The notes under the pieces are model-generated. The model was given only the letters and a program-made list of their open reading frames with translations. It had not been told where the DNA came from and did no database searches. Positions 1 to 64,000 of a stretch of DNA of 64,000 nucleotides are shown here, piece after piece. Each line of letters starts with the position of its first letter. Position 1 is the stretch's first letter. The position numbers and the translations under genes were made by a program. Source of the stretch: Candidatus Poribacteria bacterium (GTDB taxonomy: Bacteria > Poribacteria > WGA-4E > WGA-3G); assembly GCA_965214095.1 (NCBI GenBank), contig OZ243938.1, forward strand, positions 128,001 through 192,000. Reading direction: 5' to 3'.

Positions 1-2
1 AA

Positions 3-371
3 GACTATCACAGCGTTGCCCGTGAAGTATTCCCAATTCTTATTCAACTTGCTACTGATAACACACGTCCGACTATTTCCTATGGACAACTTGCTGAAAA
101 AGTTGGAGTTACACATATTCCTTCAAATAGAAGAGGACATTGGATGCGTTGGCCACTTGGATCTATATGGTGTACGCTTTTTGAATACCAACAGGAGTCA
201 GATTTAGACATACCCTATTTAACAACTATTGTTGTCAACAAAAGTACTGGTATCCCCACCGTTTTCAAAGAAAGGTTGAATTGGTCAGAGGAAAAAATCA
301 AATTGGAACAAGATGCTGTATACAAATTTGAACACTGGACCGATATCATGGAAGCAATCTGCCAAAAGTAG
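3..371 (+). CDS. Hypothetical winged-helix-like protein, 5'-truncated by the window edge
   Basis: Frame 3 is open from base 3 to TAG at 369-371 (DYHSVAREVFPILIQLA...TISYGQLAEKVG...WPLGSI...IPYLTTIVVNKSTGIP...). This extends the track ORF 144..371. The pattern (T/S)YG.LA ... IP.LT.IVVNK.TG.P resembles small wH domains, by eye only. Confidence 0.55.
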   Translation, partial: DYHSVAREVFPILIQLATDNTRPTISYGQLAEKVGVTHIPSNRRGHWMRWPLGSIWCTLFEYQQESDLDIPYLTTIVVNKSTGIPTVFKERLNWSEEKIKLEQDAVYKFEHWTDIMEAICQK

Positions 372-1389
372 TCTCCCCACGATCTGACATCTATTGTTAT
401 GCCCTAACAAATCAAGAATCGCACCCTCTTCATATCAGACGATCTGTCATCAGAAGCTTGCTCGTTCCATTTCGTTTCACATGGCTATGATGAGACGTAA
501 CTACATTTCACTACGACAACGCCACAGGTACTTCACTACTGCTACGGTTGTATGCTGACGCACCGGCCTTGGCAGACGCATCATACACCCGCATTCACTC
601 CACCATCCCCGTCTGTTGCATCTGTCCCGTTGCTTTATGAAACCCTTCATAAATACCCAATGACCACCCGTAAAACTGAAACGCAAAACCTGTCAAATCC
701 GTAATCGTATGCAAAACCTTGACAAACGTGTTCAAATTACTTCCGTATCAACATCTTGCGCGTCGCAGTCCAATCACCCGCTTTGAATGTATAGAAATAC
801 ACACCTGCCGCAACCTTTTCACCGATTGCGTTCCGACCATCCCAATGTGCAGCACGGCTACGACTTCTGTAGAAACCTGCCTTCTGATGTCCTAACACTA
901 ACCGCCGCACGACGACACCACGCATATTGTAGATTGTTATTGTGACATCCGATGCTTTGGACAATTGATACGGTAGCCATGTTTCAGGGTTGAACGGGTT
1001 GGGATAATTCAACAGTAAAGCAGTAGTGTTTGGTGTAGCATCTTTGTTAAGGGAAGGCGCGCCGGTATCAGCAGCGTAGATTTCTACCGGCAAGCCTGTG
1101 GAAGGTTTGACGAATCTGTAGCCGGTATGATAATAGGCGGGGATAACTACTATATGGAAAATATCTACAGTGACAGCTTCTGTTGTTCCGGGGGTACGCG
1201 TAACAGTAAAAGTACTACTTTCATTCATTCCTGTGGAAATTCGGAGGACTTTTGGATCAGGGTTTGTCCCATGCTCAAGCTTGATATATACAACAACGTC
1301 ATACGGTGCACCTAATGGTATCACTGCCTTGACTTTCCCGTCTTCAACTTTCTCCAGCGATACAGTAAACAGCATCGGGTCTACGAGGT

Positions 1390-2140
1390 TACCTAATAAC
1401 CAGAGTCCTAGCAGATCGAAGAGTCCGTTACAGGTGCCCGGTGGTAAAGAACTCAATCTGTTATGCTCCAGATAAAGTAATTGCAATTTAACAAGATTAT
1501 TAAAGATGCCTGATGGCAAGGAACTCAAATCGTTATGATCCAGATCAAGGTATACCAATTTAGCAAGGTTATCAAAGATATCTGGTGGTAAGGAACTTAA
1601 ATCGTTATTGCCTAGTCTAAGTTCTTCCAAATTTGTAAGGTTGTCAAAGAGACCCGGCGGTAAAGAACTCAAATCGTTATTGCCTAGTCTAAGTTCTTCC
1701 AAATTTGTAAGGTCGTCAAAGATATCTGATGGTAAGGAACTCAAATCGTTATTGCCTAGTCTAAGTTCTTCCAAATTTGTAAGGTTGTCAAAGATATCTG
1801 ATGGCAAGGAACTCAAATCGTTATCGTACAGCAGAAGCTGTTTCAAATTTGTAAGGTTGTCAAAGAGACCTGGCGGCAAGGCACTTAAATCGTTATTGGC
1901 CAATATAAGCATTCTCAATTTGGTAAGGTTGTCAAAGAGACCCGGCGGTAAAGAACTCAAATCGTTATTGTCCAAAGAAAGTAGTTCCAATGCAGTAGTG
2001 TTATCAAAGAGACCCGGTGGCAAGGAACTCACGCTGCCGTATCTCATAAAAAGCGTTTCCAATGCAGGCAATTCATCAAAAATACCTTCGGGTAAAGAAG
2101 TAAAATCATTATAACCCAGATCAAGCTTTCTCAATCGGGT
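1390..2140 (-). repeat. 72-bp (24-aa) tandem LRR repeats, about 10-11 units, three nearly identical
   Basis: AAATCGTTATTGCCTAGTCTAAGTTCTTCCAAATTTGTAAGG recurs at 1599, 1671 and 1743 (72-nt period). The protein reads LEELRLGNNDLSSLP three times. Confidence 0.95.
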
Positions 2141-2918
2141 GAGTCCATTGAAATCGCCGGCACTCAACGATGTGATTGCGCGTCTGTCGCGTCTGTTTAG
2201 GTCCAAATCTCTGATTTTCGCCAGATCTTCTGGTGTTACATCATCATCAGTTGCTACGCCAGCTGCAGCAACGATAGCATCCCGAACTGCTGGTGTTCGA
2301 CTGCTAATCGGCGGATCAATAATTTCGGGTACATCGGTAACATTTATCGTCACTGTGATGCTGTCAGTACCATTGTTCCCATCAGAGACAGAAATTATGA
2401 GCGCATACAAGGTTTTCGTTTCATAATCCAACGTTGAACTTGTTTTCAGTATACCGTCATCACGACCAATCTCAAACGCATTATGATCCGTGCTGTTATT
2501 ACTACTGAGACTGTAGATTAAGGTGTCACTGGTATCCTGATCTGTCGCTGTGTAAGTGCCGATCTCTCTGCCAATTGCCACAGTCTCAGCAACATCTATG
2601 CTTGTCCTATACCCTGGTGTGAATACTGGAGGATCGTTGTCATTTGTAACGTTAATCGTGATACCAATAGTATCGCTTGCCTCCTCATCGGAGACAATCA
2701 CTGTTATCAAATAACTGGCTTTGGTCTCATAATCAAGCACAATACCGGTTCTGAGTTGTCCTGTGTTTGGAACAATAGTGAACGCGGCAGCATCACTATT
2801 GATACCGATCCGATAGGTTAAGGTATCACCAGTATCCTGATCTGTTGCAGAAACAGGCGTGCCGACATTCGTTCTCACCTGTGTATTCTCAGCAACGTAA
2901 CGCACTGCGGTAGTGCCT

Positions 2919-4120
2919 TCTGTGAACACGGGTGCATTATTCGGTGTTTGCGTACCCTGATCCGTTTCACCGGCGCGTTGAGGTGTTCCATCGTCATTCT
3001 GACCCGTTTCACCGCTGCCTTGATTCGTAGGTTTATCATCGTCTTTATTTACGACGGTCTCATCTTTATCAGATATATTGACGATGACATCAATGCTGGT
3101 GATGTGTGTGCCATCAGAGACAGTTACTCTTACCTTATAAGTCTTATCTGGGTCTAAAGTGACACCTTCTTTAACTCCCAATTCTCCTGTTTCGGGATCA
3201 ATATCAAACAATTCAGCATCGTCACCGCTGAGCGAATAAGTCAACGTATCGCCATCCGGGTCTGTGGCAGTGATGGTTCCCTCTGTTGTTTCTGTTTCCG
3301 CTTCTGTTGTGATGGTGATAGTCGTGGTTGTGCCTTGGGTGAACACAGGTGGGTTTTCCTCAACATCAATAATATTAATGACAACATCAATACTTGCGGT
3401 GCGTTCTCCATCAGAGGCAGTGATGATGACTGCGTAAGAGTTGTTTGTTTCATAATCCAGTGGTGCTTCTGTTTTCAATTGTCCAGTCGTGCTATCAATA
3501 CTAAACAATGCATCGTCAGTGCCAGCAAGGCTATAGGTAAGGGTGTCGTCATCAGGATCCGTGGCAACAACGGCATCCCCGATGTTAGTCCCTGCCGTTG
3601 TATTTTCTGTCACAGAACGTCTGGTGTTTGTGCCTTCTGAGAACACGGGTGTGCGATTTGACTGGGGTGGTGGTTGTGTTTGTGCTGTTTCGTCAATATC
3701 CGTGACGTTTATCGTAACGTCAATCCTATCTGTGACCTTCCCATCTGTCACGGTAATCGTCACCGAATAGATTGATTGTGTTTCGTAATCCAAAGCAATG
3801 CTGGTTTGCAGCTGCCCTGTGTTATTGTCAACACTGAAAGAACCAGCATCTGTACCACCAAGTGTATAAATCAACGTGTCATTGTCGGCATCTGTTGCTG
3901 TAACGGCATCCCCGATGTTTTCACCTATTTCAGTATTCTCTTCGACAGATCGGGTGGTGGTGCTGCCCTCTGTGAACACGGGTGCATTATTCGGTGTTTG
4001 CGTACCCTGATCCGTTTCACCGGCGCGTTGAGGTGTTCCATCGTCATTCTGACCCGTTTCACCGCTGCCTTGATTCGTAGGTTTATCATCGTCTTTATTT
4101 ACGACGGTCTCATCTTTATC
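2919..4120. repeat. Perfect 152-bp direct repeat (2919-3070 = 3969-4120), 1050-bp period
   Basis: Identical base by base. It encodes the linker DKDETVVNKDDDKPTNQGSGETGQNDDGTPQRAGETDQGTQTPNNAPVFTE. Confidence 0.95.
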
Positions 4121-7100
4121 GGAGATGTTGATGTTGACATCAATGATGGTGTTGTGTGTGCCATCAGAAACAGTTACCGTTACCATATAAGTCTCACCTA
4201 GTTCTAAAGTTACACCTTCCTTGACTTTCAATTCCCCGGTGTTGGGATCAATATCAAACAGTTCCGCATCGTCGCCACTGATCGAATAAGTCAATGTGTC
4301 GCCATCCGCGTCTGTGGCAGCGATAGCCGCTTCTGTTTCCAATTTCGTTGTGATGGTAATAGTTGTGGTTGTGCCTTGGGCGAATACAGGTGGGTTCTCC
4401 TCAACATCAATAACGTTGATGATAACATCAATATTTGCTGTGAGTTCTCCATCAAAAGCAGTTACCTTCACTGAATAGGATGATTTTGTTTCATAATCCA
4501 ATGGAGATCCTGTTCTCAATTGTCCAGTCGTGTTATCAATACTAAACAATGCAGCATCAGTGCCTTCAAGGCTATAAGTGAGAGTGTCGTCATCAGGGTC
4601 CGTGGCAACAACGGGATCCCCGATATTTTCACCTATTTCAGTATTTTCCTCCACATTCCGAGTCGTGCTGCTACCCTCAGTAAACATCGATGCGCGATTT
4701 TCATTTACATCAGTTATTATGATCGTCACCGAAATGCTTGCAATAGTATCACCATCGGTAGCGGACACGATAACGGTATAGGTAGACTTTGTTTCAAAAT
4801 CAAGGTCTTCCTTCGTTGTCAATTGCCCCGTTTCAGGATCAACCTCAAACGCATCAGCATCTTCTCCGCCCAGGGTATAGGTAAGCCTATCGTTATTCGC
4901 ATCAAGTGCTGTGAATGCTGTGCCGATGTTTATGCCTTCTTCTGTGTTTTCTGGAACAGAGTATGTGGTTGGCGTGGTTTGTGTGAATATAGGTGCTACA
5001 TTGATTAGGGGAAAGATTTCAAGCGGCAAGGCATCTGATTTGACTAACTCGTAGCCTGCATGTAGTGATGGTATGTGTGGGAGTTCACTAATATCTACGG
5101 TAACAGCATCAATCGTGTCTGGCGTTCGGGTGACAGTGTAAGTGTCGCTTTCCACACTACCTTGTGGGATTGTGATGGTGTCTATACTATCAGATATAGT
5201 TCCATTTGTGGTGGTCAGTGTGAGCGATATATCAAACGGCGCACCTGTGGGAATAACCGCTTTGAAACCGTCTTCATCAACCTTTTCTAACGATAAAGTC
5301 AGTGTTAAAGGATCAACGGCGTTTCCACTGAGATCCAATGATTCCAATGACACAAACCCTTCAAAAATACCATCCGGCAGATATGTCAGTTTGTTACCCC
5401 GCAGACTCACTGTTTTCAGTGATAATAGACCATCAAATATGTCTTCTGGTAGATGTGCTAATTCGTTATTGTTGAGATAGAGTGTTGTCAGTGCCAGCAT
5501 ACCAGAGAAGTCATGTGTCCTGAGTGATTTGATCCGCATATCAACTAAATTGAGGTTTGTGATAACAGCAAGATCAACATCTGCCACGTTCTGACAATGC
5601 ATCAATAGTGGATACATCGCTTCAATCGCCGTTACCACTTCGGGTGTGCGATTACACGCAGTTGATCTGGCAAGAACATAGCCGTAATGATTTAGCGGAA
5701 TATCGGCTAACTTCCCTATATCCATAATCGGTGTTTCCCCTGTGGGTACAATCGTAAAAGTTTCACTCTTCAGTGTGCCTTTCTGCACAGTAACCGTTGT
5801 TGTATCTCCGCTGATATTGCCATCGGTAACGATAATCGGTACAACAATATCAAAAGGTGCACCTGTCGGCACAATCACTTGAAATTGGTTTGTGTCAACC
5901 TGTTGTATTGAAACAAAAATCGGCATCGGATTAAGCAGATTATTGCCTAATCGCAGTGTTGTAAGTGCTGTCAAACCTTCAAATATACCAGCAGTCAGAC
6001 CTGTTAGTTTGTTACCGTGAAGGTTGATATCGGAGAGATTAGGCATACCAGAAAAATCACCAGTCTTCAGTCTTGTGATACCGGTATCGCGAAGATTGAG
6101 TGCTGAAATTGCCGCGATCTGTGCATCGGTTATCTCGTCTATAGCAGGTGTCTCTATGAGATTGTTAGCGACTACGACGTTTTCCACTATTGCATCGCGC
6201 ACTTGTGGTGTCCGTTCGCTAAGAGGTAGTGATACAGAGACAAATTCTGTGTCCGCCAAGTCTATCAGACGGATAATGACAGTTATCGTGTCGGTGAGTT
6301 GTCCATCTGATGCAGTGACACTTACAAGATACAACGGCTTCCTTTCAAAATCCAAAGCTGTCTTCGTTTTGAGTTGTCCAGTTTCGGTATCAATATCAAA
6401 TGCATCTGCATCAATACCACCAAGTGAGTATGTGAGGGTGTCGTCTGGTGTGTCGGGAGCATTGTCCATATCTGCTACTGTATCTATAGCCGTGATAGGT
6501 GTGCCAATGTTTTCACCTGCTGCCGTATTCTCTGTTACTGTGCGGACAGTGATAACACCATCAGTGAAAGTCGGGGCGAAGTTGTCTAACACATCAATGA
6601 CATTGATGGTAACTGTGATAGTATCTGTGAGCAGTCCATCGGAAGCGGTGAGCGTGACTGAATAGAAGAACTTTGTTTCGTAGTCTAATGCTGTTTTTGT
6701 TTTAAGTTGTCCAGTTTCAGGGTCAATATCAAACGCCTCTGCGTCAATACCTCCAAGTGTATATGTAAGGGTGTCGTTTGCGTCCATATCTGTTGCAGTA
6801 ATGGGATTACCGATGTTTGTGTCTGATGCCGTATTCTCATCAACAGAAACCGTGATACTTGCACCATCCGCAACACAGGTGGGACATTGCCAATAATAGC
6901 AACAATCGGAAGTGTCTCAGATTTGGATAACACATAACCGTAGTGGTTGCGCGGTAGGTTCGGTAGATTTCCGATGTCCGCAGTGGCATCCAATCTTGAA
7001 TCGGGTGGACGATTGACTGTGATACTCTCGCTAACCATACTCCCTATAGGTATGGTAACCGTCGTGACATTATCCATAAGTATACCGTTGGAAACGCTAA

Positions 7101-7586
7101 TCGGCAGGACAATATCAAATGGAGCACCTTCCAGGACAACAGCCCTAAACTTCCCTTCTGCGACCTTCTCCAATCCGATAGTAAGTGGCAGCGGATCAAC
7201 CGTATTGCCACCTAATCGTAGCGATGTCAAGGCATCCAGTCCTTCAAAAATACCAACCGGCAGACGTCTGAGTTCGTTGGCATATAGGTTCAGATTTGTC
7301 AACCCTGTCAAGCCTGAGAAATCACCAGTTTGCAGTTCAGAAATAGCTGCATTTCTCAGATTGAGCTCAGTTATTGCAGCCAGATGTGCTTCGGTCAATT
7401 GGTCGGCAGTATTGACACCCGCAGCAGATGTGATAGCATCCCGCACCTGTGCTGTGCGTTCACTTGCAGGGACGACTTCGGCTGAAATACCAAAATTCAT
7501 ACCAATAGGAAAAATAACCAATAAAACGGTCATAACACAATTTTGATTCAAAAGTTGCGTAATCACAAGTAACTCCACTTTCATTA

Positions 7587-7792
7587 CCAGGACCGGTAGG
7601 TTCGGTTTCCTAACCGAACCATGGGCGTCAATTTAGTGTAAATTAGGCGTTTTCCCCAGGACGGTAGGTTCGGTTTCCTAACCGAACCGGATCCTACGCG
7701 AGAACCTCTATGAAGGTATTTGGCACAAAGCCGGTTCGGTTTCCTAACCGAACCTACCGGCCCTTGGAAGGACACTAAATTGACCACCCATG
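7587..7792. repeat. GTAG-type REP cluster / MITE-like element
   Basis: Hairpin GGTTCGGTT-TCCT-AACCGAACC occurs three times: 7596-7620 and 7664-7688 with 5' GTAG, and 7733-7757 with 3' CTAC. An outer imperfect inverted repeat is CATGGGCGTCAATTTAGTGT (7620-7639) / ACACTAAATTGACCACCCATG (7772-7792). Confidence 0.85.
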
Positions 7793-7838
7793 ATGCGATT
7801 TCCAAACTGCACTATTTACTCAGCCCTGAAAAAACTCC

Positions 7839-10800
7839 TTACTTTCGTATCAACATCTTCCGCGTAGTCGTGAAATCTCCTGCCTTGAATGTGACAAAAT
7901 AGACTCCTGCAGCTACCTTCTCACCAATACTATTTCTACCATCCCAATAAGCAGCACGGTTCCGATTCATGTAGAAACCTGCTTTTTGATGTCCCAATAC
8001 TAACTTACGTACAACAACCCCACGCATATTGTAGATCGTCAATGTAACATCCGATGCTTTCGCTAACTGATACGGTATCCACGTTTCAGGATTGAACGGG
8101 TTGGGGAAATTGGACAAGAGAACAGTCTTGTCGGGTGGCTGGATGTTGCTGGGTGCAGGAGGAATAGCATCAATCACCGTCAACGGCAAATCATCGGATT
8201 TTGTATAATTGCAGCCAGAAAAGCCGGAGAGCGTTGGTAATGTACTAATATCTACCGTAACAGCCTCGGTTGTACCTGCAGTGCGTGTAACGGTGAACTC
8301 ATCACTTTCCACTTCACCTGCTTCCATGACAATACTTGTGACATCACCTGAGATACTTCCATTCGTAACAGCAACGACTGTAGTTGCTTCCTTGGGTGCT
8401 CCTGCGGGTATTTTTACCTTGAACTTTCCATTTGCTGTCTTTATGAGCGTTACGGGGATAGGGACATTGATATACGTCCCAAAACTAACATTGTTGTGAC
8501 TCAGACCAAGATAGCTCAGGTTGGAGAGAACTGTAAAGAACCCATCCGGTAACCTAAGAATATTGTTATTGAAAAGTTCGAGTCTCCTTAGAGCGGTAAG
8601 TGGTTTAAAAGCATCAAGATTTATATTTGCATTAAAACTATTTCCACTGAGATTAAGACTCTGAAGTTTGGTATTATATTTGAAAATATCAGAATGGAAA
8701 TTGAGTAAGTTGCTCTCACCTAATTTAAGGTCAGTCAAATTAACGAGATCATCAAAAATACCTACCGGTAAATTAGTACTATAGAATGAGAACTCTAAAT
8801 GAACCAAATTTACAAGGTCATTAAAATCACCACTGTTTGGATTCCCCACGCCATGGGCAATGTATGTCAATCTCCTAATAAATGAGAGATGATGATTTAG
8901 CAGGTCATCTCGCCTAAGATTCGGAAATCTATCCTTAAGAGCCCACATAATAGAACCATGAAGAGTAGCACCATCATCACTACCAAATATGATTCTTTGT
9001 GTGCGTTCACTAAGAGGAGGGTCAGGTGGGGTTTCATCTATGTCGTTGACCTCAATTGTGACAGCAAGCGTTGCACTATCATTACTTGAACCACTATCAT
9101 CCGTCACCTTGACGGTTATGGAATATGAAGATTGTTCTTCGTAATCCAGTACAACAGCTATTTTGAGCTGCCCGGTTTCACTGTTAATACTAAACGAATC
9201 CGCATCCGTCCCCTCCAGACTATAGGTCAACGTGTCCTCGTCTGCATCCGTTGCTGTAAAACGACTACCAAGGTTGGCATTTATCCTGTTTTTTTCATCA
9301 ACACTCAAGGTTGTACTGACACCGTCATTGAACACAGGCGGATTATTCGTACCAGGTATAATATTTATGTTTGGACCTTTTATGAGACTATATCCGTAAT
9401 GACCTGAGGGCAGGCTTGGTAGGCTGTCAATAGATGCATTGACTCTACTTGTAGAGCCAGAGTTCCGTGTGGCCGTAAGTGTTTCACTATCTGTGCTACC
9501 TCGTGAAATGGAAACACTTGTTACACTGCTATTAATAGTAGCGTTTGAGACACTTACAGGTACTTCTATTTCAAAAGGTGCCCCAACAGCTACCACGACT
9601 TTGAACTCACCGTCTTGGACTTTCACCGCAGTTATATCAAGTGGCAGTGGATCAACGCTGTTGTTTCTTAGGTCAACTCTGTCAAGACTCGAAAGGTTGA
9701 GAAATAACCCGTCCGGTATAGAACTGAAACTGTTGTTTGATAGGTTAATTTCATCAAGTGAAGTGAGTGTATTAAAAATACCATTAGGTAGACTGCTCAA
9801 ATTGTTCTCGCTGAGATCAATTGACTTGAGCGAAGTGTTGTTATCAAAAATCCCCGCGGGGACACTAGTTAAGTTATTCTCATCGGCTCTAAATGAAGTT
9901 ATTGACGTAAGTTCATTGAAAAGACCAGAAGGAAACGTTGTCAAGCTGTTATTTTCGAATGAAATTGCTGTTACACCGGTAAGATCATCAAAATCTCCAG
10001 TTTGAAGACTCGAAATATTCTTTTGTTTGAAATCGAGTGTGCCAGTAATAGCTGCCAGGTCGTCTGCTGCTATATATGCTGGATCGCTTATACCTGTTAC
10101 CGAGATGAGTTTATCGCGTACTTGTTGTGTGCGTTGATTGACAGGTGTGGATGTCTCCGTAGCGTCAAGGATATTGATGGTTACATCAATAGTATCACTG
10201 TTATCGCTATGACTGCTGTCATCAGTTACCTTGACGGTGACGGAATATGAAGATTCATCTTCAAAATCTAATTCTGCACTGGTTTTGAGCTGCCCGTTTG
10301 TGGTGTCAATGCTAAAGGATGCGGCATCTGTGCCTTCCAGGCTATATGTGAGTATATCAAGATCATCTGCATCTGTTGCGGTTAATGGAGCACCGATATT
10401 TGTACCGGGAGCTGTTATCTCCCTCACTGAAAGGGTGATACTGCTACCATCGTTAAATACTGGGGCATTATATTCAGTCCTAATTAAATTTATATTTGGA
10501 CCTTTCCTCAGCCTATAACCATAATGGTTCCAGGGGAGAGAAGAAAACGATCCCAAACTTACAGTGACATTCCCAGTTGTACCTTCGTCGCGTGTGACAG
10601 TAAATGTCTCGCTATCTGTACTGCCCTGTGAAATGGTTGCACTTGTGGCACCACCAGTGATGGAACCATTGGTGACACTCAGTGCCACTGTGATGTCAGT
10701 CGGTGCACCGGTAACTGCGACGACTTTGAACTGATCCACTGCAATTATTTCAAAAGTTATTTCCAGTGGCATCGGATCAACGGGGTTGCCATCCATATCA

Positions 10801-13800
10801 AGTTTGTTGAGACTGGTAAGACCGACAAATACTTTGTCTGGTATAGACTCGAATTTGTTACCATCTAAATACAGTGTTTCCAGTGAAGTTAGGTTCTCAA
10901 AAATATTTTCAGGTAATGAGGTTATTTTGTTGAGACCTAAGTCAAGTGTTACCAGTGAAGTTAGGTTATCAAAAATACCAGCGGGTAATGTTCCTATATT
11001 GTTTAGTTTTAACTCAAGTTTTGTGAGGGATGTGAGACTGGCAAAGACCCCTGCATCATAACTCTTGATATTCATATTATCCATATCAAGTTCTTTGAGT
11101 GATGTAAGATCATCAAAAATACCAGAAGGTAATGTTCCTATATTGTTGTTAGCCAAGTAAAGCTTTGTCAAACTGGTAAGTCCATCAAAATCTCCAGATT
11201 TTAGTGAACTTATGTCCTCACTATAGAGATTTAGCGTACCTGTTATTCCTGCAAGGTCGTCTGCTGTTATATTCGCTACATTTCTTTTACCAACAAGATC
11301 AGCAATTGCATCTCGTACCTTTCTTGTACGTTGTCTGACAGGTGTGAAACCTTCGTCTACATCGGTAATATTGATGGTGACATCGATTGTGGCACTTGCA
11401 TTACTCAGACCACTATCATCGGTAACTTTGACAGTAACTGAATAGGAATCCTTGGTTTCAAAATTCAATGAAGCACTGGTTTTCAACTGTCCGCTTGTGC
11501 TAACAATACTAAATGATGATGCATCTGTGCCTTCCAAGCTATATGTCAAGGTGTCATCTGTATCAACATCTGAAGCGGAAACAGGATTGCCAATATTGGT
11601 GTTGGTAGGCGTGTTTTCAGCGATTGAACGGGTGACAGGGGCAGTCTCGTCAAATGTAGGTGTGTTGTTAACCGTTTGCGATAAAATTCTGAGAGCAGCC
11701 TCGACCGTTCCCGAAACTTCAGCTGTTCCACCATTACTATCATCGGCTATAACCTTGATGGAGTAGTTTGATTTTGTATCGTCAATGAGTGCTTGTGTGA
11801 CTTTCAGTTGTCCTGAATTATCAATATCGAATTTCGCTGCATCATTACCACTAACACTGTATGTCAAAGTGTCGTTATCAGGGTCAGTTGCAGTGAGTGC
11901 ATCCCCAATACTATCCCCGACGGATACATCGCCAATATCTGCGATTCGGTAGGTGAAACTCGTGACCGAGAATGTTGGTGCGCGGTTCTCAACAACATCT
12001 GTAATATTGATCTCGACATCAATCGTAGCACTGTTATTACTCTCACCACTGTCATCCGTTGCTGTGACGGTTACCGAGTAAGAGGAATCATCTTCAAAGT
12101 CAAGTGCGTCCTTCGTTTTTATCTGTCCTGTGTCGGTATCAATGTCAAATGAAGATCCGTCCGTTCCACCGAGGCTGTATTCCAAGTCATCGCCATCTTC
12201 ATCCGTAGCAGCTACAGGCGTTCCGATGTTTGTATCCGCAACAGTATTCTCAGCGATGGCGCGTGTGACAGGACTTGTTTCGGTGAATGCTGGTGCATCG
12301 TTCTCATCCGAAACATTAATCGTGACATCAATGGAAGCACTGTTATTGCTTTCACCGCTGTCATCTGTGACAGTGACGGTTACCGAATGTGAAGCACTTG
12401 CTTCGTGATTAAGTGCGTCCTTCGTTTTGATCTGTCCAGTGTCAGTATCAATGTTAAATTTAGAACCGTCCGTGCCACCGATGCTGTATTCAAAATCATC
12501 ACCATCCTGATCAGTAGCAGGGAAAGGACTGCCGATGTTGACACCCGCGATAGCATGCTCTCCTATAGAGAATGTGATGGAACCTGTCTGTGTGAATTTC
12601 GGCGCATCATTCGCATCTGTGACATTAATTGTGACAGTAATTTCATCTTCAAGGCTGCCATCCGAAACGTTGACCGTCACCGTATAGGAGTCCTTCGTTT
12701 CAAAGTCTAATTCATCCTTTGTGCGGAGTTGTCCGTTTGTGCTATTGATATTAAACGACGCGGAATTCGTCCCGCCGAGAGTATATTCCAATTCGTCTTC
12801 GTCAGCATCAGAGGCTTCCACAGCAGTCCCAATATCTAAACCAGACCCGGTATTCTCTTCTACTGAACGCGTGGTTTCTGAACCTTCAGCAAACTCAGGG
12901 GCACTATTCTCGACTACATCAGTGACATTGATTGTAACATCTATGGTTGCCTCGCCACCATTGTCATCGGATACAGTTATTTCCACAGAATAAGATTTCT
13001 TTAATTCAAAATCTAATGCTGCATTGGTTCTCAACTGTCCGTTTGTGCTATTGATACTAAACGATGTTTCATCTGTACCACTCAGCGCGTATGTTAATGT
13101 ATCTTCATCCTCATCTGTGGCAGTAACTGCATCACCAATGTCTTCACCAGAACCAGTATTCTCTGCAACTGAACGCGTGGTTTCTGAGCCTTCCTCAAAC
13201 ACAGGGGCACGGTTCTCATCTACATCCCTAACCATAATGGTAATTGCAATACTATCGGATAGCTCACCATCAGACACCTTGAGTGTCACAGAATAGGAGG
13301 ACTTATTCTCATAATCCAATGCTGCCTTCGTTTGAAGTCTCTTTGTCGTACTATTGAAATCAAAGGATGTAGCATCATCACTTTCAAGGCTATAAGTTAA
13401 GGTCGTGTTCGCATCTGGATCCGTTGCAACAAAAGCATGTCCGAAATCAACTCCTGAAGCAGTATTCTCAGCAATGCGACGTATAGTATTTTCGCCATCC
13501 TCAAATACGGGTGCTTCATTGACATTCGACACATTGATTGTAACGGTGATCTCGTCTTCAAGACTACCATCCGATACAGTGACTGTCACCGTATAAGATG
13601 TCTTATTTTCATAATCCAGGGTACCGCTGGTTTTGAGTTGACCTGTTTCATCGTCAATGCTAAACGAAGAAGCATCTGTGCCACTGAGGAGATAAGCAAA
13701 CGTTTCGCTGTCTTCATCTGTTGCAGCGATTGCCTCACCAATATCAGTGTCTTCTGCCGTATTCTCTGGTACAGATCGGGTTGTGTCCTCTCCATCTTCA

Positions 13801-16800
13801 AAAACAGGTGCGATATTTGACGGTGTTTCGTCTAAGTCTCTGACAGATATAGATACTGTAATAGAATCGCTCAAACTACCATCGGTAACAGACACAGTGA
13901 CCGTGTATGAGGCTTTATTTTCAAAATCCAAAGCTGCTTTTGTTTTGAGTTGTCCTGTCCTTTCATCAATAGCGAATGAAGCAGCATCTGTACCACCGAG
14001 GCTATATGTCAGTGTAGTGTTAGCATCTACATCGGTTGCGGTCACTGCGGCACCGATGTTAATGTTGGCTTTAGCGTTTTCTGCAATGGTACGTGTAGTA
14101 CTAACACCACCTATGAACGACGGTGCCTCGTTGACATTTGAAACTTCAATAGTGACATCAATGCTATCACTCCCACCTTGACCATCAGATACGTTCACTG
14201 TCACCGTATACGATGATTTAGTCTCATAATCCAAGGCATCTTTCGTTTGCAGCTGCCCTGTCTCAGAATCAATGTTAAATGCAGCAGCATCTGTGCCACC
14301 AAGACCAAAAGTCAGTGTGTCATCGTCCGCATCCTCCGCAGATACAGGACTTCCTATATTAGTGTCTGCATCTGTGTTCTCAGGAACAGAGACGGTGATG
14401 TCATCTGAAGCAAACTCAGGTGAGTTGTTTGTCGGTGCTTCGTCCACATCCGTGACATTGACTGTTACAGTGATGCTATCACTGCCACCTTCACCATCGG
14501 AGACATTGACTGTTACCGTATATGATAACTTTGTTTCATAGTCAAGTGAGGCACTGGTTCGTATCTGACCTGAACTACTATTGATTGTAAATGAAGATGC
14601 GTCTGTTCCGCTAAGGCTATATGTTAATGTGTCTTCATCGTCATCGGTGGCGGACACAGCACTCCCAATGTCCACACCAGAACCTGTATTTTCTGCAATG
14701 GAACGAGTTGCAGTACTACCTTCCGTAAACTCAGGTGCGGTATTGGCAGGTCTCTCGTCTACATCGGTAACATTGATTGTGACGCTGATGCTGTCGCTGC
14801 CATTCTTGCCATCTGAAACATTTACTTTTACCGTATAAGACGACTTATCTTCATAATCCAAAGCTGCACTTGTTCTTATCTGTCCATTTGTACTATTGAT
14901 ACTAAACGAATCTGCATCCGTGCCACCAAGACTATAGGTTAGTGTGTCTTTGTCGGCATCGGTCGCACCAACTGCACTTCCTATGTCTACACCAGAACCC
15001 GTATTTTCTGCAATGGAAAGTGTAGCGGATTCACCATCTGTGAAGACAGGGGCGTTATTTGGAGGATCATCTTTTACATCTGTTGTTTCATCAACTACTG
15101 CTGTTTCATCTATGTCGGTGATGTTGATTGTGACATCTATAGAGTCTGAAAGACTACCATCAGAAACTGTGAGTGTGACCGAATATGAGCTCTTAGTTTC
15201 ATAATCCAGTGCTGCTGATGTTTGCAACTGTCCTGAAGTACTATTGATACTAAATGAAGATGCGTCAGTTCCACTAAGACTGTATGTCAATGTGTCTTCA
15301 TCATCATCGGTAGCGGACACAGCACTCCCAATGTCTACACCGGAACCCGTATTTTCTGCAATGGATCGAGTTGCAGTGCTACCTTCCGTAAACTCGGGTG
15401 CAGTGTTGGCAGATCTCTCGTCCACATCGGTGACATTGATTGTGACAGTGATACTATCACTGCCTTCATTCCCATCAGAAACATTTACTTTTACCGTATA
15501 AGACGACTTATCTTCATAATCCAAAGCTGCACTTGTTCTTATCTGTCCATTCGTGGTATTGATACTAAACGACGCAGTATCCGTGCCACCGAGACTATAT
15601 GTGAGTGTATCCTCATCTTCATCAGTCGCAGAGACTGCATCACCGATATCCACACCGGAATCTGTATTCTCTGCAACGGTTCGTGTGGTACTACTACCCT
15701 CTGTGAAGACAGGGGCGCAGTTTTCATCTACATCAGTCACATTGATGGCGACTGTGATGCTGTCGGTTAGACTACCATCTGATACTGTTACAGTTACCGA
15801 AAATGATGATTTGGTTTCATAGTCAAGGGCTGCTTTGGTTTTGAATTGACCTGTGTTCGCGTCAATATTAAAAGATGTTGCATCTGTCCCACTCATACTA
15901 TATGTTAGGTCATCATTGTTTGCATCCGTTGCCGAAACAGCATTGCCAATATCAACACCGGCTTCAGTGTTTTCTGGAATGGTGCGCGTCGCAGTTGTGC
16001 CTTCTGTGAACACAGGAGCAACATTAATCTCGCTGAAAACCTCCAATGGTAGTTCAGTAGATTTGGCAAACGCGTACCCAGTATGACCAGTAGGCAGACT
16101 TGGCAAAATACCGATGTCAACAGTGACAGCATCATAGGTGTTAGGCGTACGAATGACGGTTAACGGTTGACTTTCCACACTCCCAGCAAGGATCGTTATT
16201 GTAGTCACATTATCGGCAAGGTTTCCGCTTGTGACAGTTATCGGCAAGACAGTGTCTGATGGGACACCACTCGGTAGGACAGCTTTGATTTGGTTTGTAC
16301 CGACTTTTTGTAGTGATACAGTAAGCGGGAATGGGTCAACTGAATTGCCACTCAAATCCAACGTTGTTAGGGATGGTAGACCTTCAAAGATACCAGCAGG
16401 CAGCCCAGCCAATTGGTTATTGCTCAAGTTGAGGGATGTAAGAGACAGCAATCCTGTGAAATCATCTGATTTGAGTGTTGAAACTGACATACCACTCAGG
16501 TCCAGCGATGTAATTGATGCAAGGTGAACATCCGATACGTTACGGCAATCATCAATACCTGTCAGTGCATCTACAATCGCATCACTCACTTGGAGTGTCC
16601 GATTGCAAACATTAGATTTCGCAAGTATATAACCGAAATGGTTCGCAGGTAAGGATGGCAATGACCCAATACTTACATCTGATGTAGTAGCAGTAAATGC
16701 CGTGCTCTCAAGGCTTCCCTTAGGAATTGTAACAGAGGTAATGCTTGCACCATTGAGTGGCAACACAACATCAAACGGTGCCCCTGTCATAATAACCGCT

Positions 16801-18221
16801 ATGAACTGATTCAGCTCACTTTGTTGTAAAGATACCATCAATGGGAACGGATCAACGGAGTTACCACCTAATCGTAGGCTTGTAAGAGAAGTCAATCCAT
16901 CAAATATGCCGATTGGCAGGCTGCTAAGCATATTACCGTATAGATTCAGGTTGGTTAATCCTGTCAATCCGGAAAAATCACCGCTTTTCAGTTCCGTAAT
17001 ACCAGCATTACGTATATTCAGACTTGTAATGGCTGCAAGTTGTGCTGCGGTCACATCAGATGCAACACTTACACCAGAAACGGCTGCAACAATCGCATCC
17101 CGAACCTGTTGCGTGCGATCACTCATAGGTAGCACTGTTGATACCAAGGTCGTTTCTACTACGTCAACTACGCTGATGACAACGGTGATTGTATCTGTGA
17201 GAGTGCCATCAGAGACAGAGACAGTTACCGTATAAACACGTTTTGTTTCATAGTCTAAATCAGCCTTCGTTTTCAACTGTCCAGTTGTATTGTCAATATC
17301 AAATGAACCAGCATCTATTCCGCTCAGTGTGTATGTCAACGTATCGGTATCTACATCCGTTGCCGAGATAGCATTACCTATACTTTCACCTATAACCGCA
17401 TTTTCAACGACAGATCGGGTAGTGATTGTTCCGTCAGTAAATGTGGGTGCAGTGTTTTCTGATGTATCAGTTGTGTCTGTCGTATCAGTCGTGTCTGTCG
17501 TATCAGTCGTGTCTGTCGTATCGGTCGTTTCTATTACAGTACTGATAACTTCAAGTGGTAACCCCTCAGATGTCGTCAGCGCATAACCGTAATGGTTTTG
17601 TGGCAAAGTGGGTAAAGTGCCAATATTTGCTGAGACAGCCGCCGTAGAGTTTGCTGTGCGGGTAACAGTAACCGCATCACTTTCTGTTGCACCTATAGAG
17701 ATCGTCAGACTTGTTGTATTATCCGAGAGTGTTGCATTTGTAACGCTGATTGGCACTTGAATGCTAAAAGGCGCGCCTGTAGGGGCAACCGCTTTGAATT
17801 GATCCTCTCCAACCTTTTCAAGCGTAACGGTGATGGGAATAGGGTCAACGGTGTTGCTTCCTAATCGCAAGCTTGTCAGAACAGTCAATCCCTCAAAGAT
17901 ACCATTTGGCAAACTGCTGAGTTCATTGTTGTATAAATTCAGATTGGTTAAGCCAGTCAATCCAGAAAAATCTCCAGTCTTGAGTTCGGTTATACCGGCA
18001 TCTCGTAGATTGAGATCGGTAATCGCAGCAAGGTGGGTATCGGTTACCTCATCAGCTGTGTTGACTTCAGCTGCAGCAATAATTGCATCCCTAACCTGTG
18101 ATGTACGGTCACTCACTGCTGTGATTTCTGAAAAACTTGGAACTTGTAGGTTTAGTATTAAAATAAGTGACAAAGCAATTGGCAAGTAACCTTTTACATT
18201 TCTAATGATTGTGTTCAACAT
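7839..18221 (-). CDS. Giant secreted cadherin-repeat/LRR protein with T9SS-CTD/FlgD-Ig-like tail (paralog C, 3460 aa)
   Basis: Signal peptide, 3 short cap-LRR-Ig modules, about 18 cadherin repeats, 3 distal LRR modules separated by single cadherins, and the tail FPNPFNPETWIPYQL..WDGRN..RKMLIRK. Confidence 0.92.
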   Translation of the reverse strand: MLNTIIRNVKGYLPIALSLILILNLQVPSFSEITAVSDRTSQVRDAIIAAAEVNTADEVTDTHLAAITDLNLRDAGITELKTGDFSGLTGLTNLNLYNNELSSLPNGIFEGLTVLTSLRLGSNTVDPIPITVTLEKVGEDQFKAVAPTGAPFSIQVPISVTNATLSDNTTSLTISIGATESDAVTVTRTANSTAAVSANIGTLPTLPQNHYGYALTTSEGLPLEVISTVIETTDTTDTTDTTDTTDTTDTTDTSENTAPTFTDGTITTRSVVENAVIGESIGNAISATDVDTDTLTYTLSGIDAGSFDIDNTTGQLKTKADLDYETKRVYTVTVSVSDGTLTDTITVVISVVDVVETTLVSTVLPMSDRTQQVRDAIVAAVSGVSVASDVTAAQLAAITSLNIRNAGITELKSGDFSGLTGLTNLNLYGNMLSSLPIGIFDGLTSLTSLRLGGNSVDPFPLMVSLQQSELNQFIAVIMTGAPFDVVLPLNGASITSVTIPKGSLESTAFTATTSDVSIGSLPSLPANHFGYILAKSNVCNRTLQVSDAIVDALTGIDDCRNVSDVHLASITSLDLSGMSVSTLKSDDFTGLLSLTSLNLSNNQLAGLPAGIFEGLPSLTTLDLSGNSVDPFPLTVSLQKVGTNQIKAVLPSGVPSDTVLPITVTSGNLADNVTTITILAGSVESQPLTVIRTPNTYDAVTVDIGILPSLPTGHTGYAFAKSTELPLEVFSEINVAPVFTEGTTATRTIPENTEAGVDIGNAVSATDANNDDLTYSMSGTDATSFNIDANTGQFKTKAALDYETKSSFSVTVTVSDGSLTDSITVAINVTDVDENCAPVFTEGSSTTRTVAENTDSGVDIGDAVSATDEDEDTLTYSLGGTDTASFSINTTNGQIRTSAALDYEDKSSYTVKVNVSDGNEGSDSITVTINVTDVDERSANTAPEFTEGSTATRSIAENTGSGVDIGSAVSATDDDEDTLTYSLSGTDASSFSINSTSGQLQTSAALDYETKSSYSVTLTVSDGSLSDSIDVTINITDIDETAVVDETTDVKDDPPNNAPVFTDGESATLSIAENTGSGVDIGSAVGATDADKDTLTYSLGGTDADSFSINSTNGQIRTSAALDYEDKSSYTVKVNVSDGKNGSDSISVTINVTDVDERPANTAPEFTEGSTATRSIAENTGSGVDIGSAVSATDDDEDTLTYSLSGTDASSFTINSSSGQIRTSASLDYETKLSYTVTVNVSDGEGGSDSITVTVNVTDVDEAPTNNSPEFASDDITVSVPENTDADTNIGSPVSAEDADDDTLTFGLGGTDAAAFNIDSETGQLQTKDALDYETKSSYTVTVNVSDGQGGSDSIDVTIEVSNVNEAPSFIGGVSTTRTIAENAKANINIGAAVTATDVDANTTLTYSLGGTDAASFAIDERTGQLKTKAALDFENKASYTVTVSVTDGSLSDSITVSISVRDLDETPSNIAPVFEDGEDTTRSVPENTAEDTDIGEAIAATDEDSETFAYLLSGTDASSFSIDDETGQLKTSGTLDYENKTSYTVTVTVSDGSLEDEITVTINVSNVNEAPVFEDGENTIRRIAENTASGVDFGHAFVATDPDANTTLTYSLESDDATSFDFNSTTKRLQTKAALDYENKSSYSVTLKVSDGELSDSIAITIMVRDVDENRAPVFEEGSETTRSVAENTGSGEDIGDAVTATDEDEDTLTYALSGTDETSFSINSTNGQLRTNAALDFELKKSYSVEITVSDDNGGEATIDVTINVTDVVENSAPEFAEGSETTRSVEENTGSGLDIGTAVEASDADEDELEYTLGGTNSASFNINSTNGQLRTKDELDFETKDSYTVTVNVSDGSLEDEITVTINVTDANDAPKFTQTGSITFSIGEHAIAGVNIGSPFPATDQDGDDFEYSIGGTDGSKFNIDTDTGQIKTKDALNHEASASHSVTVTVTDDSGESNNSASIDVTINVSDENDAPAFTETSPVTRAIAENTVADTNIGTPVAATDEDGDDLEYSLGGTDGSSFDIDTDTGQIKTKDALDFEDDSSYSVTVTATDDSGESNNSATIDVEINITDVVENRAPTFSVTSFTYRIADIGDVSVGDSIGDALTATDPDNDTLTYSVSGNDAAKFDIDNSGQLKVTQALIDDTKSNYSIKVIADDSNGGTAEVSGTVEAALRILSQTVNNTPTFDETAPVTRSIAENTPTNTNIGNPVSASDVDTDDTLTYSLEGTDASSFSIVSTSGQLKTSASLNFETKDSYSVTVKVTDDSGLSNASATIDVTINITDVDEGFTPVRQRTRKVRDAIADLVGKRNVANITADDLAGITGTLNLYSEDISSLKSGDFDGLTSLTKLYLANNNIGTLPSGIFDDLTSLKELDMDNMNIKSYDAGVFASLTSLTKLELKLNNIGTLPAGIFDNLTSLVTLDLGLNKITSLPENIFENLTSLETLYLDGNKFESIPDKVFVGLTSLNKLDMDGNPVDPMPLEITFEIIAVDQFKVVAVTGAPTDITVALSVTNGSITGGATSATISQGSTDSETFTVTRDEGTTGNVTVSLGSFSSLPWNHYGYRLRKGPNINLIRTEYNAPVFNDGSSITLSVREITAPGTNIGAPLTATDADDLDILTYSLEGTDAASFSIDTTNGQLKTSAELDFEDESSYSVTVKVTDDSSHSDNSDTIDVTINILDATETSTPVNQRTQQVRDKLISVTGISDPAYIAADDLAAITGTLDFKQKNISSLQTGDFDDLTGVTAISFENNSLTTFPSGLFNELTSITSFRADENNLTSVPAGIFDNNTSLKSIDLSENNLSSLPNGIFNTLTSLDEINLSNNSFSSIPDGLFLNLSSLDRVDLRNNSVDPLPLDITAVKVQDGEFKVVVAVGAPFEIEVPVSVSNATINSSVTSVSISRGSTDSETLTATRNSGSTSRVNASIDSLPSLPSGHYGYSLIKGPNINIIPGTNNPPVFNDGVSTTLSVDEKNRINANLGSRFTATDADEDTLTYSLEGTDADSFSINSETGQLKIAVVLDYEEQSSYSITVKVTDDSGSSNDSATLAVTIEVNDIDETPPDPPLSERTQRIIFGSDDGATLHGSIMWALKDRFPNLRRDDLLNHHLSFIRRLTYIAHGVGNPNSGDFNDLVNLVHLEFSFYSTNLPVGIFDDLVNLTDLKLGESNLLNFHSDIFKYNTKLQSLNLSGNSFNANINLDAFKPLTALRRLELFNNNILRLPDGFFTVLSNLSYLGLSHNNVSFGTYINVPIPVTLIKTANGKFKVKIPAGAPKEATTVVAVTNGSISGDVTSIVMEAGEVESDEFTVTRTAGTTEAVTVDISTLPTLSGFSGCNYTKSDDLPLTVIDAIPPAPSNIQPPDKTVLLSNFPNPFNPETWIPYQLAKASDVTLTIYNMRGVVVRKLVLGHQKAGFYMNRNRAAYWDGRNSIGEKVAAGVYFVTFKAGDFTTTRKMLIRK
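17464..17528 (-). repeat. 9/18-bp tandem repeat encoding a (TDT)n linker
   Basis: GTGTCTGTCGTATCAGTC repeats about 3 times and encodes ETTDTTDTTDTTDTTDTTDTTDTS. Shorter versions occur at about 25786-25832 and 35310-35360. Confidence 0.9.
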
Positions 18222-18269
18222 TTTTTTGTCCTTTCTTTGTGGAGAAAATCCACCTTTTAGTAATAGAAA

Positions 18270-21200
18270 CTATTTACGTATTAACATTTTCCGAGTAGAA
18301 GTATAATCATCTGCGTTGAAAGTGATAAAATAGATCCCTGCTGCGACCTTCTCACCATTACTGTTTCTACCATCCCAATAAGCTGCCTGTCTTCGATCTT
18401 TGTAAAAACCTGCTTTTTGATGTCCCAACACTAATTTACGAACCACAACACCGCGCGTATTGTAAATCGTCAACGAAACATCCGCGGGCTTGGACAACTG
18501 ATAGGGTATCCACGTCTCTGGATTGAATGGGTTCGGATAATTTGATAGGAGTTGCGTATTGTCAGGTATCTCAATACTGTTGCTTGGTCCAGGAGGAACA
18601 GCAGGGATGACTTCTATCGGTAGACTATCTGTGTCTACTACAAAATTATAACCGTGATTATATATACCGCGCTGAGACTTAACGTCAGTGAGATTAACAG
18701 TAACAGCATCAGTCGTTCCAGCGGTTCGGATTACGTCAATAATACCACTTTCAGATTGACCAACTTTAATCAAAATATCATAAAAATAATCCTCACCGGT
18801 ATCGAATGCACCAGTTCTCTCATCAGGGTCAATATAGCCGTTGGTGACGGTTGGGTGTGGGTGAATATGGAATTTGCTTGGAACACCTACAGGACACACT
18901 GCTTTGAATTGACCATCTGCCACCTTTTCCAATTTGACTTTAAGTGTCAACCCACCACCTTCAAAACTTGTAAGTTTCGTAAGACCGACAAACAATCCAT
19001 CCGGCAAGGTTGACAAATTGTTACCTCCCATGTAAAGATTTGTCAATTTGGTCAAAGAACTAAAAGTATTGGCTGGTAATGAACTAATATTATTACTTGC
19101 GATGTTTAAATATCTAAGGTTGGTGTTGTTCTCGAAAATTCCAGACGGCAATGTAGTTAAATCATTTGATGATAGGTTCAATTGATTCAAATTTGTTAGT
19201 CCGTCAAAAATCCCATCAGGTAATGCACTCAAACCGTTTTGCAGTAAGTTGAGATAGTTAAGTTTGGAATTATTGTCAAACATATCAGCTGGTAACGATG
19301 CTAAATTGTTTATATGAAGACCAAGATGTTTCAGTTCAGAGTTTTTGTCAAATATCCCAGCAGGTAAAGTAGTTAAACCGTTGTAATATATAATTAACTC
19401 TTCCAAATTCGTATTTTTGTCAAATATCCCAGCAGGTAAAGTAGTGAGTTTGTTACCCCACAATTGAATATTTTTAAGAGAAGTGAGTTCATCAAATACA
19501 CCGACTGGCAACGAAGCTAATTGGCTATCGGTTTGGTCTTCATCGTTGTATAAATCCAGATGTTCTAATGCAGAGAGTCCATTAAACATACCACTGGAGA
19601 GGGTAGTGAAATTATTTACACCTAAGTCAAGATATGTTAGATTGGAAAGTTCTGCAAAGATATTATCAGGCAAAGATGTCATACCGTTGAATGGAAGTTC
19701 AAGAGACTCAAGAGCAGTGAGACCATCAAAAATCCCGTCGGGTAACGTTGGCAATGCGTTGAATAAAAGACTAAGCTCCGTCAGACCAGTGAGACCATCA
19801 AAATCACCAGCTTGTAATGCGGTTAATTTTGGCGACCAATTACCCCGCGATATATAACCCCCTATAATGCTAAGTGATGTAATTGCAGCAAGGTGTTCCG
19901 CAGTTACATCGTCAGCGGAATTAACACCATCAACAGCCGCAACAATTGCATCACGCACCCCTGCAGTACGTTCGCTAACAGGTGTGATACCTTCGTCTAC
20001 ATCCGTAACATTGATGGTGACATCTATTGTAGCACTTGCATTACTTACACCACTGTCATCTGTTACCTTAACAGTAACTGAATAGGAATCCTTGTTCTCA
20101 TAATCCAATGGAGCACTGGTTTTCAACTGTCCGCTTGTGGTAACAATACTAAATGATGACGCATCCGTACCTTCCAAGCTATATGTCAATGTGTCGTCTG
20201 TGTCATCATCTGAAGCAGAGACAGGTTCACCAATATCGGTATCGGCAGGGGTATTTTCAGCGATTGAACGGGTGACAGGGGCAGTCTCGTCAAATGTAGG
20301 TGTGTTGTTAACCACTTGCATTGAAATTCTGAGAGCAGCAGTGACCGTTCCCGAAACTTCAGCTTTTCCACCATTACTATCATCGGCTACAACCTTGATG
20401 GAGTAGTTTGATTTTGTATCGTCAATGAGTGCTTGTGTGACTTTCAGTTGTCCTGAATTATCAATATCGAACTTCGCTGCATCATTTCCACTAACACTGT
20501 ATGTCAATGTATCGTTATCAGGGTCAGTTGCAGTGAGTGCATCCCCAATACTATCCCCGACGGATACATCGTTAATATTTGAGATGCGGTAGTCGAAACT
20601 ATTGACCGAGAATGTTGGTGGGCGGTTTTCAGTGACATCCGTGATATTGATGTCGACATCAATCGTAGCACTGTTATTACTCTCACCACTGTCATCTGTT
20701 GCAGTGACGGTTACCGAGTAAGAGGCATCATCTTCAAAGTCAAGTGCGTCCTTCGTCTTTATCTGTCCAGTTTCATCATCAATACTGAATGAATCAGCGT
20801 CCGTGCCACCGAGGCTATATTCCAAGTCATCGCCATCTTCATCCGTAGCAGCTACAGGCGTTCCGATGTTTGTATCCGCAACAGTATTCTCAGCGATGGC
20901 GCGTGTGGCAGGACTTGTTTCGGAGAATGTTGGTGCATCGTTCGCATCCGTAACATTAATCGTGACGTTGATGGAAGCACTGTTATTGCTTTCACCGCTG
21001 TCATCTGTGACAGTGACGGTTACCGAATGTGAAGCACTTGCCTCGTGATTAAGTCCGTCCTTCGTTTTGATCTGTCCAGTGTCGGTATCAATGTCAAATG
21101 AAGAACCGTCCGTGCCACCGATGCTGTATTCAAAATCATCACCATCCTGATCAGTGGCAGGGAAAGGACTGCCGATGTTGACATTCGCAGCAGTATGCTC

Positions 21201-24200
21201 TGCTATAGAGAATGTGATAGGACTTGTCTGCGTGAATTTCGGTGCATCGTTCGCATCGGTGACGTTAATTGTAACAGTGATTTCGTCCTCAAGGCTGCCA
21301 TCGGATACGGTGACCGTCACCGTATAGGAGTCTTTCGTTTCAAAGTCTAATGCATCCTTTGTCCGTAGTTGTCCGCTTGTGCTATTGATACTAAACGCTG
21401 CTGCATTCGTGCCACCGAGCGTATATTCCAATTCGTCTTCGTCAGCATCGGAGGCTTCCACAGCATCCCCGATATCTAACCCTGTCCCGGTATTCTCTGC
21501 AACTGAACGTGTTGCCGTTTCCCCTTCAGAGAATTCTGGTGCGGTATTCTCGTCTACATCGGTGACATTGATTGTAACCTCTATGGTTGCCTCGCCGCCA
21601 TTGTCATCAGAAACAGTAATTTCCACAGAATAAGATTTCTTTTCTTCAAAATCTAACGCTGCATTGGTTCTCAACTGTCCGTTTGTGCTATTGATACTAA
21701 ACGATGTTTCATCTGTGCCACCGAGCGTGTATGTTAGTGTATCTTCATCTGCATCTGTGGCAGTAACCGCGTCCCCGATGTCTTCACCGGAACCAGTATT
21801 TTCTGCAACGGAACGCGTGGTATCCGCGCCTTCTTCGAACACAGGTGCACGGTTCTCATCTACATCCCTAACCATAATAGAAATCTCAATACTAACGGAT
21901 AGTTCACCATCAGATACCTTGAGTGCTACAGAATAGGAGGACGTATCCTCATAATCGAGGGCTGCTTTGGTCTGTAATCTTTTAGTCGTGCTATTGAAAT
22001 CAAACGATTCTGCATCATCACCTTCAAGGGTATATGTTAACGTAGTGTTCTCATCTGGATCCGTTGCAACAAAAGCGCGTCCGAAATCTACACCTGAAGC
22101 CGTATTTTCAGCGACGCGTCGTGTCGTGCTTTCACCATCTTCGAATGCAGGTGCTTCGTTGACGTTTGACACATTGATTGTGACGGTGATCTCGTCTTCA
22201 AGGCTACCATCCGACACGGTGACCGTCACCGTATATGAATTCTTATCTTCATAGTCCAGGGCAGCACTTGTTTTGAGTTGTCCTGTTTCATCGTCAATGC
22301 TGAAAGAAGAAGCATCCGTACCACTGAGTAGATAAGCAAGCGTTTCGCTGTCCTCGTCTGTTGCAGCGATTGCCTCACCAATATCAGTGTCCTCTGCCGT
22401 ATTCTCTGGCACAGATCGGGTTGTGTCCTCTCCGTCTGAGAAGACAGGCGCGATATTTGAAGGTGTCTCGTCTAAATCTCTCACAGATATAGATACTGTA
22501 ATAGAATCGCTCAAACTACCATCGGTAACGGACACAGTGACCGTGTATGAGTCTTTATCTTCAAAATCAAGAGGTGCTTTTGTTTTGAGTTGTCCTGTCT
22601 TTTCATCAATACTAAACGAAACGGAATCCGTACCACCGAGACTATATGTCAGTGTAGTGTTAGCATCTACATCCGTAGCGGACACTGCGGCACCGATGTT
22701 AATGTTGGCTTTAACGTTTTCTGCAATGGAACGCGTCGTGGTTTCCGCACTAAACACTGGTGCCTCATTGACGTTTGACACGTTGATTGTAACCTCTACG
22801 CTATCACTACTTCCCTCACCATCTGAGACATTCACAATCACCGTATATGCGGATTTGGATTCGTAGTTAAGTTCCGATTTTGTTTTCAATTGTGCAGTCT
22901 CAGTATCAATGTCAAATTCTGCGGCATCCGTGCCACCAAGACTATAAGTCAACGTGTCATCGTCATCGTCTGTTGCTGAGACCGGACTACCTATATTAGT
23001 GTCTGCATCTGTGTTCTCAGGAACTGAGACCGTGATGTCATCTGAAGCAAACTCAGGTGAGTTGTTCGTAGGTGCTTCGTCTACATCGGTGAGATTGATT
23101 GTTACAGTGATGCTATCGCTTCCACCTTCACTATCGGAGACATTTACTGTTACCGTATATGATGACTTTGTCTCATAATCAAGTGATGCACTTGTTCTTA
23201 TCTGTCCATTCGTGCTATTGATACTAAATGAAGATGCATCAGTTCCACTAAGACTGTATGTCAATGTGTCTTCATCCTCATCGGTAGCAGACACAGCACT
23301 CCCAATGTCTACACCAGAACCTGTGTTTTCTGCAATGGAACGAGTTGCAGTACTACCTTCCGTAAACTCGGGTGCAGTGTTGGCAGATCTCTTGTCCACA
23401 TCGGAGACATTGATTGTGACAGTGATACTATCACTGCCTTCATTCCCATCAGAAACATTTACTTTTACCGTATAAGACGACTTATCTTCATAATCCAAAG
23501 CTGCACTTGTTCTTATCTGTCCATTGGTACTATTGATACTAAAAGATTCTGCATCTGTACCGCTAAGACTATAGGTTAGTGTGTCTTTATCCGCATCGGT
23601 GGCGGACACAGTACTTCCGATATCTACACCGGAACCCGTATTCTCAGCTATTGAACGTGTGGCAGAGTCACCTTCTGTGAATTCAGGTGCGTTATTTGGA
23701 GGATCATCTTTTACATCTGTTGTTTCATCAACTACTGCTGTTTCATCTATGTCGGTGATGTTAATTGTGACATCTATAGAGTCTGAAAGACTACCATCAG
23801 AAACTGTGAGTGTGACCGAATATGAACTCTTAGTTTCATAATCCAGTGCTGCTGATGTTTGCAACTGTCCTGAAGTACTATTGATACTAAATGAAGATGC
23901 GTCAGTTCCACTAAGACTGTATGTCAATGTGTCTTCATCATCATCGGTAGCGGACACAGCACTCCCAATGTCTACACCGGAATCTGTATTCTCTGCAACG
24001 GTTCGTGTGGTACTACTACCCTCTGTGAAGACAGGGGCGCGGTTTTCATCTACATCAGTCACACTGATGGCGACTGTGATAGTGTCGGTTAGACTACCAT
24101 CTGATACTGTTACAGTTACCGAAAATGATGATTTGGTTTCATAGTCAAGGGCTGCTTTGGTTTTGAATTGACCTGTGTTCGCGTCAATATTAAAAGATGT

Positions 24201-26516
24201 TGCATCTGTCCCACTCATACTATATGTTAGGTCATCACTGTTTGCATCCGTTGCCGAGACTGCACTGCCAATATCAACACCGGCTTCAGTGTTTTCTGGA
24301 ATGGTGCGCGTCGCAGTTGTGCCTTCTGTGAACACAGGAGCAACATTAATCTTGCTGAAAACCTCCAATGGTAGTTCAGGAGATTTGGAAAACGCGTACC
24401 CAGTATGACCAGTAGGCAGACTTGGCAAAATACCGATGTCAACAGTGACAGCATCATAAGTGTTAGGCGTACGAATGACGGTTAGTGGTTGACTTTCCAC
24501 ACTCCCAGCACGGATCGTTATTGTGGTCACATTATCGGCAAGGTTACCACTTGTGACGGTGATCGGTAAGACAATATCTGTGGGTGCACCACTCGGTAGG
24601 ACAGCTATGATTTGGTTTGTACCGATTTTTTGTAATGATACAGTAAACGGAAGTGGATCAACGCTGTTGCCACGCAAATCTAATACCGATAGAGATGTCA
24701 AACCTACAAATATACCATTGGGAAGTCCTGATAATTGGTTATTGCTCAAGTTGAGGGTTGTCAATGACAACAAACCTGAAAAATCATCTGAAGCAAGGTC
24801 GGTTATGGAACTATTATTCAGATCGAGAGATGTAATAGTTGCTAAGTGAAACTCACTAATATTCCGACAGTCTTCTATATTCTCAAAAGCTTCAACAATC
24901 GCATCACTCACTTGTAACGTCCTGTTGCAGACTTTGGATTTGGCAAGGATATAGCCGTAATGGTTCGCTGGAAGTGATGGCAACTCGCCAATGCTAATTT
25001 CAGCACCAGTCGCTGTGAAAGACGCACTTTCAAGAGACCCTTTAGGTATAGTAACTGTTGCAGTATTCCCACCATCAATTGGTAGTAAAATGTCATAAGG
25101 AGCACCAGTCGGTATAATTGCATTGAACGCATTCTCATCAACTTGCTGCAATGAAACAATCAAAGGGAATGGGTCAATCTGGTTACCACCTAAACGTAGA
25201 CTTGTAAGAGAGGTCAAACCATGAAAGATTCCTACCGGTAGGCTGCTCAACATGTTACCGTATAGATTAAGACTGGTTAATCCTGTCAACCCAGAAAAAT
25301 CTCCTGATTTAAGTGATGCAATATTACTATTACGGAAATCCAGACTGGTAATGGCTGCAAGGTGTGCTGCGGTCACATCAGATGCATCGGTCACACCCGA
25401 AATGGCTTCGACAATCGCATCTTGCACTTCTTGCGTGCGTTCACTCACAGGTAGGAAAGTCGAGGTAATAGGTGTATCGTTGACATCAATAACTCTAATA
25501 ATCACAGAAATGGTTGCTGTAAGTTCGTTATCGGAAGCCGTAACGGATACGACGTAGACGCGTTTCGTTTCGTAATCCAAATCTGCCTTCGTTTTAAGCT
25601 GACCAGTTGCACTCTCAATATCAAATGAACCGGCATCTATTCCGCTCAGTGTATATGTCAATTGATCGTTATTGACATCTGATGCTGAGATAGGACTTCC
25701 GATATTTATACCATTATCCGTATTTTCAACGACAGATCGGGTAGTGATTGTTCCGTCAGTAAATGTAGGTGCAGTGTTTTCTTGTACATCAGTTGTATCG
25801 GTAGTATCAGTTGTATCGGTAGTATCAGTAGTTTCTATTACAGCACTGATAACTTCAAGTGGTAACCCCTCAGATGTCGTCAGCGCATAACCGTAATGGT
25901 TTTGTGGCAAAGTGGGTAAAGTGCCAATATTTGCTGAGACAGCCGCCGTAGAGTTTGCTGTGCGGGTAACAGTAACCGCATCACTTTCTGTTGCACCTAT
26001 AGAGATCGTCAGACTTGTTGTACTATCGGAGAGCGATGCATTTGTAACGCTGATTGGGACTTGAATATTAAAAGGTGCACCTGTTGGTGCTATCGCTTTG
26101 AATTGATCCTCACCAACTTTTTCAAGCGTAACGGTGATGGGAATAGGGTCAACGGTGTTGCTTCCTAATCGCAAGCTTGTCAGAGCAGTCAATCCCTCAA
26201 AGATACCATTTGGCAAACTGCTGAGTTCATTGTTGTATAGATTCAGATTAGTTAAACCTGTCAATCCTGCGAAATCACCGGATTTCAGTTCAGTGATGCC
26301 TTTGCCTCTAAGGTCAATACTTGTTATTTCTGCTAAATGTGTGTTGGTTACGTCTGTTGCGGTGTTGACACCTGCAGCAGTCACGATTGCATCGCGTACC
26401 TCTGCTGTGCGATCACTCACATCCGCATACGTTGATACACCCAGAGTCAATAATATCGTCCATAAGACAATAAAAGTCGATTTTGTCCAACTGCTTCTCA
26501 TAGTATTCATTTTCAT
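18270..26516 (-). CDS. Giant secreted cadherin-repeat/LRR protein with T9SS-CTD/FlgD-Ig-like tail (paralog B, 2748 aa)
   Basis: Signal peptide (..LGVSTYA), 3 cap-LRR-Ig modules, about 15 cadherin repeats, one long distal LRR block (about 12 repeats) and a YPNPFNPETW..RKMLIRK tail. An AAGGA-type RBS lies upstream. Confidence 0.92.
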   Translation of the reverse strand: MKMNTMRSSWTKSTFIVLWTILLTLGVSTYADVSDRTAEVRDAIVTAAGVNTATDVTNTHLAEITSIDLRGKGITELKSGDFAGLTGLTNLNLYNNELSSLPNGIFEGLTALTSLRLGSNTVDPIPITVTLEKVGEDQFKAIAPTGAPFNIQVPISVTNASLSDSTTSLTISIGATESDAVTVTRTANSTAAVSANIGTLPTLPQNHYGYALTTSEGLPLEVISAVIETTDTTDTTDTTDTTDVQENTAPTFTDGTITTRSVVENTDNGINIGSPISASDVNNDQLTYTLSGIDAGSFDIESATGQLKTKADLDYETKRVYVVSVTASDNELTATISVIIRVIDVNDTPITSTFLPVSERTQEVQDAIVEAISGVTDASDVTAAHLAAITSLDFRNSNIASLKSGDFSGLTGLTSLNLYGNMLSSLPVGIFHGLTSLTSLRLGGNQIDPFPLIVSLQQVDENAFNAIIPTGAPYDILLPIDGGNTATVTIPKGSLESASFTATGAEISIGELPSLPANHYGYILAKSKVCNRTLQVSDAIVEAFENIEDCRNISEFHLATITSLDLNNSSITDLASDDFSGLLSLTTLNLSNNQLSGLPNGIFVGLTSLSVLDLRGNSVDPLPFTVSLQKIGTNQIIAVLPSGAPTDIVLPITVTSGNLADNVTTITIRAGSVESQPLTVIRTPNTYDAVTVDIGILPSLPTGHTGYAFSKSPELPLEVFSKINVAPVFTEGTTATRTIPENTEAGVDIGSAVSATDANSDDLTYSMSGTDATSFNIDANTGQFKTKAALDYETKSSFSVTVTVSDGSLTDTITVAISVTDVDENRAPVFTEGSSTTRTVAENTDSGVDIGSAVSATDDDEDTLTYSLSGTDASSFSINSTSGQLQTSAALDYETKSSYSVTLTVSDGSLSDSIDVTINITDIDETAVVDETTDVKDDPPNNAPEFTEGDSATRSIAENTGSGVDIGSTVSATDADKDTLTYSLSGTDAESFSINSTNGQIRTSAALDYEDKSSYTVKVNVSDGNEGSDSITVTINVSDVDKRSANTAPEFTEGSTATRSIAENTGSGVDIGSAVSATDEDEDTLTYSLSGTDASSFSINSTNGQIRTSASLDYETKSSYTVTVNVSDSEGGSDSITVTINLTDVDEAPTNNSPEFASDDITVSVPENTDADTNIGSPVSATDDDDDTLTYSLGGTDAAEFDIDTETAQLKTKSELNYESKSAYTVIVNVSDGEGSSDSVEVTINVSNVNEAPVFSAETTTRSIAENVKANINIGAAVSATDVDANTTLTYSLGGTDSVSFSIDEKTGQLKTKAPLDFEDKDSYTVTVSVTDGSLSDSITVSISVRDLDETPSNIAPVFSDGEDTTRSVPENTAEDTDIGEAIAATDEDSETLAYLLSGTDASSFSIDDETGQLKTSAALDYEDKNSYTVTVTVSDGSLEDEITVTINVSNVNEAPAFEDGESTTRRVAENTASGVDFGRAFVATDPDENTTLTYTLEGDDAESFDFNSTTKRLQTKAALDYEDTSSYSVALKVSDGELSVSIEISIMVRDVDENRAPVFEEGADTTRSVAENTGSGEDIGDAVTATDADEDTLTYTLGGTDETSFSINSTNGQLRTNAALDFEEKKSYSVEITVSDDNGGEATIEVTINVTDVDENTAPEFSEGETATRSVAENTGTGLDIGDAVEASDADEDELEYTLGGTNAAAFSINSTSGQLRTKDALDFETKDSYTVTVTVSDGSLEDEITVTINVTDANDAPKFTQTSPITFSIAEHTAANVNIGSPFPATDQDGDDFEYSIGGTDGSSFDIDTDTGQIKTKDGLNHEASASHSVTVTVTDDSGESNNSASINVTINVTDANDAPTFSETSPATRAIAENTVADTNIGTPVAATDEDGDDLEYSLGGTDADSFSIDDETGQIKTKDALDFEDDASYSVTVTATDDSGESNNSATIDVDINITDVTENRPPTFSVNSFDYRISNINDVSVGDSIGDALTATDPDNDTLTYSVSGNDAAKFDIDNSGQLKVTQALIDDTKSNYSIKVVADDSNGGKAEVSGTVTAALRISMQVVNNTPTFDETAPVTRSIAENTPADTDIGEPVSASDDDTDDTLTYSLEGTDASSFSIVTTSGQLKTSAPLDYENKDSYSVTVKVTDDSGVSNASATIDVTINVTDVDEGITPVSERTAGVRDAIVAAVDGVNSADDVTAEHLAAITSLSIIGGYISRGNWSPKLTALQAGDFDGLTGLTELSLLFNALPTLPDGIFDGLTALESLELPFNGMTSLPDNIFAELSNLTYLDLGVNNFTTLSSGMFNGLSALEHLDLYNDEDQTDSQLASLPVGVFDELTSLKNIQLWGNKLTTLPAGIFDKNTNLEELIIYYNGLTTLPAGIFDKNSELKHLGLHINNLASLPADMFDNNSKLNYLNLLQNGLSALPDGIFDGLTNLNQLNLSSNDLTTLPSGIFENNTNLRYLNIASNNISSLPANTFSSLTKLTNLYMGGNNLSTLPDGLFVGLTKLTSFEGGGLTLKVKLEKVADGQFKAVCPVGVPSKFHIHPHPTVTNGYIDPDERTGAFDTGEDYFYDILIKVGQSESGIIDVIRTAGTTDAVTVNLTDVKSQRGIYNHGYNFVVDTDSLPIEVIPAVPPGPSNSIEIPDNTQLLSNYPNPFNPETWIPYQLSKPADVSLTIYNTRGVVVRKLVLGHQKAGFYKDRRQAAYWDGRNSNGEKVAAGIYFITFNADDYTSTRKMLIRK

Positions 26517-26564
26517 AATAGATTCCTTTCGGTGTTGACCATAGACATATCATTTTTAAATAAC

Positions 26565-26715
26565 TTCTGACCTGCTGCTATGAAGGTGTAAAAATAAGGA
26601 CCAGTTGCGATTCTTATCAATGCAGTCTAGTTCATCCCAATGTTTAGTACCGCCTCGGGTGGCAGAATATCTGCGTGCCAACGGCTTAACGAGTGCACCA
26701 TTCGTGGCGTTAACC
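26565..26715 (-). pseudogene. Decayed relic of a FlgD-Ig/T9SS-CTD-like tail
   Basis: Minus-strand translation NATNGALVKPLARRYSATRGGTKHWDELDCID, then after a frameshift IATGPYFYTFIA. This aligns by eye to YNMRGVVVRRL..RSRAAHWDGRNAIGEKVAAGVYFYTFKA of the neighbouring genes. Confidence 0.6.
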
Positions 26716-26919
26716 GGAACAAAAAGAGGAGTATGTCCCGGTTGTTGCCACGATTTTTGGACTTGTCAGCTCCTGCTATTTACGATGACTGATTGATTCT
26801 GATAGTATCTCTATTCAAGTGAAATCCCTTTCGTTATAGTTTTGGTTACTTTTCTGAGTTCTCTACGATTAATGTCTAGCGATTCGGCCACTGTTTCTAC
26901 TGTTCCTCTTGTTGTGTAC

Positions 26920-28357
26920 TCAGAATTTTAATTCTGTCCACGAACAGATAGACCTACTTTTTGCAGACACAAACCCATGCATGCGAACGGTAACTAACTG
27001 AGTCTGATCTCCAGCATACGAGACATCCTCAAGACGATAATAGTAATCCGTATTAGGCTTGGCGGTGGTGTCTATCCAAGTGTATTCGGTGCGTTCTGCT
27101 GTTGTGCCTGACCCTATGACCATATTTGAGTTGACTATCCTGAATTCGCCACTCTTTGTTTCGCTGCGATAGATATGGAAACCTGCGTTGTCTACCTCCG
27201 ATTCGGTTGTCCATTTCAGCACAACACTTACATCAGTACGTTCTGCTCAGAATTGTCACTCGGATTGTTACAGATAAGCTGCTATCACTTACAATCACCT
27301 CTATTTCGTAGCTTTGCTGTGTTTGATAATCCAATGCTGCAAAGGTCAACAACTGTCCTGTGTTTTCATCAATCCGAAAGGATTCAGCATTGTGTCCGCC
27401 AAGTTGATATATGAGCGTATCACTACTATCGGGATCGGTTGCTAAGATGGGATTGCCGATATTGCTATCAGCACCTGTGTTTTCTGCAATTGATCGTGAG
27501 GTGGATAGACCTTCCGTAAATGACGGTGGACTGTTCTCAGGTTCTACATCAGTGACCTCAACTATAACTTCAATAGAATCCGTATTGACTACATTTCCAG
27601 GATTGCTATTTCTGTCTGATGCATTTTCATGATCACTATCATCAACACCTAACGTGAATGAATATGTATTATTGCCATCTTCATCAACAGGTGCTTCAAA
27701 ATCAAGCCGAGTAGATAACACTAATTGCGCACTACCATCAAATTCCATAAGAGAGAAATAATTGCTATCAGGTGTGTCCTGAAGGCTATATTTCAAACTA
27801 TTCTTTCCTTCATCAAGATGTATGTCATCTCCATCTGTGGCATTTATCACAACACCAATATTACTACCGACCTCTTGACTTTCTGGTATGGTGATTCGGA
27901 TCGGACCCTCCGATGAAAATTCTGGTGAATGTTCGTTTAGGTTGTTCACCAGAATAATAAGAATCATAGAGTCATGGTTCAAATACTGATCCATAACCCG
28001 AATTTTAACTTTATATTTTCTCTTTACCTCATAATCCAATTCAGTGACTGTTGTCACTGCACCGTTACGAAGGTCAATTGCAAAGTCGTCAGAGTCTCTT
28101 CCATACCAAGCATCAATCATATATTCCATTGGTTCATCTCCTGGATGCGATGCTGTTATTGTTATTAAATGTGTCCCAATGGCTTCCCCCTCATCCACAT
28201 TCGTATAAGATTCATGACTTGGAAGTCTGGGTGAATCATCACCATGTGGATGTGCATAAACCTGATTCCAGATGTCAAAACACATGTATTGATATAGAAC
28301 AGATGTTAGAAAAGTTATCAACAGACAAATTGTTCGGTTTGAGTTATTAATTCTCAT
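26920..28357 (-). pseudogene. Small secreted cadherin protein (3 repeats) out of frame with its C-terminal beta-sandwich domain
   Basis: ORF 27233..28357 (signal peptide plus cadherin repeats) ends abruptly at VTILSRTY*. The adjacent frame reads F*AERTDVSVVLKWTTESEVDNAGFHIYRS...WTELKF (ORF 26920..27222). This fits a small deletion or frameshift at about 27245-27255. Confidence 0.7.
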
Positions 28358-28387
28358 GAAACCTTCCCTTGTTTCATTTTGTAGAAT

Positions 28388-31300
28388 TTACTTTCGTATC
28401 AACATTTTTTGCGTAGCATAAAAATCTCCTGCTCTGATAGTGACGAAGTAGACTCCTGTTGCCACCTTCTCCCCGATGTTGTTTCTTCCATCCCAATGTG
28501 CCGCACGGCTTCTGCTGGTATAGAAACCCGCATTTTGATGACCAATTGCCAACTCACGTACCACCACACCACGCATATTGTAGATTGTCAACATAACATC
28601 CGCTGACTCTGACAACTGATACGGTATCCATGTCTCTGGGTTAAATGGATTCGGGAAGTTGGGTAAGAATGCAGTATCTTTGGGAACTTGTTGCTTATTT
28701 GATGGTGCTCCAGCAGGTTCACTAAAACCGTCTAATGCTGGAGGATCCGTTAATGTATAACCGCTATGATGACTTGGTGGATCTGTAACAGTCTGCAATA
28801 TCACACTGACTTCATCCCAATCGAATTTGTCATCGCGTGCAATTGTAATCGTTTCACTATCAGTGTTACCTTTGGCAATTGTAAGTTCGGGTCTATCCGG
28901 CCCAGTTTCATCCCCAACGTAACCTTTGACTATCCAAACCTGAGCAGTCATAGGATACGGTGCACCTGCTGGAATGACGATTTTGAATTTATTGTTTTCT
29001 ACTTTCTCTAAAGTAACCGTAAGGTCGAGTTCTCCTGCTTCTTGTTGGCTTAAGTAGAGATAATTTAACGCTGTAAGGTTGACGAATAAACCATTCGGAA
29101 AAGTCGTTAATTTATTGCTTCTCATGTTGAGTGTTGTGAGAGAAGTTAGCTTTTGAAAAATGGTTCCGGGTAGCGAACTCAACTCGTTACGTTCAAGGCT
29201 AATGGCTACCAGTGAGGTTAACGGATCGAAGATACCGGATGGCAGTGTGGTCAGTTTGTTATTCGACAATGTGAGATTGGTTAACGCAGATAAACCATCA
29301 AAAGCATCTGAGGGTAAAGATGCCAATCCGTTTTCACTTAGATTAAGATTTGTTAGTGCAGTGAGATTATCAAAGACACTGGATGGGACCGTGGTTAATT
29401 TATTATTATTCAATGGAAGGTTAGTTATACCACTCAAACTATCAAATAAACCTGCGGGTAAGGAAGCGATTTCGTTGTAACTTAAATTAATCTCCTCCAA
29501 TGCAGTAAGACCCTCAAAGTCATCTGAGGCAAATGTTTCAATATCTCCACCGCCAAGATTGAGAACCTTTAAGCTTGACATATCGTCAAAGAGACCATCA
29601 GGTAATGCTGTGAAATCGTTTCCCGCCAGCGATAAAGTCTCAAGAGAAGTTAGATCTGCAATAACATCAGGCACAGTTTCAAAATAATTTCCTTCAGTAT
29701 CAAGGGATGTTAGTAAAGTGAGACTGTCAAATATGCCATCTGGTAGGGTGGTTAAACTGTTATAACTAATATCAAGTGACGTTAATTGCGTGAGTGAGTC
29801 AAAAACACTATCTTGTAATGAATCAATGCCATTAACTTCTAAATCAAGTTTTTGTAGTGATGTCAAGTCGTCAAAGATATTATCTGGAAGAGACTCTAAG
29901 AAAATATTCCCTGTTAATGAAAGTGAAGTTAGTCCTGTGAGTCCGCTGAAATCACCTCCCATAAGTTCATAAATACTGTCACTGATACCTGGTGCTGAAT
30001 AGGAAAGGCTTGTAATGGCTGCAAGGTGTTCAGCAGTTACATCCGCGGCATCATCTACATCCGTAATAGCATCAAGAATCGCATCTCTTATTTGCTGTGT
30101 GCGATCACTAACAGGAACAAAGGCACCAGACTCGTCGGTTATATTGATCGTAACTATGATCGTATCCGTTGCCCCAGCGGCATCCGTCACTTTAACTGTC
30201 ACTGTGTATATGCTTTTCGTTTCATAGTCTAATTCATCCTTCGTTTTTAATTGACCCGTGCTGCTATTGATGTCAAACGAAGCTGCATCTGTGTCCGTGT
30301 CTTCAAGTGAGTAAGTTAATGTGTCATTTTCATCTGCATCCGTTGCAGACACAGGGTCACCGATCGGTGTATTGGAGAGTGTATTCTCACCAACCGAACG
30401 ATTCGCCGTTTCACCTTCATCAAATACGGGGGCATTGTTCGGCTCAGCACGGGTAACATTAACAGTCACATCGACCCATGAAGATTGTCTAACGACAGAG
30501 GCAAATACCCTAAAAGAATAGGAGAGTCTTCTATCGTCAATGAGTTCTGTTGTAGCTTTCAGCTGTCCCGTTTCACTATCAATATCAAATAGATCGCCAA
30601 CAACAACGACACTGTATGTGATCGTCTCACCCTCAGGATCCACGGCTACATAAGCATCACCGATAGCATCTCCATCCGATAAATTATTTATGTTGTCTAT
30701 ATCAATAGTCGTAGGTGCTGTAGTAAATACGGGACGTTCATTTACTGCTGTAACATTGATCGTTACGGGAATGGTCGTACTATTATTCTCTTCACCACTA
30801 TCTTCTGTTGCTGTAACGGTCACGCTATAGGTTGTCTGTGCGTTTGCAGCGTCAACATCCAGTTCATCCTTTGTTTTCAACTGTCCTGTGCTTGTATCAA
30901 AATCAAATGATGCCGCATCTGTCCCACCAAGGCTATAGGTAATGGTATCCCCATCTTGGTCAGTCGCAGCAATTGGACCACCGATGGCTGTATCTACAGC
31001 AGTAGTCTCAGGAACAGAACGGGTCGCACTCTCACCATCAACAAACGTGGGTGCATCGTTGACATCTCTGACAGAAATAGTCACTGTGATTGATGAACTA
31101 CCACTATTTGTGTCAGTAGCAACAACTCTTACGGTGTAGGTTGACTTCGTTTCATGGTCAAGTGCGTTCTTCATTGTTATCTGTCCTGTGGTATGATCAA
31201 TATCAAACGATGTCCTATCTGGACCTCTCAATGTATATGTGATTGTGTCACCTTCCAGATCCGTCGCAGAAACAGGTTGTCCAATGTTTGTATCTATCGG

Positions 31301-34300
31301 ACTGTTTTCATCAACAGCACGGGATGTCGTCGCACCCTCAGTGAAGGTTGGCACATCATTCGCATCTATTACCTTGATTGTTACCTGAATATTAGCAGTT
31401 TCATTATCCGCTCCGACCACTCTCACCGTCACCGAATATGTTGATTTATTTTCAAAATCAAGATCAGCAGCAGTTTTGATTTGCCCCGTAGCACTGTCAA
31501 TGCTAAACGATGAAGCATCCGTGCCACCAATCTGATAAATGAATTCGTCATTACCAACTACTATAGCTGTGACAGGGGCACCGATGTTGACACCAGAAGC
31601 CGTGTCTTCTGCAATCTCGCGCGTGGCAGAACTGCCATCGGTAAATACAGGTAAATCCGTTACAGTTATCGTGACCGTAATTGAATCGCTGAGTTCCCCA
31701 TCAGAGACGGTGATGCTAACGGAATAGGAGTTTTTGTTTTCAAAATCCAAGTCTCCACTTGTTCGCAATTGACCTGTTGTGCTATCAATGCCAAACGACG
31801 ATGCATCCGTGCCACCAAGCGTATATGTTAATGTATCGGTGGTATCCTGATCTGTCGCCGCAATTGGATTCCCTATATCTACTCCAGAACCTGTATTTTC
31901 AGCAACAGACCGCGTGGTACTGCTACCCTCTGTGAAGACTGGTGCTCTGTTAGGGTCTCTGACAACATTTTCCTGTTCGTCTGTGACACTGATATTCACC
32001 GTTATCACATCCGTTAGGCTACCATCTGATACAGTCAAGGTTACCTGATAACTGCTCTTATCTTCATAATCCAGCGCGGCTTTCGTCTGCAATCGTCTTG
32101 TGTTGCTATTGAAACTAAACGCCGCTGCATCCGTACCACCAAACGTATACGTCAATGTTGTATTCGCATCTGGGTCAGTTACCGAAAAAGCAGCTCCAAA
32201 CGCTGTCCCTGCTGAAGTGTTTTCAGCAACACTACGTATGGTACTATCACCTTCAGAAAACACCGGGGCTTCATTGACATTCGTCACATTGATCGTGACG
32301 CTGATAGTATCTGTCAGGCTACCATCCGAAACAGTTACGGTAACTTCATACGCGTCGTCGTCTTCATAGTTTAAGGATGCACTTGTCTTGATTTGTCCTG
32401 TTTTGTCATCAATTGCAAAGGATGATGCGTCCGTGCCACCCAGTTGATATGCAAGCGTTTCGCTATCCTCATCTGAAGCAGATACCGGATCACCGATGTT
32501 TGCATCCGATGTTGTATTCTCTGCCACACTCCGAGTCGTCTCTGTACCATCAGAGAATTCCGGCGCAATGTTAGACGGTGTCTCATCTAAATCCCTAATA
32601 GAAATACTCACAGCAATCGAATCGGTTAGACTATTATCCGAAACTTTAACCGTGACCGAATAGGACGATTTGGTCTCATAATCAAGGTATGCTTTCGTTT
32701 TCAATTGACCCGTTGTTGATTCAATGTCAAACGATGCTTTATCATCTCCATCCAATGTGTATGTAAGCGTATCATTTTCAGGATCAGTCGCCGCGACTGC
32801 ACTCCCAATGTTTACCCCCGTTGCAGTATTTTCTGTTATGGAGCGAGTCGTGCTTGTACCTGCTGTGAACGTGGGTGCTTCATTAACATCCACCACGTTG
32901 ATGGTAACATTTATACTCGCACTGCCACCGTTGCTATCTGAAACAGAAACCGTGACTGCATAAGACGCTTTGGTTTCATAGTTCAACGCAGCACTGGTTT
33001 TCAATTGTCCAGTTGTGTCATCAATACTAAATGACGATGCATCTGTGCCACCGAGACTGTAGGTTAACGTGTCATTATCCTCATCTGTTGCCTCCACAGC
33101 AGTTCCAATACTCACATCAGTAGCAGTATTCTCATCAATAGAACGCGTGGCACTACTCCCTTCGCTGAACTCTGGAGCACTATTCGTTGTTTCATCTACA
33201 TCAGTGATTTTGATGGTTACAGTAATGGTATCTGTACCTTTATTACCATCAGAGACAGAGATTATAACCGTATAGGAACGTTTCGTTTCATAATCTAATG
33301 CTGCACTGGTCCGCAACTGTCCAGAGGAACTATCTATGCCAAAAGAGGAGGCATCCGTCCCACTAAGACTATAAGTCAGTGTGTCATCTTCATCCGCATC
33401 TGTAGCACCCACAGCAGTGCCGATATTCACTCCCGAAGCTGTGTTTTCTGCTACAGAACGCGTGGTCGTGTTTCCTTCAGTAAATGTCGGTGCTCTGTTG
33501 GGTACGTCAGTGTCCTTCGTTTCTGTTTCATCTTGAGTATCTTGGGGTTCAGTAGTCTCTTCATCTATATCAACCACATTGATCGTTACATTAATGCTGT
33601 CCGATAAAACTCCATCGGAGACAGTGATTGTCACCACATAAAAAGTTGTTGCTTCATAATCAAGTGCAGATTTCGTTTTGAGTTGTCCTGTGCTGGAATC
33701 TATATCAAACGCGCTGGCATCTGTGCCACCGAGGCTATAAGTGAGCGTATTGTTTTCTGCATCTGATGCCGTAATAGCAGTGCCAATATTTGTACCTGCT
33801 TCAGTGTTCTCATCCACTTCACGTGTGGTCGCAGTGCCATCAGCAAATACAGGAGCCGTATTTATAGTTTCAAAAATCTCTATCGGTAGGTCGTTAGATT
33901 TGGCAAACGCATATCCTGTATGTCCAATGGGTAGGATCGGGAGGCTACCAATATCAACGGTGACTGCAGCAAACGTGTTAGAAGCGCGCAATACCGTTAG
34001 CGGTAGACTTTCAATACTCCCAGCAGGAATCGTTATGGTAGTCACATTATCGGCAAGGTTACCACTCGTGACGGTGATCGGTAAGACTATATCTGATGGT
34101 GCACCACTCGGTAGGCTGGCTTTGAACATGTTTGTGCCAACTTTCTGTAATGAAATGGTGAACGGAAGTGGGTCAACGGTGTTACCACTCAAATCCAATG
34201 TTGTTAAAGAAGTCAAACCTACAAATATACCATCAGGCAGACTATCCAATTGGTTATTGCTCAAGTTAAGAGATGTAAGAGACAGCAATCCTGTGAAATC

Positions 34301-36019
34301 ATCTGAATTGAGAGTTGAAACTGACATACCGCTCATGTCCAGCGATGTAATTGTCGCAAGGTGAACATCCGATACGTTACGGCAATCATCAATACCTTGC
34401 AGGGCCTCTACAATCGCATCACTCACCTGGATCGTCCGGTTGCAAACAGTAGATTTCGCGAGAATATAACCGAAATGGTTAGCAGGTAACGTTGGCAATA
34501 CACCGATATTTACATCTGAGGTAGTAGCAGTAAATACAGCACTTTCAAGACTTCCTTTTGGTATGGTTGTCGATGTTATACTTGCACCATTGATCGATAA
34601 CTCAACATCAAAGGGTGCACCAGCAAATATGACCGCCTTGAACTGATTTACATCAACTTGTTGCAGTGAAACATTTAGCGGGAATGGGTCAATCTGGTTC
34701 CCACCTAAACGCAGATTTGTGAGAGATGTCAAACCATCAAAGATACCCACTGGTAGGCTGTTCAACATATTACCGTATAGGTTTAGATTTGTGAGACCTG
34801 TCAACCCAGAAAAGTCACCTGTTTTCAGTTCGGTAATCCCTGCGGAACGAAAGTCAAGTGAGGTGATTTCGGCAAGGTGTGTGTCGGTAATGTCTTCGGC
34901 ATCGTTCACACTCGAAACCGCTGCAACGATAGCGTCACGAACTTGTGCAGTGCGATCACTGACAGGTAGCACTGTAGAGACCAAGACAGTTTCGACCACG
35001 TCAATGACACCAATGATGACAGTAATTGTATCTGTCAGACTATCATCGGATACAGAAATAGTTACCGTGTAGACGCGTTTTGTTTCATAATCTAATGGTG
35101 CTTTTGTCTTCAACTGTCCAGTCGTAGAATCTATATCAAACGATGCGGCATCAATCCCACTTAGACTGTAGGTTAAATTATCCTCATCAGCATCTGTGGC
35201 AGAGACAGCACTGCCAATATTAGAATCTGCAGCTGTATTCTCTGCTATATAACGGATCGTGGTAGTACCATCAGAAAATTCAGGTGCACTGTTTTCTGGC
35301 GTTTCTAAAGTATCAGTCGTATCAGTCGTTTCTGTTATATCGGTAGTATCGGTTTCTGTTACAGCACTGATAACTTCAATCGGTAATGTATCAGGTTTTG
35401 TAAGGGTATAGCCGTAATGGTCTGTTGGTAAACTGGGTAAGGTCCCAATATTAACGGTTACAGCGGCGGTTGTGTCAGCGGTACGTGTGAGGGTCAACAA
35501 CGCACTACTATCTATACTACCTTTGGAAATCGTGAGTGTCGTTTCATCGTCTGAAACAGTGGCGTTAGCAGCACTGATCGGCACAACAATATCAAACGGT
35601 GCACCTGTCGGTACTACGACTTTGAATTGATCCTCACCGACCTTTTCAACTGTGACTGAAATCGGTAACGGATCCACAGCATTGCTACCCAAACGTAAAC
35701 TCGTCAGTGAGGTTAAACCTTCGAATATTCCATTGGGTAGACTACTAAGTTCATTATTATACAAGTTAAGACTTGTCAATCCTGTCAAACCAGAAAAGTC
35801 ACCGAATTTCAATTCCGTAATTGCTTTGTTGCGAAGGTTTAAACTCGTTATTTCCGCTAAATGTGTCGCGGTAACCTCCGTAGCGGAATCTACCCCAGTT
35901 GTTGCAACAATAGCATCACGCACTTCAGATGTCCGATCTGCTACTGGCAAAATCTCTGTCTCCCCTCTCACTCCGATACAAACAAGCAATAAACAAATGA
36001 CTGAAATTAGGTATCTCAA
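28388..36019 (-). CDS. Giant secreted cadherin-repeat/LRR protein with T9SS-CTD/FlgD-Ig-like tail (paralog A, 2543 aa)
   Basis: TTG start after a GGGGAG RBS, signal peptide, 3 cap-LRR-Ig modules, about 13 cadherin repeats, a distal LRR block of about 13 repeats, and the tail FPNPFNPETW..QKMLIRK. Confidence 0.92.
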   Translation of the reverse strand: MRYLISVICLLLVCIGVRGETEILPVADRTSEVRDAIVATTGVDSATEVTATHLAEITSLNLRNKAITELKFGDFSGLTGLTSLNLYNNELSSLPNGIFEGLTSLTSLRLGSNAVDPLPISVTVEKVGEDQFKVVVPTGAPFDIVVPISAANATVSDDETTLTISKGSIDSSALLTLTRTADTTAAVTVNIGTLPSLPTDHYGYTLTKPDTLPIEVISAVTETDTTDITETTDTTDTLETPENSAPEFSDGTTTIRYIAENTAADSNIGSAVSATDADEDNLTYSLSGIDAASFDIDSTTGQLKTKAPLDYETKRVYTVTISVSDDSLTDTITVIIGVIDVVETVLVSTVLPVSDRTAQVRDAIVAAVSSVNDAEDITDTHLAEITSLDFRSAGITELKTGDFSGLTGLTNLNLYGNMLNSLPVGIFDGLTSLTNLRLGGNQIDPFPLNVSLQQVDVNQFKAVIFAGAPFDVELSINGASITSTTIPKGSLESAVFTATTSDVNIGVLPTLPANHFGYILAKSTVCNRTIQVSDAIVEALQGIDDCRNVSDVHLATITSLDMSGMSVSTLNSDDFTGLLSLTSLNLSNNQLDSLPDGIFVGLTSLTTLDLSGNTVDPLPFTISLQKVGTNMFKASLPSGAPSDIVLPITVTSGNLADNVTTITIPAGSIESLPLTVLRASNTFAAVTVDIGSLPILPIGHTGYAFAKSNDLPIEIFETINTAPVFADGTATTREVDENTEAGTNIGTAITASDAENNTLTYSLGGTDASAFDIDSSTGQLKTKSALDYEATTFYVVTITVSDGVLSDSINVTINVVDIDEETTEPQDTQDETETKDTDVPNRAPTFTEGNTTTRSVAENTASGVNIGTAVGATDADEDDTLTYSLSGTDASSFGIDSSSGQLRTSAALDYETKRSYTVIISVSDGNKGTDTITVTIKITDVDETTNSAPEFSEGSSATRSIDENTATDVSIGTAVEATDEDNDTLTYSLGGTDASSFSIDDTTGQLKTSAALNYETKASYAVTVSVSDSNGGSASINVTINVVDVNEAPTFTAGTSTTRSITENTATGVNIGSAVAATDPENDTLTYTLDGDDKASFDIESTTGQLKTKAYLDYETKSSYSVTVKVSDNSLTDSIAVSISIRDLDETPSNIAPEFSDGTETTRSVAENTTSDANIGDPVSASDEDSETLAYQLGGTDASSFAIDDKTGQIKTSASLNYEDDDAYEVTVTVSDGSLTDTISVTINVTNVNEAPVFSEGDSTIRSVAENTSAGTAFGAAFSVTDPDANTTLTYTFGGTDAAAFSFNSNTRRLQTKAALDYEDKSSYQVTLTVSDGSLTDVITVNISVTDEQENVVRDPNRAPVFTEGSSTTRSVAENTGSGVDIGNPIAATDQDTTDTLTYTLGGTDASSFGIDSTTGQLRTSGDLDFENKNSYSVSITVSDGELSDSITVTITVTDLPVFTDGSSATREIAEDTASGVNIGAPVTAIVVGNDEFIYQIGGTDASSFSIDSATGQIKTAADLDFENKSTYSVTVRVVGADNETANIQVTIKVIDANDVPTFTEGATTSRAVDENSPIDTNIGQPVSATDLEGDTITYTLRGPDRTSFDIDHTTGQITMKNALDHETKSTYTVRVVATDTNSGSSSITVTISVRDVNDAPTFVDGESATRSVPETTAVDTAIGGPIAATDQDGDTITYSLGGTDAASFDFDTSTGQLKTKDELDVDAANAQTTYSVTVTATEDSGEENNSTTIPVTINVTAVNERPVFTTAPTTIDIDNINNLSDGDAIGDAYVAVDPEGETITYSVVVVGDLFDIDSETGQLKATTELIDDRRLSYSFRVFASVVRQSSWVDVTVNVTRAEPNNAPVFDEGETANRSVGENTLSNTPIGDPVSATDADENDTLTYSLEDTDTDAASFDINSSTGQLKTKDELDYETKSIYTVTVKVTDAAGATDTIIVTINITDESGAFVPVSDRTQQIRDAILDAITDVDDAADVTAEHLAAITSLSYSAPGISDSIYELMGGDFSGLTGLTSLSLTGNIFLESLPDNIFDDLTSLQKLDLEVNGIDSLQDSVFDSLTQLTSLDISYNSLTTLPDGIFDSLTLLTSLDTEGNYFETVPDVIADLTSLETLSLAGNDFTALPDGLFDDMSSLKVLNLGGGDIETFASDDFEGLTALEEINLSYNEIASLPAGLFDSLSGITNLPLNNNKLTTVPSSVFDNLTALTNLNLSENGLASLPSDAFDGLSALTNLTLSNNKLTTLPSGIFDPLTSLVAISLERNELSSLPGTIFQKLTSLTTLNMRSNKLTTFPNGLFVNLTALNYLYLSQQEAGELDLTVTLEKVENNKFKIVIPAGAPYPMTAQVWIVKGYVGDETGPDRPELTIAKGNTDSETITIARDDKFDWDEVSVILQTVTDPPSHHSGYTLTDPPALDGFSEPAGAPSNKQQVPKDTAFLPNFPNPFNPETWIPYQLSESADVMLTIYNMRGVVVRELAIGHQNAGFYTSRSRAAHWDGRNNIGEKVATGVYFVTIRAGDFYATQKMLIRK

Positions 36020-36182
36020 AAGCTTCTCCCCTCAATTTTGACATTTACTGCAAACAGATAAATAAATGTCAATTAGCAAATAAAAATGTTTATCTAATCA
36101 ATATATCCTCGCTATAAATACATATTAAGTATTTTATTTTGTAATTTATTATTCTCTTATTATAATATGTCTTAACATGTAA

Positions 36183-36210
36183 ATTATATACGTTTTTAAT
36201 TTAAATGCAA
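36183..36210 (-). promoter_or_regulatory. Putative sigma70 promoter for the giant-protein array
   Basis: Minus-strand TTGCAT-N16-TATAAT in a very AT-rich intergenic region, so a chance match is possible. Confidence 0.4.
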
Positions 36211-36262
36211 ATAATATTTTGTAAATACGTAAAGTTTATGAAATGAAAAAGATGGGAACTCT

Positions 36263-36376
36263 TGTAGGAAGGGGTTGCTAACCCGCCTGTCAAAATATTC
36301 GTAGTTGCGCAATTCATTACGCCTCTGACATTATCCTGAAAATCTAATAATCCTGAAAATCCTGGTTCAGACAAAA
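36263..36376 (+). repeat. REP-like palindromes and AATCCTGAAAATC repeat
   Basis: GTAG-led imperfect hairpins at about 36264 and at 36301-36325. The latter is 23/25 identical to the reverse complement of 52544-52568. ATCCTGAAAATC occurs twice, followed by CTGGTTCAGACAA, whose reverse complement recurs at 61031. Confidence 0.6.
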
Positions 36377-36379
36377 AGA

Positions 36380-39300
36380 ATGTCCCTAAATTGCCACTAT
36401 ACAGATTCCTTGCAAAAAATCCTATTTTGTGATAGTATGGAGATTAAAATAATACATGCATTGAGACATTCCAAAATGAATTCAACAAAAGATATTATCA
36501 GCCGTTGCCATCAACGACACAATGACCCGCTACGACAACGCAAAACAGTCGTTACACCTGCCATCTACAAAGGCATATTAAATCACTACACAGTCTATTG
36601 TGCACACAGCCTACCCATCAGGCTTCACGATTTAGAACGGGCAAATATATCCTTCATGCCCGTAGGCGGGGCACCAACTTATGACCGAATGCCACAATCT
36701 TACGGCGGTGACCGTTTCTTGAAACGACAAGGAATAGAAAGTTGGGATATCAGAAACTGGCATACTTCCTGGGGTATTCAAGTATATACCGGCATGCCTT
36801 CAGAACTAAACGGTAGCACATGGCACGACTTGGAATTTACATATCAGGCTATCTGCAATGCACCAGAAACGGTGCTTGAATGTGTTGATACTTTGGTCAA
36901 TTTCGTTGCTAACCCATTATTAACAATCACAAAATCCGGTGGACTACGTTTTACATGCAGAATTGAGAATTATCTGCATCAAAATACACATACAGATCGC
37001 TTTTACGTATATCAGGATAAAGTAACTCCTGAAAATCAACATCAACGTGAAGTATACCTTGAAATACTTGGAAAGGAAGGACATAGTGCATGGGATGCGC
37101 GTTACGAGATACTGTTCGGAAACCTTCTGGACCCACCTGTGATCGAAAAAGAGGTATTCTTGGCAGCAATTAATACCCTTCGACAGGCTCTCCACCAACC
37201 CTCATCCAGAGAAAAAACTGATGAAAACCTTGAGTTATTGCCGACAAATATCGTTTCACCGTTTTCACTAAGTTCACAAAAATTGGATCTCGCCAAGGAA
37301 ACACTTTTAGCTCGAGGATTCGTATATCTCCGTAAAGAAGAAAATATCCACCATTGGACGAAACACAATACAGAAAGTTCCGACACAGATGTATTGTTAT
37401 GGGAACATGGCAGTAACGTATGGATACGCGCAGCGAACCCAAATAGCGGCGTACCGACTGAAGATACGCAAATTACTGATATATGGGACGATACCGGAAT
37501 CTTACCACAGATACCCGAAAACGGGTTGCCAGTGTCTACACAGATCCAGGAAATTCGTGATCGTAGACTCACGCCATTAGTCATTAAACGTCCCAATCAA
37601 GTGCTGGAGAAGTCGGAGAAAGAAGAGAAACAAACCATAACAGCCGCTGATGCTATCTCACAAATACAACACGCTTTTGAAAACGATATTAGTATAGCTG
37701 GAATTAACGCCGCGGATACTGCAAAAAGAAACAATTACGCGGTTGAAACGCTTTTGCTTCAACATTCTCCAATCATATTGAGTTCACAAACACGTATATT
37801 AAATGGAGCAACCGAACATTTTCAGAACCAAAACATACCTTCAGTCATAAGGTGGAGACGATACCGATATTTATGGAATGAGGTAAAAGATATACCCGTT
37901 GCTACACGCATGAAAGCACCTTTCAAAAACGGAAATGTATGTGAAGACGCTGAACGATGCGGCACTTTGAAAAACAAAGGTGTGAACCCCACTCAGACAA
38001 TCTGCCTACAGTGTCCTGTATATACAACATGTCAGCAACACGGATACCTATCACAATACAAAATACTACAAAACGCAAACATTCAGCTTATTGCCAGTCC
38101 AGAACACTTTTTAGATCCAGCACGCTACGGATTTGTTGAGGATATCATAAGACACAGCAACGACTCAGAACGAATCTGCATCATTGACGATATGAGTACA
38201 GATGATCTCTTCATAAATTGTTATGTCGGTTTATCTACATTAAAGAAATGGAATAATGATTGGGAAGGAGAGCCTTTAGGTAACTTCACACGCGCTTTGC
38301 TCAATACGCTACAAATGAAAGGTGGACCCGACGATCTACTTGTTCAAAGAATACGCACACTGATGCACGCATTTCTACCTTATCAGGAACAGATTACTCA
38401 GCAGATGCGTCAAGTCAATTTGAACTGCAGAATACTTAAAGAAAGAACAATCGATGAAAAAGACAAAACAGTTCTTGCACAATATAAAATCGTGTTTGAA
38501 AACGATGTCACTGCACATATCCCGATAAACGATGCCGCCGCTGATAGACTCAGAGCATTGGAACGTACTGTGCTTCCTATAGATATAGAACACTATACAC
38601 CCAACAAGGACATCAAAGTCCAAATCCCAATAGAACAAGCAATACGATTAGGTATATTAGATATATCAACACCAGAGAAGATATACGATATACCCACAAC
38701 CTATCAGAATCCGGAATGGACATTGTGGCATCAACTCAAACGATTCTTTGCACACTACGCTCGGAATACAGACGCTCCAATGATGTGGTACAACAATTGC
38801 CTAAATTTCTGGGTTCCGCCAATTCTTCACCCAAACATAAAAAAACTTCTTGTCATATCACCAACGGTCTCTGAACATGATTTACAGAGAGTATTCCAGA
38901 ATGAAAAAATAAAGGTGGAAAAAATAAAACCTACACCTTGGGCAGAAGGAACACAAGTTTTTCAAATTCGCACTGGAATTCATTGGATCAAAACGATGTT
39001 AGACCATGATACCACTTGGGATGTTCTCGGACTCACAAACATTGGTAAACGGTTTATGCAAGGTATCTGTGCTGAAATCCAAAGAAGCAAGAACACTAAA
39101 CATGCAATTATCTCATACCAGCCGATCATAGACCAATTAAATGACCTTACATCAGAAGATAACATGTGTGTAGCAATGACTTTCGAAAACGCAGCTCGTT
39201 TAGAAACCTTCGACACAGATATACAAGTCCTATGGCTTGTCGGAACGCCATCTTGGCAACCAAATTTAACATGGAGACACGCACAAATACTTTACGGAAA

Positions 39301-39883
39301 TGATGAAAAACCACTATCCTATGACACTGATATACATTTCCAACAACACAAAGACCCGCGTCTTCAGCACGTGTATTTACAAAGAATTACTCACTCCATC
39401 ACAGATATTCTCGGAAAGATAGGATTGAGCCACCTGCCGAACAAAAAGGTTGTCCTGATTAATAGTATTCAAATACCAAACATCACCGATAGACCCGAAA
39501 CTTTACTTTTCGATTGGGAAGATTTCGAGATTGCAGGTAATCTTGACAAACTCGCAGAAACAATCGCTATACGACAAAAGTTTGAAACTGAACGAGCCAA
39601 CCTAACTGCAGACTGCAGCAGAGAAAAAGTCGAACGGATTGTAGGTTGTTCCTCCAGACAAGCGAACCGTATATTACAGCAACTTCGTGGTGGGAATATA
39701 CCGCACATAACCTATCGTGAGCAAATACTATCACTGCTTACAGAGGGTGAGAAAAAGGCATCTGATATAACAGAGGCAATTGAAGGTAATCCAACATCAA
39801 TAAATAATGAACTCGCACGACTACTCAAGATTGGTGAGATTATTAAGGTCCGTTGGGGTGTATACACTCTTCCCAATGAATAA
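36380..39883 (+). CDS. Large hypothetical protein: degenerate Prim-Pol-like N terminus, Cys cluster / degenerate helicase-like core, C-terminal HTH/wHTH
   Basis: 1167-aa ORF; the true start may be ATG 36476. Motifs are WGIQVYTG.PS...WHDLEF...TKSGGLRF, CEDAERC..CLQCPVYTTC, RICIIDD, and a terminal YREQILSLL.EGEKK.SDI...SINNELARL...GEIIKVRWGVY. The ORF is clear; the domain calls are by eye. Confidence 0.6.
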   Translation: MSLNCHYTDSLQKILFCDSMEIKIIHALRHSKMNSTKDIISRCHQRHNDPLRQRKTVVTPAIYKGILNHYTVYCAHSLPIRLHDLERANISFMPVGGAPTYDRMPQSYGGDRFLKRQGIESWDIRNWHTSWGIQVYTGMPSELNGSTWHDLEFTYQAICNAPETVLECVDTLVNFVANPLLTITKSGGLRFTCRIENYLHQNTHTDRFYVYQDKVTPENQHQREVYLEILGKEGHSAWDARYEILFGNLLDPPVIEKEVFLAAINTLRQALHQPSSREKTDENLELLPTNIVSPFSLSSQKLDLAKETLLARGFVYLRKEENIHHWTKHNTESSDTDVLLWEHGSNVWIRAANPNSGVPTEDTQITDIWDDTGILPQIPENGLPVSTQIQEIRDRRLTPLVIKRPNQVLEKSEKEEKQTITAADAISQIQHAFENDISIAGINAADTAKRNNYAVETLLLQHSPIILSSQTRILNGATEHFQNQNIPSVIRWRRYRYLWNEVKDIPVATRMKAPFKNGNVCEDAERCGTLKNKGVNPTQTICLQCPVYTTCQQHGYLSQYKILQNANIQLIASPEHFLDPARYGFVEDIIRHSNDSERICIIDDMSTDDLFINCYVGLSTLKKWNNDWEGEPLGNFTRALLNTLQMKGGPDDLLVQRIRTLMHAFLPYQEQITQQMRQVNLNCRILKERTIDEKDKTVLAQYKIVFENDVTAHIPINDAAADRLRALERTVLPIDIEHYTPNKDIKVQIPIEQAIRLGILDISTPEKIYDIPTTYQNPEWTLWHQLKRFFAHYARNTDAPMMWYNNCLNFWVPPILHPNIKKLLVISPTVSEHDLQRVFQNEKIKVEKIKPTPWAEGTQVFQIRTGIHWIKTMLDHDTTWDVLGLTNIGKRFMQGICAEIQRSKNTKHAIISYQPIIDQLNDLTSEDNMCVAMTFENAARLETFDTDIQVLWLVGTPSWQPNLTWRHAQILYGNDEKPLSYDTDIHFQQHKDPRLQHVYLQRITHSITDILGKIGLSHLPNKKVVLINSIQIPNITDRPETLLFDWEDFEIAGNLDKLAETIAIRQKFETERANLTADCSREKVERIVGCSSRQANRILQQLRGGNIPHITYREQILSLLTEGEKKASDITEAIEGNPTSINNELARLLKIGEIIKVRWGVYTLPNE

Positions 39884-40181
39884 GATCAATAAATGTACTG
39901 TCATCGGAAATTTAGACCACTACCTATAAACCCATACATATACTGCGTTTATAGACAATTTACCTGTCTTACAGTATGTGAGAGATTTCTTACAGTTTCG
40001 TAACTTTTCAAGAAGGAGACAAACCATGGAAGGACAAGATAAACACAATGAATTTGCTGCAGATGTTACACAAAATACATGAAAACCTACGATGTCATCG
40101 CAACCAAAACCAACAAAATAACAAGAACATACTACAGCGTATCTCATAACTATTATTACACACCCCAAATCTCTCCTTCAT

Positions 40182-40210
40182 TTGACATGCCATCAACAAT
40201 ATCGTATAAT
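40182..40210 (+). promoter_or_regulatory. Consensus sigma70 promoter
   Basis: TTGACA-N17-TATAAT directly upstream of the oxidoreductase. Confidence 0.85.
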
Positions 40211-40242
40211 ACTTAATTAATTAAGGAACATTGGAGACACCA

Positions 40243-41409
40243 ATGACAAACTATCGCGTAGCAATACTCGGCTGTCGAAGTCGTGGCACATCCGCGGCAA
40301 AGGCATATCATGCACATCCCCGCACAGAGATTGTAGCACTTTGTGATCTCGTTCAGGACAGGTTAGATGCACTCGGAAAAATTGTCAATGTATCTACTCA
40401 TTTCACAGATTTGGATGAGATGATTACACAGACAAAGCCGGACATCGTTGCTATTCCCACAGCAACTGAAATGCACTATCCGCTCTGTATGCGTGTACTT
40501 GAACATGGCGTAAACATTGAAGTCGAAAAACCCTTATGTGCAGACTTAGTTCAAGCAGATGCAGTTATCGCAAAAGCGAAGCAGAAAAATGCACGTGTTG
40601 TTGTCCATCATCAAAGACGTGTAAGTCCTACAATACAAGCTGTTGCCAATTCCCTTGACGAAGGTAAAATTGGTGAATTGCGTTATATGTACGCATGTGG
40701 AAAAGGATATTATGCTGGCTACGGATTGATGAATATCGGCACACATGTAGTCAACAATATGCTCCGATTTGGTGGTCATTGCAAAAGTGTTGTTACCCAA
40801 GCGACAGCAGGCGGACGCGAACTTATACCTGAAGATGTCCTACAATCACCCGCAGGTATGGGGACAGTCACTGCAGAATACACTACCTCAACACTACAAT
40901 TTGATGGTAATGTAACTGGTACTCTCATTCAACAAAGGTTTCCTATCGTCAGTAGTGATGCGTACGTTTTAGAACTCTATGGAAGCGAAGGAAGATTGTT
41001 CTGGTCTGAATTGAAAGGAGCATGGTGGTTACCGACCCCTCACTTTGTTCCTGATGGCACACACGACAAATGGGAGAGACTCACGCCGATCTATCCTGAT
41101 CATTTTGATAGTGACAAAGGGGCAGATGCTGACGATTATTGCATGGTAGATGAATATGTTAATGCTTTGGACGAAAAGCGAGAACATGAATGCAGTGGCG
41201 AAGAAGGTCGTCATGTTATGGAGATTTTAATGGCAGTTTTTGAGTCTGCAGTTTATGGAACGCGTGTAAAATTACCGCAGCAGAATCGCGAACACCCCTT
41301 AATCCGATGGCGCGAAGAAAACGGTCTCGGTCCACTTAAAGAAATGCCACGTGATTACGGTTCATGGTTATCAATGGAAGACGAACGTTTATATGGACAA
41401 AATAAGTAG
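40243..41409 (+). CDS. Gfo/Idh/MocA family oxidoreductase
   Basis: RVAILGCRSRG Rossmann start, EKP motif, GTH. ATG 40243 follows GGAG and is preferred to TTG 40231. Confidence 0.9.
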   Translation: MTNYRVAILGCRSRGTSAAKAYHAHPRTEIVALCDLVQDRLDALGKIVNVSTHFTDLDEMITQTKPDIVAIPTATEMHYPLCMRVLEHGVNIEVEKPLCADLVQADAVIAKAKQKNARVVVHHQRRVSPTIQAVANSLDEGKIGELRYMYACGKGYYAGYGLMNIGTHVVNNMLRFGGHCKSVVTQATAGGRELIPEDVLQSPAGMGTVTAEYTTSTLQFDGNVTGTLIQQRFPIVSSDAYVLELYGSEGRLFWSELKGAWWLPTPHFVPDGTHDKWERLTPIYPDHFDSDKGADADDYCMVDEYVNALDEKREHECSGEEGRHVMEILMAVFESAVYGTRVKLPQQNREHPLIRWREENGLGPLKEMPRDYGSWLSMEDERLYGQNK

Positions 41410-41497
41410 TACATATTAACCCAGACTTTGTAGCCGCGCTTTTTAAGCACGCTAAACACTCACATATTATAGTTTAATTCTATAGCGAGAATATCTT

Positions 41498-42304
41498 ATG
41501 CCAAATCCAACGACAAATGCTGACAATTTACCACCTGTACCACTAACGGAAGACCAGCGATTTCTGTTTGATACACGAGGTTGGTTACTATTTCCCGGTG
41601 TGCTAAATGAAACGGAAACTAAAGAGATGCGTGAATTCTGTTATCAACTTAAACAGGATCCAGAATCTATACCAGCACACCATCGTTCATCTATCGGAGG
41701 ACCACTGGAAAAGTTGACTGATCATCCAGTCGTTCTCGGTTTTATGAATGAATTTCTAACATCTGGTTATGCCAATGATAATTGTTACGGTTTCCGCTTT
41801 GAAGGCACTTTCTTGACAATACGGGGGAATGGACACGATAACTTCCGACCTCACGGTGGACGAGGAATGCTAAACTTTCCCGGAAATTCACACACTTATC
41901 ATCTACACCATGATAAAGCACATAGTGGGTTGACCCGCGTTGTATGGGAACTCAACCCTGTAAAGGAAGGTGGTGGTGGAACGATGTTTCTAACGGGTAG
42001 CCATAAAGGGGCGTTTCCAGCTCCACAATCCACGGCAGACCGAAATTCACCGCTATGGGAGGATTATAGTTGTCCTGCAGGATCAGTTCTGATTTTCACT
42101 GAAGCAATTACACACACTGGGGCAAAATGGACTGATGAGGAATTAGACCGTGTGGCTATTTTCAACTGCTATAATACAGTTGGCAACAAATGGCACAGTT
42201 GGGAACCACATCCAATGCACCTTGAAGAGATGTCTTTCAAACGGAAAACACTATTCCGTCCGGTATATTGTCAAAACAATACCCCAACGTTAGATGCTGT
42301 CTAA
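41498..42304 (+). CDS. PhyH-like Fe(II)/2-oxoglutarate oxygenase, HxG variant
   Basis: Motifs QRFLFDTRGW, RPHGG, GGT..L.GSHK, PAGSVLIFTEAITH and R...F..Y. Confidence 0.8.
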   Translation: MPNPTTNADNLPPVPLTEDQRFLFDTRGWLLFPGVLNETETKEMREFCYQLKQDPESIPAHHRSSIGGPLEKLTDHPVVLGFMNEFLTSGYANDNCYGFRFEGTFLTIRGNGHDNFRPHGGRGMLNFPGNSHTYHLHHDKAHSGLTRVVWELNPVKEGGGGTMFLTGSHKGAFPAPQSTADRNSPLWEDYSCPAGSVLIFTEAITHTGAKWTDEELDRVAIFNCYNTVGNKWHSWEPHPMHLEEMSFKRKTLFRPVYCQNNTPTLDAV

Positions 42305-42345
42305 AACAGTAATGTACCATAACTCATCAACATAGAGAGTTTCTT

Positions 42346-43479
42346 ATGAAAATAACCAAAGTAAAAACATTTGTTTCCGCATCTGGACATTTTTTCGTCA
42401 AAGTGGAAACTGATGCCGGAATATACGGTGTCGGTGAAGGTGGTATTAGACGACGGGCAATCGCATTAGCTGAAGTAGTCCGTTCTTTTGATCCTATTCT
42501 CATCGGAACAGATCCGTTTCAGATTGAACACCTATGGCAAGTTATGTTCAGGGGTGGATTTTTCCCTGGTGGTGTTGTTCAATCCGCAGCAGTCAGTGCT
42601 GTTGACATCGCACTGTGGGACATCAAAGGAAAAGCACTAAATGTACCTGTCTATGAACTCTTAGGGGGACGAACAAGAGACAAAGTCGTCTGTTATCCAC
42701 ATAATGGTGGTGGAAATTTAGATGCACTTGTTGAAAGTTGTAAACAGACCTATGAAGCAGGATGGAAATTCGTCCGATGGGGTTTAGCTGATAGAACAGG
42801 TTCAGGCACTTATGAACCACGACGTGCTGTACAATTTGGATTGGAAGAGGTGCAAGCAGTTCGTGAAGCATTGGGAGAGGAAGTAAACATCCTCGTAGAT
42901 GTACATACACGTCTGGACCCTGCAGATAGCCTTGATTTTTGTTCCAAAGTTGAACAATACAATCCATTCTTTATTGAAGATCCTCTACGAAGTGAAAACA
43001 CTGCAAGTCTCAGAAGGTTGCGCCAACAAACATCTGTACCCATTGCGGTTGGTGAACAATATGACAGTAAATGGAAATTCAGGGAAGTTATTGAAGAAGA
43101 CCTATTGGATTATTGTCGTGTTGACCTATGTATTGCTGGTGGATTGACAGAAGCACGTAAGATCGCAGGATGGTGTGAAACGCATTACATTCATTTAGCA
43201 CCACATAATCCACTCGGACCCGTTTCTACCGCAGCCTGTCTACAACTTTGTTTAGCATCATCACTTGTAGGTGTGCAGGAACTTCCTCGCGCCCCCATGT
43301 CTTCTCTTACCGATGTCTTTCCCGTTCAAGTGCCTTTTGAATCTGGTTACCTATTACCTCCAGAATCCCCTGGACTCGGCATTGAATTCAACGAGGACGC
43401 ACTTACTAATGTATCAACATTAGATTTCAGTCCTCCACACGGCTATCAAAGAGAGGATGGTTCTTATACAAATTGGTAA
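42346..43479 (+). CDS. Mandelate racemase/enolase superfamily enzyme (galactonate dehydratase-like)
   Basis: SAVDIALWDIKGK signature plus DVHTR, FIEDP, VGEQ and APHNP motifs. Confidence 0.9.
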   Translation: MKITKVKTFVSASGHFFVKVETDAGIYGVGEGGIRRRAIALAEVVRSFDPILIGTDPFQIEHLWQVMFRGGFFPGGVVQSAAVSAVDIALWDIKGKALNVPVYELLGGRTRDKVVCYPHNGGGNLDALVESCKQTYEAGWKFVRWGLADRTGSGTYEPRRAVQFGLEEVQAVREALGEEVNILVDVHTRLDPADSLDFCSKVEQYNPFFIEDPLRSENTASLRRLRQQTSVPIAVGEQYDSKWKFREVIEEDLLDYCRVDLCIAGGLTEARKIAGWCETHYIHLAPHNPLGPVSTAACLQLCLASSLVGVQELPRAPMSSLTDVFPVQVPFESGYLLPPESPGLGIEFNEDALTNVSTLDFSPPHGYQREDGSYTNW

Positions 43480-43548
43480 AAAATTTAGGTCAACATTGAA
43501 CTTTTTGTAAACGACTATTCGTACAACATATTTTAATGGAGAAAATAA

Positions 43549-44739
43549 ATGACAACAACAGATATTAAAGAAATGGCAACGGAATATATTATTAACACTT
43601 ATGGAGACAGAAGTCTTGCCTTCGTCAAAGGTGAAGGTCCCTATCTATGGGATGCAGAAGGTAAGAAATATCTCGATTTCTTAGGTGGCTTAGCAGTTAA
43701 CGGATTAGGGCATGCACATCCAAAGGTTGTTGCAGCAATACGCGAGCAAGCAGGAAATATCCTCCACACCTCCAACCTATATTACATACAACCACAAGCA
43801 GAATTAGCAAAACTACTCATTGATAATTCTGATATGGATCAATGTTTCTTCTGTAATAGTGGTGCTGAGGCGAATGAAGCGGCGATCAAATTGGCACGGA
43901 AATATACGAAAGACAAGGGTAGAACAGATGCCTACGAAATCATTACAATGGACAATTCGTTTCACGGACGAACAATGGCTACCATTACTGCCACTGCACA
44001 GACAAAATATCACGTTGGATTTGAACCGATGCTTGAAGGTTTCACCTACGTTCCTTTTGATGATTTAGAAGCAACGGAATCTGCAATTAACGACAAAATC
44101 TGCGCTATCTTAGTAGAACCGATCCAGTCAGAGGGTGGGGTTAATATCCCAAGTGATGGATATCTACACGGATTACGTGAACTCTGTGATAAAAATAACC
44201 TGCTGCTGATATTTGACGAAGTCCAAACAGCGATGGGAAGATTAGGGACATTTTTCGGTTACCAGAGTTACGGTGTAGTACCTGACGTAATTACCATGGC
44301 AAAAGCACTCGGAAGTGGAGTTCCTATCGGGGTAATGTTAGCCAAACGCGATGTTGCAGAGAGTTTCGTTCCTGGCACACACGCAGCTACTTTTGGTGGA
44401 AATTTCTTATCCTCTGCCGCAGCAGTTGCGACAGTAAGAACTATATTAGATGAGAACCTTGCAGTAAATGCCGTGAAAATGGGGAACTATCTCGCAGGTG
44501 GTCTCATGGAACTCAAAGATAAGTATCCGATAAAAGAGGTGCGTGGGAAAGGATTGCTACGTGGTCTTGTAATGGAAGAGGACGCAAAACCACTCGCAGC
44601 GAAATGCATTGAAAATGGCTTAGTAACAATATGTACCAACGATTATGTCCTCCGTTTTCTACCGCCTCTTAATATCAACAATTCACATGTTGAGGAAGCA
44701 GTGAATCTCGTTGAAAAATCCATGTCTGAGGTCTACTAA
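43549..44739 (+). CDS. argD: Acetylornithine aminotransferase (class III PLP)
   Basis: Motifs YLDFLGGLAVN.LGH, HTSNLY, NSGAEANEAAIKLAR, SFHGRT, DEVQT, AKALG and LRFLPPL. Confidence 0.9.
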   Translation: MTTTDIKEMATEYIINTYGDRSLAFVKGEGPYLWDAEGKKYLDFLGGLAVNGLGHAHPKVVAAIREQAGNILHTSNLYYIQPQAELAKLLIDNSDMDQCFFCNSGAEANEAAIKLARKYTKDKGRTDAYEIITMDNSFHGRTMATITATAQTKYHVGFEPMLEGFTYVPFDDLEATESAINDKICAILVEPIQSEGGVNIPSDGYLHGLRELCDKNNLLLIFDEVQTAMGRLGTFFGYQSYGVVPDVITMAKALGSGVPIGVMLAKRDVAESFVPGTHAATFGGNFLSSAAAVATVRTILDENLAVNAVKMGNYLAGGLMELKDKYPIKEVRGKGLLRGLVMEEDAKPLAAKCIENGLVTICTNDYVLRFLPPLNINNSHVEEAVNLVEKSMSEVY

Positions 44740-44940
44740 GTCAATAACCCCGTGCTAAAGCATCGGGGCTTGTGCGAAGCGCATGCCAAGCGTTCACTCC
44801 ACAAGTTAAACTATTTTCTACAGTCATATATCGGGTGTTCTGAACGTGGCAGTCCAATGTATGTTTCGGATGCTCCCCAAGTCCGATTCCTCTACGAATA
44901 CCCGATCTGGATGGGGCAATATATACTCTTCGGAGGTTTA
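44740..44940 (+). ncRNA. omega RNA (HEARO-like) scaffold of IsrB
   Basis: Lies upstream of the PLMP ORF. Helices are CCCCG/CGGGG, CTTGTG/CACAAG, ATCGGGTGTTC/GAATACCCGAT and TCGGA/TCCGA, whose loop CCCCA is complementary to a downstream TGGGG (pseudoknot). It ends with a CTC-TTCG-GAG hairpin. Confidence 0.75.
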
Positions 44941-44943
44941 CAC

Positions 44944-45951
44944 ATCTTAGTTCCAGTAGTAGACAAAAATCAACACCCTCTCATGCCTACAAAACCCTCA
45001 CGGGCGAGGCGTTGGATACAAACAGGGAAAGCGACACCCTTTTGGAATAATGGTATATTTTGCGTCCGACTCAATGTTGATCCATCAGACACTGAACTCC
45101 AAGACATAGTGGTTGGTGTGGATCCTGGTAGTAAGAAAGAAGGCTTTAGTGTGAAATCAGAGAAAAGGACTTATCTGAATGTGCAAGCGGACGCACATAA
45201 CAAGGTTGGTAAAAAGGTTGAAAAAAGACGTGAACTTCGTAGATGTAGGCGTTCACGGAAGTGTCCTAATCGGAAAAATAGGACAAACAAACTTGCTAAC
45301 AGAGAACGTCTACCTGCTGGCACGCGTGCGAGATGGGATTGGAAGTTAAGGGTACTTAATTGGTTATCTAAACTCTATCCTATTAGTCATGTATGTGTAG
45401 AAGACATCAAAGCACGGACTATCAAACGCGCTAAAAAGTGGAATCAATCTTTTAGTCCATTGGAAGTTGGTAAGCAGTGGTTCTATACTGAAATCAAGAA
45501 GCGATGGCACCTGCTAACACTCCAAGGATACGAAACAAAGGAAATCCGTGATAGGCTTGGGTTGAAAAAGTCTAAACAGAAGTTAGCAGAAACCTTTGAC
45601 ACACATTGTGTGGATAGTTGGTGTCTTGCTTATCATACTGTCGGCGGTGATAGCATACCAGATACGACAGATATATTCTGTATATCACCCATACCGATAG
45701 CCAGACGCAATCTACACAGAGAACAACCGAAAAAAGGGGGTATCCGTTCACGATATGGTGGCACTTTGCTAAAAGAAGGATTGGTCAAGAACACACTTGT
45801 CAAGCATATCAAATATGGATTGACAAGATTAGCAGGTGTCAACGCAAAAGGATTGTTTTCAATCTATAGCATTGATGGGGAACGATTGACAACGGGTGCA
45901 AAACAAAGAGATTTCAAGGTGTTAACTAAACTAAACTTTCAATATAGATAG
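44944..45951 (+). CDS. isrB: IsrB RNA-guided nickase (RRXRR family; IscB relative lacking HNH)
   Basis: VPVVD...PLMPT, RuvC-I VGVDPG, Arg-rich bridge helix RRELRRCRRSR, RuvC-II VEDIK, RuvC-III HCVD, no HNH/CxxC insert, about 335 aa. The start is uncertain: ATC 44944 sits 7 nt after GGAGG, and the nearest in-frame ATG is 44911. Confidence 0.85.
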   Translation: MLVPVVDKNQHPLMPTKPSRARRWIQTGKATPFWNNGIFCVRLNVDPSDTELQDIVVGVDPGSKKEGFSVKSEKRTYLNVQADAHNKVGKKVEKRRELRRCRRSRKCPNRKNRTNKLANRERLPAGTRARWDWKLRVLNWLSKLYPISHVCVEDIKARTIKRAKKWNQSFSPLEVGKQWFYTEIKKRWHLLTLQGYETKEIRDRLGLKKSKQKLAETFDTHCVDSWCLAYHTVGGDSIPDTTDIFCISPIPIARRNLHREQPKKGGIRSRYGGTLLKEGLVKNTLVKHIKYGLTRLAGVNAKGLFSIYSIDGERLTTGAKQRDFKVLTKLNFQYR

Positions 45952-46005
45952 GAACGGGCATTTCTCCCCGTGCTAAAGCAGCGGGGTCTCCTGCCCGATG
46001 ATTAG

Positions 46006-46866
46006 ATGAGAAACCATCAGAATAATGGAATTCTAATTTTGTTAGGTATTTCGTTCTTATGTATATGTACATTCAATCTTGGTTGCAGTATAAAGAATAC
46101 AAACGTCAGATGGTCCCCTATGGAAATGTCCGACTTTGAACCACATTTAGCAACACTACAAGCACGATATGACCTAACTGAAACGTTAAAATCCACTAAG
46201 ATGATGGTAACTATTCAGGAAGCTGACAATAGTCCTGAAGAACTCCGCGAACTGTTATGGTATAAAAAGACTTCAGATGGTGGGGAACTACTCAGAATCA
46301 ATGTATTAGGAGCATTCAACGATACCAAGGGATTAGCAATCGCAAATAAAGAAAAATTCCTTTTAACGCTCCTTGATGAACAAAAAACATACATCGGTGA
46401 ATTAAACGATGGAATATTAAGAGAGATCTTTGGTGTAGACCTACGTGTTTCAGACGTTCTTAGTGCTATCTTTGCCAATCCTTTTCTTGATGGACGAAAT
46501 GCATCATTAGAGTTAGAGAAATACGGAAAAATAATCCGTGTCACTAGACCGGGGGTTGGAACCGATTACAAAGAGACCATTTTGCTCAAAGTTCAAGAAG
46601 ATGAACCACACGTAACAGAATGGAAAATTGAGAACGAAAACGGGGTACTACAACAAGTTACATTTGCTGATTATAGAGATGTTGATGGTATCTTACGGGC
46701 TAACAAGGTTGAAATAATCCGGCCACCAGAACAGACACGTGTCGTTGTCAGAATAGAACAAGTTCAGCATCACATAGATATAAAAGACAGCAAATTTAAC
46801 TTAGACCCATTCTTATCCGACGATTTTGAGATTATAACCATTTCAAATGAAGACGAACCAGAATGA
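46006..46866 (+). CDS. Putative lipoprotein, LolA/LolB-like or DUF4292-like
   Basis: Hydrophobic N terminus with LGC lipobox, beta-rich body, and V.FADYRDVDG.L....V.I motif. It overlaps the ispE start (ATGA). Confidence 0.55.
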   Translation: MRNHQNNGILILLGISFLCICTFNLGCSIKNTNVRWSPMEMSDFEPHLATLQARYDLTETLKSTKMMVTIQEADNSPEELRELLWYKKTSDGGELLRINVLGAFNDTKGLAIANKEKFLLTLLDEQKTYIGELNDGILREIFGVDLRVSDVLSAIFANPFLDGRNASLELEKYGKIIRVTRPGVGTDYKETILLKVQEDEPHVTEWKIENENGVLQQVTFADYRDVDGILRANKVEIIRPPEQTRVVVRIEQVQHHIDIKDSKFNLDPFLSDDFEIITISNEDEPE

Positions 46867-47744
46867 ATAAACTGAAGGAACTTAGACTTCGTGCCTATGC
46901 AAAAATCAACCTATATCTGGATGTACTAAGTAAGCGCGAGGACGGATACCACAACATTGAAACGGTTTTTCATTCAATTGGTTTGCACGACGAGGTAATT
47001 CTACGCGAACGATCAAAAACAGGTATTACCATCTCATGCAATCACCCTGATGTCCCTAACGATTCAACAAACATTGCATTTCGTGCAGCAGAATTTATAC
47101 GCGATGTAGTTGGTGGGATAGGAGGATTAGAGATACAGATAAACAAGCGAATACCTGTTGCCGCAGGGCTTGCAGGGGGAAGTGCAGATGCTGCCGCTGT
47201 CCTATACGGAGTAAATGAATTATTCCAATTGGGATTATCTTATCAAAAGTTGTTAGAAATAGGTGCAAAATTAGGGGCTGATGTTCCTTTCTGTCTAAAC
47301 GGTGGCGCAGCTTTTGGAACAGGCATTGGAGATATTCTAACACCCTTATCACCGCTCGTTGATCTGCCTCTTCTTCTCATTAACCCTGGTATAACTATCT
47401 CAACTGCAGACATATTCAATAATTTGCATATTCCCTTGACAAAACGAGAAAATGGAAGTATAATTATCAGGAAATATGTTGAAAAGGCTGATATGTTTGG
47501 TGTTGCGAACTACTTGTATAATGTTTTGGAACCACAAGTGTTTCACATACACCCTGAATTAGCGAATTTGAAAACCCAGTTATCTACGCAGACTGGTTGC
47601 TGTGGTGCATTGATGTCAGGTAGTGGTGCTACAATATTTGCAATCATGCGTGACATTGAAACTGCACAACGATGCAGGTCACACTTCAAAAACATTGTCA
47701 GTTTTTGCACGATTACTACTACCAATCCAATTGGGGTTGAGTAA
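46863..47744 (+). CDS. ispE: 4-diphosphocytidyl-2-C-methyl-D-erythritol kinase
   Basis: Motifs AKINLYL, DGYH, KRIPVAAGLAGGSADAA, LGADVPF and MSGSG. Confidence 0.97.
   Translation: MNKLKELRLRAYAKINLYLDVLSKREDGYHNIETVFHSIGLHDEVILRERSKTGITISCNHPDVPNDSTNIAFRAAEFIRDVVGGIGGLEIQINKRIPVAAGLAGGSADAAAVLYGVNELFQLGLSYQKLLEIGAKLGADVPFCLNGGAAFGTGIGDILTPLSPLVDLPLLLINPGITISTADIFNNLHIPLTKRENGSIIIRKYVEKADMFGVANYLYNVLEPQVFHIHPELANLKTQLSTQTGCCGALMSGSGATIFAIMRDIETAQRCRSHFKNIVSFCTITTTNPIGVE
47436..47464 (+). promoter_or_regulatory. Consensus sigma70 promoter inside the ispE coding sequence
   Basis: Exact TTGACA-N17-TATAAT. Confidence 0.75.
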
Positions 47745-47769
47745 CAGTATCTAAATATCTATATATTTC

Positions 47770-47798
47770 TTGATAACTTTGTTGATATATGTTACAAT
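47770..47798 (+). promoter_or_regulatory. sigma70 promoter upstream of structured leader and tRNA-Gln
   Basis: TTGATA-N17-TACAAT with an extended -10 TG. Confidence 0.65.
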
Positions 47799-47806
47799 AA
47801 TGAGAC

Positions 47807-48025
47807 ATTGTTTGCGGTATTTTTAGGCGATAACCAAGCCTATTTTATCAAAAACCACGATAAAACAGGATATTCGCAAACAATTAAGCGCATTTCTGAT
47901 AATTCAGAAGTGCTTTGGGAGATAGCCCTTGGTTGCTTTTTAAGCAATCTGCAAACCGTCTAAGAAGTGAAATGCATAGCATGGCGCGGAAATGGACGGG
48001 TTAATACTATCAGTTCGTATTGATA
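47807..48025 (+). ncRNA. Candidate structured RNA of unknown family
   Basis: Consecutive and nested helices visible by eye (listed in findings); no long ORF. Confidence 0.4.
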
Positions 48026-48030
48026 ATTGA

Positions 48031-48102
48031 AGGGCGGTGGCCAAGCGGTAAGGCACAGGTCTTTGGAATCTGCATGCGTAGGTTCGAATCCTACCCGCCC
48101 TG
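48031..48102 (+). tRNA. tRNA-Gln(UUG), CCA not encoded
   Basis: Acceptor AGGGCGG/CCGCCCT, D-arm GCC..GGC, anticodon arm CAGGT-CTTTGGA-ATCTG, T-arm GTAGG-TTCGAAT-CCTAC, discriminator G. Confidence 0.97.
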
Positions 48103-48135
48103 TTTATATTTCACAAAAAGGTTTAAAAGAACAAA

Positions 48136-48867
48136 ATGCAACAAGCAAATTTAGAAGTTCAACAAAGAGACACTTTTGGAAAACAGAGCGCGCGAGCAAT
48201 ACGACGTGCTGGTGATATACCCGCAGTTGTTTATGGTCGTAAACAGGAAACAATCCCGTTAAAAATTAATGAACGCGCATTGAAAAAGTTCCTACGCGCC
48301 TATGGTGAGAACGTCATCATTAACATTGAAGTAACTGAAGGCAATTCAGAGCCAGTTGTCATTAAAGAAATACAACGTGATCCTGTTGAGAAACAGATGC
48401 TACTTCATGCCGATTTTATACGCATTTCTTTAGATGAACCTGTTACCTCTTCTGTTCCAATAATATTAGTCGGCACACCTATTGGTCTGCAAGAGGGTGG
48501 TGTTATTGAATTCCCACTCCGTGTACTCACTCTTAATTGTTTACCTGCTATAATGCCTAACGAAATCACTGTTGATGTTACTAATATGGATATTGGTGAT
48601 ATAATCTATGTTCAAGATATTGAACTTGATGAGGAAATTGAGCTATTAGATGAACTTCAACGTATGATCGTGTCTGTAAGCCAACCACGCGTAATTGTGG
48701 AAGAAGTTGTTGAGGTAGAAGAAGGTGAGGAAGGCGAAGAAGGTGAGGAAGGTGAAGAAGGTGAAGAACGCGCAGAAGGTGAAGATACTAAATCTGATGA
48801 TGCCGAAGAAGAACGGACTGAACCTGAGCTAATTTCACGCAGGCGACGTAAAGACGACGATGAATAG
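48136..48867 (+). CDS. rplY: 50S ribosomal protein bL25/Ctc with acidic tail
   Basis: GK..AR.IRR.G.IPAVVYG and KEIQRDPV...LHADF motifs, Ctc beta domain, and (EEG)n tail from a 9-bp repeat. Confidence 0.95.
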   Translation: MQQANLEVQQRDTFGKQSARAIRRAGDIPAVVYGRKQETIPLKINERALKKFLRAYGENVIINIEVTEGNSEPVVIKEIQRDPVEKQMLLHADFIRISLDEPVTSSVPIILVGTPIGLQEGGVIEFPLRVLTLNCLPAIMPNEITVDVTNMDIGDIIYVQDIELDEEIELLDELQRMIVSVSQPRVIVEEVVEVEEGEEGEEGEEGEEGEERAEGEDTKSDDAEEERTEPELISRRRRKDDDE

Positions 48868-48875
48868 TTTAAAAT

Positions 48876-50039
48876 ATGTGGGTACGCTTATTTAATTCAT
48901 CAACACTCCTTCTATTCATTTCTATAGCATTCGTAACGCACGGTTTTGCACAAGCATCAACCGTGCGTTTTGTTAATGCACAGGGGGAAACAATTGCAGA
49001 AGAGGAATCCGTTCAACATAATGAAATAACTTACCTACCTGTTGATATACTCAAATCAGTTATAGATCCAAATTTACAATCAGAATATCATCGTCCTCGC
49101 AAACAACTTACTTTAAAAACTAAAGATAAATTAATTCAAATTGGCATAGGCAAGACCTCTATTACAATTGACCCCGGTAAACAAACACATACAATGTCTG
49201 TACCTCCTCGTGTTCTTCAAGGTCAACCGATGTTGCCAATCGCTTTTTTTACTGAAATACTCCCCAAAATAGATGATGTAGAGGTGCAATTCAACACCAA
49301 CCTTCAACGTATAAGAATTATACCTAAGACTGTTTGGGAACCACAGCTAACCGATGAAAAACGTGAACTGACAATCATTATCGATCCTGGTCATGGTGGT
49401 GAAGAAGACCTTGGATGTCAAAGTCAGAACGGTCTATTTGAAAAAGATATTGTTCTCACGCTTGCAAAACAGATTAAACAGCAAGTAAAACAAGATGGGT
49501 TTTCAATTATTCTAACTCGTAGCGAAGATACAGTAACAAAACGTATTCGCCGAGTTCAAATATCAAACCAGAATCAAGGACAACTTTTTCTGAGTTTGCA
49601 CTGCAATGCGTCTTATTCCCCATCGAACCAAGGAATTCGGATTTATTTGAACAATCCAAACGGATTGATTCGGTTCAGACAGAGACCAATTCCGTTGTTA
49701 GGAAAAGAAAGTCTTAATATTCTAACACAGGACAATTACTTCAAACAGAGTAAAGATTTTGCTGAAGTCTTGCAGAAAGAATTGAACTTTCATTCAGAAG
49801 AACCCGTTAAAATATTAGAGTTACCCCTCATTTCTCTTTCAGATGTATATATGCCAGCAGTTCAAATAGAACTTGGTTACCTCTCAAATCTTGATGATGT
49901 GACCCGTCTTTCCAACCCCGAACATATTATACAACTCTCTAATGCAATAATCCGAGCAATACAGATATATTCTGTATCTATATATACATCTTCAGTTCCA
50001 AATGATACACCAGCAGAAGACCCGACAGATTCAAATTGA
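48876..50039 (+). CDS. N-acetylmuramoyl-L-alanine amidase (Amidase_3), secreted
   Basis: Signal peptide and the Zn/catalytic residues IIDPGHGG, EKD, SLHCNA and IELGYLSN. Confidence 0.9.
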   Translation: MWVRLFNSSTLLLFISIAFVTHGFAQASTVRFVNAQGETIAEEESVQHNEITYLPVDILKSVIDPNLQSEYHRPRKQLTLKTKDKLIQIGIGKTSITIDPGKQTHTMSVPPRVLQGQPMLPIAFFTEILPKIDDVEVQFNTNLQRIRIIPKTVWEPQLTDEKRELTIIIDPGHGGEEDLGCQSQNGLFEKDIVLTLAKQIKQQVKQDGFSIILTRSEDTVTKRIRRVQISNQNQGQLFLSLHCNASYSPSNQGIRIYLNNPNGLIRFRQRPIPLLGKESLNILTQDNYFKQSKDFAEVLQKELNFHSEEPVKILELPLISLSDVYMPAVQIELGYLSNLDDVTRLSNPEHIIQLSNAIIRAIQIYSVSIYTSSVPNDTPAEDPTDSN

Positions 50040-50102
50040 TTTGTCATGTCTGAAATACAAGAATCATTCATTAAAAATTCAATAGAATTAATATAGAGTT
50101 GT

Positions 50103-50702
50103 GTGAGCAAGGTCATGAATATTTTGAGAAAAATCCTACATTCAAGACTCTTTATTACATGGTGTATCACATTCGTTGTCATTTTAATATGTCTTTCCAT
50201 ATCGCTCTTGCTAATTTCGCATTCAAAACGAACAATAATTCAGGATGCACCACCGAAACTTCCAGATGTTGCGAACCCTACAGATACTTTGCCAGAATCA
50301 CAACAGATCAACCTATTTCTATTGGAAACTGATGGAACTGAACTAACCCCAAAAAAAGTCGAATTACGACTATTACTTGATACAGCAGAACGTCTAAAAC
50401 AGATAATCACGGCACTTATTAAGGAAACACCACCAAGTTACCGAAATCCTATTCCGCGTGGAACAATCCTAAACCAAGTATACATTGACAATCAGAAGAC
50501 TGCGTATATGGATTTTTCTCACCATCTTGCCTCTGGACAAATTGGAGGGACAACCGCTGAATTTTTGACTATATCTGCAATTCTAAAAACTGTTTTTGAT
50601 GCATTTCCGAAAAAAGTTCTACATATTCAGATTCTGATTGATGGAAAAGAACAAGAGACACTTTCAGGACATATTAACATATCTCAACCCTTACGGTTTT
50701 GA
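50103..50702 (+). CDS. GerMN domain membrane protein
   Basis: N-terminal TM helix; IP.GT.L..VYI...AY.DFS, GG.T.E...I..I..T and ILIDG....TL.GH motifs. Confidence 0.85.
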   Translation: MSKVMNILRKILHSRLFITWCITFVVILICLSISLLLISHSKRTIIQDAPPKLPDVANPTDTLPESQQINLFLLETDGTELTPKKVELRLLLDTAERLKQIITALIKETPPSYRNPIPRGTILNQVYIDNQKTAYMDFSHHLASGQIGGTTAEFLTISAILKTVFDAFPKKVLHIQILIDGKEQETLSGHINISQPLRF

Positions 50703-50737
50703 GTAAAACTAACATAAAGATAAGATAGGTTCATATC

Positions 50738-51355
50738 GTGAAACTTATTGTTGGACTCGGTAATCCAGGTCTTCGCTATCAGAATACGAAACACAATGTC
50801 GGATTCAGAGTCATAGATGGATTCTACGACAAGTTTCTCTCGACTCAATCTGGTGGCTTTACTCATACCAAACGTGCAACATCAATATGTAATTCACTGA
50901 TCATGCAAACGAATCTACAAGAGACACCTATTATTTTTGCTAAGCCAATGACCTATATGAACAATAGCGGTTCTGCAGTCTCTGCTCTGGTTCGTAGATT
51001 TGATATCCAACTTTCAGACCTTCTGATTGTTTATGATGATGTGCATTTGGATATAGGTATGATAAGAATAAGAAGGAACGGAAGTGACGGTGGTCAAAAA
51101 GGTATGCAGTCTATTATCCGGCACTTAGGTACTATAGATTTTCCACGTTTGCGGATCGGTATTGGAGAACCCACATGTGACATTGTAGATTATGTGCTGT
51201 CAGAATTTACTAAAGAAGAAGAAACTACGATTGAACAAACGATGGATCGCTCAGTAGAAGCGATTGTAATTTACCTAAATGAAGGAATCCAGACTGCAAT
51301 GAATAAGTATAATGGTCGCTTGATAACATCAATGGCTGACACTTCTGAGGAGTAA
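50738..51355 (+). CDS. pth: Peptidyl-tRNA hydrolase
   Basis: LIVGLGNPG..Y..T.HNVGF, KP.TYMN.SG, YDD and RLRIGIG motifs. Confidence 0.96.
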   Translation: MKLIVGLGNPGLRYQNTKHNVGFRVIDGFYDKFLSTQSGGFTHTKRATSICNSLIMQTNLQETPIIFAKPMTYMNNSGSAVSALVRRFDIQLSDLLIVYDDVHLDIGMIRIRRNGSDGGQKGMQSIIRHLGTIDFPRLRIGIGEPTCDIVDYVLSEFTKEEETTIEQTMDRSVEAIVIYLNEGIQTAMNKYNGRLITSMADTSEE

Positions 51356-51358
51356 GTA

Positions 51359-52465
51359 ATGGATAAAAAATACCATATACAGAATGTAAATGACATACCC
51401 AGTCCTGTTCTTGTGGTATATCGTGATTTAGTTCAAAAAAATATAGAACATGCAATTAATACGGTTAATGGTGATGTATCCAAACTAAGACCCCATGCAA
51501 AAACTCACAAGACTACCGAGATCATTGAAATGGAACGGGAAGCAGGTATCCTCAAACATAAATGTGCAACTTTACGAGAAGCAGAAATGCTTGCACAGAA
51601 CGGTATTGAGGATATAGTAATTGCATATCAGATGGTAGGTCCAAATATCAATAGATTTCTATCGATTCAACAACAATATCCAGATGTAGATTTCAAGGTA
51701 ATCGTTGATCATATAGACGCAGTTACACAACTATCTGAAGCGGCAAAGAATCTCGGTTTGAATGTAAAAGTCATGCTTGATCTTGATGTGGGAATGAAAC
51801 GAACAGGTGTGCCAGTCGGCGATGATGCTGTCAAGATTTACGAAGCTATTGATCAGTCCGATGGGTTGGAACCGTGGGGTTTGCATGTCTACGATGGACA
51901 TATCCATGATATAGAAGTAATTGCTCGTACGAATGCCTGCAAAAAAAGTCTTTATCAAGTTGAAAAGATGCAAGACATGTTGTCAAAGATGGGACTCCCT
52001 GTACCTCTTGTCGTTATGGGAGGCACACCAACTTTCCCAATCTATGCCAAGACACCAGGAGTAGAAGCATCACCCGGTACATTTGTCTTTCACGACTACG
52101 GTTATGCGACTCATTTTCCTGACCTCGGTTTCATTCCTGCTGCTTTGTTATTAAGTAGAGTCATTAGTATACCCTCTTCAACCCGCTTCACACTTGATTT
52201 GGGACACAAAGCTATCGCAGCCGATCCTGATGGTGTTCGTGGCACAATACTGAATATTGACGATACCGAGGTAGATATGCAACATGAGGAACATTGGGCG
52301 ATAAATGTTCCTGATACTTCTCAGATACAGATTGGACAAGAAGTATATGTCTGTCCAACACATATATGTCCATCCGTTGCGTTGCATCCATTTTACTATG
52401 TGATAGATTCAGATGGATATTACCGAGAGACATGGGAAGTTACTGCACGAAATAGAAGTAGTTAA
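51359..52465 (+). CDS. D-threonine aldolase / DSD1 family fold-type III PLP enzyme
   Basis: Motifs LRPHAKTHK, D.G..RTG, GGTPT, PGTFVF.D, DLGHKA, EEH and PTHICP. Confidence 0.9.
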   Translation: MDKKYHIQNVNDIPSPVLVVYRDLVQKNIEHAINTVNGDVSKLRPHAKTHKTTEIIEMEREAGILKHKCATLREAEMLAQNGIEDIVIAYQMVGPNINRFLSIQQQYPDVDFKVIVDHIDAVTQLSEAAKNLGLNVKVMLDLDVGMKRTGVPVGDDAVKIYEAIDQSDGLEPWGLHVYDGHIHDIEVIARTNACKKSLYQVEKMQDMLSKMGLPVPLVVMGGTPTFPIYAKTPGVEASPGTFVFHDYGYATHFPDLGFIPAALLLSRVISIPSSTRFTLDLGHKAIAADPDGVRGTILNIDDTEVDMQHEEHWAINVPDTSQIQIGQEVYVCPTHICPSVALHPFYYVIDSDGYYRETWEVTARNRSS

Positions 52466-52481
52466 TAAATATAGTAGATTT

Positions 52482-52607
52482 TAGAATTAATTTGACGATG
52501 TGAACATGCAATGTTAGGATTCCTCTCCTACCAGTGAATGTCCGAGGCGCAATGAATTGCGCGACTACGAACACCACAATTCCGAAGCAGATGTTCACTT
52601 AATTCTA
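52482..52607. repeat. REP within a flanking inverted repeat, between convergent genes
   Basis: GAGGCGCAATGAATTGCGCGACTAC (52544-52568) is a GTAG REP on the minus strand. It is flanked by TAGAATTAA..GTGAACAT / ATGTTCAC-TTAATTCTA. Confidence 0.65.
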
Positions 52608-52669
52608 TCATTCACTATAATCAATAAATCCATGCTTTGTTGGTCACAATATTAACTGCTATCTTTGTG

Positions 52670-52921
52670 TTATTGCAGTTTGCCATCAATCCACAGTTCA
52701 TATTGAAAATCGAAAGTCCGTGGTAATATTCGGACTATACAAACTTGGTTTTCAATCTTGAAACGATGTTCATCTCCAAGATCCACGAATTTCGGTTTTC
52801 TTTCGTAAATCAATTCGTCATCAATCGATATTCGTATTCTATTACCAAACCAAACAAAACCATGTTCAACCTTTATTGTTTGTGCTGTTGCAGTTTCCAC
52901 TAACCACTTCTTAGTAACCAT
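52670..52921 (-). CDS. Small all-beta protein, FAIM1-like
   Basis: 83 aa with an AGGAGG RBS upstream. The pattern W.V......I.VEHG...G.R..I.ID...F...G.E..F......I.I....F.Y.L.IDGK resembles the FAIM N-terminal domain as recalled. Confidence 0.6.
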   Translation of the reverse strand: MVTKKWLVETATAQTIKVEHGFVWFGNRIRISIDDELIYERKPKFVDLGDEHRFKIENQVCIVRILPRTFDFQYELWIDGKLQ

Positions 52922-53118
52922 TTATGGTATGCCTCCTAAAACTAACTGGAAAGATTACACGATAGTGACCATGTTATACCATTTCTATAAATGTTTATCC
53001 CATTATCATCTGTTAAGAATGTCTTGAAGGACTGCACAAACTGGCAGTTTGTGGTACAAAAATGCGGCGTTTTCTATTAGAAATGGTATTATTTCTGGCT
53101 TGATTTAGACATAAAACA

Positions 53119-54168
53119 CTACAAATTCGCAATTGCATCAACCAATTTATCTGGTCCATACTTTACGACATCAGTTGCTGGCAATCCTAATTCTTTTTCT
53201 ATATCCTTAATTGCTTTGACAGTTTCCTCTTCTGATAGATCAAAACAGTTGAGCGCTATTCCAATTACCCTTGCAGGTTTGATAGGGGCAGCTAACATCT
53301 CATACTGTGCAACCATTTCGGTCAGAGAAGGCAAAGGTACTGTGTAACGTGCAACGGTATCGCGTGAGGGTTGATGGCAAAAGATCATCGCATCAGGCAT
53401 GCTGCCGTGTAGCAAACTCAACGTCACACCTGAATAACCCGGATGTACTAACGCACCTTGTCCTTCAACAATAAGCAGTTCGTGTTTCCTTGCTCCTTCA
53501 AGAACAATTTCTTCCGCTGCTCCTGCAGTAAAATCAGAAACTACCGCATCAATTGCAATTCCCCATCCCCACACCATAATCCCGTTCTGTCCCGTTGGAC
53601 AAAATTCAGCATTAAGTCCACGTGTCCTTGCTGCTTTGGTAATCTCTATACCAGATAGCATTTTCCCAACCCTACAATCCGAACCGACTGTGAGTATAAC
53701 GGTTGCATCTACTTCTGCGGCTTTGCAAGTAGCAACAGGAAGGTTCTCAGGAGGCTTTCTTGCATCCCACAGAACCACATTGTTCTTCGCTGCTAAATCC
53801 ACAAATTCGTCGTTTTCACTCAAGAAATGATGGAGACCACTCATAATGTGCAATCCACGACTGATTGCTTCACGAATAATTCCCTCCCATTCAGTAGGTA
53901 ATTCACCGCCAGGAGGTGCAATTCCGATTGCCAACATCGTCGGTTGTAAATGCATCACGTCTGCCAGATTCTTGACGACAGGAATTCCTTCGCCAATTTT
54001 AATGACTTCGCTGACATCTTTACTGGTATTTGTGCTATCAATCACAGCGACAACGTTATCTGGAAGATACCGCACTAATACGGTTGCAGTCTTGGATTCA
54101 AGAACGCCAAACGAACCTTCGGCAAGTATTACAATTTTATGTGATTTGGGGTTTATTTGTTTCATCAT
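53119..54168 (-). CDS. DUF1611 P-loop protein (DgcN / D-glutamate N-acetyltransferase-like)
   Basis: Motifs GIAPPGG.LP, SGLH, VGSDC.VGKM, TGQ.GI, IDAVVSDF.AGA.E and EGQGAL.HP.YS. Confidence 0.88.
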   Translation of the reverse strand: MMKQINPKSHKIVILAEGSFGVLESKTATVLVRYLPDNVVAVIDSTNTSKDVSEVIKIGEGIPVVKNLADVMHLQPTMLAIGIAPPGGELPTEWEGIIREAISRGLHIMSGLHHFLSENDEFVDLAAKNNVVLWDARKPPENLPVATCKAAEVDATVILTVGSDCRVGKMLSGIEITKAARTRGLNAEFCPTGQNGIMVWGWGIAIDAVVSDFTAGAAEEIVLEGARKHELLIVEGQGALVHPGYSGVTLSLLHGSMPDAMIFCHQPSRDTVARYTVPLPSLTEMVAQYEMLAAPIKPARVIGIALNCFDLSEEETVKAIKDIEKELGLPATDVVKYGPDKLVDAIANL

Positions 54169-54201
54169 TATTAATTAGATTAACATATATCATCTGGTAT
54201 T

Positions 54202-55101
54202 TCAAGAATTTGGCAGGAATTGACGAAGGTGTCTACATCCTATTGCAAAACCCTCTAATCCCGGTGCGCCTCTATCTTCGTTTTCAACGCATAGAACATA
54301 GTCGTATCCAGATTCCATCAATGCTCCGATAATTGTTCCCCAATTCAATTGTCCTCTACCAGGAACTCTGTATTGCCACCACCAATTCCCGATTATCCCC
54401 TGCCGAAACAACATCCGTGGACTTATCTCACAATCCTTTACATCCGCATAATACCACTTTCCTTGAAACATACGAATTGCATCTTCAGCAGGCATAATCC
54501 CCATCCATAGCCAGTGTGATGGGTCACAAGATAAACCGAGATAATCGGATGGAATTGTGTCAAGGATACGTTCCCACATCTCTGGATTACATGCGATGTT
54601 TCCCATCCGCACCGCACAATCTAAAGCAAGTTTCACGTTCTTTTCCTCAGCGAATTTGACGACAGGTGTCCACATCTCTTTGAATCGGTCAATGAGTTCC
54701 ATAGAACGATCCCCTGGATTACCGGGTTCGGAAGAGAATTGCCCGTAAAAATGCCAACTTACAGGACTACCAGCATACGTAACAACCACTGGAATATCAA
54801 GGATATGGGCAGCTTCAATTGCTTTTAGGAGAGAATCCCGTGCGTTTTCACGTGTTTCTAAATCATCAACTAACAAGTTTGAATGTGCTGTTAATGCAGC
54901 GACGAAAATGTCCGTCTGCGATAAATATCTCTTGACTTCTTCTCCATCTGTTTGTATAATCTGCTTCGGATCAAAGAGTCCGCTTGCATTTGGTCGGATT
55001 GCGTCAAAATCGTTGGATTTTGCCCATTCTGTGCATTCTTCAAGACTCCAGGCACCACTGCCAACGGTTGTGCTAAAACTGATCTTCATTTTTAACCTCA
55101 C
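54202..55101 (-). CDS. Sugar phosphate isomerase/epimerase (xylose isomerase-like TIM barrel)
   Basis: Motifs DPSH, VKD, YRVPGRG.LNW and GYD..L.VENED. Confidence 0.85.
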   Translation of the reverse strand: MRLKMKISFSTTVGSGAWSLEECTEWAKSNDFDAIRPNASGLFDPKQIIQTDGEEVKRYLSQTDIFVAALTAHSNLLVDDLETRENARDSLLKAIEAAHILDIPVVVTYAGSPVSWHFYGQFSSEPGNPGDRSMELIDRFKEMWTPVVKFAEEKNVKLALDCAVRMGNIACNPEMWERILDTIPSDYLGLSCDPSHWLWMGIMPAEDAIRMFQGKWYYADVKDCEISPRMLFRQGIIGNWWWQYRVPGRGQLNWGTIIGALMESGYDYVLCVENEDRGAPGLEGFAIGCRHLRQFLPNS

Positions 55102-55134
55102 TATGAATTCAGGAATACTACCAATTATACAGAT

Positions 55135-55812
55135 ATGCGAATTGTTTGTGTAGAAAATCTTGACAAAAGACTACTTGAGCTATATCAGCAACTTCAGGCT
55201 GAGCATGGTAACCTTAGATGGTGGCCTGCTGATACACCATTTGAAGTTGCACTGGGTGCTATCCTTACACAAGCAACTGCTTGGCGGAACGTTGAGAAAG
55301 CACTTGATAATCTCAAAGCTGCAGATGCATTTACACCAGAACAGATCCATGCAATCAGTCAAGACGAGTTGGAGAAATTAGTTCACCCATCCGGATATTT
55401 TCGTATGAAAGCCAAGAAGGTACGTGCTTTTGTTAACCATATCGTTGAACGTCCAATGGCAGTCATGTTTGAACAAGATGTTCCGGAGTTACGAAAAGAA
55501 TTACTTTCTATTTACGGCGTTGGTCCAGAAACTGCAGATTCAATCATACTCTATGCAGCGGAAAAACCGAGTTTTGTTGTTGATACCTATACCTACAGAC
55601 TCATCAGTCGGTTAGGTTGGGTTGAAGGCAACTTCCACTATGAAAGACTGCGTACTCTATTTATGGACAACCTCCCTCATGATGTCAACCTGTTCAACGA
55701 ATATCACGCGCTAATTGTTCGTCATGGAGCAAGAGTGTGTCAGAAAACACCGGATTGTGAAGCATGTTGTCTACAAAGTCAATGCGATTTTTTTCAGGAT
55801 AGTTCTGGTTAA
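55135..55812 (+). CDS. HhH-GPD / endonuclease III-related DNA glycosylase with 4Fe-4S motif
   Basis: WWP..TPFEV..GAILTQ, LLSIYGVGPETADSI, VVDTY and terminal C-x5-C-x2-C-x5-C. Confidence 0.9.
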   Translation: MRIVCVENLDKRLLELYQQLQAEHGNLRWWPADTPFEVALGAILTQATAWRNVEKALDNLKAADAFTPEQIHAISQDELEKLVHPSGYFRMKAKKVRAFVNHIVERPMAVMFEQDVPELRKELLSIYGVGPETADSIILYAAEKPSFVVDTYTYRLISRLGWVEGNFHYERLRTLFMDNLPHDVNLFNEYHALIVRHGARVCQKTPDCEACCLQSQCDFFQDSSG

Positions 55813-55981
55813 ATCCTCCTTTATCTATACATACACATTTTATTATCACATAGAGATGTGTTTGTGATATAATACCCTCAATATGAAATTATATTTCTAA
55901 CAACCAGATTCAGATTGTATCTGTCTGGTGTTATGTTTTGGACTGAAATCCGTTTATTGCATAATATTAGGAGTGAATTTA

Positions 55982-56950
55982 ATGGCTAATAATCTACGTT
56001 TCGGTGTTGTCGGTTTAGGTATGGGTATGAATCGTGCAGGTGTTATTCATGGTACAGACGGTGCTGAACTTGTCGCTGTCGCAGACCTAAAACCAGAGCG
56101 ACGTAAAGCTGCTGAAGAAAAGTTTGAATGTGAAAGTCACGAAGATGCCCTTGAAATGTTTGACCGTGATGATATTGATGTTGCAATGATTATGACCCCC
56201 AGTGGATTGCATGGACATTTCGGTGAAGAAGCTGCACGTCGGGGAAAGCATGTAATTACCACGAAACCGATGGATGTCAGCGTTGAGAACTGCAATTCTC
56301 TTATCAAGACATGTGAAGACAACAATGTAAAACTGCTGGTTGACTTCAGTGAAAGATATGGTACTCAGAACAGACGTATCAAAGCTGCTTTGGATCAAGG
56401 AGCATTAGGTAGACCGCTCTTGTGTGAACTTCGTATGAAATGGAAACGTCCCGATAGTTATTATGTCGGTTGGCACGGCACATGGGAATTAGATGGCGGC
56501 GGTTCTATTATGAACCAAGGTGTACACTCCATTGACTTGATGTTGTGGTTAATGGGACCCGTCAAACGCGTGATCGGTGCCCACTATGATGTCTACGATC
56601 ATGAGAATTGTGAAACTGAAGATATGACCTCCGCAATTTTGGAGTTTGAAAACGGTGCATTGGGACATGTGCTAACAACTACGACCTATCCCGGTGGTAA
56701 TGTAACAATGATTCACATTCACGGTCAAACAGGGATTGTCGGCGTTGGTCCAGAAATTTGGCAGTTCCCTGAAGGCGAAGAACCTGAGATTGAACTTCCG
56801 CCTTATCCCGGAAGTGTAATTCAAGATGCAATCCGTGTTGTTAACGAGGATGCTACCCCTGCTGTTGATGGTTATGAAGGTAGACGTTCTGTTGAGCTCA
56901 ACATGGCTATCTATGAATGTGCGCGGACTGGTAAGGAAGTTACTCTGTAG
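55982..56950 (+). CDS. Gfo/Idh/MocA family oxidoreductase
   Basis: RFGVVGLGMG, TKP (EKP-like) and DGGGS.MNQGVH motifs. ATG 55982 follows AGGAG. Confidence 0.9.
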   Translation: MANNLRFGVVGLGMGMNRAGVIHGTDGAELVAVADLKPERRKAAEEKFECESHEDALEMFDRDDIDVAMIMTPSGLHGHFGEEAARRGKHVITTKPMDVSVENCNSLIKTCEDNNVKLLVDFSERYGTQNRRIKAALDQGALGRPLLCELRMKWKRPDSYYVGWHGTWELDGGGSIMNQGVHSIDLMLWLMGPVKRVIGAHYDVYDHENCETEDMTSAILEFENGALGHVLTTTTYPGGNVTMIHIHGQTGIVGVGPEIWQFPEGEEPEIELPPYPGSVIQDAIRVVNEDATPAVDGYEGRRSVELNMAIYECARTGKEVTL

Positions 56951-56963
56951 ATCGCAAACTGAT

Positions 56964-57017
56964 GTTCTGTAGGTGTGCGTTTCTTATCGGCACTGTTGAG
57001 TAATCCACCTACAGAAC
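56964..57017. terminator. Inverted repeat between convergent genes (terminator or REP-derived)
   Basis: 12-bp arms GTTCTGTAGGTG / CACCTACAGAAC. Confidence 0.45.
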
Positions 57018-57037
57018 CACCTAAAAGTTCTGTCAAA

Positions 57038-59716
57038 TCATGACTCATCCACTTTTGACTTCAGATCATATAATAAATTCACTGCATCAAGAGGTGTTAG
57101 TTGAGTGAGATCCAAGTTTCGTAATTCTTCCACAAGTGGGTGTGTTTTTGGTGTGAATAGTGCCATCTGCAGAGAATCGCTTTGCAAGGTTTTTCGTGTA
57201 ATCTGCCGTTGGGATCGTGGCATTTTCTGTGCAGATTTCTGTGGTTTCTCAGTGGATTCACCTGCTTCAACGCTGAGATTATGTTGCTCAAGAACTTCAA
57301 GAATCTGTTGTGCACGAGTGATCACTGGTTGGGGTAGACCAGCCAGTCTTGCCACGTGAATCCCATAACTCTGATCAGCACCACCTGGTACAACTTTTCG
57401 GAGAAAGGTTACTTTCTGTCCATCTTCATGCACTGCGACATTATAGTTCTTGGCACGTTTGTATTTGCTTGCCATTTCAACAAGTTCATGATAGTGGGTT
57501 GCGAATAAGGTTTTTGCCCCAATTTTTTTCTCATCTAATAGATATTCTGATACTGCCCATGCAATGCTGAGTCCATCAAATGTACTCGTCCCCCGTCCTA
57601 CCTCATCCAGAATAACAAGACTTTTTCTTGTTGCATTGTTGAGGATATTCGCGGTTTCGTTCATCTCCACGAGGAATGTGCTTTGTCCCATCACGAGATT
57701 ATCTGATGCCCCTACACGGGTGAATATCCTATCTACCAGACCGATTTTTGCTGCAGATGCAGGTACAAAGCAACCGATTTGTGCCATCAGGACAATCAGT
57801 GCTGTCTGACGCAAATAAGTACTTTTCCCACTCATATTTGGTCCAGTGATGATATGTAGTTGTTCATCATCGCAGTTCAAATTTGTATCGTTTGGGACAA
57901 AACCTTCTTGGATGTTTAATTGCTCTACTACTGGATGTCGTCCATCACGTATAATTATCTCCTCACTGTCTACTACAGTAGGTTTGACATAATTGTATTT
58001 TGAGGCACAAAATGCAAAACATGCAACAACATCAATCATTGCAATGCCTGATGAGATTTTTTGTATCTCCTCTGTATGTTCCGCTACTTGGTCACGTATT
58101 TCACAAAAGAGATCATATTCAAGTGTCTGTACCCGATCTTCTGCGTTTAGGACTTTTGCCTCCTGTTCTTTGAGTTCTGGTGTTATGAAACGTTCGGAGT
58201 TTGTTAAAGTTTGTTTCCGGAGATAATGTTCAGGTACCATGTTAAGATTTGGTTTTGTCACCTCAATATAGTAACCAAATACTTGATTAAATCCGATTTT
58301 CAATGATGAAATACCACTTCGTTTTCTTTCCTCTTCCTGTAGAGCAGCCATCCAATCTCTGCCTTGTCCAACAATCTGCCGTAATTCATCAAGTTCATCG
58401 TTATATCCGTCATTAATCATACCCCCATCACGAATAGTTGCTGGTGGGTCCGGATGAATCCCGTTTTCAATCATTTCTACTAACGATGACATTGGATTTA
58501 ATTCTGCATTATGTGATGATAATAGAGAGGATTCACAACTTTCAAGTTGTGCTTTAACATCTGGTAGCAGTGAAAGTGAATCCTTGAGTGAATGTAAATC
58601 TCGTCCATTAACTGACCCCAGACTGATACGTGTGATGAGACGTTCTATATCAGACATCTTACCCAGTGCATCACGCAATTCTTCTTGTCTGTTTATCTCA
58701 GTTTTGAGCTCATCAACCGATTCTAAACGTTCCTGTATTTCATCTTCATTTAGCAACGGTTGTAATAGACACTGTCGCACCTTTCTACCACCCATAGAGG
58801 TTACAGTCTGATCCAGCACTTCAAGCAATGTGCCTTTTTTAGAACCATCTCGGATAGATGCTGTCAGTTCGAGATTACGTTGTGTATCTGCATCCAACAC
58901 CATAAAATCTGATAAAGTGTATGTGTGTAGTGAGATGATATGTTGAACTTCCTGTTTCTGTGTTTCATGCAGATAATAGATGAGTGCACCTGCTGCACAG
59001 ATAGCAATGGGGAGATGTTCACAACCGAATCCATCAAGAGAAACAGTTTGGAAATGTTCAAGCAGTTCTGTTCTGGCAGAATCGTGGTCAAACCGCCAAT
59101 CAGGAAGATAATTAATCACAGCCTTCAGTTCAATCTTCAGTTGTTCAATCAATTCTTCATCTTCATAGGATTCTGAAAATAGAAATTCTTTCGGTGAAAA
59201 TCGGTGAATCTCTGCCAGTAGTCGTGAACGATCAGCGAGTTGCGTTACTTTGAATTCACCTGTGGAGAGATCAACAACGGCAATTCCATAAGTCTCTTTT
59301 TGGTGATAAATAGAGACAAGAAAGTTGTTAGATTTGTGTTCAAGGACTTTAGGGTCAGTGACAGTGCCGGGGGTGACGATACGGACAACATCGCGTTTTA
59401 CAAGACGGTTCTCATCGCGTGCAACTTTCGCGTCCTCTGTTTGGTCTAATATAGCAACTTTATGTCCAGCAGAAACTAATTTGTAAAGGTAAGAATCAAG
59501 TGCGTGATGTGGTATTCCTGCCATTGGTGGTGGTGGAGTTTTCTGATTCTTGTGGCTACGTTTGGTTAGCGCAATCTCAAGGAGTTGTGAGATTACCTCC
59601 GCATCCTCATAAAATGCTTCATAAAAATCACCGACACGACAAAGAAGGATAGCATCTTCATGCTGTTTTTTCACTTGTTTGTAAAGTTCCATCATTGAGA
59701 GTTCAGTCTTTGCCAT
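57038..59716 (-). CDS. mutS: DNA mismatch repair protein MutS
   Basis: Motifs GDFYE, MAGIP.H, TPGT, ITGPNMSGKSTYLRQ, STFLVEM, DEVGRGTSTFDG, ATHYHEL and SYGIHVA.LAGLP. Confidence 0.98.
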   Translation of the reverse strand: MAKTELSMMELYKQVKKQHEDAILLCRVGDFYEAFYEDAEVISQLLEIALTKRSHKNQKTPPPPMAGIPHHALDSYLYKLVSAGHKVAILDQTEDAKVARDENRLVKRDVVRIVTPGTVTDPKVLEHKSNNFLVSIYHQKETYGIAVVDLSTGEFKVTQLADRSRLLAEIHRFSPKEFLFSESYEDEELIEQLKIELKAVINYLPDWRFDHDSARTELLEHFQTVSLDGFGCEHLPIAICAAGALIYYLHETQKQEVQHIISLHTYTLSDFMVLDADTQRNLELTASIRDGSKKGTLLEVLDQTVTSMGGRKVRQCLLQPLLNEDEIQERLESVDELKTEINRQEELRDALGKMSDIERLITRISLGSVNGRDLHSLKDSLSLLPDVKAQLESCESSLLSSHNAELNPMSSLVEMIENGIHPDPPATIRDGGMINDGYNDELDELRQIVGQGRDWMAALQEEERKRSGISSLKIGFNQVFGYYIEVTKPNLNMVPEHYLRKQTLTNSERFITPELKEQEAKVLNAEDRVQTLEYDLFCEIRDQVAEHTEEIQKISSGIAMIDVVACFAFCASKYNYVKPTVVDSEEIIIRDGRHPVVEQLNIQEGFVPNDTNLNCDDEQLHIITGPNMSGKSTYLRQTALIVLMAQIGCFVPASAAKIGLVDRIFTRVGASDNLVMGQSTFLVEMNETANILNNATRKSLVILDEVGRGTSTFDGLSIAWAVSEYLLDEKKIGAKTLFATHYHELVEMASKYKRAKNYNVAVHEDGQKVTFLRKVVPGGADQSYGIHVARLAGLPQPVITRAQQILEVLEQHNLSVEAGESTEKPQKSAQKMPRSQRQITRKTLQSDSLQMALFTPKTHPLVEELRNLDLTQLTPLDAVNLLYDLKSKVDES

Positions 59717-59773
59717 GTGGATGTCCTTGTTTGTTGTCTGAGATAATTTTCTGTAATATTTAATTGTCTTTAT

Positions 59774-59802
59774 ATCTTATCATAGACATTTCAATATGTC
59801 AA
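59774..59802 (-). promoter_or_regulatory. Putative sigma70 promoter of mutS
   Basis: Minus-strand TTGACA-N17-TAAGAT with an extended -10 TG. Confidence 0.6.
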
Positions 59803-59990
59803 ATATTATGTCTATGTAGAGACAACCAAATGCCACCAAGGTGCATTGTTAGCGTGATTTCTAAGCACGATATTCAAATCTCAGCAGTTCATTGGCACTG
59901 AAATTTTCAATAATCTGCAATGTGATATTTTGATATAATATGATAATAACTATCTTTATGAACTTACTGAAAATTTGAAAGGAGGATATT

Positions 59991-61025
59991 ATGAACAACT
60001 ATAGAACAGCCATCGTTGGGGGAAGACGTGGTGTGCATCACGCAAAGTGTTATGAAGGTATTGAAAACATGAAGGTCATCGCAATCTGTGAAATTGATCA
60101 GAATAGACTCAAGAATGCTGCGAATGAATTGAATGTTACGGGATATACAGATTACGAAGAGATGTTAAAGACTGAAAAACCTGACATTGTTCATGCGGTT
60201 ACAGTTCCAACAGTGCCGCGGCATATATGGGTTGAACCTGCGGCGGATGCAGGCGTTAAAGCTTTAGTCATAGAAAAACCGATTGCACTTAGACCTCGTG
60301 ATTCTGAACTACTTGCTGCAGCACATGAGAAAACAGGCATAAAAATCATTGTCAATCATCAACGTAGATATCTACCTTTTGCTGAAAAACTGCTGGAATT
60401 TTTTGAGGAAGATAGTCTTGGAGATATCCATTTTATCCGTGCTTGCTCAGAATGTATGATCACGGATATGGTGACGCATTTAATGGATCTTGTGCTATTT
60501 GCTCTAAAAGATATACCTATTACACATGTATGGGGAGCGGTTCAAGGTGGTGAAACATATCAAGATCCGATTCTTGATTGTCCTGATGATATGATTGCTC
60601 AATATACGTTTGAAAATGGGGCGCGAGTATTTTTTGAATCTGCCAGAAAAGCGTTTGGCACTTCTGACTTTCCCGGTAGCAATCCTCGTTGTAACATTGA
60701 TTTATGGGCAACGAAAGGTCGTATGTGGTGGCGTGAAAATGGGTCATGGGGGTATCATCTTGAAGGTATGTCGCATCCGTTTGAAGAAGCAACCAATTTT
60801 GGCATTGATGATCGATATGGACAGCGTGCATTTACACAAGCCGTTGCTACATGGTTAGATGATGAAAATCAACCCCATCTAAATCGGATTGAATATGCAT
60901 TATTAGGTTTTGATTTGATTATGGCTGCCTATCGTTCAGCACTCATAGGTGAAAGAATTGCATATCCACCGAAACTCTCTGATGAGGAATGGGTTGAGCT
61001 GAAGAAACGTTTGACAGGAAAATAA
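59991..61025 (+). CDS. Gfo/Idh/MocA family oxidoreductase
   Basis: AAGGAGG RBS; TAIVGG, IEKPIA, NHQRR and TH.MD motifs. Confidence 0.88.
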   Translation: MNNYRTAIVGGRRGVHHAKCYEGIENMKVIAICEIDQNRLKNAANELNVTGYTDYEEMLKTEKPDIVHAVTVPTVPRHIWVEPAADAGVKALVIEKPIALRPRDSELLAAAHEKTGIKIIVNHQRRYLPFAEKLLEFFEEDSLGDIHFIRACSECMITDMVTHLMDLVLFALKDIPITHVWGAVQGGETYQDPILDCPDDMIAQYTFENGARVFFESARKAFGTSDFPGSNPRCNIDLWATKGRMWWRENGSWGYHLEGMSHPFEEATNFGIDDRYGQRAFTQAVATWLDDENQPHLNRIEYALLGFDLIMAAYRSALIGERIAYPPKLSDEEWVELKKRLTGK

Positions 61026-61123
61026 TGTAATTGTCTGAACCAGAAAGAGGCGGCACGGAGACCCCGCCTACAATGATTAGTCGGATGTTAGTATATACTT
61101 TTACATACAATACTTTTTCTAAT

Positions 61124-61152
61124 TTGACAGAAAAAATCTTAATTGCTATAAT
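61124..61152 (+). promoter_or_regulatory. Consensus sigma70 promoter
   Basis: TTGACA-N17-TATAAT with an extended -10 TG. Confidence 0.85.
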
Positions 61153-61182
61153 GCCGACAGATATTACCTTTAGGAGAGATAT

Positions 61183-61995
61183 ATGCTTACCCAAATACAG
61201 GTGGATACTTTTCTTGAAAAAGGCTTTCTTCTCGGGAACCGTGTCCTCTCTGATGAACAAGTTGAAGAATTGCGTGACGAGTTAGCGCGCGTTATTGATG
61301 ACTACGAAAAACCTGATGTCAAACAACCCGTACGTATTACGAACCTTGGTAGACAGGTAAAAAATCCTGTCATGCAAATTGTTAATATATGGGAGGCAAG
61401 TACAGCCTACCACAAACTGGTATATAATCCCACCATTGTGGAAGAAATCGGGCAGCTTACTTCAGCAACAGAACTACGTGTATGGCACGACCAGATTCAA
61501 TACAAACCGCCAGAGATCGGAGGCAAAAATGGGTGGCATCAGGATTCACCACTGTGGGGAATACTTATGCCGAAAACAAGCCAAGTAACAGCGTGGGTCG
61601 CATTAGACGATATTGATGAAGGCAATGGATGTATGCGGATGGTACCAGGGTCATATAAATGGGGACCGCAAATGAAGTTCTTGGGTTCTGTCGGAGACAT
61701 CCACAAAATGCACGACAAGTTTGAAGATAACGATCTGTCGGTCGAACTTTGCCCAGTGCCAAAAGGACATGTGCATTTCCACCATTCACTGACATGGCAC
61801 GGTTCGCATGACAACACGAGTGGCGGACCGAGACGCGCGATAGCAGTTCATTATATGACAAACGAAACCATATATCATGAGGAAGGAAATCATCTCATGA
61901 AACCTTTTGTTACAGTCAATGATGGAGATGTATTGTCTGGGGATCATTTCCCGATTGTGATGGAATCTGGCAAGCCGACAAATCCAACTGCGTAA
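61183..61995 (+). CDS. Phytanoyl-CoA dioxygenase (PhyH) family protein
   Basis: Motifs WHQD, WVALDD...NGCM..VPGS, TWHGS..N and RRA. Confidence 0.92.
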   Translation: MLTQIQVDTFLEKGFLLGNRVLSDEQVEELRDELARVIDDYEKPDVKQPVRITNLGRQVKNPVMQIVNIWEASTAYHKLVYNPTIVEEIGQLTSATELRVWHDQIQYKPPEIGGKNGWHQDSPLWGILMPKTSQVTAWVALDDIDEGNGCMRMVPGSYKWGPQMKFLGSVGDIHKMHDKFEDNDLSVELCPVPKGHVHFHHSLTWHGSHDNTSGGPRRAIAVHYMTNETIYHEEGNHLMKPFVTVNDGDVLSGDHFPIVMESGKPTNPTA

Positions 61996-62050
61996 AATGC
62001 AGTCATATTCAAAGACATAACATAAGAATCAAAGCTTTTAGGAGACCAAC

Positions 62051-62857
62051 ATGCTAAACCAATCCCAAGTTGACTCTTTTCGTGAGAAGGGGTTTCTCCT
62101 TGGCAGTCATGTCATAAATGATGAAGAGGTTGAGGAATTGCGCTTAGAATTGGCGCGTGTGATTGATGACTACCAAAAAGAGGATATACCTCAACCTGTT
62201 CATATTGCAAACCTCGGTGGTAGGGAGGAAACTCCTGTCTGGCAAATAGTCAATATTTGGGAAGCAAGTCCAGCATACCAAAAACTCATACATAATCCCA
62301 TTGTCATAGAAGAAATTGGACAACTCACCGATGCTACAGAGGTGCGTGTCTGGCACGATCAAATACAATATAAACCAGCAGAAATTGGTGGTGTAAATAT
62401 GTGGCATCAGGACTCTCCTTACTGGCCAATTCTGACTCCAAAAACAAGTCAGGTAACTGCGTGGGTCGCGTTGGACGATGTAGATGAAGGCAATGGCTGT
62501 ATGCGGATGGTTCCAGGGTCATGTCATTGGGGTAACCAGATTCCGTTTTTACATGCTGTCAAAGATATTCATTCTATGCCTGACAAATTTGAGGAATACG
62601 AACTGGAAGTTGAACTTTGCCCCGTACCAAAGGGATATGTGCATTACCATCATTCGTTGACATGGCACGGTTCCCACGACAACAGCAGTGGACTACCAAG
62701 ACGTGCTATTGCCGTTCACTATATGACCAGTGAAACATTATACGATGAAAGTGGTAATCATGTTATGAAACGGTTTGTCACTGTCAATGATGGTGAAAAA
62801 CTATCAGGAGACCATTTTCCGCTTGTCATGGACGCAGGAAATCCAACCAACCCGTAG
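62051..62857 (+). CDS. Phytanoyl-CoA dioxygenase (PhyH) family protein, tandem paralog
   Basis: Same motifs, colinear with the upstream gene. Confidence 0.92.
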   Translation: MLNQSQVDSFREKGFLLGSHVINDEEVEELRLELARVIDDYQKEDIPQPVHIANLGGREETPVWQIVNIWEASPAYQKLIHNPIVIEEIGQLTDATEVRVWHDQIQYKPAEIGGVNMWHQDSPYWPILTPKTSQVTAWVALDDVDEGNGCMRMVPGSCHWGNQIPFLHAVKDIHSMPDKFEEYELEVELCPVPKGYVHYHHSLTWHGSHDNSSGLPRRAIAVHYMTSETLYDESGNHVMKRFVTVNDGEKLSGDHFPLVMDAGNPTNP

Positions 62858-62882
62858 GGTACGGACACCTTAGGAGAAATAT

Positions 62883-64000
62883 ATGAAAGTTGTTGATGCG
62901 ATAGCCAAGGTCCTAAAGACTGAGGGTGTAGAATATCTATTCGCATATCCGGTTAACCATATTATTGAAGCAGCTGCCAAGCTTGATATCCGTCCTATAA
63001 TAGTTCGTCAGGAACGCATAGGATTACACATGGCAGATGCTTTGAGCCGCATGACATCTGGACAAAAGATAGGTGTATTCTGTATGCAGAGTGGTCCTGG
63101 TTCAGAAAATGCCTTCGGTGGTGTAGCACAAGCCTATGGAGATTCCGCGCCGATAGTTGTTCTACCGATGGGATATGCAAGGACATTATCACAGATTCAA
63201 CCTAACTTCAGTTCTGCATTGAACTATAAACATGTGACAAAGTCATGTGAACAACTTACGATTCCAGAAGCATTGCCAGAAGTGATGCGGCGTGCATTTA
63301 CGCAAGTGCGAAACGGTAGACCGAGACCCGCACTTGTAGAAATACCGGCTGATCTCATGATGCAAGATATTCCCGAACCTTTTGATCCGACACCTGTTCC
63401 AATAGTACGATACGGTCCAAGTAGTGCAGAAATTGATTCTGTTGCAGAAACGTTGTTGAATGCTGAGTGTCCAGTAATCTATGCCGGACAAGGTGTCCAC
63501 TATGCACAAGCATGGGAGAAACTAAGAGAACTCGCTGAACTTCTCGCTGCACCTGTGACAACCAGTTTGGGTGGAAAAAGTGCTTTTCCTGAAACCCATC
63601 CGTTAGCACTCGGTTCTGGTGGTCGTTCTATTCCAAAACCGGTTCACGATTTTCTTCAAAAGAGTGATCTGCTGTTCGGTATTGGTTGTAGTTTTAGTAG
63701 AACACATTTCGGCGTTTCAATCCCTGAAGGAAAACGTGTTATCCATGCAACATTAGATCCAGCTGACATCAATAAAGATGTGCCAGTTGAATCTGCCCTT
63801 GTCGGAGATGCAGGATTGATCTTAGATGGTTTAGTTGAGGCTGTTAGGGACCGTTCAAATGGTGCATCCGAAAGCAAAACAACAGAAGTTGCAAATGAAA
63901 TTAGCACTATTAAAGCAGAATGGCTTCAACAGTGGAAGCCAAAACTCACATCAGACGAAACACCAATGACACCTTATCGTGTAATTTGGGATCTGTTACA
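62883..64000 (+). CDS. Thiamine diphosphate-dependent enzyme (acetolactate synthase-like family), 3'-truncated by the window edge
   Basis: Not in the ORF track because there is no stop in the window. AGGAGA RBS, then MKVVDAIAKVLKTEGVEYLFAYP...RQERIGLHMADA..R...GPGSEN...GRPRPALVEIP.D...YAGQGV. Confidence 0.9.
   Translation, partial: MKVVDAIAKVLKTEGVEYLFAYPVNHIIEAAAKLDIRPIIVRQERIGLHMADALSRMTSGQKIGVFCMQSGPGSENAFGGVAQAYGDSAPIVVLPMGYARTLSQIQPNFSSALNYKHVTKSCEQLTIPEALPEVMRRAFTQVRNGRPRPALVEIPADLMMQDIPEPFDPTPVPIVRYGPSSAEIDSVAETLLNAECPVIYAGQGVHYAQAWEKLRELAELLAAPVTTSLGGKSAFPETHPLALGSGGRSIPKPVHDFLQKSDLLFGIGCSFSRTHFGVSIPEGKRVIHATLDPADINKDVPVESALVGDAGLILDGLVEAVRDRSNGASESKTTEVANEISTIKAEWLQQWKPKLTSDETPMTPYRVIWDLL

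Follow-up and report, generated by a model that had tools for sequence, protein, structure and literature searches.

The 64-kb stretch of DNA analyzed here (the window) carries four giant, co-oriented genes, A to D, which follow a common plan of putative signal peptide, three short cap-LRR-Ig modules, cadherin repeats, one long LRR module or, in B, three shorter ones, and a common tail (Table 1). This is the four-paralog plan set out in the original prediction, each element of which was found in its place. Gene A is broken by a 1-base frameshift at about 6868 to 6875, which splits its 5' piece from the main ORF; at the break point, frame 1 reads IIGNVPPV and cadherin sequence resumes in a different frame. 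A fifth gene, E, which is small, also broken, and absent from the original prediction, lies between C and D; its 100-aa ORF had no family match. Database protein P0206 has the same sequence as the gene D product.

Table 1. Genes and features of the array (positions are those of the window)
Feature	Position	Strand	Remarks
Gene A, whole	737..7584	-	Broken by frameshift
Gene A, 5' piece	6685..7584	-	Putative signal peptide, first cap-LRR-Ig module; LRR_8 38.7 bits
Gene A, main ORF	737..6787	-	2016 aa; 2 cadherin repeats, second and third modules, 8 further cadherin repeats, long LRR head, tail
Gene A head	1076..2317	-	Cap, 11 LRRs of 24 aa, Ig-like domain
Gene A tail	740..1012	-	~90 aa, NPFNPETW...KMLIRK; TIGR04183
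Gene B	7839..18221	-	3460 aa; putative signal peptide, trio of short modules, 18 cadherin repeats in all, 3 LRR modules with single cadherins between, tail
Gene B N-terminal scaffold	16032..18125	-	Module 1, then (TTD)n linker, first cadherin repeat, second and third modules
Gene B cadherin stalk	11352..16025	-	15 repeats
B side of B-C gene-conversion tract	15060..15935	-	B aa 763-1054; C counterpart ~23697..24257
Gene B heads 1, 2, and 3	8112..11348	-	10473..11348, 9348..10151, and 8112..9029; single cadherins between
Gene B tail	7842..8111	-	TIGR04183
Gene C	18270..26516	-	2748 aa; putative signal peptide, trio of short modules, 15 cadherin repeats, one long LRR head, tail
Gene C head	18543..19988	-	Cap, ~12 LRRs, Ig-like domain
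Gene C tail	18273..18542	-	TIGR04183
Gene E	26920..28357	-	Putative signal peptide and 3 cadherins (27233..28357), frame change into 100-aa ORF (26920..27222)
Gene D	28388..36019	-	2543 aa from a TTG start; putative signal peptide, trio of short modules, 13 cadherin repeats, one long LRR head, tail
Gene D head	28664..30121	-	Cap helices, 14 LRR strands, beta-sandwich (model and fold search)
Gene D tail	28391..28663	-	TIGR04183

In every LRR unit there is an RT..VRDAI cap motif and an N.VDP sequence leading into a beta-sandwich, and Pfam LRR_8 matched 10, 12, 9, and 9 stretches in A, B, C, and D, respectively. The three short N-terminal modules have conserved concave faces, and a structure model of gene B module 1 had the cap-LRR-beta-sandwich form (pLDDT 96.7). 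Pfam Cadherin (PF00028) matched 10, 18, 15, and 12 stretches (343 to 644 bits; cutoff 28.8), while a custom HMM built from gene C's own repeats gave 10, 18, 15, and 13 cadherin domains, exactly the approximate counts predicted. The rods of A to D carry classical predicted Ca2+-binding motifs: by regular expression, an LDYE-like motif was present in 50 of the 56 repeats (8/10, 17/18, 14/15, and 11/13), and a DxD-like motif in 55.

The long C-terminal LRR modules (heads) number one each in A, C, and D and three separate shorter ones in B, as first described. They are the same cap-LRR-Ig module as in the scaffold, with 6 to 13 repeats versus 3; what had been taken as heads is not a separate kind of unit. 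The repeat period is 24 residues, as seen in the 72-nt tandem units of gene A (1440..2031, 80% match) and in repeat spacings of 24, in agreement with the predicted 24-aa repeats. PDB profile matches of the LRRs included LRRTM (7.6e-61), LGR5, VLR, and TLR13, and a fold search found LRRTM2 at 38 to 41% identity. These comparisons place the LRRs of A to D in the animal "typical" 24-residue class; however, designed consensus LRRs score equal to natural animal LRRs, and the animal likeness may therefore merely reflect a consensus-like repeat. The top database identity of the gene C head was 51%. Structure modeling, which had been proposed for the heads, returned the cap-LRR-beta-sandwich form for gene D (pLDDT 93.1, pTM 0.89).

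The scaffolds had been described as very similar between copies and the heads as strongly different. The former holds strongly only for B and C, whose identity per 100 aa was 85 to 95% until the start of the head and 25 to 40% thereafter. Scaffold similarity was lower between C and D (42 to 78%; head, 32 to 47%) and between A and C (~31 to 60%; head, 34 to 48%), the latter pair showing weak contrast. Along the scaffold, dS ranged from 0.03 to 1.8, but it was saturated in heads and tails, indicating that head divergence within the window is ancient and that dN/dS is not measurable there. Synonymous sites reveal gene-conversion tracts among the scaffolds. B and C are ~98% identical in DNA over ~900 nt, and their tract has 99 consecutive identical four-fold sites (dS 0.03), a run reached in 0 of 5000 shuffles (mean longest run, 20). 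A B-D tract had a p4 of 0.28 versus 0.53 to 0.82 elsewhere. In two genomes, that of this window and OZ244616.1, conversion tracts end where the head begins; in the latter, the pattern of homogenized scaffolds and divergent heads recurs. In a module tree, position classes m2 (SH-aLRT 99) and m3 (100) predate the species, and within each class, paralogs from the same genome group together. Among heads, own-genome copies are no closer than cross-species copies (D head, 40 to 43% identity to heads of its own genome and 37 to 47% to those of other species).

Per-position entropy places the variability of the proteins in the long LRR modules: entropy was 3.15 at concave x positions versus 1.47 bits in heads and 0.93 versus 0.70 bits in scaffold modules. 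Over 13 related pairs, 138 of 310 concave positions differed in heads and 45 of 190 in scaffold modules. The dN/dS contrast proposed with the original prediction appeared in one recently diverged head pair of a related genome (concave ~3.0, framework 0.25; 55 codons), but not in the window, where dS is saturated; the excess over 1 is confined to that pair and is confounded by repeat turnover, since the comparison of nonorthologous repeats could itself yield it. Such turnover is evident from whole-repeat gaps and the gene A 72-nt array. Three repeats of the gene A head have identical concave residues (EERGN), suggesting recent repeat expansion, not a diversified surface. Moreover, cross-species head identity (37 to 53%) is about that of an unrelated neighboring protein (43 to 50%), so the oddity may be scaffold conservation rather than head divergence.

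A comparison of the locus across related MAGs, as had been suggested, recovered same-plan tandem arrays in eight Poribacteria loci. The closest relatives are Candidatus Poribacteria MAGs with similar, partly syntenic arrays: 8 of 11 loci were from such MAGs, with N-terminal scaffolds 58 to 64% identical, and tandem giant genes of this plan were present in 8/8. Four other Poribacteria MAG species have such arrays, two of them as single-chromosome records (6.07 and 5.92 Mb), and an ortholog of the divergently transcribed 1167-aa neighbor flanks the array at two loci (L001 and L006). The heads of 49 scaffold-sharing relatives form 29 clusters at 50% identity. Across 71 relatives that have the complete scaffold, the stretch after the stalk spans 0 to 1241 aa, consisting of the tail only in 8, carrying 22-residue LRRs in 4, and fitting neither LRR pattern in several; two genes in OZ244616.1 have 22-residue heads. 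Elsewhere, the same scaffold family bears other head types. The bacterium is probably sponge associated, as judged from knowledge of the phylum.

At the extreme C terminus, the tails match the T9SS type A sorting domain TIGR04183 (33.4, 28.4, 27.1, and 28.6 bits in A, B, C, and D; cutoff 23) over profile positions 2 to 71 of 72. Pfam Por_Secre_tail (PF18962) scored 18.6 to 24.9 bits, under its gathering score of 27, and FlgD_ig (PF13860) scored 29.7 to 34.8 bits, passing its cutoff of 27. Read by eye, the N termini of B, C, D, and the 5' piece of A are charged and then hydrophobic. Given these hydrophobic N termini, the C-terminal sorting-type domain, and only 3 to 4 Cys per protein, A to D look like exported binding proteins. 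Bacteroidota proteins that carry a type A T9SS domain are anchored by their C terminus; should the tail act in the same way here, the variable LRR block would lie beside the cell and the conserved N-terminal trio at the tip. The heads had originally been called distal and given different reach; stalk lengths do differ, but this polarity presumes N-terminal anchoring, whereas a tail that works in the T9SS manner would imply C-terminal anchoring. No secretion machinery, T9SS included, was found in the 64-kb window or in 19 ORFs flanking related loci, and LPXTG or GW cell-wall anchoring was not indicated, with no LP.TG in any array protein. The relevant passages of Kamke et al. 2014 (PMC3909097) place TIGR04183 on poribacterial proteins and state that Por secretion structural genes were not found in poribacterial single-cell genomes.

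Several known systems resemble the array in part. In Listeria internalins (InlA, InlB, InlH), the helical cap, LRR, and fused Ig-like beta-sandwich come in the same order as in our models. InlA aligns with window modules over 489 to 528 columns (TMq 0.47 to 0.53; whole-domain rmsd 11 to 12 Å), and InlB and InlH align over cap plus LRR at ~2 Å rmsd. The likeness to internalins noted at the outset thus stands for domain order but not for repeat length or anchor, as internalins have 22-residue repeats versus 24 here and LPXTG is absent here. Membership in the internalin family by sequence was likewise rejected (NCBIfam internalin_A, 22.1 bits against a cutoff of 1600). Lamprey VLRs share the 24-residue LRR class (36 to 48% identity over ~65 columns) and variation on concave strand positions, but they are assembled somatically and have cysteine-knot caps, whereas the window genes are germline paralogs. 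We rejected VLR-like assembled receptors on the basis of complete ORFs, the helical cap, and the low Cys content. A diversity-generating retroelement target was also rejected: there is no reverse transcriptase (RT) among 23 flanking ORFs, and the direct repeats are paralogous domains only. Likewise, no RT, invertase, or silent cassette was found in the window, so the diversifying system originally proposed is not borne out as an active one.

Tannerella forsythia BspA and Porphyromonas gingivalis InlJ, which are T9SS-sorted LRR surface proteins of Bacteroidota, likewise join an LRR region with Ig-like domains and a sorting domain at the C terminus, and Pfam LRR_5 (BspA type) scored 87 to 125 bits on the window proteins. 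The latter differ in their 24-residue typical LRRs, two- to threefold-greater length, and 10 to 18 cadherins. Giant Gram-negative adhesins such as RTX adhesins and the gliding adhesin SprB have very long Ca2+-binding Ig- or cadherin-like rods and ligand-binding domains near one end; the window proteins differ from them in secretion signal and polarity, in having LRR modules at both ends, and in their classical cadherin (PF00028). Close counterparts in kind are the eukaryote-like repeat proteins of sponge symbionts, Poribacteria included, which share the phylum (by relatives), LRR, cadherin, the TIGR04183 C-terminal domain, and a proposed role in host association. In their passages on these domains, Kamke et al. 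2014 (PMC3909097) and Robbins et al. 2021 (PMC8163846) give domain counts from fragmented genomes and view sponge-symbiont LRR and cadherin proteins as factors in host interaction; full architecture, tandem arrays, scaffold homogenization, and a variable head slot do not figure there.

We favor the view, with a probability of about 0.62, that the array encodes giant, exported, adhesin-like proteins, a tandemly arranged family from a Candidatus Poribacteria bacterium, with cadherin rods, a conserved N-terminal trio, and variable heads; we read it as a variant, new in form, of known eukaryote-like surface adhesins. Such proteins would be exported via Sec, and the C-terminal domain may mediate outer-membrane passage or attachment. 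The cadherin stalk would be stiffened by Ca2+, and LRR concave faces may bind host-matrix, host-cell, or neighboring-cell ligands. The array evolved by tandem duplication; gene conversion, as traced in synonymous sites, homogenizes the scaffolds of neighboring copies, and whole repeats have been gained and lost inside heads. Because the heads escape homogenization, each copy retains a different putative binding surface. A stronger version, a germline-encoded recognition repertoire, remains doubtful: the converted stalk and conserved trio would bear exchangeable heads (24-residue LRR-Ig, 22-residue LRR, other domains, or none) under diversifying selection on concave faces, for copy- and lineage-specific host or neighbor ligands in the sponge. 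Exported-binder features and variable heads fit the repertoire of binders first envisaged, but no machinery for active diversification was found in the window.

The array could instead be an ordinary old paralog family of surface or matrix structural proteins, in which heads drift rather than determine specificity and scaffold likeness reflects recent duplication or conversion. We consider this unlikely but readily conceivable, given the saturated dS of heads and tails, cross-species head identity equal to that of an unrelated neighbor gene, repeat turnover (the 72-nt array in A and whole-repeat gaps), the weak A-C contrast, and the broken state of A and E. Drift does not easily account for concave variation concentrated in heads and not in scaffold modules of the same pairs, for a framework under purifying selection (0.25) beside concave positions at 3.0 in the one measurable head pair, or for conversion tracts that, in both genomes, extend no farther than the start of the head. 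It is improbable that these are host-mimicking proteins, released rather than anchored, whose animal-like LRR and cadherin parts would serve as decoys in, or would modulate, phagocytosis or cell recognition by the sponge, a role put forward for other eukaryote-like sponge-symbiont proteins. Their LRRs are nearest in sequence to animal extracellular LRR proteins such as LRRTM and LRRTM2, and a host-interaction role is proposed in the papers cited above, but designed consensus LRRs score equally well, no release signal was seen, and the terminal sorting-type domain and rod of 10 to 18 cadherins better suit a tethered fiber. Last, a ~900-nt stretch of near-identical B and C DNA and frame breaks in A and E, which could be indel errors, might suggest an array made chimeric or collapsed in assembly from related strains or repeats. 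This is very improbable, as same-plan arrays occur in the four other MAG species, including the two single-chromosome records, the gene D product is identical to a protein from a 5,206,209-base contig, and length, heads, and repeat count vary from paralog to paralog.

In sponge-symbiont genomics, "eukaryote-like" LRR and cadherin domains have long been counted without knowledge of their parent proteins, since short-read genomes break such genes. Whole genes are now visible here and in related MAGs as 2000- to 4700-residue fibers with a fixed plan, arrays, a homogenized scaffold, and a variable head slot. A T9SS-type sorting domain in a phylum whose 2014 single-cell genomes, in the passages cited, yielded no T9SS sharpens an open problem. 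A vague domain enrichment becomes a set of testable molecules, in which one can ask which end is anchored, what the N-terminal trio binds, and whether head variation follows host species. If the doubtful repertoire reading were true, the array would stand beside the LRR receptor repertoires of animals as a bacterial counterpart built by paralogy and recombination.

Genes A to D, four giant paralogs read from the minus strand, shared a single domain plan, and a small broken cadherin gene, E, lay between C and D (see the table below). Pfam detected 10, 18, 15, and 12 Cadherin stretches and 10, 12, 9, and 9 LRR_8 stretches in A, B, C, and D, respectively; an HMM built from gene C's own repeats counted 10, 18, 15, and 13 cadherin domains, exactly the numbers given in the original prediction. 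All LRR units, N-terminal and C-terminal alike, followed one design: a helical cap with RT..VRDAI, then n LRRs of 24 residues, then a beta-sandwich entered via N.VDP and ending at H.GY. N-terminal units (short modules m1 to m3) carried 3 LRRs each, and C-terminal units (heads) carried 6 to 13. As had been read from the sequence alone, B had three C-terminal units, and A, C, and D had one long unit each; those of B were set apart by single cadherins. Gene A was broken by a 1-base frame shift, with the putative signal peptide and first module in an ORF of their own, and its stalk contained an internal duplication (about 1050 nt, 85 to 89% identity) with a repeated acidic linker (DKDETVVNKDDDKPTNQGSGE...). 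Gene E encoded a putative signal peptide and three cadherins; past a change of frame came an ORF of 100 residues (W.T.SE.DNAGF...YYYRLEDV...), which had no match in Pfam or NCBIfam and perhaps represents what is left of another C-terminal domain. After module 1, an in-frame 9-nt repeat encoded a (TTD)n linker whose copy number differed among B, C, and D, likely a slippage-prone length polymorphism.

Features of the array, its surroundings, and related loci
Feature	Position	Strand	Basis
Gene A, main ORF	737..6787	minus	ORF call and translation
Gene A, putative signal peptide and first module	6685..7584		
Gene A, frame shift	near 6868-6875		
Gene A, stalk duplication	2883..4627	minus	
Palindrome copies between A and B	7599..7754		
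Gene B	7839..18221	minus	ORF call and translation
Gene C	18270..26516	minus	ORF call and translation
100-aa ORF past gene E frame break	26920..27222	minus	
Gene E	27233..28357		
Gene D	28388..36019	minus	ORF call and translation
(TTD)n linker repeat, B	about 17460..17540	minus	translations
(TTD)n linker repeat, C	about 25780..25845	minus	translations
(TTD)n linker repeat, D	about 35295..35365	minus	translations
1167-aa protein	36380..39883	plus	
399-aa RRXRR protein	44752..45951	plus	
tRNA-Gln	48031..48102	plus	Rfam and ARAGORN
Giant genes on OZ244616.1	L001 9968..22078; L002 3..8552		
Transposase genes beside arrays	L001 1728..2885; L004 5021..6181; L008 8530..9804		

Modeling of the heads, which the original prediction had suggested, gave for D a cap, 14 LRR strands, and a beta-sandwich (pLDDT 93.1); the predicted short module (pLDDT 96.7) had 3 LRR strands, and both models began with two cap helices and included the sandwich. 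In a PDB profile search, the LRRs matched animal extracellular LRR proteins, VLRs, and designed consensus LRRs over LRR positions 31-122 only. Horizontal transfer of the LRRs from animals was not adopted as an explanation, because the designed consensus LRRs score equally well. A fold search with the D head returned LRRTM2 (38 to 41% identity) and Leptospira LRR proteins, and InlA aligned with it over the entire cap-LRR-Ig length, although the fit was loose (rmsd 11-12 A, TMq about 0.5). The short-module fold search gave no matches at E ≤ 1e-3; the cap plus LRR alone aligned, and the Ig-like part was without a partner. The proposed analogies to VLRs and TLRs (repeat type) and to internalins (domain order) hold as resemblances, not as membership.

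Scaffolds and heads did not diverge alike. Between B and C, identity was 85 to 95% per 100 residues from about residue 100 to 2299, fell to 25 to 40% exactly at the head cap, and returned to 81% in the tail. The claim that scaffolds are alike and heads unlike is thus strongly borne out for this pair; C-D and A-C followed in the same direction, but more weakly. Synonymous divergence between B and C was a mosaic (dS of 0.03 over B residues 711-1015 and of 1 to 1.8 over residues 311-610) and had reached saturation in the heads and the tails. The longest stretch of identical four-fold sites counted 99, a length reached by 0 of 5000 shuffles (mean 20), and B was locally near D (p4 0.28) in the stretch where it is farthest from C. 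Together, the dS mosaic, the 99-site run, and the local B-D closeness show gene conversion among neighboring copies. In a tree of 40 short modules, classes m2 (SH-aLRT 99) and m3 (100) were older than the species, and within each position class copies of one genome grouped together. Heads had no such same-genome grouping: the D head shared 40 to 43% identity with the other heads of its genome and 37 to 47% with those of other species. Two genes on OZ244616.1 were likewise 70 to 97% identical over about 2380 residues and then diverged with large gaps. Across species, head identity (37 to 53%) equaled that of an unrelated neighbor protein (43 to 50%); judged by these identities, the scaffold (60 to 73% between species) and tail (58 to 77%) are the unusually conserved parts.

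Variation within heads was concentrated on the concave face. At the five concave x positions, entropy among 38 head repeats was 3.15 bits, against 1.47 elsewhere in the repeat; the corresponding values for the scaffold repeat (40 modules, five species) were 0.93 and 0.70. In 13 related family pairs, which are not independent and of which 9 have 24-residue heads, heads differed at 138/310 concave and 198/1178 framework positions, and scaffold modules at 45/190 and 135/722. A comparison of dN/dS between concave and framework sites, also proposed originally, was precluded in the B-C heads of the window by saturated dS. Among head pairs with DNA available, just one had diverged recently, L001_9968 and L002_3_8552 from a related genome; its dN/dS was 3.0 at concave sites (55 codons) and 0.25 in the framework (187 codons). 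Fisher P was 0.003, and 3e-7 for the two-by-two contrast. However, whole-repeat gaps in this pair indicate repeat turnover, and the value of 3.0 may be inflated, since some aligned repeats are possibly non-orthologous. These two genes have internalin-type LRR heads of 22 residues without an Ig-like domain, in contrast to the 24-residue type of the window.

The C-terminal region also varied in kind. The full N-terminal scaffold was present in 71 database proteins, whose region past the last cadherin spanned 0 to 1241 residues; 8 had the tail only, 17 lacked the tail motif, 4 had 22-residue LRRs, and several fit neither LRR pattern used. At 50% identity, 49 heads fell into 29 clusters. Searches with C found no same-species relative of its head (the 120 listed of 2024 matches were 33 to 51% identical; E ≤ 1e-3, 7998 scored) or of its N-terminal scaffold (best identity outside the window, 67%; 848 at E ≤ 1e-100, 8000 scored). 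Neither a reverse transcriptase nor an invertase nor a silent cassette was present in the window, and readings of the array as a diversity-generating retroelement (DGR), invertase system, or shufflon were rejected.

A genome scan with the N-terminal scaffold alignment (A1) returned 11 loci, 8 of them from four Candidatus Poribacteria MAG species (58 to 64% identity); the others were one weaker Poribacteria match and two weak gammaproteobacterial matches. Comparison across related genomes, another check suggested at the outset, showed that all 8 strong loci have giant genes in tandem, built to this plan. On chromosome OZ244616.1, L001 lies directly beside L002, which gives an array of at least 4 genes. 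A 5,206,209-base contig in the database encodes a protein identical to that of gene D and at least four more family giants (4298, 4684, 3845, and 3382 residues). Transposase genes (IS605 OrfB/TnpB-like and DDE) adjoined the arrays in three related loci. Between A and B, a 22-nt palindrome occurred in three exact copies spaced 66 to 68 nt apart, with extended arms alternating in orientation. It was matched in 0 of 100 shuffles, and neither the 11 related loci nor any other part of the window had a copy; the three copies may form a structure at a transcript end or represent a REP- or MITE-like element. Scans for promoters and terminators in 400..800 and 7560..7860 gave no informative result.

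Genes downstream of the array were housekeeping genes (MutS, ribosomal protein L25, peptidyl-tRNA hydrolase, oxidoreductases). A 1167-aa protein, divergently transcribed from gene D, had no Pfam match; orthologs (50% and 43% identity) occupied the corresponding place in two further Poribacteria genomes (L001 and L006); its nearest Atlas cluster was a Poribacteria hypothetical family (0.98), with Prim-Pol-like clusters (0.94) as leads only. A protein of 399 aa encoded amid metabolic genes carried an RRXRR domain (PF14239, 119.8 bits), and the sole RNA gene found was a tRNA-Gln (anticodon ttg).

The common tail noted earlier proved to be a recognizable domain: in all four genes it scored above the cut-off of the NCBIfam model TIGR04183 (T9SS type A sorting domain); in Pfam, Por_Secre_tail stayed under its gathering score and FlgD_ig passed. 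Examples of known T9SS LRR adhesins are BspA and InlJ, and in Bacteroidota the type A tail is cleaved and the protein attached at its new C-terminus. No secretion genes were found within the 64-kb window or among 19 flanking ORFs of related loci, where transposases, Uma2, and a PBP occurred. LRR and cadherin domains and the TIGR04183 tail are known from sponge symbionts (PMC3909097 and PMC8163846). Kamke et al. 2014 (PMC3909097) had earlier noted the TIGR04183 domain on eukaryote-like proteins of Poribacteria and found that Por structural genes were missing from that study's partial poribacterial genomes. By its phylum, the genome studied here would be sponge associated (PMC3909097). Among the papers listed by literature searches, none dealt in its title or abstract opening with whole-gene architecture, arrays, head-bounded scaffold homogenization, or a head slot.

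The domain plan, structure models, conversion tracts, and head variability are direct results of the analysis, unlike the steps by which the proteins would act. Export would proceed through Sec, the C-terminal domain would sort or anchor the giant proteins, Ca2+ would stiffen the cadherin rod, and the concave LRR faces would bind ligands. By analogy with InlA and E-cadherin, one could speculate that LRRs bind cadherin. Should the tail work as it does in Bacteroidota, the conserved trio of short modules would form the tip and the variable block would lie beside the cell surface, a polarity opposite to the distal heads first envisaged.
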